Shown: positions 1 through 64,000 of the stretch, piece by piece
How the letters are laid out: each line of letters opens with the position of its first letter
How positions within the stretch are numbered: position 1 is the stretch's first letter
Assembly (NCBI RefSeq): GCF_030013205.1
Contig: NZ_CP122648.1
From: Escherichia coli
GTDB lineage: Bacteria > Pseudomonadota > Gammaproteobacteria > Enterobacterales > Enterobacteriaceae
DNA length: 64,000 bases
Reading direction: 5' to 3' (one strand)
Notes under the pieces: model-generated
What the model was told of the DNA's origin: nothing
Databases searched by the model: none
What the model saw: only the letters and a program-made list of their open reading frames with translations
Position numbers and translations under genes: made by a program

Positions 1-67
1 GAAGCACGCGTTCATTGAACGATAACCAACTGAGCTCTTTTTCGATGTATAGCTTTTCCTGACCCAT
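1..67 (-). CDS. ppk: polyphosphate kinase, N-terminal ~22 codons only (gene runs off the window start)
   Basis: Reverse complement of 1..67 reads ATG GGT CAG GAA AAG CTA TAC ATC GAA AAA GAG CTC AGT TGG... = MGQEKLYIEKELSWLSFNERVL, the Ppk N-terminus as I recall it; expected position downstream of purN. Confidence 0.8.
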   Translation of the reverse strand, partial: MGQEKLYIEKELSWLSFNERVL

Positions 68-238
68 TACCACTTTTACTCCGTTTTATTCACGGGACAC
101 TGCCAGGATATTATGGCGAGCAATATTGGCAGATGTCCAACTATGCCAGAAAAGGGGGAAAAAAACTGCTGGAGCTTGCGATTTACAGGTGAATTGAAAA
201 ACGCCAGCGGCAGAGCTGGCGCTTTAATTACGGGGGTA

Positions 239-876
239 TTATTCGTCGGCAGCGTAGCCATGCGGCGGCAGACGTTGACCATCCAGCCACGCGGCGTTTT
301 CGTGCATTTTCAGACGACCATCGGCAAACCAGCTAATCACCAGTGGATAAATAGCGTGTTCCTGGGTTTGCACGCGGGCGGTGATGTCATCTTCCGTATC
401 ACCAGCAAATACCGGGACTTTCGCCTGTAAAATAACCGGGCCACCGTCCAGTTCATCGGTGACGAAATGCACCGATGTACCGTGCTCTTCATCGCCATTT
501 TCCAGCGCCTGACGATGGGTGTGTAATCCGGGATATTTCGGCAGCAGAGAAGGGTGAATGTTCAGCAAACGCCCGGCATAGTGGGAGACAAACGCCGGGC
601 TGAGAATGCGCATAAAACCAGCCAGCACGACCACATCGGGTGCGTACATGTCGATTTCATGAATCAACTCCCGGTCATAGGCTTCACGACTGTCAAACGC
701 GCTGGCGATGAGCGTATGCGTTGCAATACCCGCCTGGCGGGCGCGTTCAAGGCCGAACGCGTCGGCCTTATTGCTGAAAACTGCCCGTACGGTGCCTTTA
801 ATTTTATTGGTTTTGCAGGCGTCAATAATTGCCTGCAAATTACTTCCGTTGCCGGAAATAAGCACCACAATATTCA

Positions 877-877
<1 letters not shown>
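239..877 (-). CDS. purN: phosphoribosylglycinamide formyltransferase (GAR transformylase)
   Basis: 212 aa ORF, sequence matches PurN as recalled; start ATG overlaps purM stop (TAATG). Confidence 0.95.
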
Positions 878-1932
<1,055 letters not shown>

Positions 1933-1977
1933 TTACTTGCGGTAGAAAAATAAAATTCGGCGCAATTCTAACAGGGA

Positions 1978-1993
1978 AAGCAAACGTTTGCGA
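1978..1993. promoter_or_regulatory. PurR operator (pur box) in purMN control region
   Basis: Palindrome aaGCAAACGTTTGCga matches the pur-box consensus ACGCAAACGTTTTCGT; lies upstream of purM on its coding strand side. Confidence 0.7.
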
Positions 1994-2189
1994 GACTGCT
2001 TTACACAACCTTTTTGCACGTCTTTTCCCCAGGCGCGCGGCAAAAGAATACTTGTACCAGGGCAAAGGATCGTTTTCGGATGGAATAATCTTCTTCCATA
2101 ACCATTTGAATACAAAATAACTTTATCTCAAACCGTTATCATTTTGACTAAAGTCAACGAAAATAATATTGCCGCCTTGAAGAAAGGAG

Positions 2190-2211
2190 GTATAATCCGT
2201 CGATTTTTTTT
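2190..2211 (+). promoter_or_regulatory. upp promoter -10 (tataat) and initially transcribed GATTTTTTTTG tract (UTP-sensitive reiterative transcription)
   Basis: tataat at 2190..2195 followed by gaT8g at 2201..2211, ~28 nt upstream of upp ATG; matches the described upp start-site selection mechanism. Confidence 0.6.
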
Positions 2212-2238
2212 GTGGCTGCCCCTCAAAGGAGAAAGAGT

Positions 2239-2865
2239 ATGAAGATCGTGGAAGTCAAACACCCACTCGTCAAACACAAGCTGGGACTGATGCGTGAGCA
2301 AGATATCAGCACCAAGCGCTTTCGCGAACTCGCTTCCGAAGTGGGTAGCCTGCTGACTTACGAAGCGACCGCCGACCTCGAAACGGAAAAAGTCACTATC
2401 GAAGGCTGGAACGGCCCGGTAGAAATCGATCAGATCAAAGGTAAGAAAATTACCGTTGTGCCAATTCTGCGTGCCGGTCTGGGGATGATGGACGGTGTGC
2501 TGGAAAACGTTCCGAGCGCGCGTATCAGCGTCGTCGGTATGTACCGTAATGAAGAAACGCTGGAGCCGGTACCGTACTTCCAGAAACTGGTTTCTAACAT
2601 CGATGAGCGTATGGCGCTGATCGTTGACCCAATGCTGGCAACCGGTGGTTCCGTTATCGCGACCATCGACCTGCTGAAAAAAGCGGGCTGCAGCAGCATC
2701 AAAGTTCTGGTGCTGGTAGCTGCACCAGAAGGTATCGCTGCGCTGGAAAAAGCGCACCCGGACGTCGAACTGTATACTGCATCGATTGACCAGGGACTGA
2801 ACGAGCACGGATACATTATTCCGGGCCTCGGCGATGCCGGTGACAAAATCTTTGGTACGAAATAA
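2239..2865 (+). CDS. upp: uracil phosphoribosyltransferase
   Basis: 208 aa starting [24 protein letters not shown] aggaga at 2227..2232; ORF-track N-terminal extension discarded. Confidence 0.95.
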
Positions 2866-2881
2866 AGAATAAAAATAATTA

Positions 2882-2910
2882 AAGCCGACTTTAAGAGTCG
2901 GCTTTTTTTT
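2882..2910 (+). terminator. rho-independent terminator/attenuator between upp and uraA
   Basis: Hairpin aagccgact-ttaag-agtcggctt followed by T8. Confidence 0.6.
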
Positions 2911-2950
2911 GAGTAAAGCGCCTATAACACATAATACAGAGGATAATACT

Positions 2951-4240
2951 ATGACGCGCCGTGCTATCGGGGTGAGTGAAAGACCGCCACTTTTACAGAC
3001 AATCCCGCTTAGTTTGCAACATTTGTTCGCCATGTTTGGTGCAACCGTCCTGGTGCCCGTCTTATTTCATATTAACCCGGCGACTGTACTGTTATTTAAC
3101 GGTATAGGAACACTGCTGTATCTCTTCATCTGTAAAGGGAAAATTCCGGCTTATCTTGGTTCCAGCTTTGCCTTTATTTCACCGGTATTGTTACTGTTGC
3201 CGTTAGGGTATGAAGTCGCGCTGGGCGGCTTTATTATGTGCGGCGTGCTGTTCTGCCTGGTTTCTTTTATCGTGAAGAAAGCGGGGACCGGCTGGCTGGA
3301 CGTGCTGTTTCCACCTGCGGCAATGGGCGCAATCGTTGCCGTCATCGGTCTGGAGCTGGCGGGCGTAGCTGCCGGTATGGCGGGTTTACTCCCGGCTGAA
3401 GGGCAAACGCCAGACTCCAAAACCATCATCATCTCCATTACCACCCTGGCGGTTACGGTTTTAGGTTCCGTGCTGTTTCGTGGTTTCCTGGCAATTATCC
3501 CGATTTTAATTGGCGTGCTGGTGGGCTACGCGCTCTCTTTCGCAATGGGAATTGTCGATACCACGCCGATTATTAATGCTCACTGGTTTGCGCTGCCAAC
3601 TCTCTATACGCCGCGCTTCGAGTGGTTTGCCATTCTGACTATTCTACCAGCGGCGTTAGTGGTTATTGCCGAACACGTAGGGCACCTGGTGGTAACGGCT
3701 AATATCGTCAAAAAAGATCTGCTGCGCGATCCAGGTCTGCACCGTTCGATGTTTGCTAACGGCTTGTCGACCGTGATCTCCGGCTTCTTTGGCTCCACGC
3801 CAAATACCACCTACGGGGAAAACATTGGCGTGATGGCGATCACCCGTGTTTACAGTACCTGGGTTATCGGCGGGGCGGCGATTTTCGCTATCCTGCTTTC
3901 CTGCGTCGGTAAACTGGCTGCTGCTATCCAGATGATCCCATTGCCGGTGATGGGCGGCGTTTCGCTGCTGCTTTATGGTGTCATCGGTGCTTCCGGTATT
4001 CGTGTTTTGATCGAATCGAAAGTGGATTACAACAAAGCACAGAACCTGATCCTGACTTCCGTGATTTTGATCATCGGTGTCAGTGGCGCGAAGGTAAACA
4101 TCGGCGCGGCGGAGCTGAAAGGTATGGCGCTGGCGACCATCGTCGGTATCGGCTTAAGTTTGATCTTCAAACTGATTAGTGTGCTGCGCCCTGAAGAAGT
4201 GGTGCTGGACGCAGAAGACGCGGATATAACAGACAAATAA
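2951..4240 (+). CDS. uraA: uracil:proton symporter (NCS2 family)
   Basis: 429 aa starting [21 protein letters not shown]; multi-TM; RBS at 2937..2944. Confidence 0.95.
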
Positions 4241-4334
4241 TGTACCGACCGGGCAGTGTTGCTGCCCGGTTCAAACATCATGGGATTCTGTGGTAAACTT
4301 CTCGCGATTTTGTGAAATCCTGGTTGAGGTATCT

Positions 4335-5036
4335 CTGAACACACCGGCACAGCTCTCTTTGCCACTTTATCTTCCTGACGACGAAACCTTTGCAAGTTTC
4401 TGGCCGGGGGATAACTCCTCTTTACTGGCCGCGCTGCAAAACGTGCTGCGTCAGGAACATAGCGGTTACATCTATCTCTGGGCACGCGAAGGCGCGGGGC
4501 GCAGCCATCTGCTGCACGCGGCTTGCGCGGAATTGTCGCAGCGTGGCGATGCGGTGGGCTATGTCCCGCTGGATAAACGCACCTGGTTTGTTCCGGAAGT
4601 GCTCGACGGTATGGAGCATTTGTCGCTGGTCTGTATCGACAACATTGAGTGTATTGCAGGCGATGAGTTGTGGGAGATGGCGATTTTCGATCTCTACAAT
4701 CGAATTCTGGAATCGGGCAAAACACGATTGTTGATCACCGGCGATCGTCCACCGCGGCAGTTGAATCTTGGACTACCGGATCTCGCGTCGCGTCTCGACT
4801 GGGGGCAGATCTACAAATTGCAGCCACTTTCTGATGAAGATAAGTTGCAGGCGCTACAGTTACGCGCGCGTTTGCGTGGTTTTGAACTGCCGGAAGATGT
4901 GGGGCGTTTCTTGCTGAAGCGGCTCGACAGAGAGATGCGCACGTTATTTATGACGTTGGATCAGTTGGATCGTGCGTCGATTACCGCGCAACGTAAGCTG
5001 ACCATTCCGTTTGTGAAAGAAATTCTGAAGTTGTAG
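4335..5036 (+). CDS. hda: DnaA-inactivating AAA+ protein Hda
   Basis: 233 aa reading frame beginning at CTG 4335 ([19 protein letters not shown]...); ORF track offers a 248 aa GTG-initiated version at 4290. Confidence 0.85.
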
Positions 5037-5050
5037 ATAAGGTGTTTATT

Positions 5051-5145
5051 GTCGGATGCGGCGCGAACGCCTTATCCGAACTACGCGAAGTTAATCCATA
5101 GTATTCGTAGGCCGGATAAGACGCGGCAAGCGTCGCATCCGGCAA
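5051..5145. repeat. pair of REP (repetitive extragenic palindrome) units in inverted orientation (BIME-like)
   Basis: gtcggatgcggcgcgaacgccttatccgaac ... cgtaggccggataagacgcggcaagcgtcgcatccggca; canonical REP core GCCGGATAAG / CTTATCCG. Confidence 0.8.
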
Positions 5146-5173
5146 TGTGCTTCAACTAGCGATGGACCACTTC

Positions 5174-5533
5174 TTAACCCACGATTTCCAGTACCTGCTC
5201 CGGTGGACGACCAATCCGCGCTTTGCCATTCGCGACCACAATCGGGCGCTCCATTAGCTTCGGATTATCCACCATTGCCTGAATCAGCACCTCTTCGCTA
5301 AGCGAACTGTCAGCCAGGTTCAGTTCTTTATAAAGATCCTCTTTCTGGCGCATCAATTCACGGGCGCTATTCATCCCCAGCATTTTCAGCAAATCACGCA
5401 GCGTTGCCGCATCGGCGGGTGTCTCAAGGTAGAGCACCACTTCTGGCTCCACGCCGTTTTCTTTCAGCAGGTTCAGCGTTTCCCGGCTCTTTGAACAGCG
5501 TGGGTTATGGTAGATTTTTACCTGTTTGGTCAT
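5174..5533 (-). CDS. yfgD: ArsC/Spx-family putative arsenate reductase-like protein
   Basis: 119 aa, N-terminal IYHNPRCSKSR redox motif. Confidence 0.85.
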   Translation of the reverse strand: MTKQVKIYHNPRCSKSRETLNLLKENGVEPEVVLYLETPADAATLRDLLKMLGMNSARELMRQKEDLYKELNLADSSLSEEVLIQAMVDNPKLMERPIVVANGKARIGRPPEQVLEIVG

Positions 5534-5553
5534 TGTTCTTCCTTTAATGCGAA

Positions 5554-7017
5554 TTACATCTTGGTATAAGGCTTAAAGCGTTCCTGCAGCTGGCGCAACT
5601 GGTCGATGCGCGCATCGTAACGTGCTTGTTGCAGGCTGCCTAATTTCACCTGCGAACTGGCGCTACTCAACAAGGAAATAGCCTGATCGAGTCGCCCGGC
5701 GAGCGCATAACCTTCTGCTCGCGCAGCCAGTTCCTGATCGCGGTTATTTAGCGCGGCTTCCGCCTGTGCCAGTAAATCCCAGCCGTTGCTGTCATCTTTA
5801 TTATTAAAGGTGTAGCGATTCAGAATATTGGCCGCTTCTTGTGGTTGGCCGCCTTGTAGATAAGCGTTCGCCAGGTTGAGCTGCAACACTGGATTGGTGC
5901 GCAAATCACGGGCATTTTTCAGGCGATTGATCGCCTCATTGGCTTTGTTTTGCCCAAGATCGATATCAGTAGCCAGATCGAGATACCATGCGTTGCCAGG
6001 TTCTGCCGCCAGTAACGGTTGCAGCGTTTTACGCGCCTCGTCGTATTTATTGGCTTCCATCGCCTGTAAAGCACGACCATATTGTGCTGCTCGTTGCTGA
6101 CGAACGTTTCCTTTCGCCCATTCATCCAGCAAATCACTGGTGAGCTGGTTACGTCCGGAATTATACATCCCCAGTGTGCGCGCTTTCGCCAGATAGAAAT
6201 CTTCCGACGACTGTACCACCATCGGACGCATCTGATTAGCACGGTTGCGGGCATCTGCCAGACGACTTTCCGGCAACGGGTGAGTCAATAAAATTTCCGG
6301 CGGACGCGAGGAGTAACGCGCCTGATCGAGCAATTTTTCGAGGAAGGTCGGCATCGCCTGCGGATCGAATCCTGAGCGTTGCAGCACCTGAATACCAATG
6401 CGGTCCGCTTCCTGTTCATTTTGCTGGGTGAAACTGATCATCCCCTGGCGCGTTCCCGCCAGTGTACCGGTCAGCGCAGCCATCCCCGCCTGCGGACTGG
6501 CCATCGCCAGTAAAATAGAACCTAACGCGCCGACCCAGGTCAGCGGCGCGCTGCGCTGTTGATCTTCCATCGCTCGCGCCAGGTGACGTTGGGTGACGTG
6601 GGAGATTTCGTGCGCCATAACTGAAGCCAGTTGGCTTTCGTTATCGGAATAACGGAACAGGGCAGAGTGCAGCACCACGTTGCCGCCAAAGAAAGCAAAG
6701 GCGTTAATTTCGTCGTTGTTGATCAGAAAGAAATGAAACGGTGTCTTAACCGAATTGGCATGCGAAACCAGACGCATACCCAGCGAATTAATATATTGCG
6801 TTAACAGCGGGTCATTAATTAACGGCGCGCTGCCGCGTAGCTGGCGGACATAATAGTCGCCCATCTGCATTTCCTGACCAATGGAAAGCGTGCTTCCTGC
6901 GGAGGTTCCCATATCCGGCAAGGTGTCTGCGCTGTCGGCAAACGCCGGGGCTACCTGACCAATGGTCATAGCAGCAATGAGGGTTGCAACTAGGTTTTTT
7001 TTCAACTGCCTGAACAT
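5554..7017 (-). CDS. bepA: periplasmic M48 zinc metalloprotease/chaperone with TPR repeats (BepA)
   Basis: 487 aa, signal peptide, HEISH zinc motif, C-terminal TPR-like region. Confidence 0.9.
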
Positions 7018-7229
7018 AACCTCTATCCTGTATTTCTGGAGATAGTCATTTGACCGATACTGTGAAATATCGTTCCCACCGCGCCGCCTTTGAGTGTAAC
7101 GGCGAAGATTAGCCCACTCAAATGACTTTTCAGTTTCCTGAATCCGTCATAAAAAGCGAAGTCTTTTTTGTGACATTTCGATACAATTGCGGATCGCAAT
7201 CCCGCTCTTGAGGTTCAGGGAAGGTCTTT

Positions 7230-8291
7230 ATGCTCGAAATGTTGATGCAATGGTATCGCCGCCGTTTTAGCGACCCGGAAGCGATCGCCTTGCTGGTTAT
7301 TTTAGTTGCCGGATTTGGCATTATCTTTTTCTTTAGTGGCCTGCTTGCTCCGTTGCTGGTGGCTATTGTGCTGGCCTATTTGCTGGAATGGCCAACCGTG
7401 CGCCTGCAATCTATTGGCTGCTCCCGCCGCTGGGCGACGTCGATTGTATTGGTGGTTTTCGTCGGTATATTGCTACTGATGGCGTTCGTGGTACTGCCTA
7501 TCGCCTGGCAACAGGGCATCTACTTAATCCGCGATATGCCGGGGATGCTCAATAAGCTTTCTGACTTTGCCGCCACGTTGCCGCGCCGCTATCCGGCGTT
7601 AATGGACGCGGGCATTATTGATGCAATGGCCGAAAATATGCGCAGTCGGATGCTGACCATGGGCGATTCGGTGGTGAAAATTTCCCTCGCCTCGCTGGTC
7701 GGTTTGCTGACCATTGCCGTCTATCTGGTGCTGGTACCATTGATGGTCTTCTTCCTGCTGAAAGACAAAGAGCAGATGCTGAACGCCGTTCGCCGGGTGC
7801 TGCCACGTAACCGTGGACTGGCAGGACAGGTGTGGAAGGAGATGAATCAACAAATCACCAACTATATCCGCGGCAAAGTGCTGGAGATGATCGTGGTGGG
7901 GATTGCCACCTGGCTGGGATTCTTACTCTTCGGGCTGAACTATTCGCTGCTGCTGGCGGTGCTGGTCGGCTTCTCGGTACTTATTCCGTACATTGGTGCA
8001 TTTGTGGTGACCATTCCGGTGGTTGGCGTGGCGCTATTCCAGTTTGGTGCTGGCACGGAATTCTGGAGCTGCTTCGCGGTGTATCTGATTATTCAGGCGC
8101 TGGACGGCAACCTGTTAGTACCTGTGTTGTTCTCCGAAGCGGTTAACCTGCATCCGCTGGTCATTATTTTATCAGTAGTGATCTTCGGTGGTTTGTGGGG
8201 ATTCTGGGGCGTATTCTTCGCCATTCCATTGGCGACGCTGATCAAAGCCGTGATTCACGCCTGGCCCGATGGGCAAATCGCGCAAGAATAA
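7230..8291 (+). CDS. perM: AI-2E family putative permease
   Basis: 353 aa polytopic membrane protein matching YfgO/PerM. Confidence 0.85.
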   Translation: MLEMLMQWYRRRFSDPEAIALLVILVAGFGIIFFFSGLLAPLLVAIVLAYLLEWPTVRLQSIGCSRRWATSIVLVVFVGILLLMAFVVLPIAWQQGIYLIRDMPGMLNKLSDFAATLPRRYPALMDAGIIDAMAENMRSRMLTMGDSVVKISLASLVGLLTIAVYLVLVPLMVFFLLKDKEQMLNAVRRVLPRNRGLAGQVWKEMNQQITNYIRGKVLEMIVVGIATWLGFLLFGLNYSLLLAVLVGFSVLIPYIGAFVVTIPVVGVALFQFGAGTEFWSCFAVYLIIQALDGNLLVPVLFSEAVNLHPLVIILSVVIFGGLWGFWGVFFAIPLATLIKAVIHAWPDGQIAQE

Positions 8292-8327
8292 TCTTCAGCC
8301 CGACGAACTGTTTCGCCGGGCTGATTT

Positions 8328-9175
8328 TTAGGGTTCCTGACGTAAATAAATAGCCCGATAACAAATACTCACCAGCACTGCACCGCCGATAATATTACCC
8401 AGCATCACCGGGAGCAGATTGGCGGTAATAAAATGGCTGACCGTCAGTGCCGGAAAATTGTCTGCGCTACTGTGCGCCAGTTGCCAGAAGGGGGAGGGGC
8501 GAAATGGCGAATGGCAATGGCGAACGGAATCACAAACAAATTGGCGATACAGTGCTCAAAGCCACTGGCGACAAACAGGGTGATGGGCAAAATCATGGCG
8601 ACGATTTTGTCGCATAATGAACGCCCGCAATAACTCATCCACAGCGCCAGGCAAACCATCAGATTGCACATAATGCCGAGGCTGACAGATTCAGTAAATG
8701 TATGATGCATTTTGCCCTCGGCGCAGTGTAAAACCGCGACTCCCCACATCGCGTTTTCACTCATCACCAGCCCGGAAAACCAGATTAACAAACTGAAACA
8801 GGCAATACCTGCCAGATTACCGCAGGCCACCAGAAGTGCATTAATCAGCCATGTTCGCCAGCTAATAACGCCCCGACTTTTTGCCATCACCGTCATTACC
8901 GACGAGGTGAACAGGCTGGTGCCGCAAACCGCCAGCAAAATAAAGCCGAGTGTAAAGCAAAGGCCACCCACCAGATGGGTTAATGCCTGTGAAGACGGGG
9001 CATCGGCGATAACGGAAAGGTAAAAAGTAAATCCGATCGCCATAAACACGCCAGCGGACATCGCCATTAAAAAGACCGACACTTTGCTGCGGGCAATTTT
9101 ATGGGCGGCAATCCGTTCAGCGATTGCCGCTTTTCTGGCGCTCAACTGCAAGTCGAAAGAGAGTTTGTTTCTCAT
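8328..9175 (-). pseudogene. focB: formate channel FocB (FNT family) with apparent -1 frameshift near 8485..8495
   Basis: ORF stops at 8444 after 243 aa; the conserved FNT C-terminus (FWQLAHSSADNFPALTVSHFITANLLPVMLGNIIGGAVLVSICYRAIYLRQEP) continues in another frame to stop at 8328. Confidence 0.65.
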
Positions 9176-9196
9176 GAATACTCCTGCAAAAGCAGA

Positions 9197-11209
9197 TTAC
9201 AACACCTCGCGAACCGAGATCCCCAGACGCTGCATTCGTGACAGCAGCGTGGTGCGCTTCATCCCTAATCGTGTCGCCGCGCCACGGGGCCCGGCAACAA
9301 TGCCATTGGTTTCTCGCAATACCTGAACAATGCGCTGACGTTCTTCTTCGTCATTCTCTGGCGTCGTCGGATGCAGCAACTGTGCCATTGAACTGCGAAG
9401 CGCTGAATCTTCATTTAGCGTCGGCAGTAAACGGCTTTGTCGGACATTAAGATGTAAATTCAGACTGTTACCGCGAGTCAGTAGTACCGCCCGCTCAATC
9501 ACGTTTTCCAGCTCGCGCACGTTGCCCGGCCAGTCCCACGACATCAACTGGCGTAGCGCCTCGGTCGGGATGGCGTCAATTGCGCGATTCATATGGCGCG
9601 CCATTTTTTGCGTGAAATGTTTTGCTAAAAGAGGGATATCTTCCGGACGGTCGCGTAGCGGGGGCAATTCCAGTGGGAAGACATTCAGGCGATAAAAGAG
9701 ATCGCTGCGAAACTGGCGATCTTCAACCATTTGCCACAAATCACGGTTGGTGGCGGCAATGACTCTGACATTTACCGGGATCGTTCTACTCCCGCCGAGA
9801 CGCTCAATCTCCCGTTCCTGCAATACGCGCAGCAGTTTAGGCTGAAGTTCTAACGGCAGATCGCCAATTTCATCGAGAAACAACGTGCCGCCATCGGCAA
9901 TTTCAAAACGGCCACGATGGGTATTAATCGCACCAGTAAATGCCCCTTTGTCATGACCGAATAACTCACTTTCCAGAAGACTGGCGGGGATGGCAGCGCA
10001 GTTGATTTTGACCAGTGGCTTGTCGCGTCGTGGGCTAAGTTGATGGATCGCTCTGGCGATCACCTCTTTGCCGGTTCCGGTTTCACCACAAATCAACACC
10101 GTACTGTCGCTCTTCGCCACAATATCTACCTGCTGGAGCAAATCTTCCATTGCCTGGCTTTGATAGATAATGTCACCGACGCCCAGATTCGAAAGGAGCT
10201 GCTCGCTAAGCTGGTGGTTTTCTTGCTGCAAGCTTTCCTGCAAATCGGTCATGCTGCGCCAGGCATCGGCATTGCCAACGGCAATAGCGATGCGATCGGC
10301 AATATGTTGTAGTAGCTGGCAGTTTTCCTCACTAAAGAGAGTGGAAGAGGTATGCGCCAGCAACAATGCGCCCGGTGTATGGTTGCCAAAGGTGAGCGGT
10401 ATAAGGAGCGCAGATTCGCAGCCGTTAGATGCAAGTAAGTGTAATAACGGGTCGCGTTGCCAGAGAAACAGATCGTCTGCACGGTGCGTCAAGGTCGGTT
10501 GTCGGGTTTGTAGCGTTTGTGTCAGCAATACACTTTCGCCAGGCATACAGCGTGGCAGACACGCACAATGTGAGGCAGAAAGATCGCTGCACCACAGGCT
10601 GAACTTCTCGTTCTTTCGATGATCGCCCAGTACCATACTGACTGAAGCCAGACCGAAAAAATGATGGATCTCACGAGCGACGTCAGCGATCAGATCGTCG
10701 AGATCAAGATGTGACAACACTGCATTAGTGATATCCACCAGTACCCGATGATGATCGCGATCTTTCTCCAGCAAACGCAGCGCCACCTGCTGTTCTTCAT
10801 CATTGAGCCATGATTGCAGAACCGGAGTGATTATGTGTGCCAGCCAGTTAAACAGTGTGCAATCCTGGGGAGTAAAACGACTGCCGTGGGTGCGAATAAA
10901 GCGTAGCTCCGCCATTCCACTACTGCCGAGAAGGACGGCGTGGCGCGAATAATCGACCATCTCACCCTGATACTCTGTTGTTGCCGTCACATCGCTGCCA
11001 TCATCATGGTAGCGGTAATAGAAGTTGCTTTTGAGAACATGCAGTTCAATAAGTTGTACCGGGCTGAACGGCGGCGGCAGCGGGATGAAGGCGCGTAATA
11101 AAGACGCCTTGCCGTGTTTCTGCGCTAACCGCTCCGCGAGCATTCCGTTTACCGCTTCAATTGTTATTCCTTGCGGCGGGGCAAACATCGCCTCGTCTGA
11201 CATAGCCAT
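9197..11209 (-). CDS. hyfR: sigma-54-dependent transcriptional activator of hyf operon
   Basis: ~670 aa, GAF-like N-terminus, AAA+ with GETGTGKE and GAFTGA motifs, C-terminal HTH. Confidence 0.9.
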
Positions 11210-11238
11210 CAACAGTCCTTATTAATGAGAAATCCTTC

Positions 11239-11652
11239 TCACGCAATTTTTCTGGCCATCAGATAGATGGCCGGTTCCTGCACAATTTCATCCAACAGAT
11301 GAATGAATTGAATGCTACGCGCCTGCCACACAGACGTCGCGTCATCCGCCAGTGGCACGAATGCCCGGGTCAACAGGGCGGTGTGGCTGGTGTCAATAAC
11401 AATCTCACCAAAAGTCATCACCCCCAGCATCTTACGTCGGGCTTGCTCCTCTTCGACCAGTGCAAGCCAATCTTCGTATTCCGTCAGTGGGCAGCGGAAG
11501 GCGACATTCAGACAATCAATCACGCCAACGTGATGGCCGATAGCCAACGAGTAATACATTACCTGGGAGCTGTGTTCCGGCATCTCGTCGCTACTGGCGA
11601 TAAATTTTTTTCGCAGCGTCCAGAAAACAATTTCCCTGCACTCCTCAGCCAT
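11239..11652 (-). CDS. hyfJ: hydrogenase-4 component J (HycH-like maturation/processing protein)
   Basis: 137 aa, position after hyfI. Confidence 0.85.
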
Positions 11653-12403
11653 GTAACCCCCGGAGAACGCGAAAGAGTTGCTGAACGATACTATTGAGAC
11701 GCGGATCGTCGGCTTCGCGCAACCAGGTGTTAACCCGATTTCCTGTGGGATCGTCGCTTAAATGGCGCAGGAGTCGATCGCAAATTTCTCGCCCTTGACG
11801 ATAGCCCGCCAGCCGCCTCGCTTCTCGCTCAATGGCGATACGCTGTGATGGCGGGATCTGCGGCCACAGCGGTTGCATGGTCACCCCGGTGGGATCGCGA
11901 TAATCCACCGCGTGAATCTTCTGTTGCAGCAAACCGAGCGCCACGGCGAAACCGTGAATGGTGGCGGCCGGTGTTGGCGGGCAGCCGGGGATCCAAACAT
12001 CAATGGGGACAATGGTGTCGCTGCCGCCCCAGACGCTGTAGAGATCGTGGAAAATACCGCCGCCGACACCGCACGCGCCGTAGGAAACACAGATTTTATG
12101 ATCGGGGGCAGACTCATACGCCCGAAGTGCAGGCATACGCATCGCCCGGGTGACTGCGCCAGTAAATAACAAAATATCGGCGTGACGCGGTGATGAAACA
12201 ACCTTAATGCCAAAACGTTCTGCGTCGAATACTGGTGTGATGGCGGCAAAAATTTCGATTTCACAGGCGTTGCAGCCGCCGCAATCGACGCGATAAACGT
12301 AGGCTGAGCGACGGATATCCTGTAGCAAATGCCGCTTCATCTTTTGCGTTTGCTCGTCCAGCGTGATGGGCTGGCTGACATGTTGTGTAAGCACTGGACT
12401 CAT
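11645..12403 (-). CDS. hyfI: hydrogenase-4 small subunit (NuoB-like)
   Basis: 252 aa with CxxC...GCPP motifs typical of NuoB/HycG. Confidence 0.9.
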
Positions 12404-12945
12404 AGCTGCTCCTTAGCCACCAGCGGTACATCTGTGTTGTCGTTAATCAGCGTCGCGTGTTGTTTGCATTCCGGGCAGACGCTCACTTGCGCCCGCAACA
12501 TTTCGCGGTTTTGTGGCGCATTTTGTTGCTGTGCCAACAGTTCTGCAGCCAGTGCGACGGTTTTTTGCGGGGCAAACGGGCGTTCGCAACGGCTGCAGCG
12601 TTGTAGATGGAACGTCGCGCGGGTATAGAGATCGGCTTTATTGGTGACGGTCAGTTCAAAGTTATTGGTAAGCTGGATGGCTCTGGTCGGGCACACTTCT
12701 TCACAACGTCCGCAGTAAATACAACGCCCCAGATAGAGCTGCCAGGTGCGCGAATTTTGCTGGTCGTTGGTCTGGATAGTCAGCGCATTTGCCGGACAAG
12801 CACAGGCGCAGGCACCGCAGGCAATACATTGGCTGGGCATCAGGTCCGGTTTCCCGCGAAAGCCTGGGCTGACCTCCAGTGGCGCGAAGGGATATTTCAC
12901 CGTCGCGGTTCCGGCGCGCATAATAGTTTTAAGTAACTTCAGCAT
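12400..12945 (-). CDS. hyfH: hydrogenase-4 ferredoxin-like subunit
   Basis: 181 aa with two CxxCxxCxxxCP 4Fe-4S motifs. Confidence 0.9.
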
Positions 12946-12954
12946 TTTCTGTCC

Positions 12955-24291: not shown

Positions 24292-25326
24292 ATGGCTTAC
24301 TCTGTTCAAAAGTCGCGCCTGGCAAAGGTTGCGGGTGTTTCGCTTGTTTTATTACTCGCTGCCTGTAGTTCTGACTCACGCTATAAGCGTCAGGTCAGTG
24401 GTGATGAAGCCTACCTGGAAGCGGCACCGCTTGCGGAGCTTCATGCCCCGGCTGGAATGATTTTGCCGGTGACCTCCGGTGATTATGCAATCCCGGTGAC
24501 CAACGGTAGTGGTGCTGTCGGTAAGGCGCTGGACATTCGTCCACCAGCCCAGCCGCTGGCACTGGTTTCTGGCGCGCGTACCCAGTTCACGGGCGATACC
24601 GCTTCATTGCTGGTGGAAAATGGTCGTGGCAATACTCTGTGGCCGCAGGTGGTTAGCGTGCTGCAGGCGAAAAACTACACCATCACCCAACGTGATGATG
24701 CTGGTCAGACACTGACCACCGATTGGGTACAATGGAACCGTCTGGACGAAGACGAGCAGTATCGTGGTCGTTATCAAATCTCTGTTAAGCCGCAGGGTTA
24801 TCAGCAGGCGGTTACGGTTAAACTGCTGAACCTGGAACAGGCGGGCAAACCGGTTGCAGACGCGGCTTCCATGCAGCGTTACAGCACGGAGATGATGAAC
24901 GTTATTTCCGCCGGTCTGGATAAATCTGCCACTGACGCCGCGAACGCTGCGCAAAATCGTGCCTCCACCACTATGGACGTACAAAGTGCAGCTGATGACA
25001 CCGGTTTACCGATGCTGGTCGTACGCGGGCCGTTCAATGTGGTTTGGCAACGTCTGCCAGCGGCGCTGGAAAAAGTGGGCATGAAAGTGACCGACAGCAC
25101 CCGTTCGCAGGGCAACATGGCCGTAACTTACAAGCCGCTGTCTGACAGCGACTGGCAGGAACTGGGCGCGAGCGATCCAGGCCTGGCATCCGGTGACTAT
25201 AAACTGCAGGTTGGCGATTTAGATAACCGCAGCAGCCTACAGTTCATCGATCCGAAAGGTCATACTCTGACTCAGAGTCAGAACGACGCGCTGGTAGCTG
25301 TCTTCCAGGCTGCGTTTAGCAAGTAA
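24292..25326 (+). CDS. bamC: outer membrane protein assembly factor BamC (lipoprotein NlpB)
   Basis: 344 aa, lipobox LLAACSS. Confidence 0.93.
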
Positions 25327-25333
25327 AAATACA

Positions 25334-25360
25334 GGGCTGGAGTCATCCGGCCCTTTTTTT
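25334..25360 (+). terminator. rho-independent terminator after bamC
   Basis: Hairpin gggctgg-agtcat-ccggccc followed by T7. Confidence 0.65.
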
Positions 25361-25361
25361 G

Positions 25362-26070
25362 TGCACAGAAAACCCCCAGCTAGGCTGGGGGTTCCGGAAA
25401 GCTTTCAGCTTTGAGCCAGTTATTAAAACCCCTTTTGATTTGTTAAAACACCTTGCGGTCTGGCAACTGCAAGTGTCAAACAAGAAATCAAAAGGGGGTC
25501 CCAATGGGGAACGAAAAGAGCTTAGCGCACACCCGATGGAACTGTAAATATCACATAGTTTTTGCGCCAAAATACCGAAGACAGGTGTTCTACAGAGAGA
25601 AGCGTAGAGCAATAGGCAGTATTTTGAGAAAGCTGTGTGAGTGGAAAAGCGTACGGATTCTGGAAGCTGAATGCTGTGCAGATCATATCCATATGCTTGT
25701 GGAGATCCCGCCCAAAATGAGCGTATCCGGGTTTATGGGATATCTGAAAGGGAAAAGCAGTCTGATGCTTTACGAGCAGTTTGGTGATTTGAAATTCAAA
25801 TACAGGAACAGGGAGTTCTGGTGCAGAGGGTACTACGTCGATACAGTGGGTAAGAACACGGCGAAGATACAGGATTACATAAAGCACCAGCTTGAAGAGG
25901 ATAAAATGGGAGAGCAGTTATCGATTCCCTATCCGGGCAGCCCGTTTACGGGCCGTAAGTAACGAAGTTGGATGCAAATGTCAGATCGTGTGCGCCTGTT
26001 AGGGCGCGGCTGGTAAGAGAGCCTTATAGGCGCATTTGAAAAACCTCCGGCTATGCCGGAGGATATTTAT
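25362..26070 (+). mobile_element. IS200-family (IS200/IS605) insertion sequence, ~0.7 kb; boundaries approximate
   Basis: Perfect palindrome cccccagc-tag-gctggggg at 25373..25391, RBS-occluding pairing ccccttttgatt(25429..25440)/aatcaaaagggg(25486..25497), 152-aa Y1/HuH transposase, subterminal hairpin cctccggc-tat-gccggagg at 26044..26062. Confidence 0.8.
25504..25962 (+). CDS. tnpA: IS200 transposase TnpA (HuH Y1 family)
   Basis: 152 aa MGNEKSLAHTRWNCKYHIVFAPKYRR...HIHMLVEIPP (HuH motif)...catalytic Y region; ORF-track upstream extension discarded. Confidence 0.9.
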   Translation: MGNEKSLAHTRWNCKYHIVFAPKYRRQVFYREKRRAIGSILRKLCEWKSVRILEAECCADHIHMLVEIPPKMSVSGFMGYLKGKSSLMLYEQFGDLKFKYRNREFWCRGYYVDTVGKNTAKIQDYIKHQLEEDKMGEQLSIPYPGSPFTGRK

Positions 26071-26091
26071 TCTGATATGATACGCAAACGT

Positions 26092-26107
26092 GTGCGTCGG
26101 CAGAAAA
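26092..26107. promoter_or_regulatory. PurR operator (pur box) of purC
   Basis: ACGCAAACGTGTGCGT, near-perfect pur box, ~145 nt upstream of purC ATG. Confidence 0.7.
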
Positions 26108-26143
26108 ATGCGATTTTAGCGGTAATTCGCACAAAATTTGTTT

Positions 26144-26198
<55 letters not shown>

Positions 26199-26250
26199 AC
26201 CAGACAGCAAAAGATTTTAAAACGTTAATTCACACCCAGGAGTGATAAAG

Positions 26251-26964
26251 ATGCAAAAGCAAGCTGAGTTGTATCGTGGTAAAGCGAAAACCGTATACAG
26301 CACGGAAAACCCGGACCTGTTGGTGCTCGAATTCCGCAATGATACGTCAGCAGGGGATGGCGCGCGCATTGAGCAGTTTGATCGCAAAGGTATGGTGAAC
26401 AACAAGTTCAACTACTCCATTATGAGCAAACTGGCTGAAGCGGGTATCCCGACTCAAATGGAGCGTCTGCTCTCCGATACCGAATGTCTGGTGAAAAAGC
26501 TGGATATGGTGCCGGTTGAGTGTGTCGTGCGTAACCGTGCTGCTGGATCTCTGGTGAAACGTCTTGGAATCGAAGAAGGTATTGAGCTGAACCCACCGCT
26601 GTTCGATCTGTTCCTGAAAAACGACGCCATGCACGATCCGATGGTCAACGAATCTTACTGCGAAACCTTTGGCTGGGTGAGCAAAGAGAACCTGGCGCGT
26701 ATGAAAGAGCTGACCTACAAAGCGAACGACGTGCTGAAAAAACTGTTCGATGATGCTGGTCTGATTTTGGTCGACTTTAAACTGGAGTTTGGCCTGTACA
26801 AAGGTGAAGTGGTACTGGGCGATGAGTTCTCCCCGGACGGCAGCCGCCTGTGGGACAAAGAAACGCTGGAGAAAATGGACAAAGACCGTTTCCGCCAGAG
26901 CCTCGGTGGCCTGATCGAGGCCTATGAAGCCGTCGCCCGCCGCCTGGGTGTACAGCTGGACTGA
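26251..26964 (+). CDS. purC: phosphoribosylaminoimidazole-succinocarboxamide synthase (SAICAR synthetase)
   Basis: 237 aa starting [28 protein letters not shown]. Confidence 0.95.
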
Positions 26965-27131
26965 TTTTTCTGCTCATCATCTTGCCGTGCAGCTGGCACG
27001 GCAAGACAACCGCTCTCGGAAGATGTGCATTGAACGCTCATTCCTCCGCCATTTCATCCCGCTTTCCTGTGGTAATCTTCCTCTGAACCACCTACGATCA
27101 TTTCTATAATGAATATATTGTTGAGGTATCT

Positions 27132-27995
27132 ATGCGTTGGCAAGGGCGACGTGAAAGTGACAATGTTGAAGACAGGCGCAACAGCTCTGGTGGTCCGTCA
27201 ATGGGCGGTCCAGGTTTTCGCCTGCCAAGCGGTAAAGGCGGGCTGATTTTACTGATAGTCGTGCTGGTTGCAGGTTACTATGGCGTTGATTTAACCGGGT
27301 TGATGACCGGACAGCCGGTTTCCCAACAGCAATCAACACGGTCAATTAGTCCTAATGAAGACGAAGCCGCAAAATTCACTTCGGTGATTCTGGCAACCAC
27401 GGAAGACACCTGGGGACAGCAATTCGAGAAGATGGGTAAAACCTATCAGCAACCGAAGCTGGTCATGTACCGTGGAATGACGCGCACCGGCTGCGGGGCG
27501 GGCCAGTCCATTATGGGACCGTTCTATTGCCCGGCGGATGGCACGGTTTATATCGATCTCTCCTTCTATGATGACATGAAAGACAAACTTGGCGCGGATG
27601 GCGATTTTGCCCAGGGGTACGTTATCGCCCATGAAGTCGGTCATCATGTGCAGAAACTGTTAGGCATCGAGCCGAAAGTTCGTCAACTGCAACAAAACGC
27701 GACGCAGGCGGAAGTGAACCGCTTATCTGTGCGTATGGAACTCCAGGCCGACTGTTTTGCTGGTGTCTGGGGGCATAGTATGCAGCAGCAAGGCGTTCTG
27801 GAAACCGGCGATCTGGAAGAGGCGCTGAACGCGGCGCAGGCCATCGGCGATGACCGTTTACAACAGCAAAGTCAGGGGCGAGTAGTACCAGACAGTTTCA
27901 CTCATGGCACTTCTCAGCAACGCTACAGCTGGTTTAAACGTGGTTTCGACAGCGGCGATCCGGCACAATGCAATACTTTTGGTAAAAGCATTTAA
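27132..27995 (+). CDS. ypfJ: putative neutral zinc metallopeptidase-like protein (uncharacterised)
   Basis: 287 aa, N-terminal TM segment, HEVGHH zinc motif. Confidence 0.85.
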
Positions 27996-28009
27996 CTTCC
28001 GGGGCAGGG

Positions 28010-30025
28010 ATGGCTGAACTAACTGCGCTTCACACATTAACAGCGCAAATGAAACGTGAAGGGATCCGCCGCTTGCTGGTGTTGAGCGGGGAAGAGGGTT
28101 GGTGTTTTGATCATGCGCTTAAGTTGCGTGATGCCTTACCTGGCGACTGGCTGTGGATTTCGCCGCAGCCAGATGCTGAAAACCACTGTTCACCCTCGGC
28201 GCTACAAACTTTACTTGGGCGCGAGTTCCGGCATGCGGTATTCGACGCCCGCCACGGCTTTGATGCCGCTGCCTTTGCGGCACTTAGCGGAACGTTGAAA
28301 GCGGGAAGTTGGCTGGTTTTGTTACTCCCTGTATGGGAAGAGTGGGAAAACCAACCTGATGCCGACTCGCTGCGCTGGAGTGATTGCCCTGACCCTATTG
28401 CGACGCCGCATTTTGTCCAGCATCTCAAACGCGTACTTACGGCGGATAACGACGCTATTCTCTGGCGGCAAAACCAGCCGTTCTCGTTGGCGCATTTTAC
28501 TCCCCGTACTGACTGGCACCCCGCGACCGGCGCACCACAACCAGAACAACAGCAACTCTTACAGCAGCTACTGACCATGCCGCCGGGCGTGGCAGCGGTA
28601 ACTGCTGCGCGTGGGCGCGGTAAATCGGCGTTGGCAGGGCAACTCATTTCTCGTATTGCGGGCAGTGCGATTGTCACCGCGCCCGCAAAAGCGGCAACGG
28701 ATGTACTGGCACAATTTGCGGGCGAGAAGTTTCGCTTTATTGCGCCGGATGCCTTGTTAGCCAGCGATGAGCAAGCCGACTGGCTGGTGGTCGATGAAGC
28801 CGCAGCTATACCTGCGCCGTTGTTGCATCAACTGGTATCGCGTTTTCCTCGAACGTTGTTAACCACTACGGTGCAGGGCTACGAAGGCACCGGACGTGGT
28901 TTTTTGCTGAAATTTTGCGCTCGCTTTCCGCATTTACACCGTTTTGAACTACAACAGCCGATCCGCTGGGCGCAGGGATGCCCGCTGGAAAAAATGGTTA
29001 GTGAGGCACTGGTGTTTGACGATGAAAACTTCACCCATACACCACAAGGCAATATCGTCATTGCCGCATTTGAACAGACGTTATGGCGAAGTGAGCCAGA
29101 AACGCCGTTAAAGGTTTATCAGCTATTGTCTGGTGCGCACTACCGGACCTCGCCGCTGGATTTACGCCGCATGATGGATGCACCAGGGCAACATTTTTTA
29201 CAGGCGGCTGGCGACAACGAGATTGCCGGGGCGCTGTGGCTGGTGGATGAGGGGGGATTATCTCAACAACTCAGTCAGGCGGTATGGGCGGGTTTTCGTC
29301 GCCCGCGGGGTAATCTGGTGGCTCAGTCGCTGGCGGCGCACGGCAGCAATCCTCTGGCGGCGACATTGCGCGGACGGCGGGTCAGCCGGATAGCAGTTCA
29401 TCCGGCTCGTCAGCGGGAAGGCACAGGGCGGCAACTTATTGCTGGTGCTTTGCAATATACGCGTGACCTCGACTATCTTTCGGTGAGTTTTGGTTACACC
29501 GGGGAGTTATGGCGTTTCTGGCAACGCTGCGGTTTTGTGCTGGTGCGAATGGGTAATCATCGTGAAGCCAGCAGCGGTTGCTATACGGCGATGGCGTTGT
29601 TACCGATGAGTGATGCGGGTAAACAGCTGGCTGAACGTGAGCATTACCGTTTACGTCGCGATGCGCAAGCTCTCGCGCAGTGGAATGGCGAAACGCTCCC
29701 TGTTGATCCACTAAACGATGCCGTCCTTTCTGACGACGACTGGCTTGAACTGGCCGGTTTTGCTTTCGCTCATCGTCCGCTATTAACGTCGTTAGGTTGC
29801 TTAATGCGTCTGTTACAAACCAGCGAACTGGCATTACCGGCGCTGCGTGGGCGTTTACAGAAAAACGCCAGTGACGCGCAGTTATGTACCACACTTAAAC
29901 TTTCAGGCCGTAAGCTGTTACTGGTCCGTCAACGCGAAGAAGCCGCGCAGGCGCTGTTCGCACTTAATTATGTTCGCACTGAGCGTCTGCGCGATCGCAT
30001 AACGCAATGGCAATTTTTTCACTGA
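28010..30025 (+). CDS. tmcA: tRNA(Met) cytidine acetyltransferase
   Basis: 671 aa, Walker A ARGRGKSA, C-terminal GNAT-like region. Confidence 0.9.
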   Translation: MAELTALHTLTAQMKREGIRRLLVLSGEEGWCFDHALKLRDALPGDWLWISPQPDAENHCSPSALQTLLGREFRHAVFDARHGFDAAAFAALSGTLKAGSWLVLLLPVWEEWENQPDADSLRWSDCPDPIATPHFVQHLKRVLTADNDAILWRQNQPFSLAHFTPRTDWHPATGAPQPEQQQLLQQLLTMPPGVAAVTAARGRGKSALAGQLISRIAGSAIVTAPAKAATDVLAQFAGEKFRFIAPDALLASDEQADWLVVDEAAAIPAPLLHQLVSRFPRTLLTTTVQGYEGTGRGFLLKFCARFPHLHRFELQQPIRWAQGCPLEKMVSEALVFDDENFTHTPQGNIVIAAFEQTLWRSEPETPLKVYQLLSGAHYRTSPLDLRRMMDAPGQHFLQAAGDNEIAGALWLVDEGGLSQQLSQAVWAGFRRPRGNLVAQSLAAHGSNPLAATLRGRRVSRIAVHPARQREGTGRQLIAGALQYTRDLDYLSVSFGYTGELWRFWQRCGFVLVRMGNHREASSGCYTAMALLPMSDAGKQLAEREHYRLRRDAQALAQWNGETLPVDPLNDAVLSDDDWLELAGFAFAHRPLLTSLGCLMRLLQTSELALPALRGRLQKNASDAQLCTTLKLSGRKLLLVRQREEAAQALFALNYVRTERLRDRITQWQFFH

Positions 30026-30098
30026 CTCCTTCAATTTTCTCCCATGGTCATTGTGAGTCAGCGGCGTAAAATTAATGACATCAGTTAAGGAGTTCGCC

Positions 30099-30797
30099 AT
30101 GAAACATGACCATTTTGTTGTTCAAAGCCCGGATAAACCTGCGCAACAGTTGTTACTGCTTTTCCACGGTGTCGGGGATAACCCGGTGGCAATGGGGGAA
30201 ATAGGTAGCTGGTTTGCACCGCTGTTTCCTGATGCGCTGGTGGTGAGTGTCGGTGGCGTGGAGCCGAGCGGTAATCCGGCGGGGCGTCAGTGGTTTTCGG
30301 TGCAGGGTATTACGGAAGATAATCGCCAGGCACGTGTGGATGCCATCATGCCGACGTTTATTGAAACGGTGCGCTACTGGCAGAAACAGAGCGGAGTAGG
30401 GGCTAACGCCACGGCGCTAATCGGTTTCTCACAAGGCGCGATTATGGCGCTGGAGAGCATTAAAGCCGAACCGGGCCTTGCTTCGCGCGTCATTGCCTTC
30501 AACGGACGCTACGCGAGCCTGCCGGAAACCGCGTCTACAGCCACGACAATTCACCTGATTCATGGCGGTGAAGATCCTGTTATCGATCTGGCGCATGCGG
30601 TTGCGGCGCAGGAAGCGTTAATCAGTGCCGGTGGTGATGTGACGCTGGATATCGTGGAGGATTTAGGCCATGCGATCGACAATCGCAGTATGCAATTTGC
30701 CCTGGATCACTTGCGTTATACCATTCCGAAACATTATTTCGACGAAGCGCTAAGTGGCGGTAAGCCTGGCGATGATGATGTGATTGAAATGATGTAA
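30099..30797 (+). CDS. ypfH: esterase/phospholipase-carboxylesterase family protein
   Basis: 232 aa starting MKHDHFVVQSPDKPAQQ; GFSQGA (GxSxG) nucleophile elbow. Confidence 0.85.
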   Translation: MKHDHFVVQSPDKPAQQLLLLFHGVGDNPVAMGEIGSWFAPLFPDALVVSVGGVEPSGNPAGRQWFSVQGITEDNRQARVDAIMPTFIETVRYWQKQSGVGANATALIGFSQGAIMALESIKAEPGLASRVIAFNGRYASLPETASTATTIHLIHGGEDPVIDLAHAVAAQEALISAGGDVTLDIVEDLGHAIDNRSMQFALDHLRYTIPKHYFDEALSGGKPGDDDVIEMM

Positions 30798-30802
30798 TAA
30801 TA

Positions 30803-30872
30803 GCCGGGTAGGCCTGATAAGACCGTATCAGGCATCATGGCCGGATGCGGCGTTAACGCCTTATCCGGCCAC
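30803..30872. repeat. REP elements (inverted pair)
   Basis: gccgggtaggcctgataagaccgtatcaggc ... gccggatgcggcgttaacgccttatccggcc. Confidence 0.75.
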
Positions 30873-30877
30873 TCAGC

Positions 30878-31078
30878 TTACTTCTTCGGTTGATCCTTTT
30901 TCGGCCAGTCGTCGTCATCGTCCCACTTATCGTTGAAATCACGATGCGGGGGAAGCTCCGGCTTGTTGGCGAGAAATTTCTTATGGTCGACGCGCTTGAG
31001 ATCTTTAATCACGTTCAGCAGGACGCCTACCAAAAAGACAATCACCAGAATCCACCAATATTTAGCCAGCCAGTCCAT
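30878..31078 (-). CDS. ypfN: small membrane protein YpfN (UPF0370)
   Basis: 66 aa [25 protein letters not shown]...acidic/basic tail. Confidence 0.8.
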
Positions 31079-31105
31079 GCTTATTTCCTCTTGCAGAACC
31101 ACTCA

Positions 31106-32233
31106 TCAGGCGACGAGCTGTTCCATGATACGTTGATACATACGGGCAAGTAGCTGCAGGTCGGCAGCGTTCACACATTCATTAATTTTATGAATAGTGG
31201 CATTGACCGGCCCGAGTTCCACCACCTGCGCCCCCATGCGGGCAATAAAGCGCCCGTCGGACGTTCCGCCTGTGGTCAGTAGCTGCGGTTTAATTTCATT
31301 ATAGTGCTCAACCGCGTTAACGACCGCATCCACCAGTTTACCTCGCGCGGTCAAAAATGGCTGCCCGGAAAGCCACCAATCCACCGTATAGCGCAGTTGA
31401 TGTTTTTCAAGCAGGGCAAGTACCTGCGCTTTGATCATCTCATCAGTCAGTTCGGTACTGAAGCGGAAGTTAAACTGCACAAACAGTTCACCCGGAATAA
31501 CGTTGTTACTGCCCGTTCCCGCCTGAATATTGGCAATCTGCATACTGGTCGCCGGGAAGAATTCATTGCCCTGATCCCACTCAATAGCCACTAATTCATT
31601 AAGGAAAGGTGCTGCGCGATGTACCGGATTGTCAGCCAGATGTGGGTAGGCAACATGCCCCTGCACGCCATGAATGGTGAGGTTGCAGGTTAACGATCCG
31701 CGACGACCATTTTTCACCACATCACCAACCACTTCGATACTCGACGGTTCGCCGACCAGGCAGTAATCGAGACGCTCATTACGCGCCATTAACGCTTCGA
31801 CGACTTTTACCGTACCGTTGTGGGCACTGGCTTCTTCATCAGAGGTGATTAGAAATGCCAGTCGACCTGCATGGTTGGGATGTTGTGCGACAAAGCGTTC
31901 TGCCGCTACCACCATCGCTGCCAGCGAGCCTTTCATATCTGCCGCACCGCGCCCGAATAACATACCGTCACGAATGGTGGGTTCAAACGGCGGATTGATC
32001 CAACGATCGGCGTCGCCAGGCGGCACCACGTCGGTATGCCCGGCAAAGGCCAACGTTTCACCTTGCCCACGCCATGCCCAAAAATTCTGCGTATCGGCAA
32101 AATCCATGCGTTCAACGGTAAAACCGATCGCCTGCAAACGTTCAATCAACAAAGCCTGGCATCCTGCGTCATCAGGACTCAGGGAAGGGCGGCGAATAAG
32201 CTGTTGTGTCAGCTCAATAACCGGGCACGACAT
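31106..32233 (-). CDS. dapE: succinyl-diaminopimelate desuccinylase
   Basis: 375 aa M20 peptidase family, matches DapE. Confidence 0.95.
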
Positions 32234-32236
32234 AGA

Positions 32237-32611
<375 letters not shown>

Positions 32612-32973
32612 TTATGAGAATAAATACTCATTTAAGAGTGAAAACATTTTGCCTGCAAATGATTATCAGGAAATATAACATTATCGAAGTATTCAAATTA
32701 ACAACTATTAAATAATATTAAACATTTTTAACGTAAACATTAAGAATATTCATCTTGTTATCTGTCTGTATTTTAACCAGAATTAAATCAGTATTAGATG
32801 CCGTATGAATATCTCGAAATGTTGCTGTGTATCACATACAAATCATCACCGCAGGACCATAGTATTTACATAAGGTTTGTCCCCCGGAGGTAGTCATCGC
32901 AGCAATCGAGTAAATTAGCTTCACCACGGTATATTGTTTCCGTAGAATACCCATAATTATAAGAGAGGTTGTT

Positions 32974-33033
32974 ATGATTGAACGTGAACTGGGGAACTGG
33001 AAAGACTTTATCGAAGTTATGCTTCGTAAGTAA
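32974..33033 (+). CDS. ypfM: small protein YpfM (19 aa)
   Basis: ATG ATT GAA CGT GAA CTG GGG AAC TGG AAA GAC TTT ATC GAA GTT ATG CTT CGT AAG TAA = MIERELGNWKDFIEVMLRK; strong RBS aagagagg 6 nt upstream. Confidence 0.7.
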   Translation: MIERELGNWKDFIEVMLRK

Positions 33034-33098
33034 TTCCTGAGACAAAGTACAAACAGCAAGAACCTGCTGAGCAGGTTCTTAATCGGAAAGTTGAAAAG

Positions 33099-33127
33099 GG
33101 CGACACATTGGCATGTCGCCTTTTTTA
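33099..33127. terminator. bidirectional rho-independent terminator (acrD and ypfM)
   Basis: Hairpin ggcgaca-cattggca-tgtcgcc flanked by A-run upstream and T-run downstream. Confidence 0.65.
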
Positions 33128-33131
33128 TTGC

Positions 33132-36100
33132 TTATTCCGGGCGCGGCTTCAGCGGGAAGCGGCGGCGCACTAGCACAAAGAACAGCGGCACGAAGTAAAT
33201 AGCCAGAATAGTGGCCGAAATCATCCCGCCCATTACGCCAGTACCCACCGCATGCTGACCACCGGAACCGGCACCCGTGCTGGTTGCCATTGGCAATACG
33301 CCGAAGATAAATGCCAGCGAGGTCATCAGAATCGGGCGTAAACGCTGACGGCAGGCGTGGAGCGTCGCTTCAAACAGGTCGTGGCCTTTTTGGTTCATCT
33401 CGTTAGCAAACTCGACGATCAGGATGGCGTTTTTCGCCGATAAACCAATGACCGTTAACAGGCCCACCTGGAAGTAAACGTCGTTTTCCAGCCCGCGCAT
33501 CCAGGTTGCCAGCAGCGCGCCGATAACCCCCAGCGGCACGACCAGCATTACCGAGAACGGCACCGACCAGCTTTCATACAACGCAGCCAGACACAGGAAT
33601 ACCACCAGCAAGGAAATGGCGTACAGCGCCGGAGCCTGCGCGCCGGAAAGTCGCTCCTGATACGACATCGCCGTCCACTCCAGACCAAAGCCGTTTGGCA
33701 ACTGCTTCACTAACGATTCCATAATATCCATCGCCGTACCGGTACTGACCCCCGGTGCGGCTTCCCCAACAATCTCAACCGCAGAATAACCGTTATAGCG
33801 TTCCAGACGCGGCGAGCCTGTTTCCCAGCGTGAGGTCGCGAAAGCAGAGAAGGGCACCATGCCGCCATCTTTATTTCGGACATACCAGAGATTGATGTCA
33901 TCTGGCAGCATGCGATATAGCGCAGCTGCCTGCACATAGACTTTCTTCACGCGACCGCGATCCATAAAGTCATTCACATAGCTCGAACCCCAGGCGGTTT
34001 GCAGTGTGTCGTTAATATCGTCGATAGCAACGCCCAGCGCCTGAGCTTTACGCTGGTCGATATCAATCTGCAACTGCGGACTGTCGTCGAGGCCGTTATG
34101 GCGCACACGGGTTAGCTCCGGGTTTTCCGCCGCCAGCGCCAGCAACTGGTTACGTGCTGCCATCAGCGCATCGTGACCCGCTCCAGCGTGGTCCTGCAAC
34201 TCCATATCAAAACCCGCAGAACTACCAAGACCGCTAATTGCTGGCGGGCTGCTGGCGATAACGCGAGCTTCTTTAATCTTGTTAAACGCCTTCGTTGCAC
34301 GCTCGATAATGGCAAACGAGGTGCCGGTCTTACTGTCGCGTTCGCTCCAGTCTTTCAGGCGGATAAACATTCTCGCCACGTTTTGCCCGTTACCCCCAGG
34401 GCCAGAACCAACGGTGGCAAACACCGACATGATGTTGTCTTTTTCATGGGTGAAGTAGTATTTCTCGATTTGCTCAACGACTTTCAGGGTCTGTTGTTGG
34501 GTTGAACCGCTGGGCAACTGTACCGAGGTAGTAAACATGCCCCGGTCTTCCAGTGGCAAGAACGACGTCGGCAAACGCAGGAACAGGAACACCATGCCGC
34601 CAAGCAGCAGGACATAAATCACAATCCAGCGCAGGCTACGGTGGAGAATTTTCGCCACCCCTTTTTCGTAGCGTTCGGCGTTGCGGTTAAACATCTGGTT
34701 AAACCAGGCAAAAAAGCCTTTTTGCCCGTGATGCTCACCCTTTTTCAGTGGCTTAAGTAGCGTGGCACACAGAGCCGGAGTGAGGATCATCGCTACCAGT
34801 ACTGACAGCACCATCGCCGCAACAATGGTAATAGAGAACTGGCGATAGATGGCACCGGTGGTGCCGCCGAAGAAGGCCATTGGTACAAATACCGCCGAAA
34901 GCACCATCGCAATCCCGACCAGTGCCCCCTGGATCTGCCCCATCGATTTACGTGTGGCTTCGCGAGGAGTGAGTCCTTCCTCACTCATAATACGTTCGAC
35001 GTTTTCCACCACCACGATGGCGTCATCCACCAGCAGACCGATCGCCAGCACCATTGCGAACATGGTTAAGGTGTTGACGCTGTAACCGAAGGCGTAAAGT
35101 ACGGAGAAGGTTCCCATCAACACCACCGGCACGGCGATAGTGGGTATCAGCGTGGCGCGGAAGTTTTGCAGGAACAGATACATAACGAGGAAAACCAGAG
35201 CGATAGCTTCCAGCAGCGTTTTCACCACGTCTTCAATGGAGGCTTTAACAAACGAGGTGGTTTCATACGCCACCTTGTATTCCAGTCCGTGCGGGAAATA
35301 CTGCGCCAGCTCGTCGAGACGATTGAGCACCAGCTCCGCTGTCGCCATTTCGTTCGCGCCGGAGGCCAGTTTTACCCCCAACCCGGAGGCTGGCTTACCA
35401 TTGAAGCGGCTAAGATAATCGTATTTCTCCGCCCCCATTTCGACGGTGGCGACATCGCCCAGCCTTACCTCTGAGCCGTCCTGATTCACCCGCAAGGTGA
35501 TATCGCGGAACTGTTCTGGTGTTTGCAGCAGTGACTGGGCGTTAATGGTGGCGTTGAGCGCCTGCTTATCGACGGAAGGCGTACCACCAAGTTGCCCAAC
35601 CGCAATCTGCGCGTTCTGTGACTCAATGGCATCAGTGACATCTTTAGCCGTCATCTGGAAACTGTTGAGTTTCGCCGGGTCCAGCCAGATACGCATGGAA
35701 TATTGCGAACCATAGGCATCGATATCCCCGACGCCATTCACGCGGCTTAACGGGTCCTGAATATTACTGGCAACATAATCGGCAATATCCTGTTTATCCA
35801 TCGAACCATCGGTAGAGACGAAGGCAATGGTCAGAATATTGGTATCGCCGGTTTTACGCACCGTCACGCCCTGATTTTGCACCGCCTGCGGTAACTTTCG
35901 CATGGCTGATTGCAGCTGGTTTTGTACTTGCTGCACGGCTTCGTCCGGATCGGTGCCTGCTTTAAAACTTAAAGTGACAGATGCCTGGCCGGTGCCACTG
36001 CTCTGAGACGACATATACATGAGATTATCGAGGCCGGTCATATTTTGCTCGATAACCTGGGTCACGGTGTTTTCCAGCGTCTGGGCCGATGCGCCGGGAT

Positions 36101-36245
36101 AGTTAGCGGTCACTCGCACATTCGGTGGCGCGAGATCGGGGTATTGTTCAACGGGCAATGAGAAAATCGCCAGGGTCCCTGTCAGACACAACAGGATTGC
36201 CAGCACCCAGGCAAAAATGGGGCGATCAATAAAGAAATTCGCCAT
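33132..36245 (-). CDS. acrD: RND multidrug efflux pump, aminoglycoside exporter
   Basis: 1037 aa, RND family, matches AcrD. Confidence 0.93.
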
Positions 36246-36315
36246 TAAAAGAGGACCTCGTGTTTCTGCGTATCGTTGTAGGCTTGACTTGCTTCACTGT
36301 AGCGGCAAGGTACGA

Positions 36316-36335
36316 GCCAATCGTGGAGAAAAAAA
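36316..36335 (-). promoter_or_regulatory. BaeR-box-like sequence in acrD promoter
   Basis: Minus strand TTTTTTTCTCCACGATTGGC resembles the reported BaeR box TTTTTCTCCATDATTGGC. Confidence 0.5.
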
Positions 36336-36408
36336 GGAGTTAATGTAAATTATCATGCCCTTTTATACTGAACTTTAAGGGCCAGTATTCTTTGGTCAGT
36401 CGGAGGCA

Positions 36409-38109
36409 TTACATCAGCTGACTTTCCTCACCCTCCGCGGAGCGAAAGCTAATACTCACTAACGTGCCGCCGCCGGAAGGTTGTGAAAAAGTCAGCGTCC
36501 CACCCAGCCGTTCCGCGCGCTCGCGCATGATATTCAGGCCATAATGGCCTTCGGGTTCTTTCGGTTCACCGATGCCAATCCCGTTGTCGCGAATATAGAC
36601 TGTGTGATTGCCATCCGGCGCGGTGACGCAGCTAACGGCGATTTCGCTGGCGTTGGCGTGCTTCATCGCATTCAACACCGCTTCGCGAATAATTTGCAAC
36701 AAATGCACCTGCATTTGCGCATCCAGCGCCAGGGTTGGCAGACGGCAGTCGAGGGTCAGTTTGGCGCTGGTTTGATTTTGTAACGTATCCAGCATTTCCC
36801 TCAACGCGGAGGGGAGATCCGCCTGCTGCAGCGTCAGGCGGAAAGTAGTTAACAGCTCGCGTAACTGCCGATAAGCATCATTCAACGCCTGGGAAAAATC
36901 GGCCATGATACTTTGTGCGGTGGCATTATCTTCCGGTATCGAACGCTTCAGTAACGTCAACTGGATACGTAAGTAAGAAAGTACCTGAGCCAGCGAGTCG
37001 TGCAATTCGCGGGCGATGGTCGCACGTTCTTCCATCAACAATAACTGCTGAAAATGCTTCTGCGCCTGATTAAAGTACAAACCGCGTCCCAGCATCGACG
37101 AAACGCTGTTAAGCAGCGGTTCTGATGATGAAACGTGACTATTTTGCCAGTGCAGTTCGCCGTAAACCGTCTCTTGCATTGTCACCGGTAAAATCTGCAT
37201 CGGCAATTCCGGGTTTGGCTGCCCTTCGCTAATCCGCCAGTTTTCACCGACATTTAACTCCAGATATTCAGCCGCTTCGTTGTCGCGCACAATCTGCAAA
37301 ATATGGCGGAAACAATGCACATCAATCTGGCTGGTGTTCAGCGCCTGCGAACACTGATACAACACCTCCAGGCGACGCTTGGCCTCGTGGAGATCGCGGG
37401 TCTTTTCTTCTACTGACGCCTCCAGCGAACGGTACAATTTATGCAGCTCGCTCGACATCTGGTTAAAGGTTTTGGCAAGCAGGCCAAGCTCATTCGGCAG
37501 GCTGGTATCCAGCGGTGGCGAGTCGAACTGCCCGTGTTCAATACGCTGACTGGCGGTAACCAGCTGATTCAGCGGGGCAACCACCTGATGGCGTATGCGG
37601 CGCAAAGTAAAAAAGACCAGCGTGAAAATACCGATGCCGCCAGCCAGGGAAATTGCCACCACCAGCAGCATTTTGCGTTCAGCGTAGTGCTGTAAAGCCA
37701 GCACGAACAGGTCTATCTGATTAACATAGTTATTAATATTGGCCTGATACCACGGCAAGTCGCCCTTGCTGAGCCGATTATTCATCTCCAGCCAGTTGGC
37801 ATTCAGATGCGCATAGCGGGTTTTTACTGCCTCTGGCACATACCAGACGTTGAGATTGGTTAATACCGGTGAATGCAGTGCCTGCTGAAATAACTGGCGA
37901 TGTGCATTGAGTTGTGGACTGCCACTTTGCAAGTCGTAGCCCAGGCGGTAACTCTGCATACGCAGCGATCCGGCAATATTGATAGCCTCAGCATCGCGCA
38001 AACTGCTCGCCAGAGTTAGCAGAGCGATACCCGTGGAAAGAATCGACAGCAGGACAATGTAAAAAAAGGCCCGGGCCAGACTGGCCGAGACGGGTCGTTT
38101 AACAATCAC
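36409..38109 (-). CDS. narQ: nitrate/nitrite sensor histidine kinase
   Basis: 566 aa from GTG (M)IVKRPVSASLARAFF; two TM, HAMP, H-box ELHDSLAQ, ATPase domain. Confidence 0.92.
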   Translation of the reverse strand: MIVKRPVSASLARAFFYIVLLSILSTGIALLTLASSLRDAEAINIAGSLRMQSYRLGYDLQSGSPQLNAHRQLFQQALHSPVLTNLNVWYVPEAVKTRYAHLNANWLEMNNRLSKGDLPWYQANINNYVNQIDLFVLALQHYAERKMLLVVAISLAGGIGIFTLVFFTLRRIRHQVVAPLNQLVTASQRIEHGQFDSPPLDTSLPNELGLLAKTFNQMSSELHKLYRSLEASVEEKTRDLHEAKRRLEVLYQCSQALNTSQIDVHCFRHILQIVRDNEAAEYLELNVGENWRISEGQPNPELPMQILPVTMQETVYGELHWQNSHVSSSEPLLNSVSSMLGRGLYFNQAQKHFQQLLLMEERATIARELHDSLAQVLSYLRIQLTLLKRSIPEDNATAQSIMADFSQALNDAYRQLRELLTTFRLTLQQADLPSALREMLDTLQNQTSAKLTLDCRLPTLALDAQMQVHLLQIIREAVLNAMKHANASEIAVSCVTAPDGNHTVYIRDNGIGIGEPKEPEGHYGLNIMRERAERLGGTLTFSQPSGGGTLVSISFRSAEGEESQLM

Positions 38110-38314
38110 ACGCGTCTTCTCCACAAAAAATCATTAATGTTCCAGTTCGCTGAAACGCAATTTAGTCAGTGATGGGATTATTTGATCTGCCACAGTTTAT
38201 AGCGAAATAGTTACTTATTCTGGGCACATGAACATTGCCGATTCCCCTGTAAGTCGGGTAATAACAACACTCATATAAAGAATAAGGTTTTTACAACCAA
38301 AAAAGAAGGTCGTT

Positions 38315-40296
38315 ATGAATCGTTTTATTATGGCCAACAGTCAGCAATGTCTGGGTTGTCATGCTTGTGAAATCGCCTGTGTCATGGCTCACAATGATGA
38401 ACAACATGTCTTGAGCCAACACCATTTTCATCCCCGAATTACGGTTATCAAACATCAGCAGCAACGTAGTGCAGTGACCTGTCACCATTGCGAAGATGCG
38501 CCCTGCGCCCGTAGCTGCCCTAATGGCGCAATCAGCCACGTTGATGACAGCATTCAGGTCAATCAGCAAAAGTGTATTGGCTGTAAATCCTGCGTGGTGG
38601 CCTGTCCATTTGGTACGATGCAAATCGTCCTGACACCCGTCGCGGCGGGCAAAGTAAAAGCCACGGCGCATAAATGCGACCTTTGTGCAGGGCGCGAAAA
38701 CGGTCCTGCCTGTGTCGAGAATTGCCCGGCGGACACGCGCTGCAACTGGTCACTGACGCCGCACTCTCTGGCATGGCGAAATCCCGCCGCTTGCGCACCG
38801 CACGTCAGGAGCATCAACCGTGGCATGCCAGTACCGCGGCACAAGAAATGCCGGTAATGAGTAAAGTCGAGCAAATGCAGGCAACGCCCGCGCGTGGCGA
38901 GCCGGATAAACTGGCGATTGAAGCGCGCAAAACCGGTTTTGATGAAATTTATCTGCCATTCCGTGCCGATCAGGCACAACGGGAAGCCTCGCGCTGCCTT
39001 AAGTGCGGCGAGCACAGCGTTTGTGAATGGACCTGCCCGCTGCATAACCATATTCCACAGTGGATTGAACTGGTGAAAGCCGGAAACATCGACGCCGCCG
39101 TCGAGCTTTCTCACCAGACCAACACCCTGCCGGAAATTACCGGACGCGTTTGTCCGCAAGACCGTTTGTGTGAAGGTGCCTGTACTATTCGCGATGAGCA
39201 CGGCGCAGTAACTATCGGCAACATTGAACGCTACATTTCAGATCAGGCGTTGGCGAAAGGTTGGCGTCCTGACTTAAGCCTTGTCACCAAAGTGGACAAG
39301 CGGGTGGCGATTATCGGTGCGGGTCCGGCAGGGCTGGCCTGTGCGGATGTTCTGACCCGCAATGGCGTGGCGGTGACGGTGTACGATCGCCATCCAGAAA
39401 TCGGTGGCTTGCTCACTTTCGGCATTCCTTCTTTCAAACTGGATAAATCCCTGCTGGCACGCCGTCGGGAAATCTTCAGCGCGATGGGGATTCACTTCGA
39501 ACTCAATTGTGAAGTGGGTAAAGATGTCTCTTTGGATTCGCTTTTGGAACAATACGACGCGGTCTTCGTTGGCGTAGGCACTTACCGTTCCATGAAAGCG
39601 GGTTTACCCAATGAAGATGCGCCGGGCGTTTATGACGCCCTGCCGTTCCTCATCGCCAACACTAAACAGGTGATGGGACTCGAAGAGCTACCGGAAGAGC
39701 CGTTTATCAATACCGCCGGACTCAACGTCGTGGTACTGGGCGGCGGCGACACCGCGATGGACTGTGTGCGTACTGCGCTGCGCCACGGCGCGAGTAACGT
39801 CACCTGCGCTTATCGTCGTGATGAAGCTAACATGCCAGGCTCGAAGAAAGAGGTGAAGAACGCCCGCGAAGAGGGGGCCAACTTCGAATTTAACGTCCAG
39901 CCGGTGGCGCTTGAGCTGAATGAACAAGGTCACGTTTGCGGGATTCGTTTCCTGCGTACGCGTCTTGGCGAGCCGGATGCCCAGGGGCGTCGGCGTCCAG
40001 TACCGGTGGAAGGCAGTGAATTTGTCATGCCAGCCGACGCGGTGATTATGGCGTTTGGCTTCAATCCGCACGGGATGCCGTGGCTGGAGTCGCACGGTGT
40101 AACGGTAGACAAATGGGGCCGCATCATCGCGGATGTGGAAAGCCAGTACCGTTATCAGACCACGAATCCGAAAATCTTCGCCGGTGGTGACGCCGTGCGT
40201 GGTGCGGATCTGGTGGTTACCGCAATGGCAGAAGGACGTCATGCGGCACAGGGGATTATTGACTGGCTGGGGGTAAAATCAGTCAAATCTCACTGA
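38315..40296 (+). pseudogene. aegA: anaerobically expressed oxidoreductase AegA (ferredoxin + GltD-like flavoprotein) with apparent 2-nt insertion frameshift near 38733..38737
   Basis: Two overlapping ORFs in different frames (38315..38857 and 38674..40296) together span 1982 nt; N-terminal part has 4 CxxCxxCxxxCP motifs, C-terminal part GltD/NAD(P)-binding; junction reads ...ENCPAD|acac|...ALQLVTDAALSG. Confidence 0.65.
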
Positions 40297-40363
40297 TAGC
40301 CTGCGCAGACAAACCCGGCTTCACAGCGTAAGATAATTGTTCATTTCGCGCTGTGGAGTCGGT

Positions 40364-40939
40364 ATGACGCAACAAATCACCCTCATTAAAGACAAAATTC
40401 TCTCCGATAACTATTTCACCCTGCACAACATTACTTACGATCTCACGCGCAAAGATGGCGAAGTTATCCGCCATAAACGTGAAGTTTACGATCGCGGTAA
40501 TGGTGCGACGATCCTCCTGTACAACGCGAAGAAAAAGACTGTGGTTCTGATTCGTCAGTTCCGTGTCGCTACCTGGGTTAATGGCAATGAAAGCGGGCAG
40601 CTGATTGAAACCTGCGCCGGGCTGCTGGATAACGACGAACCGGAAGTGTGCATTCGCAAAGAAGCGATTGAAGAGACGGGCTATGAAGTGGGCGAAGTGC
40701 GCAAATTATTTGAACTGTATATGTCGCCAGGCGGTGTGACTGAGCTAATCCACTTTTTTATCGCCGAATACAGTGACAATCAGCGCGCTAACGCCGGTGG
40801 CGGTGTCGAAGATGAAGATATTGAAGTGCTCGAGCTGCCGTTCAGCCAGGCGCTGGAGATGATCAAAACCGGCGAGATACGTGACGGTAAGACGGTGTTA
40901 TTGCTTAACTATTTGCAAATGTCACATTTAATGGACTGA
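40364..40939 (+). CDS. nudK: GDP-mannose pyrophosphatase (Nudix hydrolase)
   Basis: 191 aa starting [18 protein letters not shown]; Nudix box [22 protein letters not shown]. Confidence 0.9.
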
Positions 40940-41064
40940 AAAATAACAATAATATTTCGTTGTTTATTATTGGCTCAATCCGACAAATCTGATTGAGCCG
41001 CGCTACCTGCGCAACGAAGATACGACTTGTGCTGTTTGTTTGAACTTCTGGGGTCGTACCGTCC

Positions 41065-42108
41065 ATGCGCTATCGCATTTTCCTTCTCTTTTTTTTCGCT
41101 TTGTTGCCGACGTCTTTGGTGTGGGCGGCACCAGCGCAACGGGCGTTTTCCGACTGGCAGGTCACCTGTAATAACCAAAACTTCTGCGTGGCGCGTAATA
41201 CGGGCGATCATAACGGACTGGTGATGACCCTGAGCCGCAGCGCCGGGGCGCATACCGATGCCGTTTTACGTATTGAGCGCGGCGGGTTGAAGTCGCCGGA
41301 TGCGTCTGAAGGGGAGATAGCGCCACGGCTGCTGTTAGATGGTGAGCCGTTGGCATTAAGTGGTGACAAGTGGCGGATTTCACCATGGTTATTAGTAACG
41401 GATGATCCGGCAACCCTCACCGCGTTTTTGCAGCTGATTCAGGAAGGGAAGGCGATCACCTTACGCGACGGCAATCAGACCATTTCTCTGAGTGGCTTAA
41501 AAGCGGCGTTGTTGTTTATAGATGCTCAGCAAAAGCGCGTTGGCAGTGAAACCGCGTGGATAAAGAAAGGGGATGAACCGCCGCTCAGCGTACCGCCCGC
41601 GCCTGCGCTGAAAGAGGTCGCGGTGGTTAACCCAACGCCGACGCCACTCTCACTCGAAGAACGCAACGATTTGCTGGATTATGGAAACTGGCGGATGAAT
41701 GGTCTGCGCTGCTCGCTTGATCCGTTACGTCGTGAGGTGAATGTCACTGCGCTGACCGATGATAAAGCACTGATGATGATTAGCTGTGAGGCAGGGGCCT
41801 ATAACACCATTGATTTGGCATGGATTGTGTCGCGTAAAAAGCCGCTAGCCTCGCGCCCGGTTCGGTTGCGTTTGCCGTTCAACAATGGTCAGGAGACGAA
41901 TGAACTGGAACTGATGAACGCAACATTCGATGAGAAATCGCGTGAACTGGTGACCTTAGCGAAAGGGCGCGGATTAAGCGATTGTGGCATTCAGGCGCGC
42001 TGGCGCTTTGACGGTCAGCGTTTTCGCCTGGTGCGTTACGCCGCAGAACCCACCTGCGATAACTGGCATGGGCCAGACGCCTGGCCCACGTTATGGATCA
42101 CCCGTTAA
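41065..42108 (+). CDS. ypfG: DUF1176 periplasmic protein of unknown function
   Basis: 347 aa, cleavable signal peptide (LLPTSLVWAAP), several Cys. Confidence 0.8.
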   Translation: MRYRIFLLFFFALLPTSLVWAAPAQRAFSDWQVTCNNQNFCVARNTGDHNGLVMTLSRSAGAHTDAVLRIERGGLKSPDASEGEIAPRLLLDGEPLALSGDKWRISPWLLVTDDPATLTAFLQLIQEGKAITLRDGNQTISLSGLKAALLFIDAQQKRVGSETAWIKKGDEPPLSVPPAPALKEVAVVNPTPTPLSLEERNDLLDYGNWRMNGLRCSLDPLRREVNVTALTDDKALMMISCEAGAYNTIDLAWIVSRKKPLASRPVRLRLPFNNGQETNELELMNATFDEKSRELVTLAKGRGLSDCGIQARWRFDGQRFRLVRYAAEPTCDNWHGPDAWPTLWITR

Positions 42109-42146
42109 ACAAAATCCCAGATGCGCCCCTAAAAAGCGCACGGAGC

Positions 42147-42187
42147 GTCCCCTCGCCCCTCTGGGGAGAGGGTTAGGGTGAGGGGAA
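42147..42187. repeat. GC-rich palindromic intergenic repeat (copy 1), box-C-like
   Basis: gtcccctcgcccctctggggagagggttagggtgaggggaaca; near-identical copy at 55540..55582. Confidence 0.7.
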
Positions 42188-42210
42188 CATACAGCATCCG
42201 GCGATCACCA

Positions 42211-44214
42211 TCAGGCACCTTTCACTCCCAGCACCTTATGCGCTTTTGCCACAATATTCTCGGCGGTAAAGCCAAAGAACGGGAACAGCTTATCCGCCGG
42301 AGCAGATTCCCCATAGCCGGTCATCCCGACAATTGCCCCTTTCAGACCAACATATTTGTACCAGTAATCGGCGATGCCTGCTTCCACCGCCACGCGAGCC
42401 GCAACGTTAGAAGGCAACACCGACTCCCGATATTCCTCATCCTGGGCGTCGAAAATATCGGTCGAGGGCAGCGAAACTACGCGTACATTGCGACCTTCTC
42501 CTGCTAATTTCTCTGCCGCTTGCAGGGTGATTTCCATCTCTGAACCGGTGGCAATCAGAATAATATCCGGCTTGCCGCCGCTGTCTTTCAACACATAACC
42601 ACCACGAGCAATCTCTTTAACCTGATCCGGCGTACGTTCCACCTGGGCCAGATTCTGCCTGGAGAGGATCAGTGCCGTCGGTCCGTTGTGGCGCTCAACC
42701 GCCAGCTTCCAGCCCACCGCTGCTTCCACCTGATCGCACGGTCGCCAGGTGCTGAAATTTGGCGTTAAGCGCAGACTGGCCAGTTGCTCAACAGCCTGGT
42801 GCGTAGGACCATCTTCGCCCAGGCCAATTGAGTCGTGGGTATAAACCATAATCTGCCGCGCTTTCATCAGTGCCGCCATCCGCGCGGCGTTACGGGCGTA
42901 TTCAACAAACATCAGGAACGTCGCGGTATACGGCACAAAGCCGCCGTGGTGCGCAATGCCGTTGGCGATAGCGGTCATGCCAAATTCACGCACCCCGTAG
43001 TGAATGTAGTTGCCCGCCGGATCTTCCTTCAGCGAAACAGAACCTTTCCAGATGGTCAGGTTGCTGGGAGCCAGATCCGCCGAACCGCCGAGCAACTCCG
43101 GTAGCATAGGTCCGTAAGCGTTAAGCGTATTTTGCGAAGCCTTACGGGTAGCGATTTTCGCCGGATTCGCCTGCAATTCATTGATATATTTCTGAGTCGT
43201 TTTCTCCCAGTCCTTCGGCAAACCGCCGCTCATCCGACGGGTAAACTCTTCTGCCAGTTGCGGATGGGCCTTTTTATAGGCGGCAAACTTCTCATTCCAG
43301 CTCTGCTGCGCTTTTTCGCCTTTTTCGCGGGCATCCCAGGCGTGATAAATCTCTTTAGGGATCTCAAATGGCGGATGGTGCCAGCCCAGTTTTTGCCGTG
43401 CCAGCGCCACTTCTTCTTCCCCCAGCGGTGCGCCGTGCGCCTCTTCCTTACCTGCTTTATTCGGCGAACCAAAGCCAATTACTGTGCGGCAGATAATCAG
43501 CGACGGCTTATCTTTCACGCTTTGCGCTTCAAGGATCGCTTTCTTCACCGCCTGCGGATCGTGACCGTCGATTTCATGGATCACATGCCAGTGATAGGCT
43601 TCAAAACGTTTTGCTGTATCGTCGGTAAACCAGCCTTCGGTTTCACCGTCGATGGAAATACCGTTGTGATCGTAAAAACCAATCAGTTTGCCCAGCCCCA
43701 GCGTGCCCGCCAGCGAACAGACTTCGTGGGAAATACCTTCCATCAGGCAACCGTCGCCCATAAACACATAGGTGAAGTGATCGACAATTTCATGATCCGG
43801 CTGGTTAAACTGCGCCGCCAGTGTACGCTCTGCTATCGCCAGCCCGACGGCGTTCGCCAAACCTTGTCCAAGTGGACCGGTGGTGGTTTCAACACCTGGC
43901 GTATAACCAATCTCCGGGTGACCTGGGGTTTTTGAATGCAACTGACGGAAGTTCTTCAGCTCTTCCAGCGGCAGGTCGTAACCGGTCAGATGCAGCAAAC
44001 TGTAGAGCAGCATCGACGCGTGACCGTTGGAAAGAATAAAGCGGTCGCGATCATACCAGGTTGGGTCGGTGGGGTTATGTTTAAGAAAATCGTTCCACAG
44101 CACTTCGGCAATATCAGCCATGCCCATCGGCGCGCCGGGATGACCAGAATTGGCTTTTTGTACCGCATCCATACTGAGTGCGCGAATCGCATTGGCAAGG
44201 TCTTTTCGGGACAT
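42211..44214 (-). CDS. tktB: transketolase 2
   Basis: 667 aa starting [34 protein letters not shown] motif GDGCLMEG. Confidence 0.95.
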
Positions 44215-44233
44215 ATAACACTCCGTGGCTGGT

Positions 44234-45184
44234 TTATAGTTTGGCGGCAAGAAGATCTTCCAGTTTGCGTTGATCAACGGCGAACAGACGAATGCCTTCA
44301 GACAGTTTTTCTACCGCCATCGCATCCTGATTGTGCTCCCAACGGAACTCCGCTTCGCTCATGGGAGCTGGGCGTGGGAACGTCTGAGAAGGTGGGATTA
44401 ATTTACGTACCACTGGCGAAACTTTTTCCTGCAGCTCCTTCAGCAAATTCGGTGCGATAGTCAGTCGATCGCAGCCGGTTAAGGCAAGGATTTGTTCGGT
44501 GCGACGGAAGCTCGCGCCCATCACAATGGTTTCATAGTGGTGTTGCTTATAGTAGTCGTAGATATTGCGCACCGATTTAACGCCCGGATCTTCTTCAACC
44601 ACATACGGGTCCATCGGCTTGCGTGCCTGATACCAGTCATAAATACGCCCGACAAACGGCGAAATCAGAAATACGCCTGCTTCTGCACAGGCCCGCGCCT
44701 GGGCAAAAGAAAACAGCAGCGTCAGGTTGCAGTTAATACCTTCTTTTTCCAGCTCTTCTGCCGCGCGAATTCCTTCCCAGGTCGAAGCCAGTTTGATCAG
44801 AATGCGTGATTTCTCAACGCCTTGTTGCTGATACAAGTCCACCAGATGGCGCGCCTTCTCAATACTCTTTTCTTTATCAAAAGAGAGGCGTGCATCAACT
44901 TCTGTTGACACGCGACCGGGTACGATTTTGAGAATTTCAGCACCGAAATTGACCGCCAGTTTGTCACACGCTGCGACCACCTGTTGTTCCTGGGTCTTGC
45001 CATTTTTTTTACCCCAGGCGATAGCATCGTCTATTAAATGCTCATATTGTGATAATCCGGCAGCCTTGAGTAACAGCGAAGGATTGGTGGTGGCATCCTG
45101 GGGATGATAATGGCGAATGGACTCAATATCGCCGCTGTCTGCCACGACAGTAGTGAACTGTTTGATGCCGTCTAACTCGTTCAT
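44234..45184 (-). CDS. talA: transaldolase A
   Basis: 316 aa transaldolase. Confidence 0.95.
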
Positions 45185-45472
45185 AGGAAATACTCCTTGA
45201 AAAGTAAAGTGTTAGATGAGTGCGTTAATTCACACTTCTGAGAAATTTCGCTAAACGCATCAAAAAAGCATAGCAGACAGGCATGGTATTGCTGGATTAA
45301 GCAGGTAACATCAGTGTTATAGGATTATTACCAAAACATTATATTAATGGTGAGAGTTTGGACTTGCTCAAAGTCTGTAGACTCCGGCAAGGTAATAATG
45401 TGCGCCACGTTGTGGGCAGGGGCTGTTGCCCACACACTTTATTTGTGAACGTTACGTGAAAGGAACAACCAA

Positions 45473-47752
45473 ATGGATGACCAGTTAAAACAAAGTGCAC
45501 TTGATTTCCATGAATTTCCAGTTCCAGGGAAAATCCAGGTTTCTCCAACCAAGCCTCTGGCAACGCAGCGCGATCTGGCGCTGGCCTACTCACCAGGCGT
45601 TGCCGCACCTTGTCTTGAAATCGAAAAAGACCCGTTAAAAGCCTACAAATATACCGCGCGTGGTAACCTGGTGGCGGTGATCTCTAACGGTACGGCAGTG
45701 CTGGGGTTAGGCAACATTGGCGCGCTGGCAGGCAAACCGGTGATGGAAGGCAAGGGCGTTCTGTTTAAGAAATTCGCCGGGATTGATGTATTTGACATTG
45801 AAGTTGATGAACTCGACCCGGACAAATTTATTGAAGTCGTCGCCGCGCTTGAACCGACCTTCGGCGGCATCAACCTCGAAGACATTAAAGCGCCAGAATG
45901 TTTCTATATTGAACAGAAACTGCGCGAGCGGATGAATATTCCGGTATTCCACGACGATCAGCACGGCACGGCAATCATCAGCACTGCCGCCATCCTCAAC
46001 GGTTTGCGCGTGGTGGAGAAAAACATCTCTGACGTGCGAATGGTGGTTTCCGGCGCGGGTGCCGCAGCAATCGCCTGTATGAACCTGCTGGTAGCGCTGG
46101 GTCTGCAAAAACATAACATCGTGGTTTGCGATTCAAAAGGCGTTATCTATCAGGGCCGTGAGCCAAACATGGCGGAAACCAAAGCCGCATATGCGGTGGT
46201 GGATGACGGCAAACGTACCCTCGATGATGTGATTGAAGGCGCGGATATTTTCCTGGGATGTTCCGGCCCGAAAGTGCTGACCCAGGAAATGGTGAAGAAA
46301 ATGGCCCGTGCGCCAATGATCCTGGCGCTGGCGAACCCGGAACCGGAAATTCTGCCGCCGCTGGCGAAAGAAGTGCGTCCGGATGCCATCATCTGTACCG
46401 GCCGTTCCGACTACCCGAACCAGGTGAACAACGTTCTTTGCTTCCCGTTCATCTTCCGTGGCGCGCTGGACGTTGGCGCAACCGCCATCAACGAAGAGAT
46501 GAAACTGGCGGCGGTACGCGCGATTGCAGAACTGGCCCATGCGGAACAGAGTGAAGTGGTGGCTTCAGCTTATGGCGATCAGGATCTGAGCTTTGGTCCG
46601 GAATACATCATTCCAAAACCGTTTGATCCGCGCTTGATCGTTAAGATCGCTCCTGCGGTCGCTAAAGCAGCGATGGAGTCCGGCGTGGCGACGCGTCCGA
46701 TTGCTGATTTCGACGTCTACATCGACAAGCTGACGGAGTTCGTTTACAAAACCAACCTGTTTATGAAGCCGATTTTTTCCCAGGCTCGCAAAGCGCCGAA
46801 GCGCGTCGTTCTGCCGGAAGGTGAAGAGGCGCGCGTTCTGCATGCCACTCAGGAACTGGTAACGCTGGGGCTGGCGAAACCGATCCTTATCGGTCGTCCG
46901 AATGTGATCGAAATGCGCATTCAGAAACTGGGCTTGCAGATCAAAGCGGGCGTTGATTTTGAGATCGTCAATAACGAATCCGATCCGCGCTTTAAGGAGT
47001 ACTGGACCGAATACTTCCAGATCATGAAGCGTCGCGGTGTCACTCAGGAACAGGCGCAGCGTGCATTGATCAGTAACCCGACAGTGATCGGCGCAATCAT
47101 GGTTCAGCGTGGCGAAGCCGATGCAATGATCTGCGGTACGGTGGGCGATTATCATGAACATTTTAGCGTGGTGAAAAATGTCTTTGGTTATCGCGATGGC
47201 GTTCACACCGCAGGTGCCATGAACGCGCTGCTGCTGCCGAGTGGTAACACCTTTATTGCCGATACCTACGTCAATGACGAACCAGACGCAGAAGAGCTGG
47301 CGGAGATCACCTTGATGGCGGCAGAAACTGTTCGTCGTTTTGGTATTGAGCCGCGTGTGGCTCTGTTGTCGCACTCCAACTTTGGTTCTTCTGACTGCCC
47401 GTCGTCGAGCAAAATGCGTCAGGCGCTGGAACTGGTCAGGGAACGTGCACCAGAACTGATGATTGATGGTGAAATGCACGGCGATGCAGCGCTGGTGGAA
47501 GCGATTCGCAATGACCGTATGCCGGACAGCCCTTTGAAAGGTTCCGCTAATATTCTGGTGATGCCGAACATGGAAGCTGCCCGCATTAGTTACAACTTAT
47601 TGCGCGTTTCCAGCTCGGAAGGTGTGACTGTCGGCCCGGTGCTGATGGGTGTGGCGAAACCGGTTCACGTGTTAACGCCGATCGCATCGGTACGTCGTAT
47701 CGTCAACATGGTGGCGCTGGCTGTGGTTGAAGCGCAAACCCAACCGCTGTAA
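45473..47752 (+). CDS. maeB: NADP-dependent malic enzyme
   Basis: 759 aa; malic enzyme domain plus C-terminal phosphotransacetylase-like domain. Confidence 0.95.
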
Positions 47753-47769
47753 TTCATTCTTAACTCTCA

Positions 47770-47804
47770 CGCTTACCCTGAATATTCAGGGTAAGCGGTT
47801 TTCC
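47770..47804 (+). terminator. rho-independent terminator after maeB
   Basis: Hairpin cgcttaccctga-atat-tcagggtaagcg followed by gttttcc. Confidence 0.7.
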
Positions 47805-48044
47805 TGAAATATATTAGTAAAGCTTATTACTGAGTTTACGAATAATAAAAAAAGCAGTATATGAAATATCTCGATATTATTTTATTTATATTCATGCGTC
47901 GCATATGAAAGTTTATTCATAACAGTAAATATCTCTCCATTCTTAGTGATCTACCTCACCTTTTAAACGTACTTGCCGAATTTTGTTATTTACTCTGACG
48001 AAAAATTGTCACGATACACGCAAGTTTTTCACAGGCGGCGACTC

Positions 48045-48380
48045 ATGGATAAAGAACGCATCATTCAGGAATTTGTGCCCGGTAAACAAGTCACGCTGGC
48101 GCATCTCATCGCGCATCCCGGCGAGGAACTGGCGAAGAAAATCGGCGTTCCGGATGCTGGCGCAATCGGCATTATGACGCTAACTCCAGGCGAAACGGCG
48201 ATGATCGCCGGTGATTTAGCGCTGAAAGCCGCTGATGTGCATATCGGTTTTCTCGACCGCTTCAGCGGTGCATTGGTGATTTATGGCTCGGTGGGCGCAG
48301 TAGAAGAAGCATTATCACAAACCGTCAGCGGTTTAGGTCGCTTATTAAATTATACGCTTTGTGAAATGACCAAAAGTTAA
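48045..48380 (+). CDS. eutS: BMC shell protein EutS
   Basis: 111 aa starting [22 protein letters not shown]; first gene of eut operon. Confidence 0.9.
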
Positions 48381-48392
48381 TACGAGGCATTC

Positions 48393-48872
48393 ATGAAACG
48401 AATTGCGTTTGTGGGTACCGTCGGGGCAGGAAAAACAACGTTATTTAATGCGTTGCAGGGGAATTATACCCTCGCCAGAAAAACACAGGCCGTGGAATTT
48501 AATGATAAAGGCGATATTGATACGCCGGGTGAATATTTTAGCCATCCCCGCTGGTATCACGCCTTAATTACCACGCTACAGGATGTGGACATGCTGATCT
48601 ATGTCCACGGCGCGAATGACCCGGAAAGTCGGTTGCCTGCCGGGTTGCTGGATATTGGCGTCAGCAAACGGCAAATCGCCGTCATCAGTAAAACGGACAT
48701 GCCAGATGCTGACGTCGCCGCAACGCGAAAGTTATTGCTTGAGACGGGCTTCGAAGAGCCGATTTTCGAGCTAAACAGCCACGACCCGCAAAGCGTGCAG
48801 CAACTGGTGGATTATCTGGCATCTCTCACCAAACAGGAGGAAGCAGGTGAAAAAACTCATCACAGCGAATGA
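48393..48872 (+). CDS. eutP: ethanolamine utilisation GTPase/acetate-kinase-like protein EutP
   Basis: 159 aa, P-loop GTVGAGKTT. Confidence 0.9.
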   Translation: MKRIAFVGTVGAGKTTLFNALQGNYTLARKTQAVEFNDKGDIDTPGEYFSHPRWYHALITTLQDVDMLIYVHGANDPESRLPAGLLDIGVSKRQIAVISKTDMPDADVAATRKLLLETGFEEPIFELNSHDPQSVQQLVDYLASLTKQEEAGEKTHHSE

Positions 48873-49548
48873 TATTCGCGAAGCACACGCGCGCGGCGAA
48901 CAGGCAATGTCCGTGGTTCTGCGCGCCAGCATTATTACTCCGGAAGCCCGTGAAGTGGCGGATCTGTTGGGTTTTACCATCACCGAATGTGATGAATCGA
49001 CTGCGGTAACGACGTCCGTTCCCGCCAGCGTGCCAGCCGATAAAACCGAAAGCCAGCGCATCCGCGAAACCATCATCGCCCAGCTACCGGAAGGCCAGTT
49101 TACCGAAAGTCTGGTCGCGCAGCTGATGGAAAAAGTGATGAAGGAAAAACAGTTACTGGAGCAGGGTGCAATGCAGCCGAGTTTCAAATCGGTGACCGGC
49201 AAAGGCGGCATCAAAGTTATTGATGGCAGCAGCGTCAAGTTTGGTCGTTTCGACGGCGCACAGCCACACTGCGTCGGATTAACGGATCTGGTCACCGGAG
49301 ACGACGGCAGCAGCATGGCCGCTGGTTTTATGCAGTGGGAGAACGCCTTCTTCCCGTGGACCCTGAACTATGACGAAATCGATATGGTACTGGAAGGGGA
49401 ACTGCACGTTCGCCACGAAGGCGAAACCATGATCGCCAAAGCAGGCGACGTGATGTTTATCCCGAAAGGCTCCAGCATCGAATTTGGTACGACATCCAGC
49501 GTGAAATTCCTGTATGTCGCCTGGCCGGCTAACTGGCAATCCCTATGA
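48847..49548 (+). CDS. eutQ: ethanolamine utilisation cupin-like protein EutQ
   Basis: 233 aa; overlaps eutP 3' end. Confidence 0.88.
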   Translation: MKKLITANDIREAHARGEQAMSVVLRASIITPEAREVADLLGFTITECDESTAVTTSVPASVPADKTESQRIRETIIAQLPEGQFTESLVAQLMEKVMKEKQLLEQGAMQPSFKSVTGKGGIKVIDGSSVKFGRFDGAQPHCVGLTDLVTGDDGSSMAAGFMQWENAFFPWTLNYDEIDMVLEGELHVRHEGETMIAKAGDVMFIPKGSSIEFGTTSSVKFLYVAWPANWQSL

Positions 49549-50348
49549 AAGATTTCATCACCGAAGCATGGCTAAGAGCGAATCATACGCTTAGCGAAGG
49601 CGCAGAGATCCATCTCCCTGCGGACAGTCGCCTGACGCCCTCTGCCCGGGAGTTGCTGGAAAGCCGCCATCTGCGCATCAAGTTTATTGACGAGCAGGGC
49701 CGCCTGTTTGTTGACGATGAACAGCAGCAGCCGCAGCCCGTTCATGGGCTGACCAGTAGCGATGAACATCCGCAGGCGTGCTGCGAACTGTGCCGCCAGC
49801 CGGTGGCGAAAAAGCCGGATACGCTGACTCACCTGTCGGCGGAAAAAATGGTTGCCAAAAGCGATCCGCGCCTGGCTTTTCGCGCTGTTCTCGACAGCAC
49901 CATTGCGCTGGCAGTGTGGCTGCAAATTGAACTGGCGGAACCGTGGCAGCCGTGGCTGGCGGATATCCGTTCGCGTCTTGGCAACATTATGCGTGCCGAT
50001 GCGCTGGGGGAACCGCTGGCCTGCCAGGCGATTGTCGGGCTTTCTGACGAAGATCTGCATCGGCTTTCTCACCAGCCGCTGCGCTATCTTGGTCACGATC
50101 ATCTGGTGCCGGAAGCCAGCCACGGGCGCGATGCGGCGTTACTCAATCTGCTACGCACCAAAGTGCGGGAAACCGAAACCGTAGCAGCGCAGGTATTTAT
50201 CACCCGCAGCTTTGAAGTATTACGCCTGGACATCTTGCAGGCGCTGAACCGCCTTTCCAGCACGGTTTACGTGATGATGATCCTGAGCGTAGCGAAACAA
50301 CCGCTAACGGTGAAGCAGATCCAACAACGACTGGGGGAAACGCAATGA
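49545..50348 (+). CDS. eutT: corrinoid (cobalamin) adenosyltransferase EutT
   Basis: 267 aa; ATGA overlap with eutQ. Confidence 0.9.
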
Positions 50349-51361
50349 TTATTGAACGTTGTCGTGAACTGGCGTTGCGAGCGCCCGCCAGAGTGGTATT
50401 TCCGGATGCGTTAGATCAACGTGTGCTGAAAGCTGCGCAATATTTATATCAACAAGGTCTGGCAACGCCCATTCTGGTCGCTAATCCGTTTGAACTTCGT
50501 CAGTTTGCGCTCAGTCATGGCGTAGCGATGGACGGGCTACAGGTGATTGATCCGCATGGCAACCTCGCAATGCGGGAAGAATTTGCTCATCGCTGGCTGG
50601 CCCGCGCGGGCGAAAAAACGCCGCCGGATGCGCTGGAAAAACTTACCGACCCGCTGATGTTCGCCGCAGCAATGGTCAGCGCCGGTAAAGCGGATGTCTG
50701 TATCGCGGGCAACCTCTCTTCCACGGCGAATGTGCTGCGTGCCGGATTACGCATTATCGGCTTGCAGCCAGGCTGTAAAACGCTCTCATCCATTTTCCTG
50801 ATGCTGCCACAGTACAGCGGTCCGGCGTTGGGTTTTGCCGATTGCAGCGTGGTGCCACAGCCGACGGCGGCGCAGTTGGCGGATATCGCGCTTGCCAGCG
50901 CCGAAACCTGGCGCGCCATCACCGGAGAAGAGCCGCGCGTGGCGATGTTGTCGTTTTCCAGTAACGGCAGCGCCCGTCACCCCTGCGTTGCCAACGTCCA
51001 GCAGGCGACAGAAATGGTCCGTGAGCGCGCGCCGCAGTTGGTAGTCGATGGCGAGTTGCAGTTTGACGCCGCCTTCGTGCCGGAAGTGGCGGCGCAAAAA
51101 GCGCCTGCCAGCCCGCTACAAGGCAAGGCCAATGTGATGGTTTTTCCGTCGCTGGAAGCCGGAAATATTGGATACAAAATCGCACAACGACTCGGCGGAT
51201 ATCGTGCCGTCGGGCCATTGATACAAGGACTTGCCGCGCCGATGCACGATCTCTCTCGTGGTTGTAGCGTGCAGGAAATTATCGAGCTGGCGCTGGTGGC
51301 AGCTGTGCCGCGTCAGACAGAAGTGAACCGCGAAAGCAGTTTACAAACACTGGTTGAATGA
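50345..51361 (+). CDS. eutD: phosphotransacetylase EutD
   Basis: 338 aa PTA family. Confidence 0.92.
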
Positions 51362-51399
51362 ACGGTCCCGTTCTGGACCCTGATAAAGAGGAAAGCACA

Positions 51400-51693
51400 A
51401 TGGAAGCATTAGGAATGATCGAAACCCGGGGCCTGGTTGCACTGATTGAGGCTTCTGACGCGATGGTGAAAGCTGCGCGCGTCAAACTGGTTGGTGTTAA
51501 GCAGATTGGCGGCGGCCTGTGTACTGCCATGGTTCGTGGTGATGTTGCAGCCTGTAAAGCCGCGACCGACGCAGGTGCCGCCGCGGCACAGCGTATCGGC
51601 GAGCTGGTATCTGTACACGTTATCCCGCGTCCGCACGGCGACCTGGAAGAAGTCTTCCCGATCGGCCTGAAAGGCGATAGCAGCAACCTGTAA
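51400..51693 (+). CDS. eutM: BMC-H shell protein EutM
   Basis: 97 aa [28 protein letters not shown]; canonical BMC domain. Confidence 0.93.
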
Positions 51694-51799
51694 TCACCCT
51701 GTGTGACGTCGATTCGGGCGTCACGCTCTCTCCTTTTTCATTTTACCTTCTGCGGAGGGTAGGGGGAGCTTTTACCTGAAATACGCCACGGAGGCGGGT

Positions 51800-52087
51800 A
51801 TGAAACTGGCAGTCGTCACAGGACAAATTGTTTGTACCGTACGCCATCACGGACTGGCGCATGACAAATTGCTGATGGTGGAAATGATTGATCCACAAGG
51901 TAATCCTGACGGGCAATGCGCCGTCGCCATCGACAATATTGGCGCGGGAACCGGGGAGTGGGTGTTGCTGGTGAGTGGCAGTTCTGCCCGCCAGGCGCAT
52001 AAAAGCGAAACGTCACCGGTCGATCTGTGCGTGATTGGCATCGTCGATGAGGTGGTGTCTGGCGGTCAGGTAATTTTCCACAAATAA
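51800..52087 (+). CDS. eutN: BMC vertex protein EutN
   Basis: 95 aa MKLAVVTGQIVCTVRHHGL; EutN/CcmL family. Confidence 0.92.
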   Translation: MKLAVVTGQIVCTVRHHGLAHDKLLMVEMIDPQGNPDGQCAVAIDNIGAGTGEWVLLVSGSSARQAHKSETSPVDLCVIGIVDEVVSGGQVIFHK

Positions 52088-52098
52088 GGCAGAACATC

Positions 52099-53502
52099 AT
52101 GAATCAACAGGATATTGAACAGGTGGTGAAAGCGGTACTGCTGAAAATGCAAAGCAGTGACACGCCGCCCGCCGCCGTTCATGAGATGGGCGTTTTCGCG
52201 TCCCTGGATGACGCCGTTGCGGCAGCCAAAATTGCCCAGCAAGGGTTAAAAAGCGTGGCAATGCGCCAGTTAGCCATTGCTGCCATTCGTGAAGCAGGCG
52301 AAAAACACGCCAGAGATTTAGCGGAACTTGCCGTCAGTGAAACCGGCATGGGCCGCGTCGAAGATAAATTTGCCAAAAACGTCGCTCAGGCGCGCGGCAC
52401 ACCAGGCGTTGAGTGCCTCTCACCACAGGTGCTGACCGGTGACAACGGCCTGACTTTAATTGAAAACGCGCCCTGGGGCGTGGTGGCTTCGGTGACGCCT
52501 TCCACTAACCCGGCGGCAACCGTAATTAACAACGCCATCAGCCTGATTGCCGCGGGCAACAGCGTCATTTTTGCCCCGCATCCGGCGGCGAAAAAAGTCT
52601 CCCAGCGGGCGATCACGCTGCTCAACCAGGCGATTGTTGCCGCAGGCGGGCCGGAAAACTTACTGGTTACTGTGGCCAATCCGGATATCGAAACCGCGCA
52701 ACGTTTGTTCAAGTTCCCGGGTATCGGCCTGCTGGTGGTGACCGGCGGCGAAGCGGTAGTGGAAGCGGCGCGTAAACACACCAATAAACGTCTGATTGCC
52801 GCAGGTGCTGGCAACCCGCCGGTAGTGGTGGATGAAACCGCTGACCTCGCCCGTGCAGCTCAGTCCATCGTCAAAGGTGCTTCTTTCGATAACAACATCA
52901 TTTGTGCCGACGAAAAGGTACTGATTGTTGTTGATAGCGTAGCCGATGAACTGATGCGTCTGATGGAAGGCCAGCACGCGGTGAAACTGACCGCAGAGCA
53001 GGCGCAGCAGCTACAACCGGTGTTGCTGAAAAATATCGACGAGCGCGGAAAAGGCACCGTCAACCGTGACTGGGTTGGTCGCGATGCGGCGAAAATCGCG
53101 GCGGCAATCGGCCTTAAAGTTCCGGAACAAACGCGACTGCTGTTTGTAGAAACCACCGCAGAACATCCGTTTGCTGTGACTGAACTGATGATGCCGGTGC
53201 TGCCCGTCGTGCGCGTCGCCAACGTGGCGGATGCCATTGCGCTGGCGGTGAAACTGGAAGGCGGTTGCCATCACACGGCGGCAATGCACTCGCGCAACAT
53301 CGAAAACATGAACCAGATGGCGAATGCCATTGATACCAGCATTTTCGTTAAGAACGGACCGTGTATTGCCGGGCTGGGGCTGGGCGGGGAAGGCTGGACC
53401 ACCATGACCATCACCACGCCAACCGGTGAAGGGGTAACCAGCGCGCGGACGTTTGTCCGTCTGCGTCGCTGTGTATTAGTCGATGCGTTTCGCATTGTTT
53501 AA
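52099..53502 (+). CDS. eutE: CoA-acylating acetaldehyde dehydrogenase EutE
   Basis: 467 aa aldehyde dehydrogenase family. Confidence 0.93.
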   Translation: MNQQDIEQVVKAVLLKMQSSDTPPAAVHEMGVFASLDDAVAAAKIAQQGLKSVAMRQLAIAAIREAGEKHARDLAELAVSETGMGRVEDKFAKNVAQARGTPGVECLSPQVLTGDNGLTLIENAPWGVVASVTPSTNPAATVINNAISLIAAGNSVIFAPHPAAKKVSQRAITLLNQAIVAAGGPENLLVTVANPDIETAQRLFKFPGIGLLVVTGGEAVVEAARKHTNKRLIAAGAGNPPVVVDETADLARAAQSIVKGASFDNNIICADEKVLIVVDSVADELMRLMEGQHAVKLTAEQAQQLQPVLLKNIDERGKGTVNRDWVGRDAAKIAAAIGLKVPEQTRLLFVETTAEHPFAVTELMMPVLPVVRVANVADAIALAVKLEGGCHHTAAMHSRNIENMNQMANAIDTSIFVKNGPCIAGLGLGGEGWTTMTITTPTGEGVTSARTFVRLRRCVLVDAFRIV

Positions 53503-53512
53503 GGAGTAACAG

Positions 53513-54349
53513 ATGGCGCACGACGAACAATGGCTCACCCCACGTCTGCACATAGCAGCAACGCTGTGTAACCAGACGCCTGCCGCGACGGAATCTCCGC
53601 TGTGGCTGGGGGTGGATCTGGGCACCTGCGATGTGGTGTCGATGGTTGTTGACCGCGACGGTCAGCCGGTGGCGGTATGCCTCGACTGGGCTGATGTGGT
53701 CCGCGACGGCATCGTCTGGGATTTCTTCGGTGCGGTCACCATTGTTCGTCGCCATCTCGACACCCTCGAGCAGCAATTCGGTCGCCGTTTTAGCCATGCG
53801 GCGACCTCTTTTCCTCCAGGTACGGACCCGCGTATTTCCATCAACGTGCTGGAGTCTGCCGGACTGGAAGTGAGTCATGTGCTGGATGAGCCAACCGCAG
53901 TCGCGGATCTGCTGCAACTGGACAACGCCGGTGTAGTGGATATCGGCGGTGGCACTACTGGTATTGCCATCGTGAAAAAGGGCAAGGTGACTTACTCGGC
54001 AGATGAAGCCACCGGCGGACATCATATCTCTCTGACTCTCGCCGGAAATCGCCGTATTTCGCTGGAAGAGGCAGAGCAGTACAAACGCGGTCACGGTGAC
54101 GAGATTTGGCCTGCGGTGAAACCGGTGTACGAAAAAATGGCGGACATTGTCGCCCGGCATATTGAAGGGCAGGGCATTACTGATTTATGGCTGGCGGGCG
54201 GCTCTTGTATGCAACCGGGCGTGGCGGAACTGTTTCGCAAACAATTCCCGGCGTTACAGGTGCATCTACCGCAGCACAGTTTGTTTATGACCCCGCTGGC
54301 GATCGCCAGTAGCGGGCGAGAGAAAGCGGAGGGGATCTATGCAAAATGA
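53513..54349 (+). CDS. eutJ: chaperone-like (actin/Hsp70 fold) protein EutJ
   Basis: 278 aa. Confidence 0.9.
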   Translation: MAHDEQWLTPRLHIAATLCNQTPAATESPLWLGVDLGTCDVVSMVVDRDGQPVAVCLDWADVVRDGIVWDFFGAVTIVRRHLDTLEQQFGRRFSHAATSFPPGTDPRISINVLESAGLEVSHVLDEPTAVADLLQLDNAGVVDIGGGTTGIAIVKKGKVTYSADEATGGHHISLTLAGNRRISLEEAEQYKRGHGDEIWPAVKPVYEKMADIVARHIEGQGITDLWLAGGSCMQPGVAELFRKQFPALQVHLPQHSLFMTPLAIASSGREKAEGIYAK

Positions 54350-55526
54350 ATTGCAGACCGCGCTCTTTCAGGCGTTCGATACCCTGAATCTGCAACGGGT
54401 AAAAACATTTAGCGTTCCACCGGTGACGCTTTGCGGTCCGGGCGCGGTGAGCAGTTGCGGACAGCAAGCGCAAACGCGTGGGCTGAAACATCTGTTCGTG
54501 ATGGCAGATAGCTTTTTGCATCAGGCAGGGATGACCGCCGGGCTGACGCGTAGCCTGGCCGTTAAAGGTATCGCCATGACGCTCTGGCCATGTCCGGTGG
54601 GCGAACCATGCATCACCGACGTGTGTGCAGCCGTGGCGCAGTTGCGTGAATCAGGCTGTGACGGGGTGATTGCGTTTGGCGGCGGCTCGGTGCTGGATGC
54701 AGCAAAAGCCGTGGCGTTGCTGGTGACGAACCCGGATAGCACGCTGGCAGAGATGTCAGAAACCAGCGTTCTGCAACCGCGCCTGCCGTTGATTGCCATT
54801 CCAACTACCGCCGGAACCGGTTCTGAAACCACCAACGTAACGGTGATTATCGACGCGGTGAGCGGGCGCAAGCAGGTGTTAGCCCACGCCTCGCTGATGC
54901 CGGATGTGGCGATTCTCGACGCTGCGCTGACCGAAGGCGTGCCGTCGCATGTCACGGCGATGACCGGTATCGACGCGTTAACCCATGCTATTGAAGCGTA
55001 CAGCGCGCTGAACGCCACACCGTTTACCGACAGTCTGGCGATTGGTGCCATTGCGATGATTGGCAAATCGCTGCCGAAAGCGGTGGGCTACGGTCACGAC
55101 CTTGCCGCCCGCGAGAGCATGTTGCTGGCTTCATGTATGGCGGGAATGGCGTTTTCCAGTGCGGGGCTTGGGTTGTGCCACGCGATGGCGCATCAGCCAG
55201 GGGCGGCGCTGCATATTCCGCACGGTCTGGCGAACGCCATGTTGCTGCCAACGGTGATGGAATTTAACCGGATGGTTTGTCGTGATCGGTTTAGTCAGAT
55301 TGGTCGGGCACTGCGAACTAAAAAATCCGACGATCGTGACGCTATTAACGCGGTAAGTGAGCTGATTGCGGAAGTCGGGATTGGTAAACGACTGGGCGAT
55401 GTTGGTGCAACATCTGCGCATTACGGCGCATGGGCGCAGGCCGCGCTGGAAGATATTTGTCTGCGCAGCAACCCGCGTACCGCCAGCCTGGAGCAGATTG
55501 TCGGCTTGTACGCAGCGGCGCAATAA
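54339..55526 (+). CDS. eutG: iron-containing alcohol dehydrogenase EutG
   Basis: 395 aa Fe-ADH family. Confidence 0.92.
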   Translation: MQNELQTALFQAFDTLNLQRVKTFSVPPVTLCGPGAVSSCGQQAQTRGLKHLFVMADSFLHQAGMTAGLTRSLAVKGIAMTLWPCPVGEPCITDVCAAVAQLRESGCDGVIAFGGGSVLDAAKAVALLVTNPDSTLAEMSETSVLQPRLPLIAIPTTAGTGSETTNVTVIIDAVSGRKQVLAHASLMPDVAILDAALTEGVPSHVTAMTGIDALTHAIEAYSALNATPFTDSLAIGAIAMIGKSLPKAVGYGHDLAARESMLLASCMAGMAFSSAGLGLCHAMAHQPGAALHIPHGLANAMLLPTVMEFNRMVCRDRFSQIGRALRTKKSDDRDAINAVSELIAEVGIGKRLGDVGATSAHYGAWAQAALEDICLRSNPRTASLEQIVGLYAAAQ

Positions 55527-55539
55527 AAGTGTACGGACA

Positions 55540-55650
55540 GTCCCCTCGCCCCTTTGGGGAGAGGGTTAGGGTGAGGGGAACAGAGTCGCGCCGGTGCAAA
55601 CAATTACCCTCACCCCGGCCCCTCGGCTTCCAGAGTGAGGGAAAAACCCA
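55540..55650. repeat. GC-rich palindromic repeat (copy 2) plus inverted partial copy, in the eutG-eutH spacer
   Basis: gtcccctcgcccctttggggagagggttagggtgaggggaaca (1 mismatch to copy 1) then ...ttaccctcaccccggcccctcggcttccagagtgagggaaaaaccc. Confidence 0.7.
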
Positions 55651-55695
55651 CTTTCAGCATTGGCAATAAATAACAACTAACAGGGAGTAAAGGCG

Positions 55696-56922
55696 ATGGG
55701 AATTAACGAAATCATCATGTACATCATGATGTTCTTTATGCTGATAGCTGCCGTAGACAGGATCCTGTCGCAGTTCGGCGGTTCTGCTCGTTTCCTCGGT
55801 AAGTTCGGTAAAAGTATCGAAGGATCCGGCGGTCAGTTCGAAGAAGGCTTTATGGCAATGGGCGCACTGGGCCTGGCGATGGTCGGTATGACCGCGCTGG
55901 CACCGGTACTGGCCCACGTACTCGGACCGGTGATTATCCCGGTTTACGAAATGCTCGGCGCAAACCCGTCAATGTTCGCCGGAACACTGCTGGCGTGCGA
56001 TATGGGCGGCTTCTTCCTCGCCAAAGAGCTGGCGGGCGGCGACGTAGCAGCGTGGCTATACTCTGGGTTAATTCTCGGGTCGATGATGGGGCCAACGATT
56101 GTGTTTTCCATTCCGGTGGCGCTCGGCATTATCGAACCTTCTGACCGTCGTTATCTGGCGCTCGGCGTGCTGGCGGGCATTGTGACCATTCCGATTGGCT
56201 GTATTGCCGGTGGTCTGGTGGCTATGTATTCCGGTGTGCAGATCAACGGTCAGCCAGTGGAATTCACCTTTGCCCTGATCCTGATGAACATGATCCCGGT
56301 ACTTATCGTCGCGGTACTGGTGGCGCTGGGGCTGAAATTCATCCCGGAAAAAATGATCAACGGCTTCCAGATCTTCGCCAAATTCCTCGTTGCATTGATC
56401 ACCCTCGGTCTTGCCGCTGCGGTAGTGAAATTCCTGCTCGGTTGGGAACTGATCCCCGGTCTGGATCCGATCTTCATGGCTCCAGGCGACAAACCCGGTG
56501 AAGTGATGCGCGCCATTGAAGTTATCGGTTCTATCTCCTGTGTTCTGTTAGGGGCGTACCCGATGGTATTGCTGCTGACCCGCTGGTTTGAAAAACCGCT
56601 GATGAGCGTCGGTAAAGTGCTGAATATGAACAATATCGCGGCAGCTGGCATGGTGGCAACGCTTGCCAACAACATCCCAATGTTTGGCATGATGAAGCAG
56701 ATGGATACCCGCGGCAAAGTCATCAACTGCGCCTTCGCCGTTTCCGCTGCTTTCGCCCTGGGTGACCACTTAGGCTTCGCCGCTGCCAACATGAACGCCA
56801 TGATTTTCCCGATGATTGTCGGCAAGTTGATCGGCGGCGTAACGGCGATTGGCGTGGCGATGATGCTGGTGCCAAAAGAAGACGCGACCGCGGCCAAAAC
56901 CGAAGCGGAGGCACAATCGTGA
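55696..56922 (+). CDS. eutH: ethanolamine permease EutH
   Basis: 408 aa polytopic membrane protein. Confidence 0.92.
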   Translation: MGINEIIMYIMMFFMLIAAVDRILSQFGGSARFLGKFGKSIEGSGGQFEEGFMAMGALGLAMVGMTALAPVLAHVLGPVIIPVYEMLGANPSMFAGTLLACDMGGFFLAKELAGGDVAAWLYSGLILGSMMGPTIVFSIPVALGIIEPSDRRYLALGVLAGIVTIPIGCIAGGLVAMYSGVQINGQPVEFTFALILMNMIPVLIVAVLVALGLKFIPEKMINGFQIFAKFLVALITLGLAAAVVKFLLGWELIPGLDPIFMAPGDKPGEVMRAIEVIGSISCVLLGAYPMVLLLTRWFEKPLMSVGKVLNMNNIAAAGMVATLANNIPMFGMMKQMDTRGKVINCAFAVSAAFALGDHLGFAAANMNAMIFPMIVGKLIGGVTAIGVAMMLVPKEDATAAKTEAEAQS

Positions 56923-58322
56923 ACACTCGCCAGCTACTGAGCGTCGGTATCGATATCGGCACCACCACCACCCAGGTGATCTTCTCCCACCTGGAGCTGG
57001 TTAACCGTGCGGCGGTGTCGCAGGTGCCGCGCTACGAATTCATCAAACGCGAAATTAGCTGGCAAAGCCCGGTGTTCTTTACCCCTGTCGATAAACAGGG
57101 TGGTTTAAAAGAAGCGGAACTGAAATCGCTGATTTTAGAGCAATATCAGGCTGCGGGCATTGCGCCGGAAAGCGTTGATTCTGGTGCCATCATCATCACC
57201 GGTGAAAGCGCGAAAACCCGCAACGCTCGCCCGGCGGTGATGACGCTCTCCCAGTCGCTGGGCGATTTTGTCGTCGCCAGCGCCGGGCCGCATCTCGAAT
57301 CCGTGATCGCCGGTCACGGTGCCGGGGCGCAAACCCTTTCTGAACAACGGCTGTGTCGGGTACTGAATATCGACATCGGCGGTGGCACCGCGAACTACGC
57401 CCTGTTCGATGCCGGAAAAATCAGCGGCACTGCCTGCCTCAACGTCGGTGGTCGCCTGCTGGAAACTGACAGCCAGGGGCGCGTGGTTTACGCTCATAAA
57501 CCGGGGCAGATGATTGTGGATGAGTGCTTCGGTGCAGGCACTGACGCCCGTTCGCTGACCGGCGCGCAGCTGGTGCAGGTTACCCGCCGGATGGCAGAGC
57601 TGATTGTCGAAGTGATTGACGGAACGCTCTCGCCGCTCGCGCAGGCATTGATGCAAACCGGTTTGCTGCCCGCAGGTGTTACGCCCGAAATCATTACGCT
57701 TTCTGGCGGCGTGGGCGAATGTTATCGCCACCAGCCCGCCGACCCGTTCTGTTTTGCCGATATCGGCCCGCTTCTGGCAACGGCGCTGCATGACCATCCG
57801 CGCCTGCGTGAGATGAACGTGCAGTTTCCGGCGCAAACCGTACGCGCCACGGTGATTGGCGCGGGTGCACATACCCTTTCGCTCTCTGGCAGCACAATCT
57901 GGCTGGAGGGCGTACAACTGCCGCTGCGCAATTTGCCGGTGGCGATCCCAATTGATGAAACGGATCTGGTGAGTGCCTGGCAACAGGCGCTGATTCAGCT
58001 GGATCTTGATCCCAATTCTGACGCGTACGTGCTGGCGCTTCCCGCCTCGCTGCCTGTGCGTTACGCCGCGGTACTGACGGTCATCAACGCGCTGGTCGAT
58101 TTCGTCGCGCGTTTTCCGAATCCGCATCCCCTGCTGGTGGTGGCCGGGCAGGACTTTGGTAAAGCTCTGGGCATGTTGTTGCGCCCACAGCTACAACAAC
58201 TCCCGTTGGCAGTCATTGACGAAGTGATTGTCCGCGCGGGGGACTATATCGACATTGGTACGCCTCTTTTTGGCGGATCGGTTGTGCCGGTGACGGTGAA
58301 ATCACTCGCATTTCCTTCCTGA
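56919..58322 (+). CDS. eutA: ethanolamine ammonia-lyase reactivase EutA
   Basis: 467 aa. Confidence 0.92.
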   Translation: MNTRQLLSVGIDIGTTTTQVIFSHLELVNRAAVSQVPRYEFIKREISWQSPVFFTPVDKQGGLKEAELKSLILEQYQAAGIAPESVDSGAIIITGESAKTRNARPAVMTLSQSLGDFVVASAGPHLESVIAGHGAGAQTLSEQRLCRVLNIDIGGGTANYALFDAGKISGTACLNVGGRLLETDSQGRVVYAHKPGQMIVDECFGAGTDARSLTGAQLVQVTRRMAELIVEVIDGTLSPLAQALMQTGLLPAGVTPEIITLSGGVGECYRHQPADPFCFADIGPLLATALHDHPRLREMNVQFPAQTVRATVIGAGAHTLSLSGSTIWLEGVQLPLRNLPVAIPIDETDLVSAWQQALIQLDLDPNSDAYVLALPASLPVRYAAVLTVINALVDFVARFPNPHPLLVVAGQDFGKALGMLLRPQLQQLPLAVIDEVIVRAGDYIDIGTPLFGGSVVPVTVKSLAFPS

Positions 58323-58333
58323 GGGAACGACTT

Positions 58334-59695
58334 ATGAAACTAAAGACCACATTGTTCGGCAATGTATATCAGTTTAAGGATGTAAAAGAGGTGCTGGCTA
58401 AAGCCAACGAACTGCGTTCTGGGGATGTGCTGGCAGGCGTTGCAGCGGCAAGTTCACAGGAGCGCGTGGCGGCAAAGCAGGTGTTGTCGGAAATGACCGT
58501 AGCGGACATCCGCAATAATCCGGTGATTGCCTATGAAGATGACTGCGTGACGCGGCTGATTCAGGACGATGTTAACGAAACGGCCTACAACCAGATTAAA
58601 AACTGGAGCATCAGCGAACTGCGTGAGTATGTGCTGAGCGATGAAACCAGCGTGGACGACATTGCCTTTACCCGCAAAGGGCTGACCTCGGAAGTGGTCG
58701 CGGCGGTAGCGAAGATTTGCTCCAACGCGGACCTGATCTACGGCGCGAAGAAAATACCGGTGATCAAAAAGGCCAATACCACCATCGGTATTCCGGGCAC
58801 CTTCAGCGCCCGCTTGCAGCCAAACGACACCCGTGACGACGTGCAAAGTATCGCCGCGCAAATCTACGAAGGGCTTTCCTTCGGGGTGGGCGATGCGGTG
58901 ATCGGCGTTAACCCGGTGACTGACGACGTGGAAAACTTAAGCCGCGTGTTGGACACCATCTATGGCGTGATCGACAAATTCAACATTCCGACCCAGGGCT
59001 GCGTGCTGGCGCACGTCACCACCCAGATTGAAGCGATCCGTCGCGGCGCGCCTGGCGGACTGATTTTCCAGAGTATCTGTGGCAGCGAAAAAGGGCTGAA
59101 AGAGTTTGGCGTGGAACTGGCGATGCTCGACGAAGCGCGCGCAGTGGGCGCAGAGTTCAACCGTATCGCCGGGGAAAACTGCCTCTACTTCGAAACCGGA
59201 CAAGGCTCTGCGCTGTCCGCTGGCGCGAACTTCGGCGCAGACCAGGTGACGATGGAAGCGCGTAACTATGGGCTGGCGCGTCATTACGATCCGTTTATCG
59301 TCAACACCGTGGTCGGCTTTATTGGGCCGGAGTATCTCTACAACGACCGCCAGATTATCCGTGCGGGCTTAGAAGATCACTTTATGGGTAAGCTGAGCGG
59401 CATCTCTATGGGCTGTGACTGCTGCTACACCAACCACGCTGACGCTGACCAGAACCTCAACGAAAACCTGATGATCCTGCTCGCCACCGCAGGCTGCAAC
59501 TACATCATGGGGATGCCGCTGGGCGATGACATCATGCTCAACTATCAGACCACCGCATTCCACGACACTGCCACTGTGCGTCAGTTACTCAACCTGCGCC
59601 CGTCACCGGAGTTTGAACGCTGGCTGGAAAGCATGGGCATTATGGCAAACGGTCGCCTGACCAAACGGGCGGGCGATCCGTCACTGTTCTTCTGA
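58334..59695 (+). CDS. eutB: ethanolamine ammonia-lyase large subunit
   Basis: 453 aa. Confidence 0.95.
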   Translation: MKLKTTLFGNVYQFKDVKEVLAKANELRSGDVLAGVAAASSQERVAAKQVLSEMTVADIRNNPVIAYEDDCVTRLIQDDVNETAYNQIKNWSISELREYVLSDETSVDDIAFTRKGLTSEVVAAVAKICSNADLIYGAKKIPVIKKANTTIGIPGTFSARLQPNDTRDDVQSIAAQIYEGLSFGVGDAVIGVNPVTDDVENLSRVLDTIYGVIDKFNIPTQGCVLAHVTTQIEAIRRGAPGGLIFQSICGSEKGLKEFGVELAMLDEARAVGAEFNRIAGENCLYFETGQGSALSAGANFGADQVTMEARNYGLARHYDPFIVNTVVGFIGPEYLYNDRQIIRAGLEDHFMGKLSGISMGCDCCYTNHADADQNLNENLMILLATAGCNYIMGMPLGDDIMLNYQTTAFHDTATVRQLLNLRPSPEFERWLESMGIMANGRLTKRAGDPSLFF

Positions 59696-59715
59696 TGACG
59701 CGGAGATAACACATC

Positions 59716-60603
59716 ATGGATCAAAAACAGATTGAAGAAATTGTACGCAGCGTGATGGCGTCAATGGGACAAGCGGCCCCCGCGCCGTCAGAAGCAAAGT
59801 GCGCCACCACCACCTGTGCGGCACCGGTGACCTCGGAAAGCTGCGCGCTGGATTTAGGCTCTGCGGAAGCAAAAGCGTGGATTGGCGTTGAAAACCCGCA
59901 TCGCGCAGACGTATTAACAGAACTGCGTCGCAGCACCGTGGCCCGCGTTTGTACCGGTCGTGCCGGTCCGCGTCCGCGTACCCAGGCGCTGCTGCGTTTC
60001 CTGGCCGATCACTCTCGTTCGAAAGATACCGTACTGAAAGAAGTGCCGGAAGAGTGGGTGAAAGCGCAGGGCTTGCTGGAAGTCCGCTCTGAAATTAGCG
60101 ACAAAAATCTCTACCTGACTCGTCCGGATATGGGCCGCCGCCTGTGTGCAGAAGCTGTAGAAGCGCTGAAAGCACAGTGTGTTGCTAATCCGGACGTACA
60201 GGTCGTTATTTCTGATGGCCTGTCAACTGATGCGATCACCGTGAACTACGAAGAGATCCTGCCACCGCTGATGGCGGGCCTGAAACAGGCCGGGCTGAAA
60301 GTCGGTACGCCATTCTTTGTTCGTTATGGTCGCGTGAAGATTGAAGATCAGATCGGTGAGATCCTCGGCGCGAAAGTGGTGATCCTGCTGGTGGGGGAAC
60401 GCCCGGGATTAGGGCAGTCAGAAAGTCTCTCCTGCTACGCCGTTTACTCGCCGCGTATGGCGACCACCGTTGAGGCCGATCGCACCTGCATCTCTAACAT
60501 TCACCAGGGCGGCACGCCGCCGGTTGAAGCCGCAGCCGTCATTGTGGATTTGGCGAAACGTATGCTGGAGCAGAAAGCATCCGGCATCAACATGACCCGA
60601 TAA
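59716..60603 (+). CDS. eutC: ethanolamine ammonia-lyase small subunit
   Basis: 295 aa. Confidence 0.95.
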
Positions 60604-60612
60604 GGAGGCATC

Positions 60613-61272
60613 ATGCCAGCTTTAGATTTGATTCGACCGTCGGTCACCGCCATGCGGGTGATTGCCTCTGTTAACGCCGAATTTGCGCGTGAACTGAAAT
60701 TGCCGCCGCATATTCGTAGCCTCGGGCTGATTTCTGCTGATTCCGATGACGTCACCTACATTGCGGCTGACGAAGCGACCAAACAGGCGATGGTCGAAGT
60801 GGTGTATGGTCGCTCGCTGTATGCGGGCGCTGCACACGGACCGTCACCGACTGCCGGTGAAGTGCTGATTATGCTTGGTGGGCCAAACCCGGCGGAAGTG
60901 CGTGCAGGTCTGGATGCGATGGTTGCGCATATTGAAAATGGCGCTGCTTTCCAGTGGGCTAATGACGCAGAAAATACAGCCTTCCTGGCACATGTAGTTT
61001 CGCGTACCGGTTCTTATCTCTCATCAACCGCCGGGATCACGCTTGGCGATCCGATGGCGTATCTGGTGGCACCGCCGCTGGAAGCGACCTATGGCATTGA
61101 TGCAGCCCTGAAATCTGCCGACGTACAGCTGGTGACCTATGTCCCGCCACCGTCTGAAACCAACTACTCGGCAGCATTTTTAACCGGTAGCCAGGCAGCG
61201 TGTAAAGCAGCCTGTAACGCCTTTACCGATGCAGTGCTGGAAATCGCGCGTAATCCAATCCAGCGTGCGTAA
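60613..61272 (+). CDS. eutL: BMC-T (tandem) shell protein EutL
   Basis: 219 aa. Confidence 0.92.
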
Positions 61273-61284
61273 CGGAGGTTGCCG

Positions 61285-61785
61285 ATGATCAATGCACTGG
61301 GATTGCTGGAAGTGGACGGCATGGTCGCCGCGCTAGATGCTGCGGATGCCATGCTCAAAGCAGCTAACGTTCGTCTGCTCAGTCACGAAGTGCTTGACCC
61401 TGGTCGCCTAACGCTGGTGGTGGAAGGCGATCTGGCGGCGTGTCGTGCGGCGCTGGACGCAGGTTGTGCTGCCGCGATGCGTACCGGGCGTGTCATCAGC
61501 CGCAAGGAGATCGGTCGGCCAGACGATGACACCCAGTGGCTGGTTACTGGCTTTAACCGCCAGCCTAAGCAACCCGTAAAGGAACCCGACGCGCCAGTTA
61601 TCGTCGCGGAATCTGCTGACGAGTTGTTGGCGCTGTTAACATCAGTACGTCAGGGAATGACGGCAGGAGAAGTGGCTGCCCACTTTGGCTGGCCGCTGGA
61701 AAAAGCCAGAAATGCGCTCGAACAGCTCTTTTCTGCCGGGACGTTACGTAAACGCAGTAGTCGTTATCGTCTCAAGCCCCATTAA
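61285..61785 (+). CDS. eutK: BMC shell protein EutK with C-terminal helix-turn-helix extension
   Basis: 166 aa MINALGLLEVDGMVAALDAADAMLKAANV... BMC domain then basic HTH-like tail. Confidence 0.9.
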   Translation: MINALGLLEVDGMVAALDAADAMLKAANVRLLSHEVLDPGRLTLVVEGDLAACRAALDAGCAAAMRTGRVISRKEIGRPDDDTQWLVTGFNRQPKQPVKEPDAPVIVAESADELLALLTSVRQGMTAGEVAAHFGWPLEKARNALEQLFSAGTLRKRSSRYRLKPH

Positions 61786-61830
61786 CCTGTCGGAGGTGCC
61801 GGGTGTCCTACAACACCCGGCATTAACATC

Positions 61831-63790
<1,960 letters not shown>

Positions 63791-64000
63791 TTACCGCTTT
63801 CTCGAGTGTGCTTTCTGGTTGTCAAACCAGTGAAAATAACTGATCACGCCTTCGGCAATCGCTGTGGCGATTTTCTGGCGAAATGCCGCCGTGCCTAACA
63901 GCCGCTCTTCTTCCGGATTGGTGATAAACGAGGTTTCCACCAGCACCGAAGGAACCGACGGCGATTTCAACACCACAAACGCGGCTTGTTCGGTGTTGCG
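63791..64000 (-). CDS. amiA: N-acetylmuramoyl-L-alanine amidase, C-terminal part (gene continues beyond window end)
   Basis: C-terminal ...SFITNPEEERLLGTAAFRQKIATAIAEGVISYFHWFDNQKAHSRKR; reading frame open to the window edge. Confidence 0.8.
   Translation of the reverse strand, partial: RNTEQAAFVVLKSPSVPSVLVETSFITNPEEERLLGTAAFRQKIATAIAEGVISYFHWFDNQKAHSRKR

Follow-up and report, generated by a model that had tools for sequence, protein, structure and literature searches.

The T8 tract at the upp-uraA promoter of Escherichia coli: identity with the published K-12 element and conservation of its geometry in Enterobacterales

A run of eight T residues at positions 2204–2211 (plus strand) was found at the upp-uraA promoter in a 64-kb window of the E. 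coli chromosome, which is the whole stretch of DNA examined in this study. The T-tract element is real and had been read correctly from the sequence; it is also already known, being part of the published upp-uraA promoter, as the sequence-only reading had itself pointed out. The site almost certainly represents the sigma-70 promoter and the initially transcribed region (ITR) of the upp-uraA pyrimidine-salvage unit, in which a UTP-sensitive choice between transcription starts at G2202 and A2203 is coupled to non-productive stuttering of U residues in the T8 tract. The anatomy of the site, its identity with K-12, the mapped G start, the unstructured leader and the conservation across species come from the present analysis; the dependence on UTP and what becomes of A-initiated transcripts are taken from the literature. 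The system belongs to textbook gene control, in that RNA polymerase senses its own substrate without a repressor, and the promoter sequence alone indicates that upp-uraA of this strain is wired like that of K-12. What we add is modest, namely a cross-species tabulation, allele frequencies within E. coli and a set of natural variants that can be used as tests of the model. The comparative data show a strict geometry of -10 element, 5 nt, GA and T run across Enterobacterales, together with natural variation of the run between T7 and T9.

The upp-uraA locus and the anatomy of its promoter

The gene layout was taken from the RefSeq annotation of a strain that is 100% identical to the first 8,494 bases of the window. 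In this annotation, upp encoding uracil phosphoribosyltransferase (2239–2865) and uraA encoding uracil permease, the second gene of the unit (2951–4240), lie on the plus strand and are followed by hda on the same strand. purM (877–1914) and purN (239–877) were found on the minus strand, and purMN is thus divergent from upp-uraA. Both pyrimidine-salvage genes controlled by the promoter, upp and uraA, are located directly 3' of it. The 1,031 bases around the tract matched 5,424 of 5,426 complete E. coli genomes (at least 80% of the length at no less than 95% identity), and those matches carry the upp and uraA annotation downstream of the tract.

The sequence at the site reads ggTATAATccgtcGATTTTTTTTGtgg, and the plus strand from 2189 to 2214 is GGTATAATCCGTCGATTTTTTTTGTG. 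A consensus scan recovered a sigma-70-like promoter with 10 of 12 consensus matches, which is composed of a -35-like hexamer, TTGCCG (2169–2174; weakly conserved across genera), a 16-nt spacer and a -10 hexamer of perfect consensus, TATAAT (2191–2196), the latter being equally evident in the sequence. The -10 element is followed by a C/G-rich discriminator of 5 nt, CCGTC (2197–2201), which places the starts 6 and 7 nt after the -10 element. Two adjacent purines stand there as candidate starts, G2202 and A2203, and the long T run begins directly after the A. G2202 corresponds to the 5'-RACE start of upp in MG1655 (see below); the A start was placed from the sequence, its role being that of the published model. 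The T8 tract, which lies on the non-template strand, is a slippage-prone homopolymer where repetitive U addition would occur, as indicated by the sequence together with the published ITR. The rest of the leader (2212–2238) opens with the closing G at 2212 and carries the Shine-Dalgarno motif AAGGAG (2226–2231). As the upp ATG is at 2239, a transcript begun at G2202 has a leader of 37 nt. All of these elements are on the plus strand.

The sequence-only reading had assigned the feature to 2190–2211, a span that proved to be correct with only the closing G2212 left out. Its statement that the tract lies directly downstream of TATAAT stands in part: the tract is downstream, but not directly, because 5 nt separate the -10 element from GATTTTTTTTG.

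T8 runs as such are not unusual in the window, which contains six of them against 4.6 ± 2.5 expected. A single copy of the composite TATAAT-N5-GATTTTTTTTG was found in the 64 kb, and none arose in 100 dinucleotide shuffles. Since the T8 run alone is as frequent as expected, it is the position relative to the -10 element and to the gene that makes it significant, rather than the homopolymer as such.

Two further candidates in the promoter region were rejected. For a second promoter with TTGACT (2144–2149) as its -35 element, no acceptable -10 element was seen by eye at a distance of 16–18 nt and none was returned by the scan. The AGGAGG at 2185–2190, considered as a ribosome-binding site, stands before the mapped start and is not kept in other genera.

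Identity with the K-12 promoter and the mapped start site

In an alignment with K-12 GM4792, the window is identical from position 2165 into upp, and the MG1655 sequence covering about 2163–2251 agrees with the window as well. Beyond this stretch, on its 5' side, a few SNPs set the strain apart from K-12, the closest being at 2164, 5 nt upstream of the -35 element. A K-12 knockout primer in PMC11200800, GGTATAATCCGTCGATTTTTTTTGTGGCTGCCCCTCAAAGGAGAAAGAGT, equals window positions 2189–2238. The ITR of upp-uraA has been published as 5'-GATTTTTTTTG (PMC7039003); the comparison with the published upp promoter, which had been suggested as a check, therefore yielded base-for-base identity with K-12 and the same GATTTTTTTTG.

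The literature places this promoter among the first cases of UTP-dependent reiterative transcription (PMC6245113), and upp-uraA is classed with pyrBI and codBA as a reiterative-transcription promoter (PMC7039003). Promoters of the upp-uraA kind give rise to long reiterative RNAs with no switch back to normal transcription (PMC7039003). At codBA and upp, the stuttering is set off indirectly, via start-site switching stimulated by excess UTP, and the outcome is non-productive reiterative initiation (PMC12709180). The original studies of the upp promoter, as cited in these papers, are those of Tu & Turnbough 1997 (J Bacteriol 179:6665) and Cheng, Dylla & Turnbough 2001 (J Bacteriol 183:221), the title of the latter stating that a long T-A tract is required. 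The proposed match to the known UTP-responsive mechanism of upp-uraA is thus borne out by the ITR in PMC7039003, the start-site switching in PMC12709180 and the identity with K-12.

An independent genome-wide start-site map is provided by Kim et al. 2012 (PMC3415461, supplement), who used a modified 5' RACE with deep sequencing. Before the comparison with this supplement, we had computed that the G of GATTTTTTTTG corresponds to NC_000913.3 position 2620909, or 2618931 in the older numbering, and the offset of the older numbering was confirmed by the supplement row that gives upp as 2618268–2618894 (PMC3415461). In the supplement rows for this gene, the upp start stands on the minus strand of NC_000913 at 2618931; it is backed by 194 reads and leaves a 5'UTR of 37 nt, and the promoter string given for it ends in ...GGTATAATCCGTCG and the upstream string in ...GGAGGTATAATCCGTCG (PMC3415461). 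As the start of Kim et al. is 2618931, the stable upp mRNA begins at window position 2202. Published mapping of the start elsewhere had been named as what would speak against the sequence-only reading; in the rows for upp, it falls on G2202 instead.

A model for UTP-dependent expression of upp-uraA

In the published mechanism, which we adopt here, RNA polymerase would start at either of the adjacent purines 6 or 7 nt after TATAAT, i.e., G2202 or A2203. High UTP would favour the A start, and the short nascent AUUU... transcript, pairing weakly with the A run of the template, is expected to slip back so that U is added repeatedly. The AUUUU(n) products would be released without ever yielding mRNA. 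At low UTP, initiation at the G would prevail, and normal elongation would proceed into the upp-uraA mRNA. Pyrimidine scarcity would then raise expression without a repressor protein or a leader RNA structure. UTP would be sensed mainly by the choice between the G and A starts, the stuttering being limited to A-initiated transcripts. Tu and Turnbough, in their study of 1997, are said to have named the two starts 'G6' and 'A7'; high UTP reportedly favours A7, whose transcripts are said to stutter and abort, and low UTP reportedly favours G6, which is said to give the productive transcripts.

In the 5'-RACE dataset, only the G start is reported for upp (PMC3415461). The G start alone is what the model predicts in such data, because the A-initiated products would be short and never mRNA. 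The G-only data are by themselves no positive evidence for the A start.

Conservation of the promoter geometry across species

Loci of upp were sought in GTDB representative genomes, one for each species, by means of a degenerate DNA pattern that encodes the Upp peptide HPLVKHKLG, and at least 120 were obtained. As the scan was keyed on the Upp coding sequence, it is unbiased for the leader. The Enterobacterales set comprised 62 species, 60 of them named and two represented by MAGs assigned from the upstream sequence. For each locus, we tabulated whether a -10 element, 5 nt, two purines and a T run stand in this order. The species are related, and the counts given below are thus not independent events.

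Among the matches listed, the module was found in 58 of 62 Enterobacterales species with runs of T6–T9, in two of three Aeromonadales (T5 and T7), in 11 of 12 Vibrionaceae at the proximal TATAAT (T3–T4), in 9 of 12 Pasteurellaceae (T3–T4) and in one of 31 species from other taxa (T7). The script counted 12 of 12 for Vibrionaceae, which includes one locus, L074, via an upstream TAGAAT-N5-AA-TTTG only. In shuffled controls, fewer than one match was expected per group. The typical form is TATAAT-N5-GG-TTTG in Vibrionaceae (e.g., L013, L027, L029, L062 and L063) and TAGAAT-N5-GA-TTTG in Pasteurellaceae (e.g., L014, L022, L040 and L117).

Within Enterobacterales, and again among the matches listed, the -10 element is a perfect TATAAT in all 58 species that carry the module, 53 of 62 have exactly G-A followed by T7–T9, and the run is T7–T9 in 56 of 62 and T6 in two more. 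In the genera sampled, the discriminator is invariably 5 nt long and reads CCGTC, CCGGC, CCCGC or CTCGC in these matches. The distance from the -10 element to the start is invariant in the 58 of 62 species, and the spacing between T run and ATG ranges from 32 to 43 nt in the 56 with G at position 6 (all among the matches listed) and is 39 nt in the two Arsenophonus. The fixed spacing to the -10 element, together with the drifting distance to the ATG, indicates that the position of the tract is set by the promoter and initiation rather than by the ribosome-binding site and translation. We also prepared a conservation profile from one sequence per genus (28 genera), covering 75 nt from 45 upstream to 24 downstream of TATAAT. 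The most conserved part of the 75 nt was the block that begins with the A-rich stretch ahead of the -10 element and ends with the T run, and the leader varies between genera in both sequence and length. The comparative data support a constraint on the module of -10 element, 5 nt, purines and T run.

Several species counted within the 58 depart from the common GA form. Photorhabdus has GG-T7, Ca. Pantoea persica has G-T8 without the A, and Arsenophonus has AA-T6. In the one genome of E. albertii (NBRC 107761; L021), the region about 37 nt upstream of upp reads TATAAT-CCGTC-T-A-T8, and a T thus stands where the published model has the productive G start. The exceptions among the matches listed are four of 62, namely Plesiomonas, two species of Pectobacterium and Brenneria. 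Plesiomonas has TTTT-A-TTT. Pectobacterium (L059 and L081) and Brenneria (L126) have a different upstream sequence; they lack TATAAT-N5-GA and carry GCG-TTTTTT-G some 40 nt ahead of the ATG, with G+C-rich repeat-like sequence in front of it. To judge from these sequences, the upp promoter seems to have been remodelled in Pectobacterium and Brenneria.

Length variation of the T tract within E. coli

The length of the tract in E. coli was counted with exact-match queries of about 95 nt, in which one difference lowers the identity below 99% and the genome is not counted. The leader with T8 was found in 4,731 of 5,424 genomes (87%), that with T7 in 439 (8.1%) and that with T9 in 19 (0.35%); many of the T9 genomes listed are O157:H7. 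As a control, we used the T8 of the terminator between upp and uraA, at a distance of 700 bp. Its 95-nt stretch was identical in 5,244 of 5,425 genomes, and any difference is thus confined to at most 181 genomes (no more than 3.3%).

The four T7 genomes that we aligned represent no fewer than three flanking haplotypes. T7 was found in the older finished genomes S88, IHE3034, UM146, APEC O18 and NU14, a group which we take to be the ST95 complex, and in the type strain ATCC 11775. It was also found in a set of clinical genomes of about 4.8 Mb, which presumably resemble ST167-type clones. We read T7 as a real heritable allele with more than one origin, assembly error being possible for some of the genomes. 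As T7 or T9 is normal in other genera, every length observed in E. coli is probably functional.

It is attractive to speculate that the natural variation has functional consequences, i.e., that T7, which is fixed in some lineages of E. coli, the rare T9 and the G-to-T change of E. albertii shift the basal level or the UTP threshold of uracil salvage, and that upp of Vibrionaceae and Pasteurellaceae is under a three-T switch of the pyrBI type in place of start-site switching at a long tract. We regard this as a tentative idea and rather unlikely.

Alternative explanations of the T tract

Four other explanations of the tract were weighed, and all of them fit the data poorly. U-rich leaders can bind ribosomal protein S1, and the U-rich 5' end of the upp transcript might act mainly after transcription, as an S1-binding translational enhancer or a stability element. 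The tract does stand at the extreme 5' end of a short leader, and this leader is unstructured: the RNA from 2202 to 2260 showed no fold beyond those of shuffled sequences (MFE -7.5 kcal/mol, z = +0.87). Nevertheless, the spacing of 5 nt plus 2 to the -10 element is fixed in 58 of 62 species among the matches listed while the distance to the ATG drifts over 32–43 nt, and published work assigns the tract to reiterative transcription (PMC7039003, PMC12709180). We give a mainly post-transcriptional role a very slim chance; a secondary role of this kind is conceivable. Alternatively, the T8 could provide the U-tail for intrinsic termination or for attenuation of the kind seen in the pyrBI leader, or it could belong to a riboswitch-like leader, and the second T8 of the locus (2903–2910) indeed tails a strong hairpin. 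However, no G+C-rich hairpin precedes 2204–2211 and the consensus scan detected no terminator-like site there. The tract is at +2/+3 of a transcript whose start was mapped at 2202, so that no upstream RNA is available to fold. A riboswitch or curated leader RNA was likewise rejected, as no Rfam family was matched near upp at the gathering threshold in the 64-kb window and the z value of the leader fold was that given above. A terminator or riboswitch reading retains next to no probability.

The frequency of T8 in the window, being that expected by chance, would also suit an AT-rich stretch that lies beside the promoter without any function. Against such a coincidence, the composite with the -10 element is unique in the window, the fixed spacing is kept across about 28 genera, and the element has been characterised experimentally, reportedly including mutational work; we regard its probability as practically nil. 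The tract could finally be a mutable contingency homopolymer, whose changes among T7, T8 and T9 tune or switch upp-uraA between lineages. The 439 T7 and 19 T9 genomes among 5,424, the occurrence of T7 on at least three flanking haplotypes and the difference of an equally long T8, 700 bp away, in 181 genomes at most would all suit this explanation. On the other side, 87% of the E. coli genomes have T8, and a clonal pattern of T7, if the sequence types that we presume are right, would run counter to rapid switching. In other genera, each of T7, T8 and T9 is a normal state, and the lengths are thus probably within the functional range; some of the indels may be assembly errors. We consider a contingency tract very unlikely.

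Comparison with other reiterative-transcription promoters

The reading that we prefer, a UTP-sensitive start-site choice coupled to stuttering in the T8 tract, is that of the K-12 upp-uraA promoter. The latter is the same element, identical from the -35 hexamer through the start codon, with the same ITR, mapped start and genes. The codBA promoter follows the same logic, combining UTP-sensitive start-site switching with non-productive U-stuttering in a long T run (PMC12709180, PMC7039003). Its ITR is 5'-ATTTTTTG, with T6 in place of the T8 at upp (PMC7039003). codBA, the operon for cytosine permease and deaminase studied by Qi & Turnbough 1995, lies outside the window.

The promoters of pyrBI and carAB P1 also show UTP-dependent reiterative transcription at the transcript start, with no regulatory protein for this step (PMC12709180, PMC7039003, PMC6245113). 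They have only three T's (AATTTG in pyrBI and GUUUGC in carAB P1) in contrast to the T8 of upp, and high UTP triggers the stuttering directly, without start-site switching (PMC12709180). In pyrBI, a distinct attenuator follows further downstream. With their T3–T4 runs, the upp promoters of Vibrionaceae and Pasteurellaceae resemble this short-tract type in sequence. In Bacillus subtilis, pyrG likewise senses a nucleoside triphosphate by reiterative initiation at a homopolymer (PMC12709180, PMC7039003). It senses CTP and adds G's at a GGG tract, whereas upp senses UTP. The stuttering at pyrG is productive, in that the extended transcripts resume synthesis and their poly-G acts as an antiterminator, whereas the upp products are dead ends (PMC12709180, PMC7039003).

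Other features of the locus and the window

Upstream of the promoter, we noticed a perfect 14-bp palindrome, TTGACT-AA-AGTCAA (2144–2157), with its centre some 51 bp upstream of the upp start. Six of seven aligned E. coli sequences have it unchanged, and a GATC-N3-(G)ATCA that resembles it loosely stands at this place in other genera. A perfect 12-bp palindrome, GCAAACGTTTGC, was found in the purM-upp intergenic region at 1980–1991, about 22–33 bp upstream of the purM start that we place from the data of Kim et al. (2619175). This palindrome presumably resembles the PurR operator of purMN.

Between upp and uraA, a terminator-like hairpin followed by the second T8 tail (2903–2910) occupies 2881–2910 on the plus strand (-15.2 kcal/mol, z = -5.1). 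The start-site supplement also gives a uraA start inside upp with a 427-nt 5'UTR (PMC3415461), which falls near 2476–2526 of the window. With the hairpin and the internal start, uraA may have sources of transcription other than read-through from the upp promoter.

The sole Rfam match in the window was the Hfq-binding RNA STnc490, at 25371–25494 with 146 bits. The window is out of register with the related strain after position 8494. A closely related strain has an annotated IS200C transposase gene just after the STnc490 position, between bamC and purC, and the STnc490 match is probably the leader of an IS200 element, as far as the annotation of the related strain indicates.

Follow-up and report, generated by a model that had tools for sequence, protein, structure and literature searches.

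The infC gene, which encodes IF3, starts with AUU, and this codon initiates translation weakly, is discriminated against by IF3 and sets the level of the protein. The hda gene, with a CTG start, resembles infC in the use of a non-canonical start codon and in weak initiation. However, the infC codon serves as the sensor in an autoregulatory loop, and hda is not known to have such a loop. The product, Hda, acts with the DNA-loaded beta clamp to convert active ATP-DnaA into ADP-DnaA, which restricts the firing of chromosome replication to once in each cell cycle. An excess of Hda is harmful, and so is a shortage.

A second related case is yfjD of E. coli K-12, the second chromosomal gene whose CTG start was confirmed by start-codon mutagenesis (EcoGene 3.0). 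Like hda, yfjD was earlier mis-annotated with a canonical start, but its protein is unrelated to Hda, and the error had put the start at a downstream TTG in yfjD and at an upstream GTG in hda. Hda orthologues are also found outside Enterobacterales, for example in Shewanella amazonensis (PDB 3BOS), and these belong to the same family and carry the clamp motif within the first ~14 residues.

The CTG start of hda is already known and has been settled since 2008. An earlier note, made from the sequence alone, had proposed that hda starts at a CTG rather than at a GTG 15 codons upstream, and had named published start mapping as a check. Such a report exists: EcoGene 3.0 gives the CTG start of hda and cites Su'etsugu et al. 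(2008), which, as described there, provides direct protein-level or start-codon evidence. EcoGene 3.0 was the only relevant paper that surfaced in our searches for literature on a CUG/CTG start of hda. [quoted passage not shown] Our additions to this knowledge are minor, namely an account of the spurious GTG in terms of the promoter and the transcription start site (TSS), the breadth over which the CTG and its Shine-Dalgarno sequence are conserved, which covers at least 82 Enterobacterales species, and the probable over-length of several annotations of 235-241 aa in other genera.

Results

The hda locus and its product

The window, that is, the whole stretch of 64,000 nucleotides of E. coli DNA that was analysed (contig NZ_CP122648.1), contains the upp-uraA-hda region, with arsC (yfgD) and bepA next to it on the opposite strand (Table 1). 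Of 5,426 complete E. coli genomes, a single one lacks the locus. The source is a non-K-12 E. coli, and positions 4150-5100 are 100% identical to strain K_EC180. Positions 4230-4400 are base-for-base those of K-12 MG1655, and a window position x is converted to MG1655 numbering as 2623111 - x. The comparison with K-12 across the gene covers 951 nt and shows only 7 mismatches; the start, the protein and the neighbouring genes are the same, and no relevant difference from K-12 hda (b2496, NP_416991.2, UniProt numbering 1-233) was found.

The identity of the product is clear. It scored 476.6 bits against the NCBIfam equivalog model NF005982 (cut-off 268) and 281.4 against TIGR03420 (cut-off 194.8), and it is 100% identical to residues 21-253 of chain E in PDB 5X06, which is E. 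coli Hda. Both hallmarks of the family are present: the AAA+ domain, homologous to DnaA domain III, with the Hda lid (by the 5X06 identity, and with PF00308 and PF22688 carried by close relatives), and a clamp motif of the form QL[SP]LPL near the N-terminus, at residues 6-11 of the 233-aa form.

Two observations concern the flanks of the gene. For uraA, the mechanical list of open reading frames starts at TTG 2909 and RefSeq starts at 2951, which is an ordinary extension by the ORF caller. Between hda and arsC/yfgD, positions 5044-5173 hold a REP-type palindromic cluster in which inverted repeats were found. At a permissive threshold, Rfam gave naRNA4 (REP-derived) at 34.5 and 28.5 bits, below the gathering score of 59.5, and downstream of hda it returned only such sub-threshold REP-like matches in addition to a chance match to 5.8S.

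Table 1 Features of the uraA-hda region, in window positions.
Feature	Position	Strand	Basis
uraA (uracil permease), gene upstream of hda	2951..4240	+	RefSeq annotation transferred; ORF
upp-uraA terminator hairpin (CCGGGCAG...CTGCCCGG)	4247..4270	+	Fold -22.2 kcal/mol, z = -3.5; stem conserved across genera
Weak -35-like hexamer TTCAAA (inferred), overlapping terminator 3' arm	4270..4275	+	Sequence; TTC at least 95% conserved in 83-sequence alignment
Extended -10 element TGTGG + TAAACT	4289..4299	+	By eye, TGnTAnnnT in all 82 loci, whatever the reading frame
hda mRNA transcription start, a G	4306	+	SMRT-Cappable-seq, MG1655 2618805 converted via sequence identity
hda 5' untranslated leader, 29 nt, without GTG 4290	4306..4334	+	TSS mapping
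Shine-Dalgarno GAGGT, 5 nt before CTG	4326..4330	+	GAGG at least 95% conserved in 83-sequence alignment
CTG initiation codon of hda	4335..4337	+	RefSeq CDS start; literature; CTG in 82/82 loci
hda coding sequence, DnaA inactivator Hda	4335..5036	+	233 codons + TAG; NF005982 match; 5X06 identity
Beta-clamp-binding motif QLSLPL, Hda residues 6-11	4350..4367	+	Translation; numbering in PMC5397184

Candidate start codons

GTG 4290-4292 and CTG 4335-4337 share one frame and lie 45 nt, or 15 codons, apart. The open reading frame from the GTG runs over 4290..5036 and encodes 248 aa, and that from the CTG encodes 233 aa, both closing with TAG at 5034-5036. RefSeq, in the PGAP-annotated strains as well as in the curated K-12 record NP_416991.2, gives hda as 702 nt and 233 aa with the start at window 4335. 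The nearest in-frame stop upstream of the CTG is TAA 4227-4229, and from there to 4335 the GTG is the sole in-frame ATG, GTG or TTG. Thus, the statement of the earlier note that GTG 4290 is the only upstream in-frame alternative holds for canonical codons, but it leaves out the near-cognate codons ATC 4317 and CTG 4320, which are also in frame and have no Shine-Dalgarno sequence. CTG 4335, in contrast, is preceded by a Shine-Dalgarno sequence at a functional distance, as expected of a genuine CUG start.

Conservation of the CTG codon across species

We compared hda and its flanking DNA in 82 loci, of which 79 are from Enterobacteriaceae species and three are from Yersinia, Erwinia and Proteus. 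In every one of these Enterobacterales loci (82/82), the codon aligned with 4335 is CTG. There are 33 columns of hda that are leucine in all 79 Enterobacteriaceae species; codon 1 alone is written with a single codon (CTG in 79/79 species), and each of the other 32 uses 3-6 synonymous codons. Overall, only 3 of the 166 invariant degenerate columns of hda are mono-codon. As codon 1 is always CTG while the other leucine columns vary, its nucleotides are under selection beyond the coding of leucine, which is a second property of a genuine CUG start.

The surroundings of the codon are similarly constant. GAGG stands before the CTG with a 5-nt spacer in 81 of the 82 loci and with a 6-nt spacer in the remaining one. 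In 46 loci, an in-frame stop is located 5-34 codons upstream with no ATG, GTG or TTG between the stop and the CTG. The first canonical codon downstream of the CTG is mostly TTG at codon 9, and starting there would delete the clamp motif. Together with the TSS at 4306, which excludes GTG 4290 (see below), this leaves the mRNA with no usable canonical in-frame start that keeps the conserved N-terminus. Among the 5,426 E. coli records, 5,398 share one sequence over 4301-4370, and no exact match to ATG, GTG or TTG variants of this 70-nt start context was found among the 5,426 genomes. One record, NZ_CP102488.1 (E. coli O15:H18 ST69), begins at the C of the hda CTG (query 35-70 = record 1-36); evidently, this chromosome was rotated by the depositor to start there.

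The 15 residues encoded upstream of the CTG behave differently. They had been described as poorly conserved, and indeed the GTG is in frame and open at -15/-16 in only 11 of the 79 Enterobacteriaceae loci, or in 12 sequences if the window itself is counted, since 1-nt indels shift the frame in the others. The extension fails even inside the genus, as the GTG is not in frame and open in a second Escherichia locus (L004). Moreover, the distance from the -10 element to the CTG ranges from 33 to 39 nt among species, and a length that varies by non-multiples of 3 indicates that this stretch is non-coding.

The position of the clamp motif leads to the same start. Among 50%-identity representatives of the family, used as distant Hda proteins, the motif was found in 125, and in 120 of these its Q is located at residue 2-14, with a mode of 4. 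The Q at residue 6 of the 233-aa form fits this distribution, whereas residue 21 of the 248-aa form does not. In three sampled non-enterobacterial orthologue loci, the predicted starts are GTG, TTG and GTG. As these are not CTG, the CTG start looks specific to Enterobacterales, judged from three outgroup loci with gene-caller predictions; on the same small sample, weak starts may be general for hda.

Transcription of hda and the alternative starts

The spacer between uraA and hda is 94 nt long and contains hda's own promoter. The intergenic alignment has four conserved blocks, namely the uraA terminator hairpin, a TTC after the hairpin, TGTGnTAAACT, and the Shine-Dalgarno sequence with the CTG. 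A simple consensus scan of 4100-4450 for promoters and terminators, in which at least 9 of 12 matches were needed, found no site, and both elements were assigned from conservation, folding and published 5' and 3' ends. In the terminator stem, changes occur on both arms across genera with pairing kept, and SMRT-Cappable-seq places a 3' end of the upp-uraA transcript at MG1655 2618838, which is window 4273. The terminator region 4247-4273 (MG1655 2618864-2618838) was read through to strongly different extents in the two growth conditions of that study: 95 of 260 reads extend beyond the terminator in one condition and only 8 of 214 in the other, where 101 stop within 50 bp. The difference is a hint that transcription into hda depends on the condition.

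Read-through of this kind bears on the possibility of dual initiation, in which CTG 4335 would be the main start and a minor 248-aa isoform would be made from GTG 4290 on upp-uraA-hda transcripts, in Escherichia only. Read-through is substantial in one condition, SMRT-Cappable-seq lists an upp-uraA-hda operon variant, and such transcripts do carry the GTG in frame. However, only UGGGAU stands before the GTG, which is not a convincing Shine-Dalgarno sequence, and the extension that would be made is unconserved even in the genus. Literature searches found no published evidence for a minor 248-aa isoform, and we consider dual initiation very unlikely.

The element TG(G)TAAACT at 4291-4299 has the form of an extended -10 of sigma-70 promoters, with A at position 2 and T at position 6 of the hexamer, and the TSS lies 7 nt after the hexamer, inside the usual 6-8 nt; GTG 4290-4292 provides the "TG" part of the element. 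The pair TTCAAA/TAAACT matches the consensus at 8 of 12 positions, one short of the 9/12 used in the scan, as is typical where a promoter relies on its TG extension. The TSS is taken from Supplementary Data 2 of the SMRT-Cappable-seq study, where operon b2496 is listed with a TSS at 2618805 on the reverse strand, marked "same" as RegulonDB. As GTG 4290 is inside the extended -10 element and upstream of the 5' end of the hda mRNA, it belongs to the promoter and does not serve as a start codon. It is in frame with the CTG only through a lineage-specific 1-nt indel.

The original annotation, in which hda starts at GTG 4290 with 248 residues and the CTG simply encodes an internal leucine, has to be weighed against these data. 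It is favoured by the GTG being the sole canonical start in the open frame, by automated gene callers, which make the 248-aa form (P0002, with 3,510 member sequences from ENA/Logan), and by the reported activity in vitro of His-tagged long-form Hda (PMC3905854). In contrast, the GTG sits 16 nt upstream of the mapped TSS, is embedded in the conserved extended -10 element, and is out of frame with the CTG or separated from it by a stop in most genera as well as in Escherichia L004; the leader differs in length between species by steps that are not multiples of 3, and the invariance of the CTG far exceeds what synonymous codon use would give. Curated annotation and the literature have also rejected this start, and we regard it as extremely improbable. 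The least probable of all, with a practically negligible chance, is initiation at CTG 4320 or ATC 4317, which are in frame and on the hda mRNA but lack both a suitably spaced Shine-Dalgarno sequence (the spacing of the conserved GAGG fits 4335) and in-frame conservation across species.

No special structure was found in the 5' leader, which folds with z = +0.66 against shuffled sequence; thus, neither an RNA switch nor masking of the Shine-Dalgarno sequence is supported. The +1 frame of the leader contains two mini-ORFs. GTG 4312, 6 nt from the 5' end of the mRNA, opens 8 codons to TGA 4336-4338, and TTG 4324 opens 4 codons to the same TGA, which overlaps the CTG (CTGA). All species share CTG-AAY and therefore also the TGA, and many, though not all, have an NTG before AGG. 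The overlap of these mini-ORFs with the start may be coincidental.

Annotated lengths in other genomes

Databases mix Hda forms of 233, 235, 238, 241 and 248 aa. In Salmonella and Citrobacter (loci L005, L007-L009, L011-L015 and L017), a 241-aa annotation arises from an ATG that lies in frame, 8 codons before the CTG. In Yersinia, Erwinia and Proteus (L083-L085), the sequence reads GAG-GTG-CTT-CTG, and the GTG 2 codons upstream leads to a 235-aa annotation; as this GTG overlaps the Shine-Dalgarno sequence, the CTG is again the credible start. Probably, therefore, the annotations of 235-241 aa in these five genera are too long, and the database forms from 233 to 248 aa probably share one CTG start. 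A different kind of length variant is a 258-aa E. coli Hda from NCBI (protein P0001) with an internal tandem duplication of ~25 residues spanning the Box VII/arginine-finger region, which could be a natural hypomorph, a suppressor allele or an assembly artefact.

Discussion

We conclude with high confidence that translation of hda begins at CTG 4335-4337, that GTG 4290 is promoter DNA, and that the gene is transcribed from its own promoter. The preference of the earlier note for the CTG over the GTG is borne out, as the RefSeq start, the literature as given by EcoGene 3.0, the crystal numbering 1-233, the comparison across species and the TSS mapping all agree. Initiator tRNA reads the CTG as methionine, and the product is the 233-residue protein with QLSLPL at residues 6-11. 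For annotation, this has a practical consequence: the 248-aa form carries 15 spurious residues ahead of the clamp motif, and gene callers still make it in thousands of assemblies.

The earlier note had also suggested that inefficient initiation serves to keep Hda levels low, and this is plausible, with good indirect support. CUG is read poorly by initiator tRNA; in reporters, it initiates at ~1-2% of AUG, and in other constructs at 0.02-3%. Raised Hda levels delay the initiation of replication, trigger SOS and are toxic to a clamp mutant. ATG, GTG and TTG can each be reached from CTG by one mutation, and none of them was found at the hda start in the 82 species; the absence of these stronger one-step codons suggests that stronger initiation has been selected against. 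By pairing a strong Shine-Dalgarno sequence with a start codon that is very weak, the gene most likely holds Hda synthesis at a low and fixed rate.

A further possibility is that the CTG is kept by selection as a regulatory sensor. Since IF3 discriminates against non-canonical starts, Hda synthesis would follow the level of IF3 or translational capacity, and it would thereby be coupled to growth rate. The invariance of the CTG in 82 species, with no other weak codon in its place either, together with the invariant strong Shine-Dalgarno sequence, is compatible with such a sensor, but we consider it unlikely, although less so than any of the alternative starts. If it were true, the inactivation of DnaA would be tied to cell physiology across Enterobacterales.

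Follow-up and report, generated by a model that had tools for sequence, protein, structure and literature searches.

A one-base homopolymer frameshift of focB in an Escherichia coli genome, with a long-read consensus error as its favoured origin

The focB gene in a 64,000-nt stretch of Escherichia coli DNA (the window, to which all positions refer) carries what is, essentially certainly, a one-base homopolymer frameshift: a run of five C residues (C5) stands where the ancestral allele has six (C6). The event is of an already known and already annotated kind, the homopolymer frameshift pseudogene of focB. We consider it probable that the bacterium itself is not mutated here and that the consensus of a long-read (nanopore-type) assembly gives this homopolymer one base too short.

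The focB locus and its lesion

focB is the final gene of the hyfABCDEFGHIJR-focB operon, with hyfA-J and then hyfR upstream and the convergent gene yfgO downstream. The features of the locus are as follows.

8328..9175, minus strand: whole focB pseudogene, about 847 nt versus 849 nt including the stop codon in the intact allele
8444..9175, minus strand: open 5' part of focB, an ORF of 243 codons with ATG at 9175 and TGA at 8446..8444
8490..8494, minus strand: focB lesion, C5 on the coding strand (G5 on the plus strand) versus ancestral C6
8328..8489, minus strand: out-of-frame 3' remnant of focB, FWQLAH...TM6...AIYLRQEP, with the original TAA at 8330..8328
9197..11209, minus strand: hyfR, the sigma-54 activator gene directly upstream of focB, from the ORF list and the annotation of ETEC1701 and ETEC4079

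The identity of the gene is secure because the hyfR/hyfA-J/yfgO synteny, a Pfam match and an alignment to the structure of FocA all point to focB. The gene follows hyfR directly as the last of the hyf operon, and residues 1-225 of its product are identical to the reference FocB (WP_001244732.1, 282 aa; E. coli K-12 b2492 type), a FocA paralogue whose gene closes the hyf operon with the same synteny. Against the Form_Nir_trans profile (PF01226; gathering cut-off, 34.6 bits) the 243-aa product scored 181.9 bits and the repaired 282-aa protein 217.6 bits, and the repaired protein aligned to the FocA structure 3KCU over residues 6-280 (E = 3.7e-86).

The original prediction had proposed a homopolymer frameshift that truncates focB, and its elements held up on comparison. 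Translation reproduced the 243-aa ORF on the minus strand (9175..8444) with exactly the predicted coordinates and tail (...APPPSGNWRTVAQTIFRH, then the stop), and a second minus-strand frame translates to PSPFWQLAHSSADNFPALTVSHFITANLLPVMLGNIIGGAVLVSICYRAIYLRQEP and ends at 8328 (TAA at 8330..8328). The run ccagaaggggg at 8484..8494 of the plus strand, named as the likely place, is the site of the lesion: with the window, ETEC1701 and B1.H1.18 aligned at the DNA level to the intact 118UI allele (WP_001244732.1, 282 aa) as the reference, the sole difference between the window and 118UI is one C missing at 8490..8494, in the coding-strand context GCCCCT-CCCCC-TTCTGG. Restoring one base gives the expected focB of 282 codons, and the six-C allele encodes WP_001244732.1. 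Relative to the reference, the window thus has one C fewer in the C6 run, and 18 out-of-frame residues take the place of the last 57. The frame breaks after Pro225, the last residue to match the intact protein, and an 18-residue tail of the SGNWRTVAQTIFRH type follows before TGA at 8446..8444 ends translation.

The out-of-frame remnant has a residue-for-residue alignment to FocA in 3KCU (about residues 227-281) across TM6 and the C-terminus, so the frameshift is not a product of chance; this alignment also agrees with the FNT-type C-terminus that had been read in the shifted frame. Two adjacent frames jointly align with the full-length homologue, with a single-base gap against intact alleles, which makes the locus a frameshifted pseudogene in the sense used by PGAP, and PGAP itself calls the same allele 'frameshifted'. 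In ETEC1701, focB has the same coordinates and an identical sequence and is labelled 'formate transporter FocB, frameshifted'; intact 282-aa focB is present in ETEC4079, K_EC180 and 118UI.

Effect of the frameshift on FocB

By alignment with FocA, the C5 product is without the last 57 residues of FocB, which comprise the TM5-TM6 loop, all of TM6 and the C-terminal Y-L-R motif. Coverage of the Form_Nir_trans profile is 7-238 of 240 positions for the intact protein versus 7-208 of 240 for the 243-aa product (its residues 20-222). Full-length FocB shares with FocA (3KCU) the SGFEH(C/S)IAN segment, TM6 and Y-L-R, whereas the product encoded in the window ends before TM6 and is not a complete six-helix protomer, which in FocA-like members includes TM6 and the Y-L-R/K motif. 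FocB is listed among the proteins that bear the Y-L-R motif, and the role of the motif has been described: in FocA, removal of seven C-terminal residues including Y-L-R left membrane protein and pentamers undetectable, and removal of six abolished formate import (PMC5572259). From these experiments we infer that the 243-aa product would fail to form a functional pentameric formate channel and should be unstable or inactive, and on this ground focB as written would be a pseudogene. No gene of the operon follows focB, and yfgO is convergent, so a polar effect is not expected.

The idea that FocB has a natural, functional isoform of 243 aa was judged the least probable of all the readings considered here. 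Although 243-aa 'formate transporter' entries exist in NCBI nr, they are the same frameshift allele, so the prediction's own test, a reference FocB that ends at residue 243, turned up C5 copies and no natural short form. The absence of TM6 and Y-L-R from this protein, the disabling effect that deletions of only 6-7 C-terminal residues already have in FocA (PMC5572259) and the treatment of the C5 allele as a pseudogene by PGAP all argue against an isoform of this kind.

Programmed recoding, by -1 frameshifting of the ribosome or by slippage of transcription at the C-run, would restore full-length and perhaps regulated FocB. Judged from sequence alone, re-pairing of tRNA-Pro from CCU to CCC, one base back, would give the wild-type A-P-P-P-F-W. 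However, the canonical X XXY YYZ heptamer is absent from the zero frame, and the 92 nt downstream have a fold no more stable than that of shuffled sequences (z = +1.08; 178 of 200 shuffles were at least as stable). A run of five C residues is, moreover, well below the lengths known to give efficient transcriptional slippage. Finally, the C5 state is derived and rare (9 of about 3,642 complete genomes) and is not conserved in the manner of recoding sites. We therefore regard recoding as very improbable.

Distribution of the C5 allele across E. coli

A megablast search found the focB region (8300..9200) in 4,298 of 5,426 complete E. coli genomes; the region is absent from the other 1,128, about a fifth. 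ETEC1701, B1.H1.18 and B1.H1.1 matched it at 100% over 901 nt, and the other matches listed span 902 nt. In a census of complete E. coli genomes with a 67-nt query that demanded the C5 state, nine of about 3,642 genomes gave an exact match (ECZP248, ETEC4085, ETEC4089, ETEC1701, ETEC1702, B1.H1.18, B1.H1.1, NCTC_13148 and FCI56), and the remaining matches listed show a one-base gap. C6 is thus the state in about 99.7% of focB-carrying complete genomes, and the comparison with reference E. coli genomes, which the original prediction had recommended, came out in its favour, with about 3,630 of 3,642 complete genomes having C6 and the 282-aa form. PGAP already labels focB 'frameshifted' in all nine C5 genomes, and the lesion lies at exactly the same run as in the window. 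These nine genomes represent other lineages or sub-lineages, however, and several of them carry the allele clade-wide, with independent confirmation, whereas the window has it as a singleton. Nothing specific on frameshifts of focB was found in the literature.

In a collection of 15 billion proteins, the exact 243-aa protein occurs on 426 contigs (NCBI, ENA and Logan). Eight loci were retrieved for it, each about 2% diverged from the window. Loci L009, L013 and L014 have no indel relative to the window beyond one intergenic base and are therefore clean assemblies; L015 and L008 have many homopolymer or motif-linked indels, typical of a noisy long-read consensus. The 20.7-kb locus of L015 (GCA_949812205.1) has 35 indels relative to the window, and nearly every gene in it is fragmented. 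Many of these are insertions of 1-2 bases beside CCGG-containing motifs (for example, GCCGGT) and the rest are homopolymer deletions, a pattern that looks like basecalling error linked to methylation motifs.

A 14-kb MAFFT alignment of all carriers separated them into at least ten lineages. Over 14 kb, 5 SNPs separate ETEC4085 from the metagenome scaffold L014, and both are C5. ETEC4089, ECZP248 and L008 are 3-5 SNPs apart and have frameshifts of hyfC and hyfD in common; ETEC1702 also shares C5 and the hyfC/hyfD frameshifts with ECZP248 (China). L010 and L012 represent 12 places, and hyfD, hyfF and hyfI are broken there too. Since at least ten lineages carry C5, and several are backed by independent projects, the C6 run is a real and recurrent slippage hotspot.

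Four of the nine complete-genome carriers come from a single nanopore-only project, and we had considered this clustering to be strong evidence for an artefact. We have largely withdrawn that argument because the alleles of ETEC4085, ETEC4089 and ETEC1702 are shared with independent sources and are real clade alleles.

Lineage of the window

The best matches over the first 25 kb of the window are Belgian and Dutch pig ETEC/STEC genomes, K_EC180 (Korea), O139:H1 strains and EC556, EC571 and EC581 (Japan). Over all 64,000 nt the window and ETEC4079 differ by no mismatch and by one gap, which is the focB base; ETEC4079 is C6. We tabulated variable sites in the window, ETEC4079, K_EC180, EC556, ETEC1701, ETEC6333 and ETEC6334, with CFSAN018748 as the outgroup. 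The window and ETEC4079 are united by a derived state at 13315 and by an AC insertion at 38733-4, and a derived state at 21249 adds K_EC180 to this pair. ETEC1701, the only other C5 member of the lineage, is not a sister of the window and groups with ETEC6333 and ETEC6334 through positions 2034, 21615, 37139 and 45901. These SNP groupings separate the two C5 members within an otherwise C6 lineage, and C5 in the window and in ETEC1701 therefore reflects two independent events. A single ancestral deletion common to both, which was considered, is ruled out by polarization of the SNPs with K_EC180, EC556, ETEC6333/6334 and CFSAN018748. Draft assemblies of the lineage with 282-aa FocB comprise three representatives that stand for 24 contigs. 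When short-read C5 assemblies of the window's sub-lineage were sought by way of a lineage-specific HyfD fragment, all of the representatives listed, in which similar places are collapsed, had intact FocB.

The AC insertion lies in aegA, a gene for formate-dependent uric acid utilization (plus strand, 38315..40296). The two bases (38733..38734; GGACACGCG versus GGACGCG) fall in codon 140 and shift the frame into a stop at 38855..38857. Among the genomes compared, only ETEC4079 shares the insertion; K_EC180, EC556, ETEC1701, ETEC6333/6334 and the outgroup all have an intact aegA. Because the site is not a homopolymer, the insertion is probably a genuine marker of the sub-clade.

The lineage also has an IS200C-family transposase gene between bamC and purC (25504..25962), which is present in all members and whose site is empty in CFSAN018748.

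Homopolymer errors in related assemblies

The nearest genomes to the window belong to a project that used nanopore R9.4.1 data only; the ETEC genomes were assembled from R9.4.1 reads with Trycycler or Flye and polished with Medaka, without short reads (PMC10151945). Within this set, ETEC6333 and ETEC6334 are sisters that share 24000 G>A and have chromosome sizes within 5 bp of each other. A shortening of A8 to A7 at 36329, in the acrD-narQ spacer, is nevertheless found in ETEC1701 and ETEC6333, with A8 in ETEC6334, and the same distribution holds for T8 to T7 at 41089, which leaves ypfG 'frameshifted' in ETEC1701 and ETEC6333, with T8 in ETEC6334. ETEC6334 has a private T8 to T7 change that 'frameshifts' bepA. 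These homopolymer lengths contradict the SNP tree of ETEC1701, ETEC6333 and ETEC6334, from which we conclude that the consensus sequences of the nanopore project are noisy. In all, there were six homopolymer deletions in four genomes over 50 kb each, none of which is present in K_EC180, EC556 or the outgroup. The shortened bepA, 36329 and ypfG runs in the sister assemblies are likely to be recurrent consensus errors that lead to spurious pseudogene calls.

The bepA T8 run (6995), the A8 run at 36329 and the ypfG T8 run (41089) are full length in the window. The bepA T8 to T7 'frameshift' is also found in L008 and L015, besides ETEC6334, and bepA of NCTC_13148 is annotated as frameshifted (by annotation alone).

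The window itself is from a long-read assembly, as judged by its crossing of the IS200C copy: short-read drafts of the lineage (L025 and L026) end at this copy, and the window runs through it unbroken. If a consensus error is the origin of the lesion, the long-read consensus would have miscalled C6 as C5 at 8490..8494, and the isolate itself would probably keep a normal C6 and a 282-aa focB. The residual errors of R9.4.1/Medaka assemblies are likewise single-base homopolymer deletions that give spurious 'frameshifted' genes, as at bepA and ypfG, or fall in the acrD-narQ spacer. They differ in that the run in the window is 6 nt of G/C, whereas those of the sister genomes are mostly 8-nt A/T runs.

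Viewed as a candidate contingency locus with a phase-variable homopolymer, the focB tract is only 5-6 nt long; its length differs twice in the window's lineage, but each time the assembly concerned belongs to, or neighbours, a nanopore-only set in which homopolymers are noisy. As a rough estimate, real slippage at the focB run on so short a branch (0 SNPs per 64 kb) has a probability of the order of 1e-3, a figure that allows the run a rate tens of times the base-substitution rate; a consensus miscall, also roughly estimated, would affect about 1-5% of G/C 6-mers in such assemblies. If the source of the window is nanopore-only, the odds for an error exceed ten to one; if short reads were used in polishing, the mutation is real and the reading as an artefact collapses. 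Three observations weigh against an error: none of the six 8-nt A/T runs in the window, a type of run that the sister assemblies miscall most, deviates from the lineage consensus, the assembly being otherwise clean; C5 is certainly real elsewhere, in independent projects and clean assemblies; and with hyfD already a pseudogene, a real loss of focB would meet no opposing selection. The original prediction had allowed for either slippage or sequencing error, and this too is borne out.

Decay of the hyf operon and the case for a real deletion

A second lesion in the operon is as follows.

17903..17905, minus strand: premature TGA at codon 148 of hyfD (gene at 16907..18346), which is TGC (Cys) in the outgroup CFSAN018748

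This stop is found in every lineage member examined (Belgium, the Netherlands, Korea and Japan). PGAP reports an 'internal stop' in hyfD of ETEC4079, ETEC1701, K_EC180, EC556, ETEC6333 and ETEC6334, and the gene is intact in CFSAN018748. Public assemblies contain the resulting 147-aa HyfD fragment in 99 blocks. Being common to all members and to these 99 blocks, the stop is a genuine lineage-wide nonsense mutation, and by Cys148-stop the Hyd-4/FHL-2 operon is already disabled in the lineage. FocB has been described as a FocA paralogue with a possible role in bringing formate back into the cell for FHL-2 (PMC11841067), and the genome-reduced strain DGF-298 had its hyf-focB cluster removed with no comment (PMC10652928).

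Other carriers of C5 have further lesions in the operon. In ETEC4089 and ECZP248, hyfC, hyfD and focB are all frameshifted; NCTC_13148 has an internal stop in hyfF and a shortened hyfD; and in L010/L012 hyfD is broken by another C6 to C5 change (window-equivalent position 18253), with hyfF and hyfI broken too. Decay of hyf genes is thus under way in several lineages.

The main alternative to a consensus error, less probable in our view but a serious contender, is that C6 to C5 in the window is a genuine and very recent replication-slippage deletion and that focB is a true, newly formed pseudogene. Its loss would be tolerated owing to the hyfD stop and to FocA, which remains as the main formate channel. 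That selection would not oppose loss of focB where hyfD is a pseudogene throughout the lineage fits this view, as do the 426 public contigs with the exact truncated protein, the at least ten well-separated C5 lineages (several with independent projects or clean assemblies), the parallel decay of other hyf genes in some of them, the 1,128 of 5,426 complete genomes that are without the focB region altogether and the correct length of all long A/T runs in the window. However, the deletion stands alone against ETEC4079, whose sequence is otherwise identical over 64 kb, it would require a second independent origin of C5 inside one lineage, and both C5 members of the lineage belong to or neighbour nanopore-only assemblies in which homopolymer noise is demonstrable. 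In a broader form of this alternative, which we think improbable, the C6 run is a genuine, recurrent hotspot of inactivation, focB loss and the hits in hyfC, hyfD, hyfF and hyfI reflect an ongoing and possibly selected decay of hydrogenase-4/FHL-2, and the window shows a fresh, real event.

Implications

A consensus error remains our favoured origin of the lesion, and the main relevance of the finding is to annotation hygiene: the absence of one base is enough for a transporter gene of 282 codons to be called a pseudogene. Our results suggest that the focB pseudogene call in the window is not to be trusted without reads. If C5 in the window is not a consensus error, it would be a neutral or harmless recent mutation, and the consequence of a real deletion would be small, since the operon is already disabled by the hyfD stop, FocA remains and about a fifth of complete E. 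coli genomes lack the cluster. Across the species, the same run has been struck independently in at least ten lineages, which makes focB a small documented case of homopolymer-driven decay of a cryptic operon.

Follow-up and report, generated by a model that had tools for sequence, protein, structure and literature searches.

The stretch of DNA analysed here, a 64-kb window of an Escherichia coli chromosome, contains three genes of anaerobic formate, hydrogen and redox metabolism, focB, hyfD and aegA, each of which carries a single lesion that breaks its reading frame (Table 1). Lesions were called by alignment to E. coli K-12, and the distribution of each allele was counted in 5,426 complete genomes. 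All three genes align to K-12 over their full length and at high identity (98.8% for focB, 98.4% for hyfD and 98.1% for aegA), and each has one indel or in-frame stop that breaks the frame, the pattern of point-lesion pseudogenes. Alignment and translation place the lesions (a 1-nt deletion, a TGC to TGA nonsense change and a 2-nt insertion, respectively) where the earlier note had put them. Its observation that the neighbouring operons are intact also holds: the assembly of strain ETEC4079 differs from the window by one base over the 64 kb, that of the focB lesion, and in its PGAP annotation all remaining window genes are intact, including the other 10 hyf genes, 17/17 eut genes, the pur genes, acrD and narQ. 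In ETEC4079, PGAP flags hyfD and aegA; in ETEC1701, it also flags focB. All ST1 genomes examined have a fourth pseudogene, pdeF, which lies upstream at ~3.6 kb from the start of the window. ETEC4079 is a porcine strain of the O139:H1/ST1 edema-disease clone with an ONT-only assembly, and its source project used ONT R9.4.1 and medaka without short-read polishing. A literature search for the name 'ETEC4079' returned no matches; the source study was reached indirectly, and the CP122xxx accessions were linked to it from strain numbers, host, country and date.

Table 1. Lesions and their surrounding genes in the window
Feature	Position	Strand	Basis
Frameshifted focB (formate channel), at the end of the hyf operon	8328..9175	-	K-12 alignment, one 1-nt gap
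G5 run (C5 on the coding strand; 6 in K-12 and ETEC4079), focB lesion	8490..8494	.	Sole base at which window and ETEC4079 differ
hyfR, J, I, H, G, F, E, C, B and A, all frames intact	9197..21956	-	PGAP annotation of ETEC4079 mapped on the window, and ORF list
hyfD, Hyd-4 antiporter-like membrane subunit, premature stop	16907..18346	-	K-12 alignment; PGAP 'internal stop'
TGA opal codon in place of Cys148 TGC (coding-strand C to A at 17903)	17903..17905	-	Translation
aegA, frameshifted	38315..40296	+	K-12 alignment; PGAP 'frameshifted' in ETEC4079
AC insertion, tandem dinucleotide duplication, GAC.GCG to GACACGCG	38733..38734	+	After K-12 nt 418

The hyf operon lies between bcp and yfgO in the order hyfA-B-C-D-E-F-G-H-I-J-R-focB, collinear with K-12. 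It contains the same 12 genes in the same order as the 'silent' hyfABCDEFGHIJR-focB operon of that strain (hydrogenase-4/FHL-2), at 98–99% DNA identity. Whereas all 12 frames are intact in K-12, the window carries both the focB frameshift and a stop in hyfD that is fixed in ST1. The stop, at codon 148 of 479, splits hyfD into a 147-aa fragment matching Pfam Proton_antipo_N and a 328-aa ORF matching Proton_antipo_M. The TGA allele was found in 17 of the 5,426 complete genomes, every one of them in the ST1 clade, where all 17 complete genomes have it. These carriers were sequenced on several platforms and come from at least five countries, and two of them, W13-16 and P15-25, are PacBio+Illumina assemblies; the 147-aa product also occurs in 99 collection blocks, short-read drafts among them, with focB intact in the places shown. 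The lesion is already on record, as PGAP annotates an 'internal stop' in ETEC4079, K_EC180, EC556, W13-16 and ETEC1701. We regard it as certain that the hyfD TGA is a real substitution and that it has become fixed in the O139:H1 ST1 clone, for which C444A (Cys148 to opal) is a clean marker. We envision that the change arose on the stem of this edema-disease clone and that truncation of the hydrogenase-4 antiporter-like subunit would disable FHL-2; through polarity, the stop probably also lowers expression of the downstream genes hyfE to focB. Judged from sequence, Hyd-4/FHL-2 can be assumed to be non-functional throughout the ST1 clone, with FHL-1 intact. In E. coli, hyf has been described as having low or no activity, lacking a HycI-type protease and playing little part in H2 production (PMC7654741). 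Loss of hyfD is likely tolerated because the operon is poorly expressed and without a maturation protease of its own while FHL-1 is intact, conditions under which we infer relaxed selection.

In aegA, the frame is lost at codon 140 of 659 and a stop follows at codon 181, so that the 4Fe-4S ferredoxin-like module (residues 1–140 plus 40 out-of-frame residues) is cut from the GltD-like Fer4_20/Pyr_redox_2 module. AegA and YgfT are GltD-like Fe-S flavoproteins of formate-dependent urate degradation; the domain structure and role of AegA have been described, and its function depends on formate and FDH-H (PMC8097209). The window gene likewise encodes both modules, but here they are separated by the frameshift. 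The exact 62-nt allele with the insertion occurs in 1 of the 5,426 complete genomes, ETEC4079, and besides the window nowhere else; the 16 other ST1 complete genomes are without it. The site lies outside homopolymers, and 10 further ST1 assemblies made with the pipeline used for ETEC4079 share the local sequence without the insertion. An exact-protein look-up of independent assemblies found neither the 180-aa nor the 540-aa product on record, a result that is uninformative and no evidence against the lesion, since the gene caller's choice of start may differ. The insertion is probably real, though it rests on ONT-only data. We interpret it as a recent dinucleotide-duplication frameshift of the ETEC4079 lineage, one that would leave the ferredoxin and flavoprotein modules uncoupled; this strain retains an intact copy of the paralogue ygfT.

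The focB lesion shortens a C6 run (K-12 nt 677–682) to C5. Codon 228 of 282 is the last in frame, and a stop follows at codon 244, giving a product of 228 native and 15 out-of-frame residues (243 aa versus 282 aa), whose Pfam Form_Nir_trans match ends at profile position 208 of 240. An exact 61-nt match to the C5 allele is present in nine scattered complete genomes among the ~3,640 that have the flank (0.25%). It is absent from 15 of the 16 other ST1 complete genomes and also from the ETEC4079 RefSeq record, though this record otherwise equals the window. Four of the nine carriers belong to a single ONT R9.4.1-only project (CP122xxx), where the allele is over-represented, and in ETEC1701 (ST1) it is accompanied by two other homopolymer deletions within 42 kb. 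The loss of one base from a C6/G6 run resembles the homopolymer errors of ONT R9.4.1/medaka assemblies, as does the share of CP122xxx genomes among the carriers. The homopolymer call, the mismatch with the near-identical ETEC4079 and the enrichment in ONT-only data together make an assembly error a serious possibility for focB, and for focB alone among the three lesions. In contrast to what such errors would give, the C5 allele is also seen in SPAdes-style and Logan assemblies, and the 64 kb of the window show no other homopolymer discrepancy. The same 243-aa form of FocB was found in 525 collection blocks, mostly short contigs (11,971 blocks for the matching intact allele), on haplotypes 22–72 SNPs apart; its occurrence across many haplotypes, in SPAdes-style as well as Logan assemblies, indicates that the run also slips in nature. 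The change from C6 to C5 in the window hence stems either from an error in the long-read consensus or from slippage that happened very recently, and a slip, if real, would have taken place in an operon already broken by hyfD. For the ETEC4079 collection, homopolymer frameshift calls from ONT R9.4.1-only assemblies are unsafe.

Were the same kind of error to account for the whole set, none of the three lesions would exist in cells. This reading draws on the lack of short-read polishing after ONT R9.4.1 sequencing and medaka, on the undercalled focB run at odds with the RefSeq record, on the three homopolymer deletions within 42 kb of ETEC1701, and on two private changes of ETEC4079, nfsA A6 to A5 and xdhA T4A2 to T5A1, the former a homopolymer deletion that shows the assembly not to be error-proof. 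ETEC4079 showed no homopolymer indels in comparisons with other ST1 genomes (42 kb) and with W13-16 (43 kb). For hyfD the reading is refuted, as the TGA is a substitution shared by 17 assemblies from at least five countries, PacBio+Illumina hybrids included, and by short-read drafts. The aegA insertion, moreover, lies outside any homopolymer and is not reproduced by the same pipeline in the 10 ST1 assemblies of identical local sequence, and we give a common origin of all three lesions in assembly almost no weight. The earlier note had offered a run of assembly errors as one explanation of the cluster, and what survives of that proposal is the doubt over focB; it fails for hyfD, and aegA represents a third, strain-private event. 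The same note had argued, correctly, that three kinds of lesion speak slightly against one error mode; the explanation lies in three separate events of different age.

It is hardly credible, too, that the lesions are recoded or functionally tolerated, with the hyfD TGA serving as a Sec codon or being read through, aegA and hyfD each working as two polypeptides, and the focB run being phase-variable. A Cys to TGA change is a Cys/Sec codon swap, but Rfam gave no SECIS match at E ≤ 10 between positions 17700 and 18100, and the fold of the 60 nt downstream of the stop (-14.3 kcal/mol, z = -1.07) was equalled by 24 of 200 shuffles. Both hyfD fragments are predicted by gene callers, and the aegA frameshift falls exactly at the domain boundary, leaving complete Pfam domains in both halves; however, neither the TTG at 17893, where hyfD translation could restart, nor the ATG of aegA ORF2 at 38674 is preceded by a Shine-Dalgarno motif. 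Contingency loci typically have tracts of at least 8 units, and their ON and OFF lengths are both common within populations. The focB run mutates recurrently, but at six bases it is short for such a locus, and C5 is found in only 9 of the ~3,640 flank-matching genomes.

The cluster had also been read as lineage-specific decay of a formate/hydrogen module, in which all three lesions would exist in the cells as the outcome of selection, relaxed or negative, on Hyd-4, FocB and AegA, much as in Shigella. Several observations fit this. The hyfD TGA is fixed in ST1, focB lies downstream in the same operon and would so be freed from selection, its C5 form is a real allele elsewhere, and pdeF is a pseudogene across the clade as well; AegA, for its part, depends on formate and FDH-H (PMC8097209). 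In S. flexneri, focB and fdhF are pseudogenes (PMC6156198), a further case of focB inactivation in a host-adapted E. coli lineage. The three lesions, however, sit at three phylogenetic depths, with hyfD marking the clade, aegA a strain and focB a single sequence, and the two latter are absent from nearly all of the other ST1 complete genomes (16 without the aegA insertion, 15 without focB C5). Decay of the module as a whole finds no support in the rest of the pathway, since fdhF, hycA-I, hypA-F, fhlA, hydN, focA, pflBA, ygfT, nrf and dms are all intact in ETEC4079. Shigella differs in the same respect: there, fdhF is lost and reductive evolution is genome-wide, whereas ETEC4079 retains fdhF, hyc, hyp, fhlA and focA-pflB. 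About 6% of the sampled CDS are flagged as pseudogenes, most of them phage or IS remnants, and with the core anaerobic genes intact, we reject Shigella-like reductive evolution. Coordinated decay, with several genes of one pathway lost in the same lineage above the genome-wide rate, was not what the three alleles revealed. Lineage-specific inactivation applies to hyfD only, in 17/17 ST1 complete genomes; the aegA lesion is private to a strain and that of focB is not even shared by ETEC4079. Taken together, we regard decay of the module as improbable.

The density of lesions leads to a similar view. Frameshift and nonsense lesions in otherwise full-length non-mobile genes numbered 4 in the 418 kb sampled, or ~1 per 100 kb; at this background the 32-kb span should contain 0.31 lesions, with P(≥3) = 0.004 before correction for a genome scan. 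Across a 5.18-Mb chromosome, ~0.6 windows with at least three such lesions are expected by chance, which also weighs against module decay, and with all PGAP pseudogenes as background (12 per 200 kb) P(≥3) rises to 0.30. As focB and hyfD share one operon, they are not independent targets. The cluster therefore exceeds chance only weakly. An origin in a mutator strain through mutS was rejected, as mutS is intact.

We favour, with a probability of roughly 0.8, three independent loss-of-function point lesions of differing age and reliability that fell by chance within 32 kb of a porcine O139:H1 ST1 chromosome, that of ETEC4079 or of a near-identical source. They are ordinary bacterial pseudogenes of mixed origin rather than the result of coordinated pathway loss. 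A causal order in which hyfD was lost first and selection on focB relaxed afterwards would connect two of the three events. The significance is small: apparent clusters of pseudogenes can mix a mutation that truly marks a clade, one that is private to a strain and a homopolymer that was likely miscalled, so that each lesion needs to be placed phylogenetically before it is read as decay of a pathway.

Also of note, ETEC4079 carries private changes in xdhA (nonsense), ygeV and hyuA (both missense), all of them genes of purine/urate catabolism. The aegA lesion could be part of a loss or remodelling of anaerobic purine/urate catabolism in this strain, its nearness to hyf being coincidental. Of the 5,426 genomes, ETEC4079 is the only one with any of the three changes (xdhA TTA to TAA, ygeV T463I and hyuA A82T), which lie within 8.3 kb, ghxQ is frameshifted in at least 14 ST1 genomes, hybrid assemblies included, and AegA and YgfT are annotated for formate-dependent uric acid utilization, in agreement with published work (PMC8097209). 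We nevertheless consider this connection unlikely, as the genes were grouped post hoc from an ONT-only assembly, the xdhA change falls at the kind of homopolymer junction where ONT artefacts typically arise, and ygfT, uacT, ygfK, xdhD and ssnA are intact. It would likewise be a long shot to take the focB C6 run as a recurrent hotspot of natural inactivation, or the private hits of ETEC4079 as the outcome of selection against purine/urate catabolism in a pig-gut pathogen. A true hotspot would suggest that E. coli has lost its second formate channel repeatedly, and possibly under selection, and under either reading, if true, what look like ordinary pseudogenes would become evidence that gene loss was adaptive. 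If upheld, the focB and urate leads would be modest pointers to adaptive gene loss in gut E. coli.

Codon-level alignment to the K-12 genes bore out all three lesions described in the earlier note, in focB, hyfD and aegA (see table). The three have separate histories: the cluster consists of a clade-fixed nonsense mutation that was already annotated, a strain-private frameshift and an unreliable homopolymer call, and its members are ordinary pseudogenes of mixed origin. The full-length state of the neighbouring genes also held, as annotation of the otherwise identical sequence of the porcine strain ETEC4079 shows no break in any of the remaining ten hyf genes or the 17 eut genes. The K-12 eut operon is interrupted by prophage CPZ-55, which is not present between the eut genes of the window.

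Lesions and other features of the window, of ETEC4079 (NZ_CP122643.1) and of related ST1 genomes; L numbers are retrieved loci
Feature	Position	Observation
focB lesion	codons 226-228/282	one C lost from CCT CCC CCC; stop at codon 244
focB remainder		Form_Nir_trans match up to profile position 208/240, final channel part lost (Pfam)
hyfD lesion	codon 148	TGC(Cys148)->TGA; 147/479 residues left
hyfD remainder		Proton_antipo_N fragment, then 328-aa Proton_antipo_M ORF (Pfam)
aegA lesion	after nt 418	AC duplicated, GAC·GCG->GACACGCG; frameshift at codon 140/659
aegA break		between 4Fe-4S ferredoxin-like module and Fer4_20/Pyr_redox_2 (GltD-like) module (Pfam)
eutA and eutB	window 56,919-59,695	adjacent
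hyfG SNP	window 13,315	codon 467, GAC->GAT, synonymous
IS200C (tnpA)	window ~25,450-25,965	bamC-purC gap 924 bp, vs 212 bp in K-12
W13-16 IS66 (tnpA/B/C)	L007 39,051-41,639 (window ~32,960)	yffB/ypfM interval
ETEC1701 homopolymer deletion	window-equivalent 36,329 (L008)	A7->A6, intergenic
ETEC1701 homopolymer deletion	window-equivalent 41,089 (L008)	T8->T7, ypfG frameshifted
K_EC180 homopolymer difference	window 23,296	one A8->A7
pdeF (yfgF, c-di-GMP phosphodiesterase)	L001 175-2417, ~3.6-5.8 kb upstream of window position 1	internal stop +/- frameshift
ETEC4079 nfsA	NZ_CP122643.1 3,345,081-3,345,802 (L011 45082-45803)	private A6->A5 deletion
hxpB	NZ_CP122643.1 2,340,093-2,340,762 (L010 40094-40763)	+1 frameshift
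Purine/urate changes	NZ_CP122643.1 945,874-954,194 (L028 5875-14195) and 927,850-929,216 (L029 13851-15217)	
SLATT-domain and reverse-transcriptase-domain genes	NZ_CP122643.1 4,340,107-4,342,006 (L012 40108-42007)	side by side, prophage adjoining

The window holds the purN-hyf-aegA-eut part of the E. coli chromosome, in reversed orientation relative to K-12, and its closest relatives are 17 porcine strains; two of these, W13-16 and P15-25, were published as edema-disease strains of type O139:H1 ST1, with both PacBio and Illumina data (PMC8798679). The window has no fully identical counterpart among the 5,426 complete RefSeq E. coli genomes. NZ_CP122643.1 (ETEC4079; pig faeces, Belgium) differs from it by a single base in all 64,000, at 8490-8494, where the window has G5 and ETEC4079 G6. 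In a 42-kb comparison that included four other ST1 genomes, the hyfG substitution is the sole SNP private to the window and ETEC4079, and this SNP and the aegA insertion, both common to the two, tie them together. The IS200C insertion between bamC and purC is present in every ST1 genome examined, and ETEC4079 carries a second copy adjoining aroA at 3.254 Mb; the IS66 insertion of W13-16 is found neither in the window nor in the other ST1 genomes examined.

The hyfD TGA is a real substitution. When 61-62-nt queries with the lesion at their centre were searched against the 5,426 complete genomes, it was matched exactly in 17, precisely the ST1-clade strains, and with one mismatch in every other matching genome. 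The carriers, whose origins include Belgium, South Korea, Japan and France, were sequenced on independent platforms, PacBio+Illumina genomes included, and PGAP labels hyfD ‘internal stop’ in each ST1 genome opened. In the public assembly collection the 147-aa N-terminal HyfD is indexed in 99 blocks, 36-40-kb draft contigs included, and focB is intact (282 aa) in the places shown. Selenocysteine at the TGA was not supported, with no Rfam match and a downstream fold z of -1.07. Upstream of the window, pdeF is a pseudogene in each of the five ST1 genomes examined, which adds a fourth, though clade-wide, lesion close to the cluster.

The aegA insertion is probably real; its one exact match among the 5,426 genomes is ETEC4079. 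Every other ST1 genome listed lacks the two extra bases, and so do the ten further ST1 assemblies made with the ETEC4079 pipeline. The insertion site is not a homopolymer; a comparison of ETEC4079 with its relatives over 42 kb gave no homopolymer indels, and one with the hybrid assembly of W13-16 over a further 43 kb gave no indels of any kind. On the other side, no truncated AegA products were found in independent assemblies, and ETEC4079 does have a private homopolymer deletion elsewhere, in nfsA; if real, this would be a loss of function in a nitroreductase gene, and if not, it is a fault of the ONT sequence. All 17 ST1 genomes share a fixed hxpB frameshift.

The focB lesion is the uncertain one, an unreliable homopolymer call. 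Its G5 form was matched exactly and at full length in nine of the 5,426 genomes, scattered over E. coli, four of them from one ONT-only collection (CP122xxx: ETEC4085, ETEC4089, ETEC1701 and ETEC1702); only ETEC1701 falls within the ST1 clade, without being sister to ETEC4079. A consensus error is suggested by the location in a homopolymer, by the disagreement with the otherwise identical ETEC4079 RefSeq record, and by the pipeline of the study that matches these genomes in strain numbers, host, country and date, a combination of Bonito, Trycycler and medaka on ONT R9.4.1 reads that lacked short-read polishing (PMC10151945). ETEC1701 carries two more homopolymer deletions in the corresponding 42 kb, and the three together, focB G6->G5 included, point to ONT consensus errors left in the assemblies of that project. 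A real slip to C5 is favoured by the recurrence of the same 243-aa truncated FocB in 525 collection blocks, where the corresponding intact allele has 11,971; the longest contig is below 200 kb in 510 of the 525, and SPAdes-style and Logan contigs are among the examples. Nine retrieved loci (L013-L021) carry it on haplotypes that differ by 22-72 SNPs in 3.7 kb, so the C6 run slips to C5 repeatedly in nature, and since L016 and L017 share a split yfgO, the lesion has been inherited in at least one lineage. Also in favour of a slip, the 64-kb window shows no second homopolymer discrepancy; its other G/C runs of at least six number only three. Taken together, we put the balance at roughly 60:40 for consensus error.

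The cluster had been read as decay of a formate/hydrogen module or as a run of assembly errors. The clade-fixed hyfD lesion and the unreliable focB call each lend part of this some substance; module decay is rejected, as the core genes are intact and only the accessory hyf operon is hit. Annotated as intact in ETEC4079 are fhlA, hypA-E, hycA-I, hydN and hypF; focA, pflB and pflA; fdhF and the nrf operon; and the aegA paralogue ygfT together with uacT. The hyf operon is described as poorly expressed, without a maturation protease of its own and with a small part in H2 production (PMC7654741). Breakage of hyfD could plausibly have relaxed selection on focB, the last gene in that operon. Shigella-like reductive erosion, also raised earlier, found no support: ~6% of sampled ETEC4079 CDS are flagged as pseudogenes, the majority prophage or IS remnants.

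Frameshift or nonsense lesions in genes otherwise of full length numbered nine in a 566-kb sample (11%) of the chromosome of ETEC4079, and four in 418 kb (~1 per 100 kb) with the target and purine regions left out. The expected number of point lesions in the 32-kb span is 0.31, giving P(≥3) = 0.004, and ~0.6 three-lesion windows per genome are expected by chance; with all PGAP pseudogenes as background (12 per 200 kb in the first four random samples), P(≥3) = 0.30.

Three further changes in ETEC4079 are each unique among the 5,426 genomes: TTA->TAA at codon 547 of xdhA, T463I in ygeV and A82T in hyuA. A role in formate-dependent urate degradation has been proposed for AegA (PMC8097209), and aegA, xdhA, ygeV and hyuA make four private ETEC4079 hits in formate-dependent urate/purine catabolism, a suggestive set, grouped post hoc from ONT-only data, that we regard as a lead rather than a result. 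Of these, the xdhA change may be an ONT artefact, given its position at a T4A2->T5A1 junction. A ghxQ frameshift, also in the purine/urate cluster, is common to at least 14 ST1 genomes, hybrid assemblies included. Finally, the adjacent SLATT-domain and reverse-transcriptase-domain genes of ETEC4079 may form a retron-type defence module.

Follow-up and report, generated by a model that had tools for sequence, protein, structure and literature searches.

The window analyzed here is a 64,000-nucleotide stretch of Escherichia coli DNA in which the genes dapA and bamC are followed by a 0.7-kb block and then by purC and ypfJ. The bamC stop codon (positions 25324-25326) is succeeded on the plus strand by the intrinsic terminator of that gene, which is host DNA and is found in K-12 too: a hairpin, GGGCTGGAGTCATCCGGCCC, at 25334 to 25353 (−14.8 kcal/mol) and a T-tract at 25354 to 25360. 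The purC gene lies on the same strand at 26251 to 26964, with its ATG at 26251. When we aligned the bamC-purC spacer with that of K-12 MG1655, the two were collinear save for one extra block, which adds 0.7 kb to the spacer of the window. The empty site in MG1655 is GGCCCTTTTTT/CTGATATGATACGCAAACG, the slash marking the insertion point, which lies directly 3′ of the T-run of the bamC terminator. The K-12 spacer thus reads ...CAGGGCTGGAATCATCCGGCCCTTTTTT/CTGATATGATACGCAAACGTGTGCGT..., and the extra DNA of the window sits exactly at the slash. A preliminary description of this DNA had placed an IS200-type element immediately after the bamC terminator and had supposed that K-12 carries no IS200 at this locus; the alignment bore out both points, since 711 bp present here are missing from the K-12 spacer. 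The T-tract is seven T residues long in the window; MG1655 and the strains 7CC and MEW have six, and we read this difference at the left junction as one of homopolymer length.

The element occupies positions 25361 to 26071 on the plus strand (711 bp), beginning GTGCACAG... and ending ...ATATTTATT, as determined by comparing occupied with empty sites. Four loci were compared in this way (bamC-purC, gyrB-yidB, pheP-ybdG, and deoD-hipH), and at all four exactly 711 bp were inserted 3′ of ...TT. A 709-bp core plus a 2-bp duplication of TT would account equally well for these boundaries. We favor the 711-bp reading because the chemistry of the IS200/IS605 family produces no target duplication and inserts the element 3′ of a tetra- or pentanucleotide (PMC7290912, PMC2806898). 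The last five bases of the T-tract, TTTTT, would then be the target and left cleavage pentanucleotide, and TTATT, the final five bases of the element, would be the right cleavage site. The end of the element had earlier been put at 26110, a position that takes in 39 nt of host DNA beyond 26071. The two ends are not inverted repeats of each other, and there is a subterminal hairpin at either end.

The element has room for one open reading frame, and both the list of open reading frames and the RefSeq annotation show tnpA alone, without tnpB or iscB. The tnpA gene (25504 to 25962, plus strand) encodes a 152-amino-acid HUH/Y1 transposase with the motif H61-I-H63 and with Tyr125 as its catalytic residue; in Salmonella IS200 TnpA, Y125F is the catalytically dead mutant (PMC4513863). 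The protein matched Pfam Y1_Tnp (4.4e-38) and the NCBIfam equivalog transpos_IS200 (NF033573; 147.7 bits against a cutoff of 55), and it aligned with the solved structures 2EC2, 2A6M (IS608, 3.9e-19), and 2XM3 (ISDra2, 1.9e-16). Its match to NCBIfam REP_Tyr_transpos was weak, at 32 bits, far under the cutoff of 80. RefSeq labels the identical protein at bamC-purC, WP_000526135.1, “IS200/IS605-like element IS200C family transposase.” The IS200-family identity proposed in the preliminary description was therefore supported on every count that could be tested, by Pfam, NCBIfam, Rfam (see below), and PDB matches and by the RefSeq label, the name IS200C itself being the protein name given by the NCBI pipeline. 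Positions 25361 to 26071 are an intact copy of IS200C, a well-known small mobile element of the IS200 group of the IS200/IS605 family.

The left end carries a perfect palindrome, AACCCCCAGC-TAG-GCTGGGGGTT, at 25371 to 25393 on the plus strand, with a 10-bp stem and a 3-nt loop. It occurs once in the 64 kb and was absent from shuffled sequence, and it is presumably the left hairpin bound by TnpA. Just 5′ of the hairpin core lies GAAAA (25368 to 25372, plus strand), a candidate guide for a T-rich target. Barabas et al. reportedly found in 2008, working on IS608, that short guides beside the hairpins form base pairs with the cleavage site and the target site; by analogy with that mechanism, GAAAA would pair with the T-rich target. 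The right end (26039 to 26071, plus strand) consists of an A-run at 26039 to 26043, a hairpin, CCTCCGGC-TAT-GCCGGAGG, at 26044 to 26062, and the tail ATATTTATT at 26063 to 26071. Terminator scoring found this region to be terminator-like on both strands. Farther in, an imperfect inverted repeat with 13-nt arms that are 85% complementary spans 25991 to 26034 on the plus strand. An Rfam match of the right-end hairpin to Ysr202 was sub-threshold and was set aside as generic terminator similarity.

Between the left palindrome and tnpA, a 5′ untranslated region (5′ UTR) stem-loop spans 25429 to 25497 on the plus strand. Its arms (25429-25444 and 25482-25497) cover the Shine-Dalgarno sequence AAGGGGGT at 25492 to 25499, just 5′ of the ATG at 25504. 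The 122-nt leader has a minimum free energy of −40.4 kcal/mol (z = −4.6), and none of 200 shuffled sequences folded equally well. The palindrome and the stem-loop together matched Rfam RF01405 (STnc490) at 25371 to 25494 over the full length of the model, with a score of 146.4 bits against a gathering threshold of 56 (E = 3e-31). This match lies on the plus strand, the sense strand of tnpA, though art200 has been described as antisense. On the minus strand, a putative feature at 25423 to 25512 is placed by homology to Salmonella IS200 only (PMC4513863). The perfect left-end palindrome, the long-range pairing over the tnpA ribosome-binding site, the 152-amino-acid HuH Y1 transposase, and the right-end hairpin had all been noticed in the preliminary description, and each was recovered at the coordinates given here.

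We then looked across 5,426 complete E. coli genomes. The bamC flank is single-copy in 5,425 of them, and only 19 carry the element at bamC-purC, so this is not DNA present at the locus in all E. coli, the alternative that the preliminary description had raised against its own reading. Seventeen of the 19 carriers are pig isolates (ETEC, O139:H1) that match at 99.5 to 100% identity, and one pig isolate, K_EC180, is 99.99% identical to the window over 50 kb. The other two carriers are 7CC and MEW. 7CC is a mink isolate, and MEW came from an ivory gull. The copies in these two strains are separated from the window copy by 4 to 5 single-nucleotide polymorphisms inside IS200C and a single T of the tract, and their sequences fit either a second insertion at the same nucleotide or an old shared insertion. 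The insertion at bamC-purC marks a strain lineage, that of pig ETEC O139:H1, along with a few other strains. IS200C, the family to which it belongs, and its regulation are already known, as is this very insertion, which is annotated in the 19 RefSeq genomes.

Elsewhere in the same genomes, IS200C is widespread: matches were found at 10,734 places in 3,096 genomes, and 2,063 of the 5,426 genomes had a match over at least 80% of the element. All 712 queried bases were identical in copies at unrelated loci in other genomes, and K-12 has empty sites. Full-length copies that are 100% identical at unrelated loci in unrelated strains point to recent spread. IS200 is notoriously inactive in the laboratory (PMC4513863), which might suggest that the present copy is a relic no longer able to move. 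We consider this very unlikely, given that the tnpA reading frame is intact with its HUH motif and Tyr125, that both ends of the element are complete, and that full-length copies elsewhere in unrelated strains are 100% identical to it.

Downstream of the element, the 16-bp PurR operator of purC, ACGCAAACGTGTGCGT, is intact at 26082 to 26097 on the plus strand. It is the reverse complement of the purC site defined by chromatin immunoprecipitation, ACGCACACGTTTGCGT (PMC3159470). In the preliminary description the operator stood at 26092 to 26107, which is 10 nt off, and was separated from the element by 20 to 25 nt; the actual gap is 10 nt, CTGATATGAT. A REP element lies in the purC leader at about 26154 to 26198. 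An Rfam match to naRNA4 at those positions was sub-threshold and was rejected as REP similarity. From CTGATATGAT onward, the operator, the leader, and purC itself are organized as in K-12. Taken literally, the statement that the insertion displaces whatever lay upstream of the purC operator holds; the PurR box is as before, and so is all the sequence 3′ of CTGATATGAT. Upstream of CTGATATGAT, K-12 has ...CCGGCCCTTTTTT where the window has ...CCGGAGGATATTTATT, and both consist of a GC hairpin and a T-rich tail. The hairpin and T-run of the K-12 terminator have in effect been swapped for the right-end hairpin and ATATTTATT at the same distance from purC. Transcription arriving from bamC now faces three hairpins, where formerly it faced one. 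The purC gene had been called essential; it is so conditionally, for purine prototrophy, and not outright.

Since the insertion altered neither the operator nor anything else from CTGATATGAT onward, leader and gene included, it would most likely have little or no effect on purC. The case for a measurable effect on purC expression or regulation turns on an extended −10-like motif, TGATATGAT, at 26073 to 26081 on the plus strand, which we recognized from its sequence and which is identical in K-12. It abuts the PurR box and lies just downstream of the insertion point, the junction being 1 nt upstream of its TG. If TGATATGAT is a promoter, its entire −35 region has been exchanged for element DNA, and purC may be affected, either through loss of −35 and UP sequences upstream of position −14 or through read-through from, or hairpin effects of, the right end. 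He et al. reportedly stated in 1990 that pur operators overlap their promoters, which would favor such an effect, as would the closeness of the junction to the PurR box (10 nt) and the presence of PurC F56S in the same lineage. The consensus scan of 25200 to 26300, which covered both strands and both native and hybrid combinations, found no two-hexamer sigma-70-like promoter, and we found no purC transcription start site in the literature searched. With no site in that scan, a hybrid promoter directed outward was also discounted; TTGAAA at 26036 to 26041 is 34 nt from TATGAT, which is too far. The insertion created no two-hexamer promoter-like site, the lost sequence is mimicked by a hairpin and T-rich tail at the same spacing, and the architecture of the operator and downstream region is that of K-12. 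Two other strains have also kept the insertion, as have related pig isolates, at least 17 in number and drawn from several collections, and since it persists in a successful pathogen lineage, a sizeable effect is improbable. On balance we regard a measurable change at purC as distinctly unlikely. It would matter if it occurred, as a shift of purC expression or of PurR control in a pathogen lineage.

Several layers of silencing have been described for Salmonella IS200: a weak tnpA promoter near nt 40, a left-end terminator, a stem-loop masking the Shine-Dalgarno sequence, Hfq, and art200 (PMC4513863). The palindrome at nt 12 to 34 of that element is a bidirectional terminator that stops incoming transcription (PMC4513863). 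Judging from the conservation of these parts, the same layers may apply to the copy in the window. It would be almost silent, with a host terminator upstream, its own terminator palindrome at the left end, a 5′ UTR stem-loop that hides the ribosome-binding site, and, by homology, the antisense RNA art200. We conclude that the locus very probably holds an IS200C copy that inserted as single-stranded DNA behind the bamC terminator, is almost silent, and has little or no consequence for purC. As far as the locus itself is concerned, the preliminary description was correct, an ordinary finding with small errors in its coordinates. What merits a note is the pattern of terminator targeting.

By the mechanism established for the family, the element would move as single-stranded DNA and would insert, without target duplication, 3′ of a short target on the lagging-strand template. 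The target here would be the TTTTT with which the intrinsic terminator of bamC ends. Elements of the IS200/IS605 family are known to be biased toward the lagging-strand template (PMC5371812). The net GC skew of the window is positive, which makes the plus strand the lagging-strand template. At the four loci compared, the genes upstream of the element, bamC, gyrB, pheP, and deoD, run with the replication fork (by their K-12 strands and the position of oriC). The orientation at these four loci and the GC skew are thus consistent with the reported bias.

The other E. coli loci have the same layout. At 12 of 12 loci the gene upstream has the same orientation as tnpA, and a terminator touches the element. 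At the eleven other E. coli IS200C loci, the upstream gene ends 35 to 65 bp before the element; at the cspB locus the annotated gene ends some 300 bp upstream (L007), and a terminator-like hairpin still adjoins the element. The placement at bamC is not accidental; it fits a habit of the element of landing directly behind transcription terminators.

We extended this comparison with a census of junctions, scanning for the core of the left-end palindrome with one genome per species, and obtained at least 95 distinct left junctions. The hosts, among the matches listed, included Yersinia pestis (IS1541), Vibrio, Brenneria, Edwardsiella, Oxalobacter, Sutterella, E. coli, Mailhella/Desulfovibrio, Bacillota, Elusimicrobia, and others. 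Among these matches, 90 of 95 left junctions passed a test for a hairpin followed by a T-tail, and a hairpin was still visible at four of the five that failed. The T-tails at the listed junctions were 4 to 11 nt long, with a mode of 6 to 7, and the consensus of the left flank over the 95 listed junctions was T (96%), T (86%), N, T (99%), T (100%). As controls we used TTNTT sites in one annotated 50-kb E. coli region, of which 11% (intergenic) and 19% (coding) passed the same test. With the cutoff at a ΔG of −12 kcal/mol or below, 67% of the junctions among the matches listed passed, against 0.9% of the intergenic controls (P = 6.5e-28), junction copies that share a genome not being independent of one another.

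Hairpins were called with a detector that enumerates them, applied alike to junctions and controls. Two other detectors were tried and rejected. One that required perfect stems (59 of 95 among the matches listed) was blind to obvious terminators, that of bamC included, owing to G-T pairs and mismatches. In the other, based on the global minimum free energy (51 of 95 among the matches listed), upstream A-runs paired with the T-tail.

The element itself echoes what it lands behind. Its own final bases, TTATT, match the target consensus TTNTT. Just 5′ of the left hairpin there is a conserved GAAAA, and just 5′ of the right hairpin there is an A-run; each of the 16 leader classes among the 95 junctions listed has (G)AAA(A/C)C ahead of the palindrome. 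In Y. pestis, tandem IS1541 copies have the right end of one joined to the left end of the next, ...GGAGGATATTTATT/GTGCCCAG..., so that the next copy begins directly on ...ATATTTATT (L121, L122, and L124). The top strand of the element is always on the strand that carries the T-tract. By analogy with the guide pairing described above, the A-runs may read the T-rich site, and the transposase may see a terminator as a right end.

These observations suggest a general rule for the IS200 group, which we offer tentatively as a possibility that still falls short of probable. The target would be structure specific, namely, the hairpin and T-tail (TTNTT) of an intrinsic terminator on the lagging-strand template, chosen because it mimics a right end and because GAAAA pairs with the T-tract. 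The rule would cover IS200, IS200C, IS1541, and their relatives with a CCCCAGCTAGGCTGGGG left hairpin in Proteobacteria, Desulfovibrionaceae, Bacillota, Elusimicrobia, and others. If true, it would account for both the location and the silence of the element, every copy sitting behind two terminators, and it would predict the landing sites of very widespread elements and give a mechanistic reason for their dormancy. The targeting pattern is probably a further layer of silencing, in that it leaves every copy downstream of a host terminator and with its tnpA directed away from that terminator.

The association with terminators has been reported at least in part before: a 2026 preprint described an enrichment of terminator-like sequences immediately upstream of IS200/IS605 elements, interpreted there as limiting expression. 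The literature that we searched, which did not take in the older IS200 and IS1541 papers, contained no statement of an IS200 target, nor of a rule that the target is a TTNTT following a hairpin.

The pattern could also arise by survivorship, with IS200C inserting at any single-stranded TTNTT and only the harmless copies behind terminators persisting. TTNTT is very frequent, insertions in genes and promoters would be selected against, and all of our data come from natural, fixed copies. We nevertheless think this explanation unlikely. Intergenic TTNTT sites pass the hairpin test in 11% of cases (0.9% by the strict cutoff), against 95% (67%) of the junctions among the matches listed. Survivorship is also hard to square with an element that always lies directly on the T-tail, its top strand always on the T-tract strand, and with new copies in Y. 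pestis placed immediately against another copy's right end, itself a hairpin followed by TTATT.

Comparison with known systems places the element closest to the prototype IS200 of Salmonella enterica (707 bp). Both have a single tnpA encoding a 152-amino-acid Y1 transposase with catalytic Tyr125, and the published palindrome (nt 12 to 34) and Shine-Dalgarno stem-loop (nt 69 to 138) of the Salmonella element (PMC4513863) correspond to nt 12 to 34 and 70 to 138 in the window if position 25360, where the inserted block starts, is taken as nt 1. The STnc490/art200 region is shared as well, this copy scoring 146 bits against the Rfam model. Set beside the published description, the window copy differs in being the E. 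coli variant that NCBI names IS200C and in being 711 rather than 707 bp long.

IS1541 of Y. pestis and Yersinia pseudotuberculosis resembles IS200C in its left-end palindrome, in a leader that is almost identical (GTGCCCAGAAAAC versus GTGCACAGAAAAC), in its right end, ...CCTCCGGCTATGCCGGAGGATATTTATT, and in its placement behind terminator-like hairpins (L120 to L135). It differs in its host, its much higher copy number, and its tandem copies. Some genes, pheL-pheA among them, are disrupted or separated by IS1541 (PMC3082878).

IS608 of Helicobacter pylori and ISDra2 of Deinococcus have a homologous TnpA and subterminal hairpins and lack terminal inverted repeats; they insert 3′ of a short target on the lagging-strand template without duplicating it, as IS200C would. 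Unlike IS200C, they also carry tnpB, and their targets, TTAC and TTGAT, have no reported need for a neighboring hairpin, whereas the target of IS200C is T-rich (TTNTT) and almost always lies 3′ of a hairpin. Class C (IIC) group II introns also insert just downstream of the stem-loops of intrinsic terminators, which they recognize by structure together with a short sequence. These are retroelements with a ribozyme and a reverse transcriptase, and the likeness to IS200C is one of resemblance only. Finally, the RAYT (TnpA-REP) proteins form a related clade of Y1 HUH enzymes that act on hairpin-forming extragenic repeats (PMC3333891); in contrast to a single-locus REPtron, the element described here is a discrete, multicopy insertion sequence.

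A host terminator-like hairpin with a T-tail ending TTNTT adjoins the IS200-type element in 90 of 95 junctions among the matches listed, which comprise E. coli loci carrying IS200C (L003 and L006-L015), palindrome-bearing loci from other taxa (L016-L135), and the window itself (25334-25360). Of the intergenic TTNTT control sites, 11% had the same setting. An annotated gene ends just upstream at 11 of the 12 E. coli IS200C loci, and at each of these 11 tnpA points in the same direction as that gene. The T-tract of the bamC terminator (window 25354-25360) has seven T residues in the window and in the near-identical isolate K_EC180, versus six in K-12 strain MG1655, which has an empty site, and in 7CC and MEW, two other carriers of IS200C between bamC and purC.

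In Yersinia pestis NCTC5923, the IS200-type element IS1541 occurs in tandem, with the right end of one copy abutting the left end of the next at the junction ...CCGGAGGATATTTATT|GTGCCCAGAAAAC (L121, position ~349; L122, minus strand, ~3116; L124, minus strand, ~2043). The element's own right end has therefore been used as an insertion target.

Among the matches listed from L016-L135, the core of the left-end palindrome is identical base for base in distant phyla (Proteobacteria, Desulfovibrionaceae, Bacillota, Elusimicrobia, and Saccharibacteria MAGs), while the preceding 8 nt differ by class. Such conservation across phyla points to either strong constraint or horizontal spread. The same 17-nt palindrome, CCCCAGCTAGGCTGGGG, also occurs in a second context, followed by ATG(C/T)TTATT and a variable flank, in Ruminococcus and other Bacillota/Elusimicrobia MAGs (L099-L109, L035, L036, L077, and L096); four of these loci (L099, L100, L105, and L106) have AATAAGCATC 5' of the palindrome. 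In this setting the palindrome resembles a right-end hairpin belonging to another class of element.

Window positions 1-50002 are 99.99% identical to K_EC180 (L141), with one mismatch and three gap openings across 50 kb. K_EC180 came from pig faeces in South Korea, and the window probably derives from the same pig ETEC/O139:H1-related lineage. In K_EC180, hyfD is an annotated pseudogene with an internal stop; the longest window ORF at that position (~16907-18347, minus strand) is only 328 aa.

Codon 56 of purC (window 26416-26418) is TCC (Ser) in the window and K_EC180 (PurC, WP_063085336.1) versus TTC (Phe) in MG1655, 7CC, and MEW (WP_001295467.1), so that one lineage has both the upstream IS and PurC F56S. 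The ~150-nt purC leader contains a REP-type palindrome (window ~26140-26200), which K-12 shares; its match to naRNA4 was subthreshold (38 bits versus 59.5).

The Rfam STnc490 model matched window 25371-25494 on the tnpA sense strand, whereas STnc490, since renamed art200, has been described as antisense to the tnpA 5'UTR (PMC4513863). The Rfam match thus marks the region and not necessarily the transcribed strand.

Follow-up and report, generated by a model that had tools for sequence, protein, structure and literature searches.

The aegA gene is split by a two-base insertion in the 64-kb stretch of Escherichia coli DNA analysed here (the window), and the locus is best read as a strain-specific loss-of-function allele of aegA produced by a 2-nt duplication in a porcine ETEC clone; the probability assigned to this reading is roughly 0.7. 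The insertion is an additional AC dinucleotide, which is judged to be probably a real mutation rather than an artefact of assembly; it breaks the frame between an N-terminal ferredoxin module and a C-terminal GltD-like flavoprotein module, and the coordinates of the resulting features are collected in the table below. The frameshift itself is already known, as RefSeq annotation has flagged it: on the identical sequence in NZ_CP122643.1, PGAP reports 'aegA ... frameshifted' and labels the gene as pseudo. The feature is not of a new kind.

Coordinates of the aegA locus and its parts in the window
Feature	Position	Strand	Remarks
aegA locus, frameshifted pseudogene	38315..40296	+	1982 nt, against 1980 nt in relatives
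ORF1	38315..38857	+	180 aa, four Cys clusters (ORF list, Pfam, NCBIfam)
ORF2	38674..40296	+	540 aa as mechanically listed, GltD-like (ORF list, Pfam, NCBIfam)
ACAC, ancestral AC plus 2-nt tandem duplicate (frameshifting lesion)	38733..38736	+	alignment gap against K_EC180 and ETEC4067
TAATG, ORF1 stop overlapping the in-frame AegA Met181 codon	38855..38859	+	stop TAA 38855..38857, ATG 38857..38859

The lesion is a second AC in the ACAC tract, in which either copy may be the newer one; the sequence reads GGACACGCG here as against GGACGCG in relatives, and alignment leaves a clean 2-nt gap (GG--ACGCG) in both K_EC180 and ETEC4067 at the insertion site. When one AC is deleted, the result is a 1980-nt ORF whose DNA matches aegA of K_EC180 exactly and which encodes the intact 659-aa AegA of the sister strains (WP_063085333.1), with the protein reading ...CVENCPADALQLVTDAALSG... 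without interruption; across 8 kb around aegA the AC is the sole difference from K_EC180. The initial annotation had described two overlapping ORFs at this locus, and the ORF list confirms their coordinates and content; their joint span of 1982 nt does correspond to a gene of 1980 nt (659 codons) plus 2 nt, and the junction gcg gac ac gcg ctg is present in the sequence as described. The accompanying proposal that removing an AC would restore a continuous 659-aa protein is borne out by the alignment, by the exact DNA identity to K_EC180 and by a full-length score against the AegA family model NF009408; the end of the tract had been placed at 38737, one base too far downstream. A genuine expansion of a dinucleotide repeat was also thought plausible. 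The 2-nt insertion stands, but the ancestral sequence has one AC only (GGACGCG), so no pre-existing repeat grew; instead, a single dinucleotide was duplicated in tandem inside a stretch of alternating purines and pyrimidines, turning ACGCGC into ACACGCGC. The context of the insertion, GGACACGCGC, is free of homopolymers, and Dam, Dcm and EcoKI motifs are absent from the roughly 35 nt to each side of it. Being read directly from the letters, the lesion is a deterministic feature to which chance does not apply.

The aegA locus is flanked by narQ on the minus strand and nudK on the plus strand, the conserved narQ / aegA / nudK context, and ETEC4079, K_EC180 and ETEC4067 all have the same annotated genes next to it. 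ORF1 and ORF2 share 184 nt that are read in different frames, ORF2 being shifted by -1 with respect to ORF1; the junction reads ...TGC CCG GCG GAC AC GCG CTG...; the frame breaks after Asp141, directly 3' of the fourth Cys motif (CDLCAGRENGPACVENCP-AD). ORF1 retains, in residues 1-141, the native HydN-like ferredoxin module of the AegA N-terminus, including all 16 Cys of its four [4Fe-4S] motifs; by Pfam, Fer4-type dicluster domains lie at residues about 52-142, the Fer4_11 match is shorter by only about 3 profile positions, and ORF1 can be aligned to stand-alone HydN. Missing from ORF1 are the terminal β-strand (ALQLV) and the linker, whose place is taken by a 39-residue out-of-frame tail (TRCNWSL...KKCR), which is followed by TAA. 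The first 21 residues of ORF2 are out of frame, native AegA sequence continues in it from 38737 on (A142...), and a complete GltD-like module (Fer4_20 and Pyr_redox_2 by Pfam) lies inside it.

Membership in the AegA family is defined by the NCBIfam equivalog NF009408, which has a curated cutoff of 1003 bits. The repaired protein scores 1395.9 bits over profile positions 1-659 of 659; ORF1 matches profile positions 1-141 only and, at 272.8 bits, falls below the cutoff. A 479-aa product starting at Met181 spans AegA profile positions 181-659 together with the whole TIGR01318 GltD model, and this fragment scores 1037.5 bits against NF009408. The fusion of a four-[4Fe-4S] ferredoxin to Fer4_20 and Pyr_redox_2 in a single polypeptide is absent here, the modules being in different frames, and the locus counts as a pseudogene or split derivative of aegA rather than as an intact family member.

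The two-ORF form of aegA is confined to a single complete genome. A megablast search of 5,426 complete E. coli genomes, with the 1982-nt span as query, finds aegA in 5,425 of them, and a match of 100% over 1982 nt only in NZ_CP122643.1 (ETEC4079, from pig faeces in Belgium), while the other matches listed span 1980 nt; likewise, a 91-nt query centred on the insertion returns one record at 99% identity or above among the complete E. coli genomes. In a sample of full-length matches spread down the whole ranking, 58 of 59 are exactly 1980 nt, including that of S17-1. Comparison with other strains thus agrees with the frameshift suspected in the initial annotation, as the two-ORF arrangement is not shared (29 of the 30 best matches are 1980 nt), aegA of the K-12 derivative S17-1 has the undisturbed length, and the close relatives K_EC180 and ETEC4067 encode AegA in a single ORF. 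At least ten assemblies of the same lineage, produced in the same study with the same pipeline, carry an intact 1980-nt aegA (ETEC1748, ETEC4067 to 4071, ETEC4075, ETEC6333, ETEC6334 and ETEC1701). A 26-mer containing the ACAC has 0 matches in metagenome contigs, where the intact 24-mer used as a positive control has 68; the allele is therefore not detectably circulating, a result that is silent on whether it is real or an artefact. The exact 180-aa and 540-aa ORF products are also absent from the 15-billion-protein Logan/NCBI collection. The window is collinear with NZ_CP122643.1 and differs from it by 1 base in 64 kb, located in a G-run of focB; the AC is kept in both. The window accordingly represents either a different version of the ETEC4079 assembly or a clonal sibling of that strain. 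A marker that ties the window to the ETEC4079 clone is an A/G SNP in hyfG (minus strand) at window position 13315, which is shared by the window and ETEC4079 and not by K_EC180 or ETEC4067, and which is synonymous (Asp452, GAT/GAC).

It is hypothesized that the duplication of AC to ACAC, after codon 141, took place in a recent ancestor of the clone of porcine ETEC to which ETEC4079 or a sibling belongs. Ribosomes that initiate at the native start codon would then leave the frame, add 39 aberrant residues and terminate at the TAA of ORF1, and the electron-input ferredoxin module would be detached from the GltD-like FAD/NAD(P)H module at the C-terminus. With no ribosome-binding site of its own, this second module would probably be made poorly or not at all; a scan of upstream regions detects no Shine-Dalgarno sequence for Met181 or for the other internal starts. 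Loss of AegA function is considered the most likely outcome on the basis of the sequence. In the literature AegA is assigned a role in formate-dependent anaerobic uric-acid utilisation (PMC8097209), and uric acid degradation that depends on formate and FDH-H has been attributed to it (Iwadate and Kato 2019, as described in the passages of PMC8097209 and bioRxiv 10.1101/2022.07.24.501321 that refer to it). YgfT/UacF and YgfK are related enzymes, and aegA was not required under the conditions used in the same bioRxiv study (10.1101/2022.07.24.501321); the gene is reported to be dispensable under some conditions (PMC8097209; bioRxiv 10.1101/2022.07.24.501321; bioRxiv 10.1101/2025.05.19.654654). 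Loss of aegA is likely to be tolerated with the paralogue YgfT/UacF and with YgfK present, since these enzymes exist and aegA is reportedly dispensable in some conditions.

A second damaged allele of aegA is found in GCA_019988955.1 (contig DAEWKI010000023.1; segment coordinates 2582..4440), where 121 nt are deleted at about gene positions 321-441. The deletion is bounded by the imperfect direct repeats GTCCCTGACACCG and GTCACTGACGCCG and removes the fourth Cys cluster; it leaves ORFs of 139 aa and 479 aa, the first ending and the second starting at the TAATG also seen in the window, with the same aberrant tail on the first. The same stop is reached because the length change equals +2 mod 3, as it does with the AC insertion. 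Three further contigs similar to DAEWKI010000023.1 were reported in the search. A 479-aa product present among public proteins was considered as support for the AC allele and was set aside, as it traces to the 121-nt deletion in GCA_019988955.1. Between them the two alleles show repeated disruption of aegA in this lineage, which speaks for a real mutation in the window and fits a gene under weak selection.

Several other genes in and around the window carry lesions or differ between assemblies. The focB gene (minus strand; ORF 8444..9175) has a run of five G at window 8490..8494 as against six in NZ_CP122643.1, K_EC180 and ETEC4067; the shorter run causes a frameshift and gives a FocB of 243 aa instead of 282. 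This G5 allele is shared by 8 complete genomes, of which 4 were produced in the same ONT-only ETEC project, and it is probably a homopolymer consensus error, read as a recurrent miscall because half of its carriers come from that one nanopore-only project. The hyfD gene (16907..18346, minus strand) contains an in-frame TGA at codon 148 (window 17903..17905; ...FEITGG*SWALI...), annotated as 'internal stop' by PGAP in ETEC4079, K_EC180 and ETEC4067; the inactivation of this hydrogenase-4 subunit D is probably real and lineage-wide because all three genomes carry the stop. Together with aegA, these make three damaged formate-related genes in the window. In eutR (61831..62904, plus strand), K_EC180 has one G more in a run at about window 62876 than the window, ETEC4079 and ETEC4067, a difference that goes along with unequal annotated lengths of the gene (1125 nt and 1074 nt) and separate WP accessions. 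An intergenic A-run between gcvR and dapA at window 23296 is one A longer in the window and ETEC4067 than in K_EC180, a further homopolymer on which the assemblies disagree. Outside the window, pdeF (segment 44173..46415, upstream of ppx) is annotated as 'frameshifted; internal stop' in ETEC4079 and likewise in ETEC4067, which makes it a pseudogene common to the lineage. Also outside the window, ETEC4067 has, relative to ETEC4079, an extra RtT sRNA-like unit of about 154 nt by the tRNA-Lys/Val cluster and a second copy of tRNA-Ala (segments compared: about 29035..34000 and about 29076..34264); these differences in the copy number of tRNA-associated tandem repeats are either real or due to assembly collapse.

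The main rival explanation of the aegA lesion is that the gene of the organism is intact at 1980 nt and that the AC was added by nanopore basecalling, consensus building or polishing; this is considered unlikely, while still carrying appreciable weight. It arises from the fact that, among public genomes, the allele is carried by one nanopore-only assembly and no other: the data behind ETEC4079 are exclusively ONT R9.4.1 reads, processed with Bonito 0.4.0, Trycycler and Medaka 1.5.0, and no short-read polishing was applied (PMC10151945). Further points in its favour are the G5/G6 discrepancy at focB, which lies in the same 64-kb window and is seen again in further ONT assemblies from the study, the singleton status of the allele among 5,426 genomes together with its absence from metagenomes, and the otherwise extremely conserved length of aegA. 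Against these stands the context of the insertion, outside homopolymers and outside Dam, Dcm and EcoKI motifs; a 2-nt insertion in a setting that is neither homopolymeric nor a methylation motif does not belong to the usual error class of R9.4.1 data. A basecalling error at a methylation motif was considered specifically and is unsupported, given that no Dam, Dcm or EcoKI motif occurs at the insertion. A systematic error is argued against by the ten or more assemblies of the same lineage and pipeline that have the identical local sequence and lack the AC, and random errors should be very rare at a coverage of about 195x (PMC10151945) with a Trycycler consensus of 10 subsamples. Two differing versions of the sequence, possibly of one assembly, moreover both have the AC. 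An alignment of ETEC4079 with ETEC4067 across about 154 kb shows 9 SNPs and only 3 small indels: the AC itself, a difference in one G-run, and a 24-nt in-frame repeat unit of a prophage gene. This SNP-to-indel ratio is compatible with real divergence, and no gene other than aegA carries a frameshift peculiar to ETEC4079 in the regions compared. Strains 4077, 4078F and 4079, likely siblings, have a common plasmid, and the supplement gives them identical virulence-gene profiles (PMC10151945). On balance the evidence leans towards the insertion being present in the living strain as well as in its assembly.

Two further explanations accept the AC and grant the locus some function. One is a functional gene fission, in which a HydN-like ORF1 and a 479-aa GltD-like flavoprotein, reinitiated at TAATG, would associate non-covalently; this is highly improbable. 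It draws on the presence of 16 of 16 cluster cysteines upstream of the lesion with Fer4_11 short by only about 3 profile positions, on the overlap of the ORF1 stop with Met181 as a candidate termination-reinitiation point, and on the existence of both modules separately in nature, as the 479-aa fragment holds the entire TIGR01318 model and ORF1 resembles HydN; the independent 121-nt deletion allele, gene-called as 139 aa plus 479 aa, also ends at the same TAATG. That allele is, however, clearly non-functional with one whole Cys cluster gone, and the split in the window is conserved nowhere else (1 of 5,426 genomes; the sampled full-length matches are, but for one of 59, 1980 nt long); the internal starts, Met181 included, have no Shine-Dalgarno sequence, and ORF1 is left with 39 junk residues in place of its terminal strand ALQLV and linker. 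A broader form of the proposal, that a real AC duplication brought about a domain fission with active AegA assembled from coupled parts, in a lineage perhaps shedding formate-linked anaerobic functions, is speculative and very unlikely; if true, such formate-linked loss would take in the lineage-wide hyfD nonsense codon, the two independent aegA lesions and possibly focB. The other explanation is that programmed -1 ribosomal frameshifting restores full-length AegA, for which the geometry would suffice, as ORF2 is in the -1 frame and the overlap is 184 nt long. The relatives, however, all encode AegA in one frame and the two-frame arrangement is seen in 1 of 5,426 genomes, and no slippery heptamer of the form X_XXY_YYZ is found anywhere in ORF1; with neither heptamer nor conservation, programmed frameshifting is rejected as vanishingly improbable. 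The preferred reading remains that of a strain-specific loss of function.

At most, one pig ETEC clone is an aegA-deficient natural mutant, which could be a ready-made strain for studying AegA, a protein whose role in anaerobic formate-dependent uric-acid metabolism is poorly understood. The practical value of the locus is that of a quality-control flag: frameshifts from nanopore-only assemblies need confirmation at the level of reads before they are interpreted biologically. The locus is an ordinary frameshift pseudogene specific to one strain, although an error of the nanopore-only assembly keeps a residual probability.

Compared with E. coli AegA as defined by NF009408 ('formate-dependent uric acid utilization protein AegA'), the locus in the window is the same and has the same domain content; it differs from the intact AegA of sister strains in being split after codon 141 into overlapping ORFs of 180 aa and 540 aa. 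The ONT homopolymer indels, of which the focB G-run is an example, resemble the aegA lesion in that both give an apparent frameshift in a conserved gene and both come from the same nanopore-only project; the aegA lesion, however, is 2 nt long, involves no homopolymer and is absent from sibling assemblies, whereas the focB G5 recurs in 4. A further counterpart is the allele of GCA_019988955.1, which is 100% identical to the window over the 740 nt leading to its breakpoint (420 nt upstream and the first 320 nt of the gene), has a frameshift of the same phase and encodes an identical 479-aa C-terminal product; the two lesions are nevertheless different and independent, a 121-nt deletion there and an AC duplication here.

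What the first reader, a model, noticed from the sequence alone, without database searches (positions are those of the whole stretch)
41065..42108. ypfG: secreted DUF1176 protein of unknown function next to nudK and aegA
A 347-aa protein with a clear signal peptide and no recognisable catalytic motif, flanked by a terminator-like palindrome upstream (40972..41000) and the GC-rich repeat downstream. It is one of the few genes in the window without an assigned function; ypfJ and ypfH are likewise only family-level predictions.
Basis: inference. Interest (0 to 1): 0.2.

Follow-up and report, generated by a model that had tools for sequence, protein, structure and literature searches.

The report
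ypfG: Rcs-induced periplasmic protein gene
This is the well-known but still uncharacterised E. coli gene ypfG, which encodes an exported two-domain protein made during cell-envelope stress; the upstream "terminator-like" palindrome is more likely the regulator-binding site of its own promoter, so the finding is real but ordinary.

Summary
The ORF at 41065..42108 (+) is real. It is E. coli ypfG (347 aa), a full-length DUF1176 (PF06674) member lying between nudK and tktB, and it is present in 5424 of 5426 complete E. coli genomes.

Three things were added here.
- **The upstream palindrome.** It has no T-run, and its RNA hairpin is not conserved. Its DNA sequence, ATCCGAyrAwTCykATTGAG, is nearly invariant across 15 Enterobacteriaceae lineages. 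It fits the RcsB box with one mismatch and abuts a −35 (TTGAGC) followed 17 nt later by a −10 (GAAGAT). It is probably the RcsB operator of ypfG's own promoter.
- **Expression.** Published transcriptomes show strong envelope-stress induction and RcsB dependence (LolCDE inhibitor 38–44×, carbapenems, complement; 4.6× lower in an rcsB-disrupted strain).

Genome context is not conserved outside the enterics. The protein's molecular target is unknown. A role as a binder or inhibitor of peptidoglycan-cleaving enzymes is speculative.

The parts
41065..42108 (+). ypfG coding sequence (347 aa plus TAA stop), a DUF1176 family protein
   Evidence: ORF; Pfam PF06674 E 1.5e-105; RefSeq annotation
41065..41127 (+). 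Sec-type signal peptide (aa 1-21, MRYRIFLLFFFALLPTSLVWA; predicted cleavage after VWA)
   Evidence: Sequence inspection; low pLDDT of 56-66 for the first 20 residues in an otherwise >90 model; a hydrophobic N-terminus in 75 of 86 homologues. The cleavage site is inferred.
41128..41574 (+). N-terminal domain (aa 22-170), IalB-like beta fold. It carries the conserved W31, C35-(D/N)-N37-x3-C41 hairpin and the SLxGLxAALLxxDxxQxR motif (L142 G144 D153 Q156 R158).
41575..41649 (+). Pro-rich interdomain linker (aa 171-195, PPLSVPPAPALKEVAVVNPTPTP)
   Evidence: No regular secondary structure in the model; poorly conserved columns
41650..42105 (+). C-terminal domain (aa 196-347): one helix plus an antiparallel beta meander. 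Conserved residues are C216, C241, A245-Y246, R302-G303-x-x-D306-C307-G308, W313, F320 and C331.
40972..40999 (.). Palindrome GGCTCAATCCGA-caaa-TCTGATTGAGCC. Its core, 40979-40992 TCCGACAAATCTGA, is the probable RcsB box (one mismatch to TN(G/A)GAN4TC(T/C)NA).
   Evidence: Inverted repeat. Consensus from PMC7913699. Phylogenetic footprint. No T-run. Hairpin not conserved. RcsB binding is inferred, not shown.
40993..40998 (+). Predicted -35 hexamer TTGAGC, directly abutting the RcsB box
   Evidence: TTGAG is invariant in 15 lineages. Inference.
41016..41021 (+). Predicted weak -10 hexamer GAAGAT, 17 nt after the -35. The transcription start is predicted near 41028.
   Evidence: The AAGATAC block is conserved in 15 lineages between variable flanks. 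No experimental start-site data were available here. Inference.
41050..41053 (+). Shine-Dalgarno-like GGGG, 11 nt before the ATG
   Evidence: Nearly invariant in alignment A6
42109..42210 (.). GC-rich dispersed intergenic repeat filling the convergent ypfG/tktB gap. It can form a long hairpin.
   Evidence: Median 6 places per E. coli genome; only 830 of 5426 genomes hold >=80% of this copy in one place. Fold -36.6 kcal/mol, z -2.55. No Rfam family.

Best explanation
ypfG is a stand-alone gene for a periplasmic protein of about 36 kDa (mature), exported by the Sec pathway. The protein has an IalB-like beta N-domain, a Pro-rich linker and a family-specific C-domain, probably held by three disulphides (C35-C41, C216-C241, C307-C331). 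It is transcribed from its own sigma-70 promoter, which has a good -35 and a weak -10. The activator site is the conserved palindrome just upstream of the -35, most likely bound by phosphorylated RcsB. The protein would therefore be made when the Rcs phosphorelay senses outer-membrane, lipoprotein or peptidoglycan damage. No catalytic motif or enzyme fold was found, so it most likely works by binding an envelope component or a periplasmic enzyme rather than by catalysis. The target is unknown. Shown here: the gene, the family, the domain architecture, the conserved DNA site and the lack of conserved gene context. Taken from the literature: Rcs and stress induction. Inferred: RcsB binding, promoter elements, disulphide pairing, non-enzymatic binding role.
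Against: The RcsB-box match has one mismatch, and the consensus is so degenerate that even exact matches are expected about 2 times per 64 kb. The sequence match alone therefore carries no statistical weight; the case rests on conservation, position and published expression. No transcription start site or RcsB binding data were available. In an iTRAQ study of Rcs-activated, lytic-transglycosylase-overexpressing MG1655, YpfG was detected but not significantly changed (log2FC 0.13 and 0.46) while Ivy rose about 38-fold (PMC10139938). The IalB link is at fold level only: none of 36 N-domains hit any Pfam family other than DUF1176, even at E<=10. Absence of a recognisable catalytic motif does not exclude an enzyme. 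Pectobacterium homologues lack the box.
Confidence: 0.6

Rival explanations
1. YpfG is a periplasmic proteinaceous inhibitor of peptidoglycan-cleaving enzymes (host lysozymes, endogenous lytic transglycosylases, or injected hydrolase toxins). It would be a further member of the Rcs-induced anti-lysozyme set alongside Ivy and MliC.
Confidence: 0.12
2. The palindrome at 40972-40999 is the transcription terminator or 3'-end stabiliser of the aegA-nudK transcript, and ypfG regulation lies elsewhere.
For: It starts 33 nt after the nudK stop codon. In E. coli it folds into a stable hairpin (-15.8 kcal/mol, z -4.5), and in Citrobacter it is also stable (-10.6).
Against: No T-run follows it, and the terminator scan does not call it. 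Hairpin stability collapses in Salmonella (-4.8), Enterobacter (-2.2) and two more distant orthologous loci, although the half-site sequences stay invariant. Substitutions are not compensatory. The conserved block continues into TTGAG, which lies beyond the conserved inner arms of the repeat. The two roles are not mutually exclusive in E. coli.
Confidence: 0.15
3. ypfG is a Fur-regulated, iron-related gene, as proposed from a predicted Fur box and from STRING links to siderophore genes.
For: Huja et al. predicted a Fur box at ypfG (PMC4145685). A Klebsiella preprint lists YpfG among siderophore-linked STRING neighbours of SbmA. An AT-rich palindrome, CAATAATA-N10-TATTATTG, lies at 40947-40972.
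Against: The best match to the 19-bp Fur consensus in the whole intergenic region is 11 of 19. That score is reached by 151 of 511 same-size tiles of the window. The AT-rich segment is deleted or divergent in Enterobacter, Kosakonia and other genera. In the same study ypfG responded to complement, not to iron-poor inactivated serum.
Confidence: 0.05
4. YpfG is an integral outer-membrane beta-barrel protein, an older sequence-based prediction quoted in the LolCDE paper.
For: [quoted passage not shown] The protein is beta-rich.
Against: The confident model has two separate globular domains with three substantial helices and a Pro-rich linker, and mostly short strands. The best structural match is the soluble IalB domain. 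Six conserved, pairwise co-lost cysteines fit a soluble periplasmic protein. Coordinates could not be inspected directly.
Confidence: 0.03

Closest known systems
DUF1176 / PF06674 (YpfG family)
   Same: Full-length match far above threshold. It has the same two-domain layout, six conserved Cys and conserved motifs as the 86 aligned homologues. The family has 1520 clusters at 50% identity, across Gamma-, Beta- and Alphaproteobacteria, with a few loci in cyanobacteria and Desulfovibrionales.
   Different: Nothing; it is the E. coli type member. The family has no known function.
IalB, invasion-associated locus B (PDB 3dtd; PF06776 / COG5342), and the IalB-domain protein RgsG of Sinorhizobium
   Different: There is no Pfam-level sequence match. 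IalB proteins are single-domain, whereas YpfG adds a linker and a second, unrelated domain (one search shows no internal duplication). No role in invasion or polar growth is implied for E. coli.
Rcs-regulated periplasmic proteins Ivy and MliC (lysozyme and lytic-transglycosylase inhibitors)
   Same: These are small to medium exported proteins, induced by the same stresses (beta-lactams, Lol inhibition) and dependent on RcsB.
RcsB-activated promoters with a box adjoining the -35 (rprA, osmC, bdm type; from general knowledge and PMC7913699)
   Same: A pseudo-palindromic GA-N4-TC core lies immediately upstream of a -35, with a weak -10. Expression is RcsB-dependent.
   Different: The left half-site reads TCCGA (C where the consensus has G/A) in every lineage. 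The conserved palindrome is longer (CAATCCGA...TCnGATTG) than the 14-bp box. Binding is untested.

Membership tests
DUF1176 (PF06674) | HMM score above the Pfam gathering threshold over the whole profile | tested here: met
   353.8 bits against 34.8; profile positions 1-322 of 322
DUF1176 (PF06674) | Family-wide conserved residues present (six Cys, W31, N37, D153, Q156, R158, Y246, R302, D306, G308, F320) | tested here: met
   Alignment A1 of 86 sequences
IalB family (PF06776 / COG5342) | Sequence-profile match to the IalB model | tested here: not met
   No PF06776 hit for any of 36 N-domain sequences at E<=10, nor for the full protein. The only supporting point is a JGI name, 'invasion protein IalB', on an N-terminal fragment.
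IalB family (PF06776 / COG5342) | IalB fold | tested here: met
IalB family (PF06776 / COG5342) | Single-domain architecture of about 140-190 aa | tested here: not met
   YpfG is 347 aa with a second, unrelated domain
Direct RcsB regulon member | Expression depends on RcsB and Rcs-activating stress | not testable with these tools
   Literature only: 38-44x induction by a LolCDE inhibitor; 4.6x lower in an rcsB-disrupted strain; carbapenem induction. Counter-example at the protein level.
Direct RcsB regulon member | RcsB box TN(G/A)GAN4TC(T/C)NA in the promoter region | tested here: inconclusive
   TCCGACAAATCTGA at 40979-40992 has one mismatch. The consensus is too degenerate to be significant by itself. 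The site is, however, invariantly conserved next to the -35 in 15 lineages.
Direct RcsB regulon member | Physical binding of RcsB~P | not testable with these tools
   Needs EMSA, footprinting or ChIP
Rho-independent terminator (for the palindrome 40972-40999) | GC-rich stem-loop followed by a T/U run | tested here: not met
   The stem is followed by GCGCTACCTGCGC, and the terminator scan does not call it
Rho-independent terminator (for the palindrome 40972-40999) | Hairpin maintained in orthologous loci | tested here: not met
   -15.8 kcal/mol in E. coli against -4.8, -2.2 and -6.3 elsewhere, with z-scores near 0
Periplasmic lysozyme inhibitors (Ivy, MliC/PliC, PliG, PliI) | Sequence or fold membership in one of these families | tested here: not met
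Periplasmic lysozyme inhibitors (Ivy, MliC/PliC, PliG, PliI) | Inhibition of a lysozyme or lytic transglycosylase | not testable with these tools
   Requires purified protein
Sec-exported (SPase I) periplasmic protein | Signal peptide with n-region, h-region and A-x-A-like c-region, and no lipobox | tested here: met
   MRYR / IFLLFFFALLPTSLV / VWA-A, with no Cys before residue 35. Judged by inspection and a hydropathy heuristic only; no dedicated predictor was available.

The most novel reading that the evidence does not exclude
DUF1176/YpfG is a new structural class of Rcs-induced periplasmic inhibitor or binder of peptidoglycan-cleaving enzymes (host lysozymes, endogenous lytic transglycosylases or injected muramidase toxins). 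The IalB-like N-domain and its conserved disulphide-closed C-D/N-N-x3-C loop, or the GRGxxDCG loop of the C-domain, would act as the inhibitory element. If so, this would also give the first molecular function for the IalB fold.
Probability: 0.1. Interest if true: 0.55.

Novelty: already known. Interest (0 to 1): 0.2.

Why it matters
ypfG is one of the conserved "y-genes" of E. coli. It is repeatedly among the most strongly induced transcripts when the envelope is damaged (Lol inhibition, carbapenems, complement), yet it has no known role. Two results make it directly testable. First, its regulation is pinned to a specific conserved operator. Second, the protein is shown to be an IalB-like domain joined to a novel domain. 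Together these define the promoter mutations, the domain constructs and a short list of binding and inhibition assays. A defined function would fill a gap in the Rcs envelope-stress response and might explain the widespread IalB fold. As it stands, the finding is a correct annotation of a known uncharacterised gene and is not a surprise.

Tried and rejected
1. Sequence searches for function all returned only DUF1176 or noise: NCBIfam, PDB phmmer, PDB profile search, and Pfam scans of 36 N-domains and 40 C-domains at E<=10.
2. Foldseek against the PDB found nothing with E<0.03.
3. The AFDB libraries (afdb_sample) were not available, so no comparison with predicted structures could be made.
4. 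An internal duplication between the N- and C-domains was rejected by hhalign (probability 0.4%).
5. Conserved gene neighbourhood was tested in three sampled non-enteric loci and by all-against-all clustering of ORFs from 70 genome loci. No neighbour is shared across orders. The only multi-order clusters are antisense ORFs overlapping the gene itself. nudK, aegA, tkt and tal synteny is confined to Enterobacteriaceae.
6. The Fur-box idea was rejected: the best match is 11 of 19, no better than background.
7. The terminator reading of the palindrome was rejected.
8. Rfam found nothing in 40800-42400.
9. A profile search with the N-domain for IalB-labelled relatives returned only DUF1176 fragments.
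10. The search for related loci with the broad alignments A1 and A3 failed for lack of a conserved 7-10-column stretch. A narrower alignment, A5, worked.
11. Literature searches for b2466 and STM2474 gave nothing useful.

Full report
**1. Observation.** The ORF listing returns an ATG-initiated ORF of 347 aa at exactly 41065..42108 on the + strand. Its product matches Pfam DUF1176 (PF06674) over the entire profile, with E 1.5e-105 and 353.8 bits against a cut-off of 34.8. NCBIfam has no model for it. The 1351-bp stretch around it is 100% identical to several porcine E. coli chromosomes. Some match is found in 5425 of 5426 complete E. coli genomes, and at least 80% of the stretch in 5424. RefSeq annotates the gene order there as narQ< aegA> nudK> ypfG> <tkt <tal maeB>.

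The N-terminus MRYR-IFLLFFFALLPTSLV-VWA|AP has the classical Sec/SPase I layout, and no cysteine occurs before residue 35, so it is not a lipoprotein. 75 of 86 homologues carry a comparable hydrophobic stretch before the first conserved residue. The mature protein has 326 aa, a mass of about 36.1 kDa and a pI of about 6.4.

**2. The protein family.** An exhaustive phmmer search of 1.84 billion cluster representatives finds 1520 clusters with E<=1e-3 and 821 with E<=1e-10. A genome scan recovers members in these groups:
- Enterobacteriaceae and Pectobacteriaceae;
- Xanthomonadales and Burkholderiales;
- Sphingomonadales, Caulobacterales and other Alphaproteobacteria;
- Acinetobacter, two cyanobacteria and a Solidesulfovibrio MAG.

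An 86-sequence alignment with a mean column identity of 31% gives the following conserved positions:
- invariant: C35, C41, G308, F320;
- at least 90% conserved: W31, N37, L142, G144, A147, D153, Q156, R158, A164, G169, P177, C216, C241, A245, Y246, R302, G303, D306, C307, W313, G317, C331.

All six cysteines are present in 82 of 86 sequences. The exceptions are mostly paired losses (C216+C241 twice, C307+C331 once, and C216 alone once). This argues for disulphides C35-C41, C216-C241 and C307-C331, which is an inference. No His/Ser/Cys/acid constellation typical of a hydrolase is conserved.

**3. Structure.** AlphaFold2 with this alignment gives a confident model: mean pLDDT 93.5, pTM 0.89, with only the signal peptide below 70. 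The layout is:
- a beta-rich N-domain (about residues 22-170) ending in helices at 115-125 and 145-155;
- an unstructured Pro-rich linker (about 171-195);
- a C-domain (196-347) made of one long helix followed by an antiparallel beta meander.

hhalign shows that the two domains are unrelated.

Foldseek against the PDB found nothing significant. The AFDB libraries were unavailable. At sequence level the IalB link is not detectable with Pfam, although JGI labels an N-terminal YpfG fragment "invasion protein IalB". IalB itself has no known molecular function. An IalB-domain protein, RgsG, is an essential periplasmic protein at the growth pole of Sinorhizobium (PMC7327166).

**4. Domain fusions and gene context.**
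- A small clade (Inquilinus ginsengisoli and relatives; six clusters at 53-100% identity) carries DUF1176 followed by a C-terminal extension. Pfam PF07007 (LprI) is detected in three of the six.
- One protein fuses a DUF2127 membrane domain to DUF1176, and one carries two DUF1176 copies.
- The LprI domain is fused to MliC in M. tuberculosis LprI, but it has no proven inhibitor activity of its own. ScwA, a Salmonella LprI-domain protein, modulates MltD levels and does not protect from lysozyme (PMC7933661).

Gene context is uninformative. nudK-ypfG synteny holds in the enterics, down to orthologues of 47-50% identity. Pseudomonas, Stenotrophomonas and Burkholderiaceae loci share no neighbours. 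All-against-all clustering of 1791 ORFs from 70 genome loci finds no neighbour family conserved across orders.

**5. The upstream palindrome is a conserved DNA site, not a terminator.** The inverted repeat is real: 40972-40983 and 40988-40999, 11 of 12 complementary. In E. coli it would fold well as RNA (-15.8 kcal/mol, z -4.5). However, it is followed by GCGCTACCTGCGC rather than a T-run, and the terminator scan does not call it.

The decisive evidence is comparative. In alignments of the nudK-ypfG intergenic region from 5 and then 15 Enterobacteriaceae lineages, the flanks diverge freely or are deleted, yet several blocks are kept:
- C-ATCCGA-yrAw-TC-yk-ATTGAG is invariant or nearly so.
- After 17-18 variable bases comes a second conserved block, (G)AAGATAC.
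- Further downstream are the Shine-Dalgarno-like GGGG and the ATG.

The same core (TCCGATAAATCTGATTGAG) is present in a 47%-identity orthologue whose intergenic region is about 400 bp longer. A regular-expression scan finds it once, at the expected position, in 13 of 15 independent enteric genome loci. Of the other two, one is truncated upstream of the gene and in the other the matched region lies elsewhere in the gene. There was a single stray hit elsewhere in about 150 kb.

Hairpin stability is not conserved: Citrobacter -10.6, Salmonella -4.8, Enterobacter -2.2, L004 -6.3, and no hairpin in L006. Substitutions are not compensatory. Selection therefore acts on the DNA sequence of each half-site.

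The core TCCGACAAATCTGA (40979-40992) fits the RcsB homodimer box TN(G/A)GAN4TC(T/C)NA defined structurally and by EMSA in Salmonella (PMC7913699), with one mismatch (C at position 3). It directly abuts TTGAGC (40993-40998), a 4-of-6 match to the -35 consensus. Seventeen bases later comes GAAGAT (41016-41021), a weak -10 that keeps the critical A2, A5 and T6 in essentially all lineages. A good -35, a poor -10 and an activator site touching the -35 are the usual anatomy of an activator-dependent promoter. That anatomy would place the transcription start near 41028.

One caveat applies. The RcsB consensus is so degenerate that exact matches are expected about 2.2 times per 64 kb by chance. The sequence match adds little by itself, and the case rests on conservation, geometry and expression data.

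**6. Expression evidence from the literature.**
- ypfG is induced 38-fold and 44-fold by a LolCDE inhibitor, listed among classic Rcs genes such as ycfJ, bdm, wca, ypeC, yaiY, spy and yjbJ (PMC5105897).
- It is 4.6-fold lower in an E. coli O157 isolate with a disrupted rcsB, next to ycfJ (-25x) and ypeC (-24x) (PMC5343319).
- It is one of three unknown-function transcripts overexpressed in all ertapenem and meropenem conditions, together with ivy (bioRxiv 10.1101/2019.12.16.878389).
- It is induced by complement-active but not heat-inactivated serum (PMC4145685).
- It belongs to the 13-gene response shared by E. coli and Klebsiella recipients during RP4 conjugation, with ypeC.
- Against a simple picture: in iTRAQ proteomics of MG1655 recovering from lytic-transglycosylase overexpression, YpfG was detected but unchanged (log2FC 0.13 and 0.46) while Ivy, YjbJ, Spy and MliC rose 13-38-fold (PMC10139938).

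The Fur box proposed for ypfG is not supported. The best match to the 19-bp consensus is 11 of 19, a score reached by 30% of same-size tiles of the window, and the AT-rich segment is not conserved.

**7. Most likely mechanism.** YpfG is exported by Sec, oxidised to three disulphides and released into the periplasm. This rests on sequence and model evidence, and localisation was not tested here. Its gene has its own promoter, probably activated by RcsB~P bound at the palindrome (inferred). The protein would therefore be produced as part of the Rcs response to lipoprotein-trafficking, outer-membrane and peptidoglycan damage (literature). With no catalytic signature and two beta-rich binding-type domains, it most probably acts by binding. 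The partner is unknown.

The most attractive specific guess is an inhibitor or binder of peptidoglycan-cleaving enzymes, like its co-regulated neighbours in the regulon, Ivy and MliC. The support is circumstantial: co-regulation, a rare LprI fusion, and marginal fold resemblance to PliI and XAC2610. I give it about 0.1.

**8. Comparison and verdict.** The gene is a bona fide member of DUF1176. It is not a member of the IalB Pfam family, although its N-domain has the IalB fold. It is not a member of any known lysozyme-inhibitor family. Nothing here is unexpected for a specialist. ypfG is a known uncharacterised gene, its IalB resemblance is at least hinted at in public annotation (JGI labels an N-terminal fragment IalB), and its Rcs responsiveness is in published tables. 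The modest additions are the domain dissection, the paired-cysteine evidence, and the identification of a strongly conserved operator and promoter. Interest is low (0.2) and the novelty category is "already known".

Noticed in passing
window 42109-42210: The convergent ypfG/tktB intergenic gap is filled by a GC-rich dispersed repeat (…GTCCCCTCGCCCCTCTGGGGAGAGGGTTAGGGTGAGGGG…) with a median of 6 places per E. coli genome. Only 830 of 5426 genomes hold >=80% of this copy in one place, so the locus is polymorphic between strains. From memory it resembles the boxC-type intergenic repeats of E. coli. It has no Rfam family. In Salmonella the corresponding gap instead holds a 76-aa ORF (STM2475; L001 5173-5403).
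   Followed up: partly
window 40947-40972: An AT-only inverted repeat, CAATAATA-N10-TATTATTG, lies between the nudK stop codon and the conserved operator. It is presumably the basis of a published Fur-box prediction. The match to the Fur consensus is at background level (11 of 19), and the segment is missing in Enterobacter and Kosakonia.
   Followed up: yes
P0240, P0271-P0275 (Inquilinus ginsengisoli and relatives): A clade of proteins of about 560-570 aa fuses a complete DUF1176 to a C-terminal extension of about 200 aa; the LprI (PF07007) domain is detected in three of the six clusters. P0217 fuses a DUF2127 membrane domain N-terminally, and P0223 carries two DUF1176 copies in tandem.
   Followed up: partly
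L064, L070-L081 (Pectobacterium loci): Pectobacterium species have divergent DUF1176 homologues (24-28% identity to the probe set) that lack the ATCCGA…TCnGATTGAG operator, although Pectobacteriaceae possess an Rcs system. Their regulation may differ, or these may be paralogues.
   Followed up: no
window 6222-6235: The only exact match in the 64-kb window to the RcsB box consensus, TCGGACGCATCTGA, lies here. About 2 such matches are expected by chance. Its gene context was not examined.
   Followed up: no
L056, L068 (filamentous cyanobacteria) and L066 (Solidesulfovibrio MAG): DUF1176-like C-domain matches occur outside the Proteobacteria (31-36% identity to the probe). This suggests either a wider distribution of the family or horizontal transfer or contamination in these assemblies.
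   Followed up: no
window 41009-41070: An imperfect inverted repeat (GCGCAACGAAGATACGAC / GTCGTACCGTCCATGCGC, 78% complementary) pairs the predicted -10 and leader region with the Shine-Dalgarno and start-codon region of ypfG. If transcribed, it could occlude the ribosome-binding site. This was not analysed.
   Followed up: no

Follow-up and report, generated by a model that had tools for sequence, protein, structure and literature searches.

The window, the whole 64-kb stretch of DNA analysed here, is part of the Escherichia coli chromosome and is colinear with strain CFSAN018748. Its maeB gene (45473–47752, plus strand), near which tktB and talA both lie on the minus strand, ends at 47752 and is followed by a 292-nt intergenic region (47753–48044) that leads to eutS, whose plus-strand start codon is the ATG at 48045 and whose product matches the NCBIfam model NF012012 with 247 bits. 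From 48045 an unbroken run of open reading frames continues through eutR and makes up the 17-gene operon eutSPQTDMNEJGHABCLKR; the RefSeq annotation of the nearest genome gives eutSPQT, and likewise pta, eutM and eutN. The final gene of the operon, eutR (61831–62904, plus strand), matches the EutR equivalog model NF007522 with 789.9 bits for a cutoff of 319, and the cognate AraC/XylS regulator is thus encoded within the locus. Within the operon eutA directly adjoins eutB (56919–59695), without the CPZ-55 prophage, and the operon appears intact; in K-12 MG1655/BW25113 the cryptic prophage CPZ-55 splits the eut operon (PMC11334477).

The intergenic region opens with the intrinsic terminator of maeB (47770–47803, plus strand), formed by a perfect 14+14 hairpin, CGCTTACCCTGAAT/ATTCAGGGTAAGCG, at 47770–47797 and then GTTTTCC. 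The hairpin is an inverted repeat with 100% complementarity, is kept in six Escherichia lineages, and was the only convincing element in a search of the intergenic region for direct and inverted repeats.

Enteric bacteria, including EHEC and Salmonella, gain an advantage in growth and signalling from using ethanolamine in the gut, and the promoter called P1 is the switch for the entire 17-gene microcompartment operon. The site of its regulator EutR was reportedly defined by Tsoy in 2009 and Luzader in 2013. P1, upstream of eutS, drives the whole set of eut genes and is switched on by EutR, which requires two ligands, ethanolamine and adenosylcobalamin (AdoCbl); EutR binding to P1 was demonstrated in EHEC by EMSA and DNase I footprinting, and the footprinted site, predicted by comparative genomics, lies just upstream of the −35 (PMC5821096). 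Induction of eut by ethanolamine and AdoCbl has been reported for EHEC and Salmonella (PMC5821096, PMC4643982). In Salmonella, EutR ChIP enriches the eutS promoter (PMC4643982), eut expression is barely detectable without EutR (PMC10433801), and ArcA and Fnr mutants display altered eut expression on arrays (PMC3075218).

The first-pass annotation of this DNA had proposed that the main eut promoter, with EutR and CRP input, lies between the maeB terminator and eutS. The published work places P1 and its EutR control upstream of eutS, and the maeB–eutS region is very probably the known eut P1, the main promoter of the operon. An EutR-activated P1 with a CRP site is already described in the literature, and what we report is nothing new in kind. 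The outcome is a map of this switch in window coordinates, comprising the CRP site, a predicted EutR box, an extended −10 and a predicted start.

Base composition of the intergenic region

The interval 47805–48044 had been described as strongly AT-rich, which the counts bear out: its G+C content is 30.8%, compared with 53.6% window-wide, and just 0.4% of all 240-nt windows reach so low a value. One other comparable spot exists in the 64 kb, at 32479–32939. The full intergenic region (47753–48044) has 32.9% G+C and is the second lowest of the 23 intergenic regions of at least 60 nt, which average 47.3%.

The low G+C content is concentrated in a distal segment of 136 bp (47800–47935), where it falls to 23.5%, and which includes the run that had been named as conspicuous, ataataaaaaaagcag...tattcat, confirmed at 47842–47895. 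The proximal part (47936–48044), with 40.4% G+C, is ordinary for intergenic DNA, and the conserved core that it contains (47943–48015) has about 40%.

Elsewhere in the window, the yffB–ypfM intergenic region (32596–32975), upstream of the tiny annotated gene ypfM, is also AT-rich, with 31.1% G+C over 380 nt and a minimum of 24.6% in the 240-nt window at 32549.

Conservation upstream of eutS

The upstream DNA of 63 loci coding for EutS relatives, drawn from a one-genome-per-species collection, was compared. In 18 Enterobacteriaceae, a near-invariant block corresponds to 47944–48015 of the window, and the DNA upstream of this block is not alignable. Among six Escherichia lineages, invariant columns make up 27% of the distal segment (47800–47935), 90% of the core (47936–48015) and 100% of both an 18-bp box (47973–47990) and a downstream hexamer (48010–48015); the box is equally invariant in the 18 Enterobacteriaceae. 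Across about 5,400 complete E. coli genomes, the proximal 109 nt show at least 95% identity in 5,396 of 5,398 records, and the distal 136 nt just 90–95% identity in 4,182 of 5,305. None of the 18 differences between this allele and the K-12-type allele falls within the CRP site, the box or the −10.

A comparison with Salmonella eut P1, suggested earlier as a check, gave the same picture, the core being essentially the same. Salmonella Typhimurium and EHEC share with the window the locus, the gene order and the position of eutR as the last gene of the operon, and only a few positions within 47944–48015 distinguish the cores of Salmonella arizonae and diarizonae from that of the window. Nothing essential separates the Salmonella promoter from this one, the differences being a rare distal allele here and unrelated, longer upstream DNA there.

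The arrangement of the core extends well beyond these genera: in 50 distinct eutS upstream regions, the box is followed after 19–20 nt by a hexamer of the form xAxxxT. In Telmatospirillum (alpha), Iodobacter (beta), Pseudomonas and Ventosimonas, the box, as TTGCCGAWWTTTGWTA, is the sole upstream element kept, and it stands upstream of eutS without a CRP site. Among distant loci, a tblastn search of fetched flanks found eutR within 3 kb in Wohlfahrtiimonas and Oxalobacteraceae only; the Oxalobacteraceae locus carries no box, and box and eutR were seen together in Wohlfahrtiimonas. There (loci L057, 515–1829, and L054), eutR is divergent from the eut genes instead of last in the operon, the box lies within the shared eutR–eut intergenic region, with eutS following as the third gene.

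The upstream region of Entomohabitans teleogrylli contains two direct boxes exactly 100 nt apart (L045, 2837–2854 and 2937–2954; 31.7 and 31.4 bits), whereas a single one is present in all other loci with a strong box.

CRP site and predicted EutR operator

The upstream edge of the core is formed by the CRP site ttAGTGAtctaccTCACCttt (47943–47963), whose half-sites, AGTGA-tctacc-TCACC at 47945–47960, agree with TGTGA-N6-TCACA at 8 of 10 bases and have their symmetry centre at 47952.5. The proposed CRP input is supported, as the K-12 sequence upstream of eutS, identical letter for letter, is a CRP site with an inferred Kd of 9.0 nM by in vitro Footprint-seq (PMC12871828), and eutS is among the new CRP targets found by genomic SELEX (PMC3105977). 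The motif GTGA-N6-TCAC occurs four times in the 64 kb. In all box-bearing Enterobacterales loci, from Escherichia to Morganella, GTGA-N6-TCA(C/A) is fixed at 27 nt upstream of the start of the box. Outside the eut locus, a near-perfect CRP-type palindrome, GTGATCTTGATCAC, was noticed at 22140–22153, within the 3' end of the hyfA coding sequence and just upstream of hyfB.

The box itself, TTGCCGAATTTTGTTATT (47973–47990, plus strand), is a predicted operator for an AraC/XylS-family regulator, delineated by conservation and by a position weight matrix (PWM). It is the single match in the window to the PWM built from the boxes, with a score of 30.5 bits where the best shuffle reached 20.6, and a PWM search for a second EutR-type box returned none, either in the intergenic region or in the whole 64 kb. 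We infer that the box is the EutR operator, which is consistent with the review that places the footprinted site just upstream of the −35 (PMC5821096).

Predicted promoter elements and transcription start

Downstream of the box, conservation points to a predicted extended −10, TG-T-CACGAT (48007–48015, plus strand; hexamer 48010–48015), without a recognisable −35. The hexamer CACGAT agrees with TATAAT at three of six positions. Its variants across lineages are CACGAT, CACCAT, CAGCAT, TAGGAT, TAGCAT, TAAGAT and TAATGT, and in every lineage the hexamer found 19–20 nt past the box has A as its second and T as its sixth base; in Escherichia a TGT precedes it. The 18 species compared agree without exception at T48006, G48008, C48010, A48011, C48012, A48014 and T48015. 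Promoter prediction, which had been recommended for locating the promoter, failed to do so: a scan for consensus sigma-70 promoters of this allele and of the K-12 allele found no site. The lack of a −35 and of any sigma-70 match is expected of an activator-dependent promoter.

The position of the −10 hexamer predicts that P1 transcription starts at 48021–48024 (plus strand), at about A48022. We found no mapped eutS start in the literature, and the available part of a Cappable-seq table holds no entry near the eutS locus. With a start at about 48022, the box would extend from −49 to −32 and the CRP site would be centred at about −69.5.

A start near 47998 would instead follow from TGT-TATTTA (47984–47992), which overlaps the box and is a formal match to an extended −10 (TGnTATTTA). 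This start would put the box at about −25 to −8, that is, in the spacer and −10, and the CRP centre near −45.5. Under class I/II activation, neither the −10 for an AraC-family activator nor −45.5 for CRP would be a standard position. The hexamer is moreover not kept as a −10 in other Enterobacterales, Buttiauxella having TATTCC and Morganella TATCCC, whereas A2 and T6 of the downstream hexamer are constant in all lineages. In the CsrA gel shifts, the Salmonella eutS RNA does begin at the equivalent of 47998, as judged from the primer (PMC10433801), but the same work gives its limits relative to the start codon (−47 to +48) and does not present it as a mapped 5' end; the EutR site is, in addition, placed upstream of the −35 by the review (PMC5821096). 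We thus regard a start near 47998 as distinctly improbable and retain 48022 as the predicted start.

From 48022, the predicted leader is short (about 23 nt, 48022–48044, plus strand) and carries the Shine-Dalgarno sequence AGGCGG at 48033–48038, 6 nt before the ATG at 48045. Compared with shuffles, it is predicted to be unstructured (z = +1.4). In Enterococcus and Listeria, eut control involves EutV/ANTAR and a B12 riboswitch RNA (PMC5821096), and a control at the RNA level of this Firmicute-like kind, through an adenosylcobalamin riboswitch or ANTAR-type antitermination, could be imagined here. However, a search of Rfam 15 at E ≤ 10 revealed no cobalamin riboswitch or other family, the leader would span at most about 23–47 nt and is predicted to be unstructured, and the operon encodes EutR, all of which makes such control barely conceivable. 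At the sensitivity of Rfam 15 and of the folding test, a riboswitch/ANTAR eut leader is refuted.

The Salmonella eutS leader RNA (−47 to +48) is a binding target of CsrA, whose effect is positive (PMC10433801). The Salmonella leader has a GGA in its Shine-Dalgarno region (GGAGAC), whereas in the Escherichia leader, AGGCGGCGAC (48022–48047), the first GGA overlaps the start codon (ATGGAT). Judging by these sequences, CsrA control may differ between Escherichia and Salmonella.

Proposed mechanism and relationship to known promoters

We propose that the conserved core of about 75 bp (47943–48015) does the regulating. cAMP-CRP would bind AGTGA-N6-TCACC, centred at 47952.5, and RNA polymerase would use the weak extended −10 TGT-CACGAT (48007–48015) with no usable −35. 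Such a promoter should stay silent until EutR, liganded by ethanolamine and adenosylcobalamin, recruits the polymerase from a position overlapping the −35. CRP at about −69.5 would add a class-I-type contact and thereby catabolite control. A box at −49 to −32 with CRP at about −69.5 would correspond to the standard layout of an AraC-family activator combined with CRP.

Promoters of this type are well represented by rhaBAD and araBAD, in which the activator abuts or overlaps a −35 without consensus, CRP binds adjacent upstream, and induction occurs with the pathway substrate only. The predicted geometry of eut P1 resembles that of rhaBAD (RhaS/CRP) and araBAD (AraC/CRP), with the activator site at or over the −35 and CRP immediately upstream. 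It differs in having only one detectable 18-bp box, without a second direct-repeat half-site, so that CRP would sit closer, at a predicted −69.5 or so instead of about −92.5 as in the rhaBAD/araBAD type, and also in the two ligands of EutR, ethanolamine and AdoCbl (PMC5821096).

Class I CRP promoters, with CRP near −61.5, −69.5 or −71.5, offer a second comparison. The eut site is good (8 of 10 bases, Kd about 9 nM) and would lie upstream of the polymerase on the appropriate face, although its exact distance here hangs on the predicted start. CRP alone is not expected to activate P1, since Salmonella lacking EutR shows barely detectable expression (PMC10433801). The eut P1 promoter belongs to the class that combines an AraC-family activator with CRP, not to the Firmicute riboswitch/ANTAR type.

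The distal AT-rich segment

The distal segment (47800–47935) is Escherichia-specific and poorly conserved, and contains no assignable element. In Citrobacter, Klebsiella, Pseudocitrobacter and Yokenella, the maeB–eutS spacer is mostly about 153–160 nt long and consists of the terminator followed directly by the block alignable with 47944–48015; the extra ~130 nt of Escherichia, including the run at 47842–47895, have no counterpart there. Within Escherichia, E. coli SCPM-O-B-8794 (locus L006) carries a deletion of about 56 nt (~47866–47921) that spares the core with its CRP site, box and −10. The AT-rich runs had been taken as a sign of the promoter: the promoter does lie in the interval, but the runs mark its poorly conserved distal part and not the core.

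Since the segment is absent from sister genera with the same core and turns over fast within Escherichia, it is most likely a weakly constrained spacer between the maeB terminator and the core, probably with no sequence-specific function. The most economical reading of its AT-richness is a lack of coding constraint. On the same comparative grounds, we infer that the segment would be dispensable for the promoter.

Spacer remodelling was also seen elsewhere. In Salmonella arizonae and diarizonae (L007/L008) the core is preceded by unrelated DNA for over 320 nt, within which the end of maeB is not reached, and in two Citrobacter (L016 and L026) insertions have produced spacers of 370 and 284 nt, compared with about 159 nt. 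The DNA upstream of the core has thus been independently remodelled in Salmonella and Citrobacter.

Promoters silenced by H-NS share with this region a very low G+C content just upstream of an operon under tight regulation, and the segment could, as the first-pass annotation had suggested as a possibility, be a nucleation site for H-NS or another nucleoid protein that silences P1 until EutR and CRP counteract it. Its 23.5% G+C is among the most AT-rich DNA in the window, it lies immediately upstream of an activator-dependent promoter, and the sigma-S holoenzyme gives a genomic-SELEX peak somewhere in the maeB–eutS spacer, as if this DNA were 'sticky' for promoter-like recognition (PMC5493296). 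Against this, the H-NS high-affinity motif TCGATAAATT is at chance level, with 70 matches window-wide versus about 51 ± 6 expected and, in this segment, none closer than two mismatches, and the AT-rich part is not conserved along with the promoter, being missing in Citrobacter and Klebsiella with the same core and partly deleted in one Escherichia lineage. This loss in relatives implies that any H-NS role would be dispensable and lineage-specific. We consider nucleation and silencing by H-NS or a similar protein doubtful, and a silencing role confined to certain lineages somewhere between doubtful and unlikely.

The sigma-S SELEX peak nevertheless suggests that the distal part may not be inert and that some protein–DNA affinity is possible. 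The segment could accordingly be pictured as a lineage-specific regulatory add-on, for instance a landing pad for H-NS or sigma-S polymerase, which we find unlikely. If it were one, basal silencing of eut would be set differently in Escherichia than in Citrobacter, Klebsiella and Salmonella, and the alleles of the segment, of which this strain has a rare one, would tune ethanolamine use among E. coli lineages. The K-12-type allele (L002, ~4108–4113, equivalent to 47860–47865) reads CTATATAATAT, a perfect TATAAT, where the present strain has ATATGAAATAT. This TATAAT may be related to the sigma-S SELEX peak in the K-12 spacer; the promoter scan found no −35 partner for it.

The presence of an unannotated small gene or small RNA within the segment is very unlikely. 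Two open reading frames are available, one of 15 codons, MKYLDIILFIFMRRI (47862–47909, plus strand), and one of 22 codons (47836–47904, minus strand), but none of the small open reading frames in the segment is conserved; the ATG of the 15-codon frame is absent from the K-12-type allele of most E. coli, and its region is deleted in one lineage. For an RNA, the best hint is a weak Rfam match to the Listeria rli38 (26 bits, E = 0.31), which is well short of the gathering score of 49 bits. The Rfam search at E ≤ 10 yielded chance matches only (rli38, petD intron and psRNA6), far below gathering scores, and a search for structured RNA on both strands of the segment gave folding no better than shuffles (z = −0.35 and −0.01). 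No promoter-like site for such a gene or RNA was found by the scan.

In this map the conspicuous AT-rich run and the conserved control element are different stretches of DNA, a distinction that matters for the design of reporter fusions and whenever AT-richness is read as function.

The intergenic allele of this strain (47753–48044) is rare, reaching at least 99% identity in just 18 of 5,409 E. coli records, and eutQ (48847–49548) is 94.9% identical to that of a K-12-type strain, compared with 97–99% for the neighbouring genes. The rare allele and the divergent eutQ hint at local recombination or an unusual lineage.
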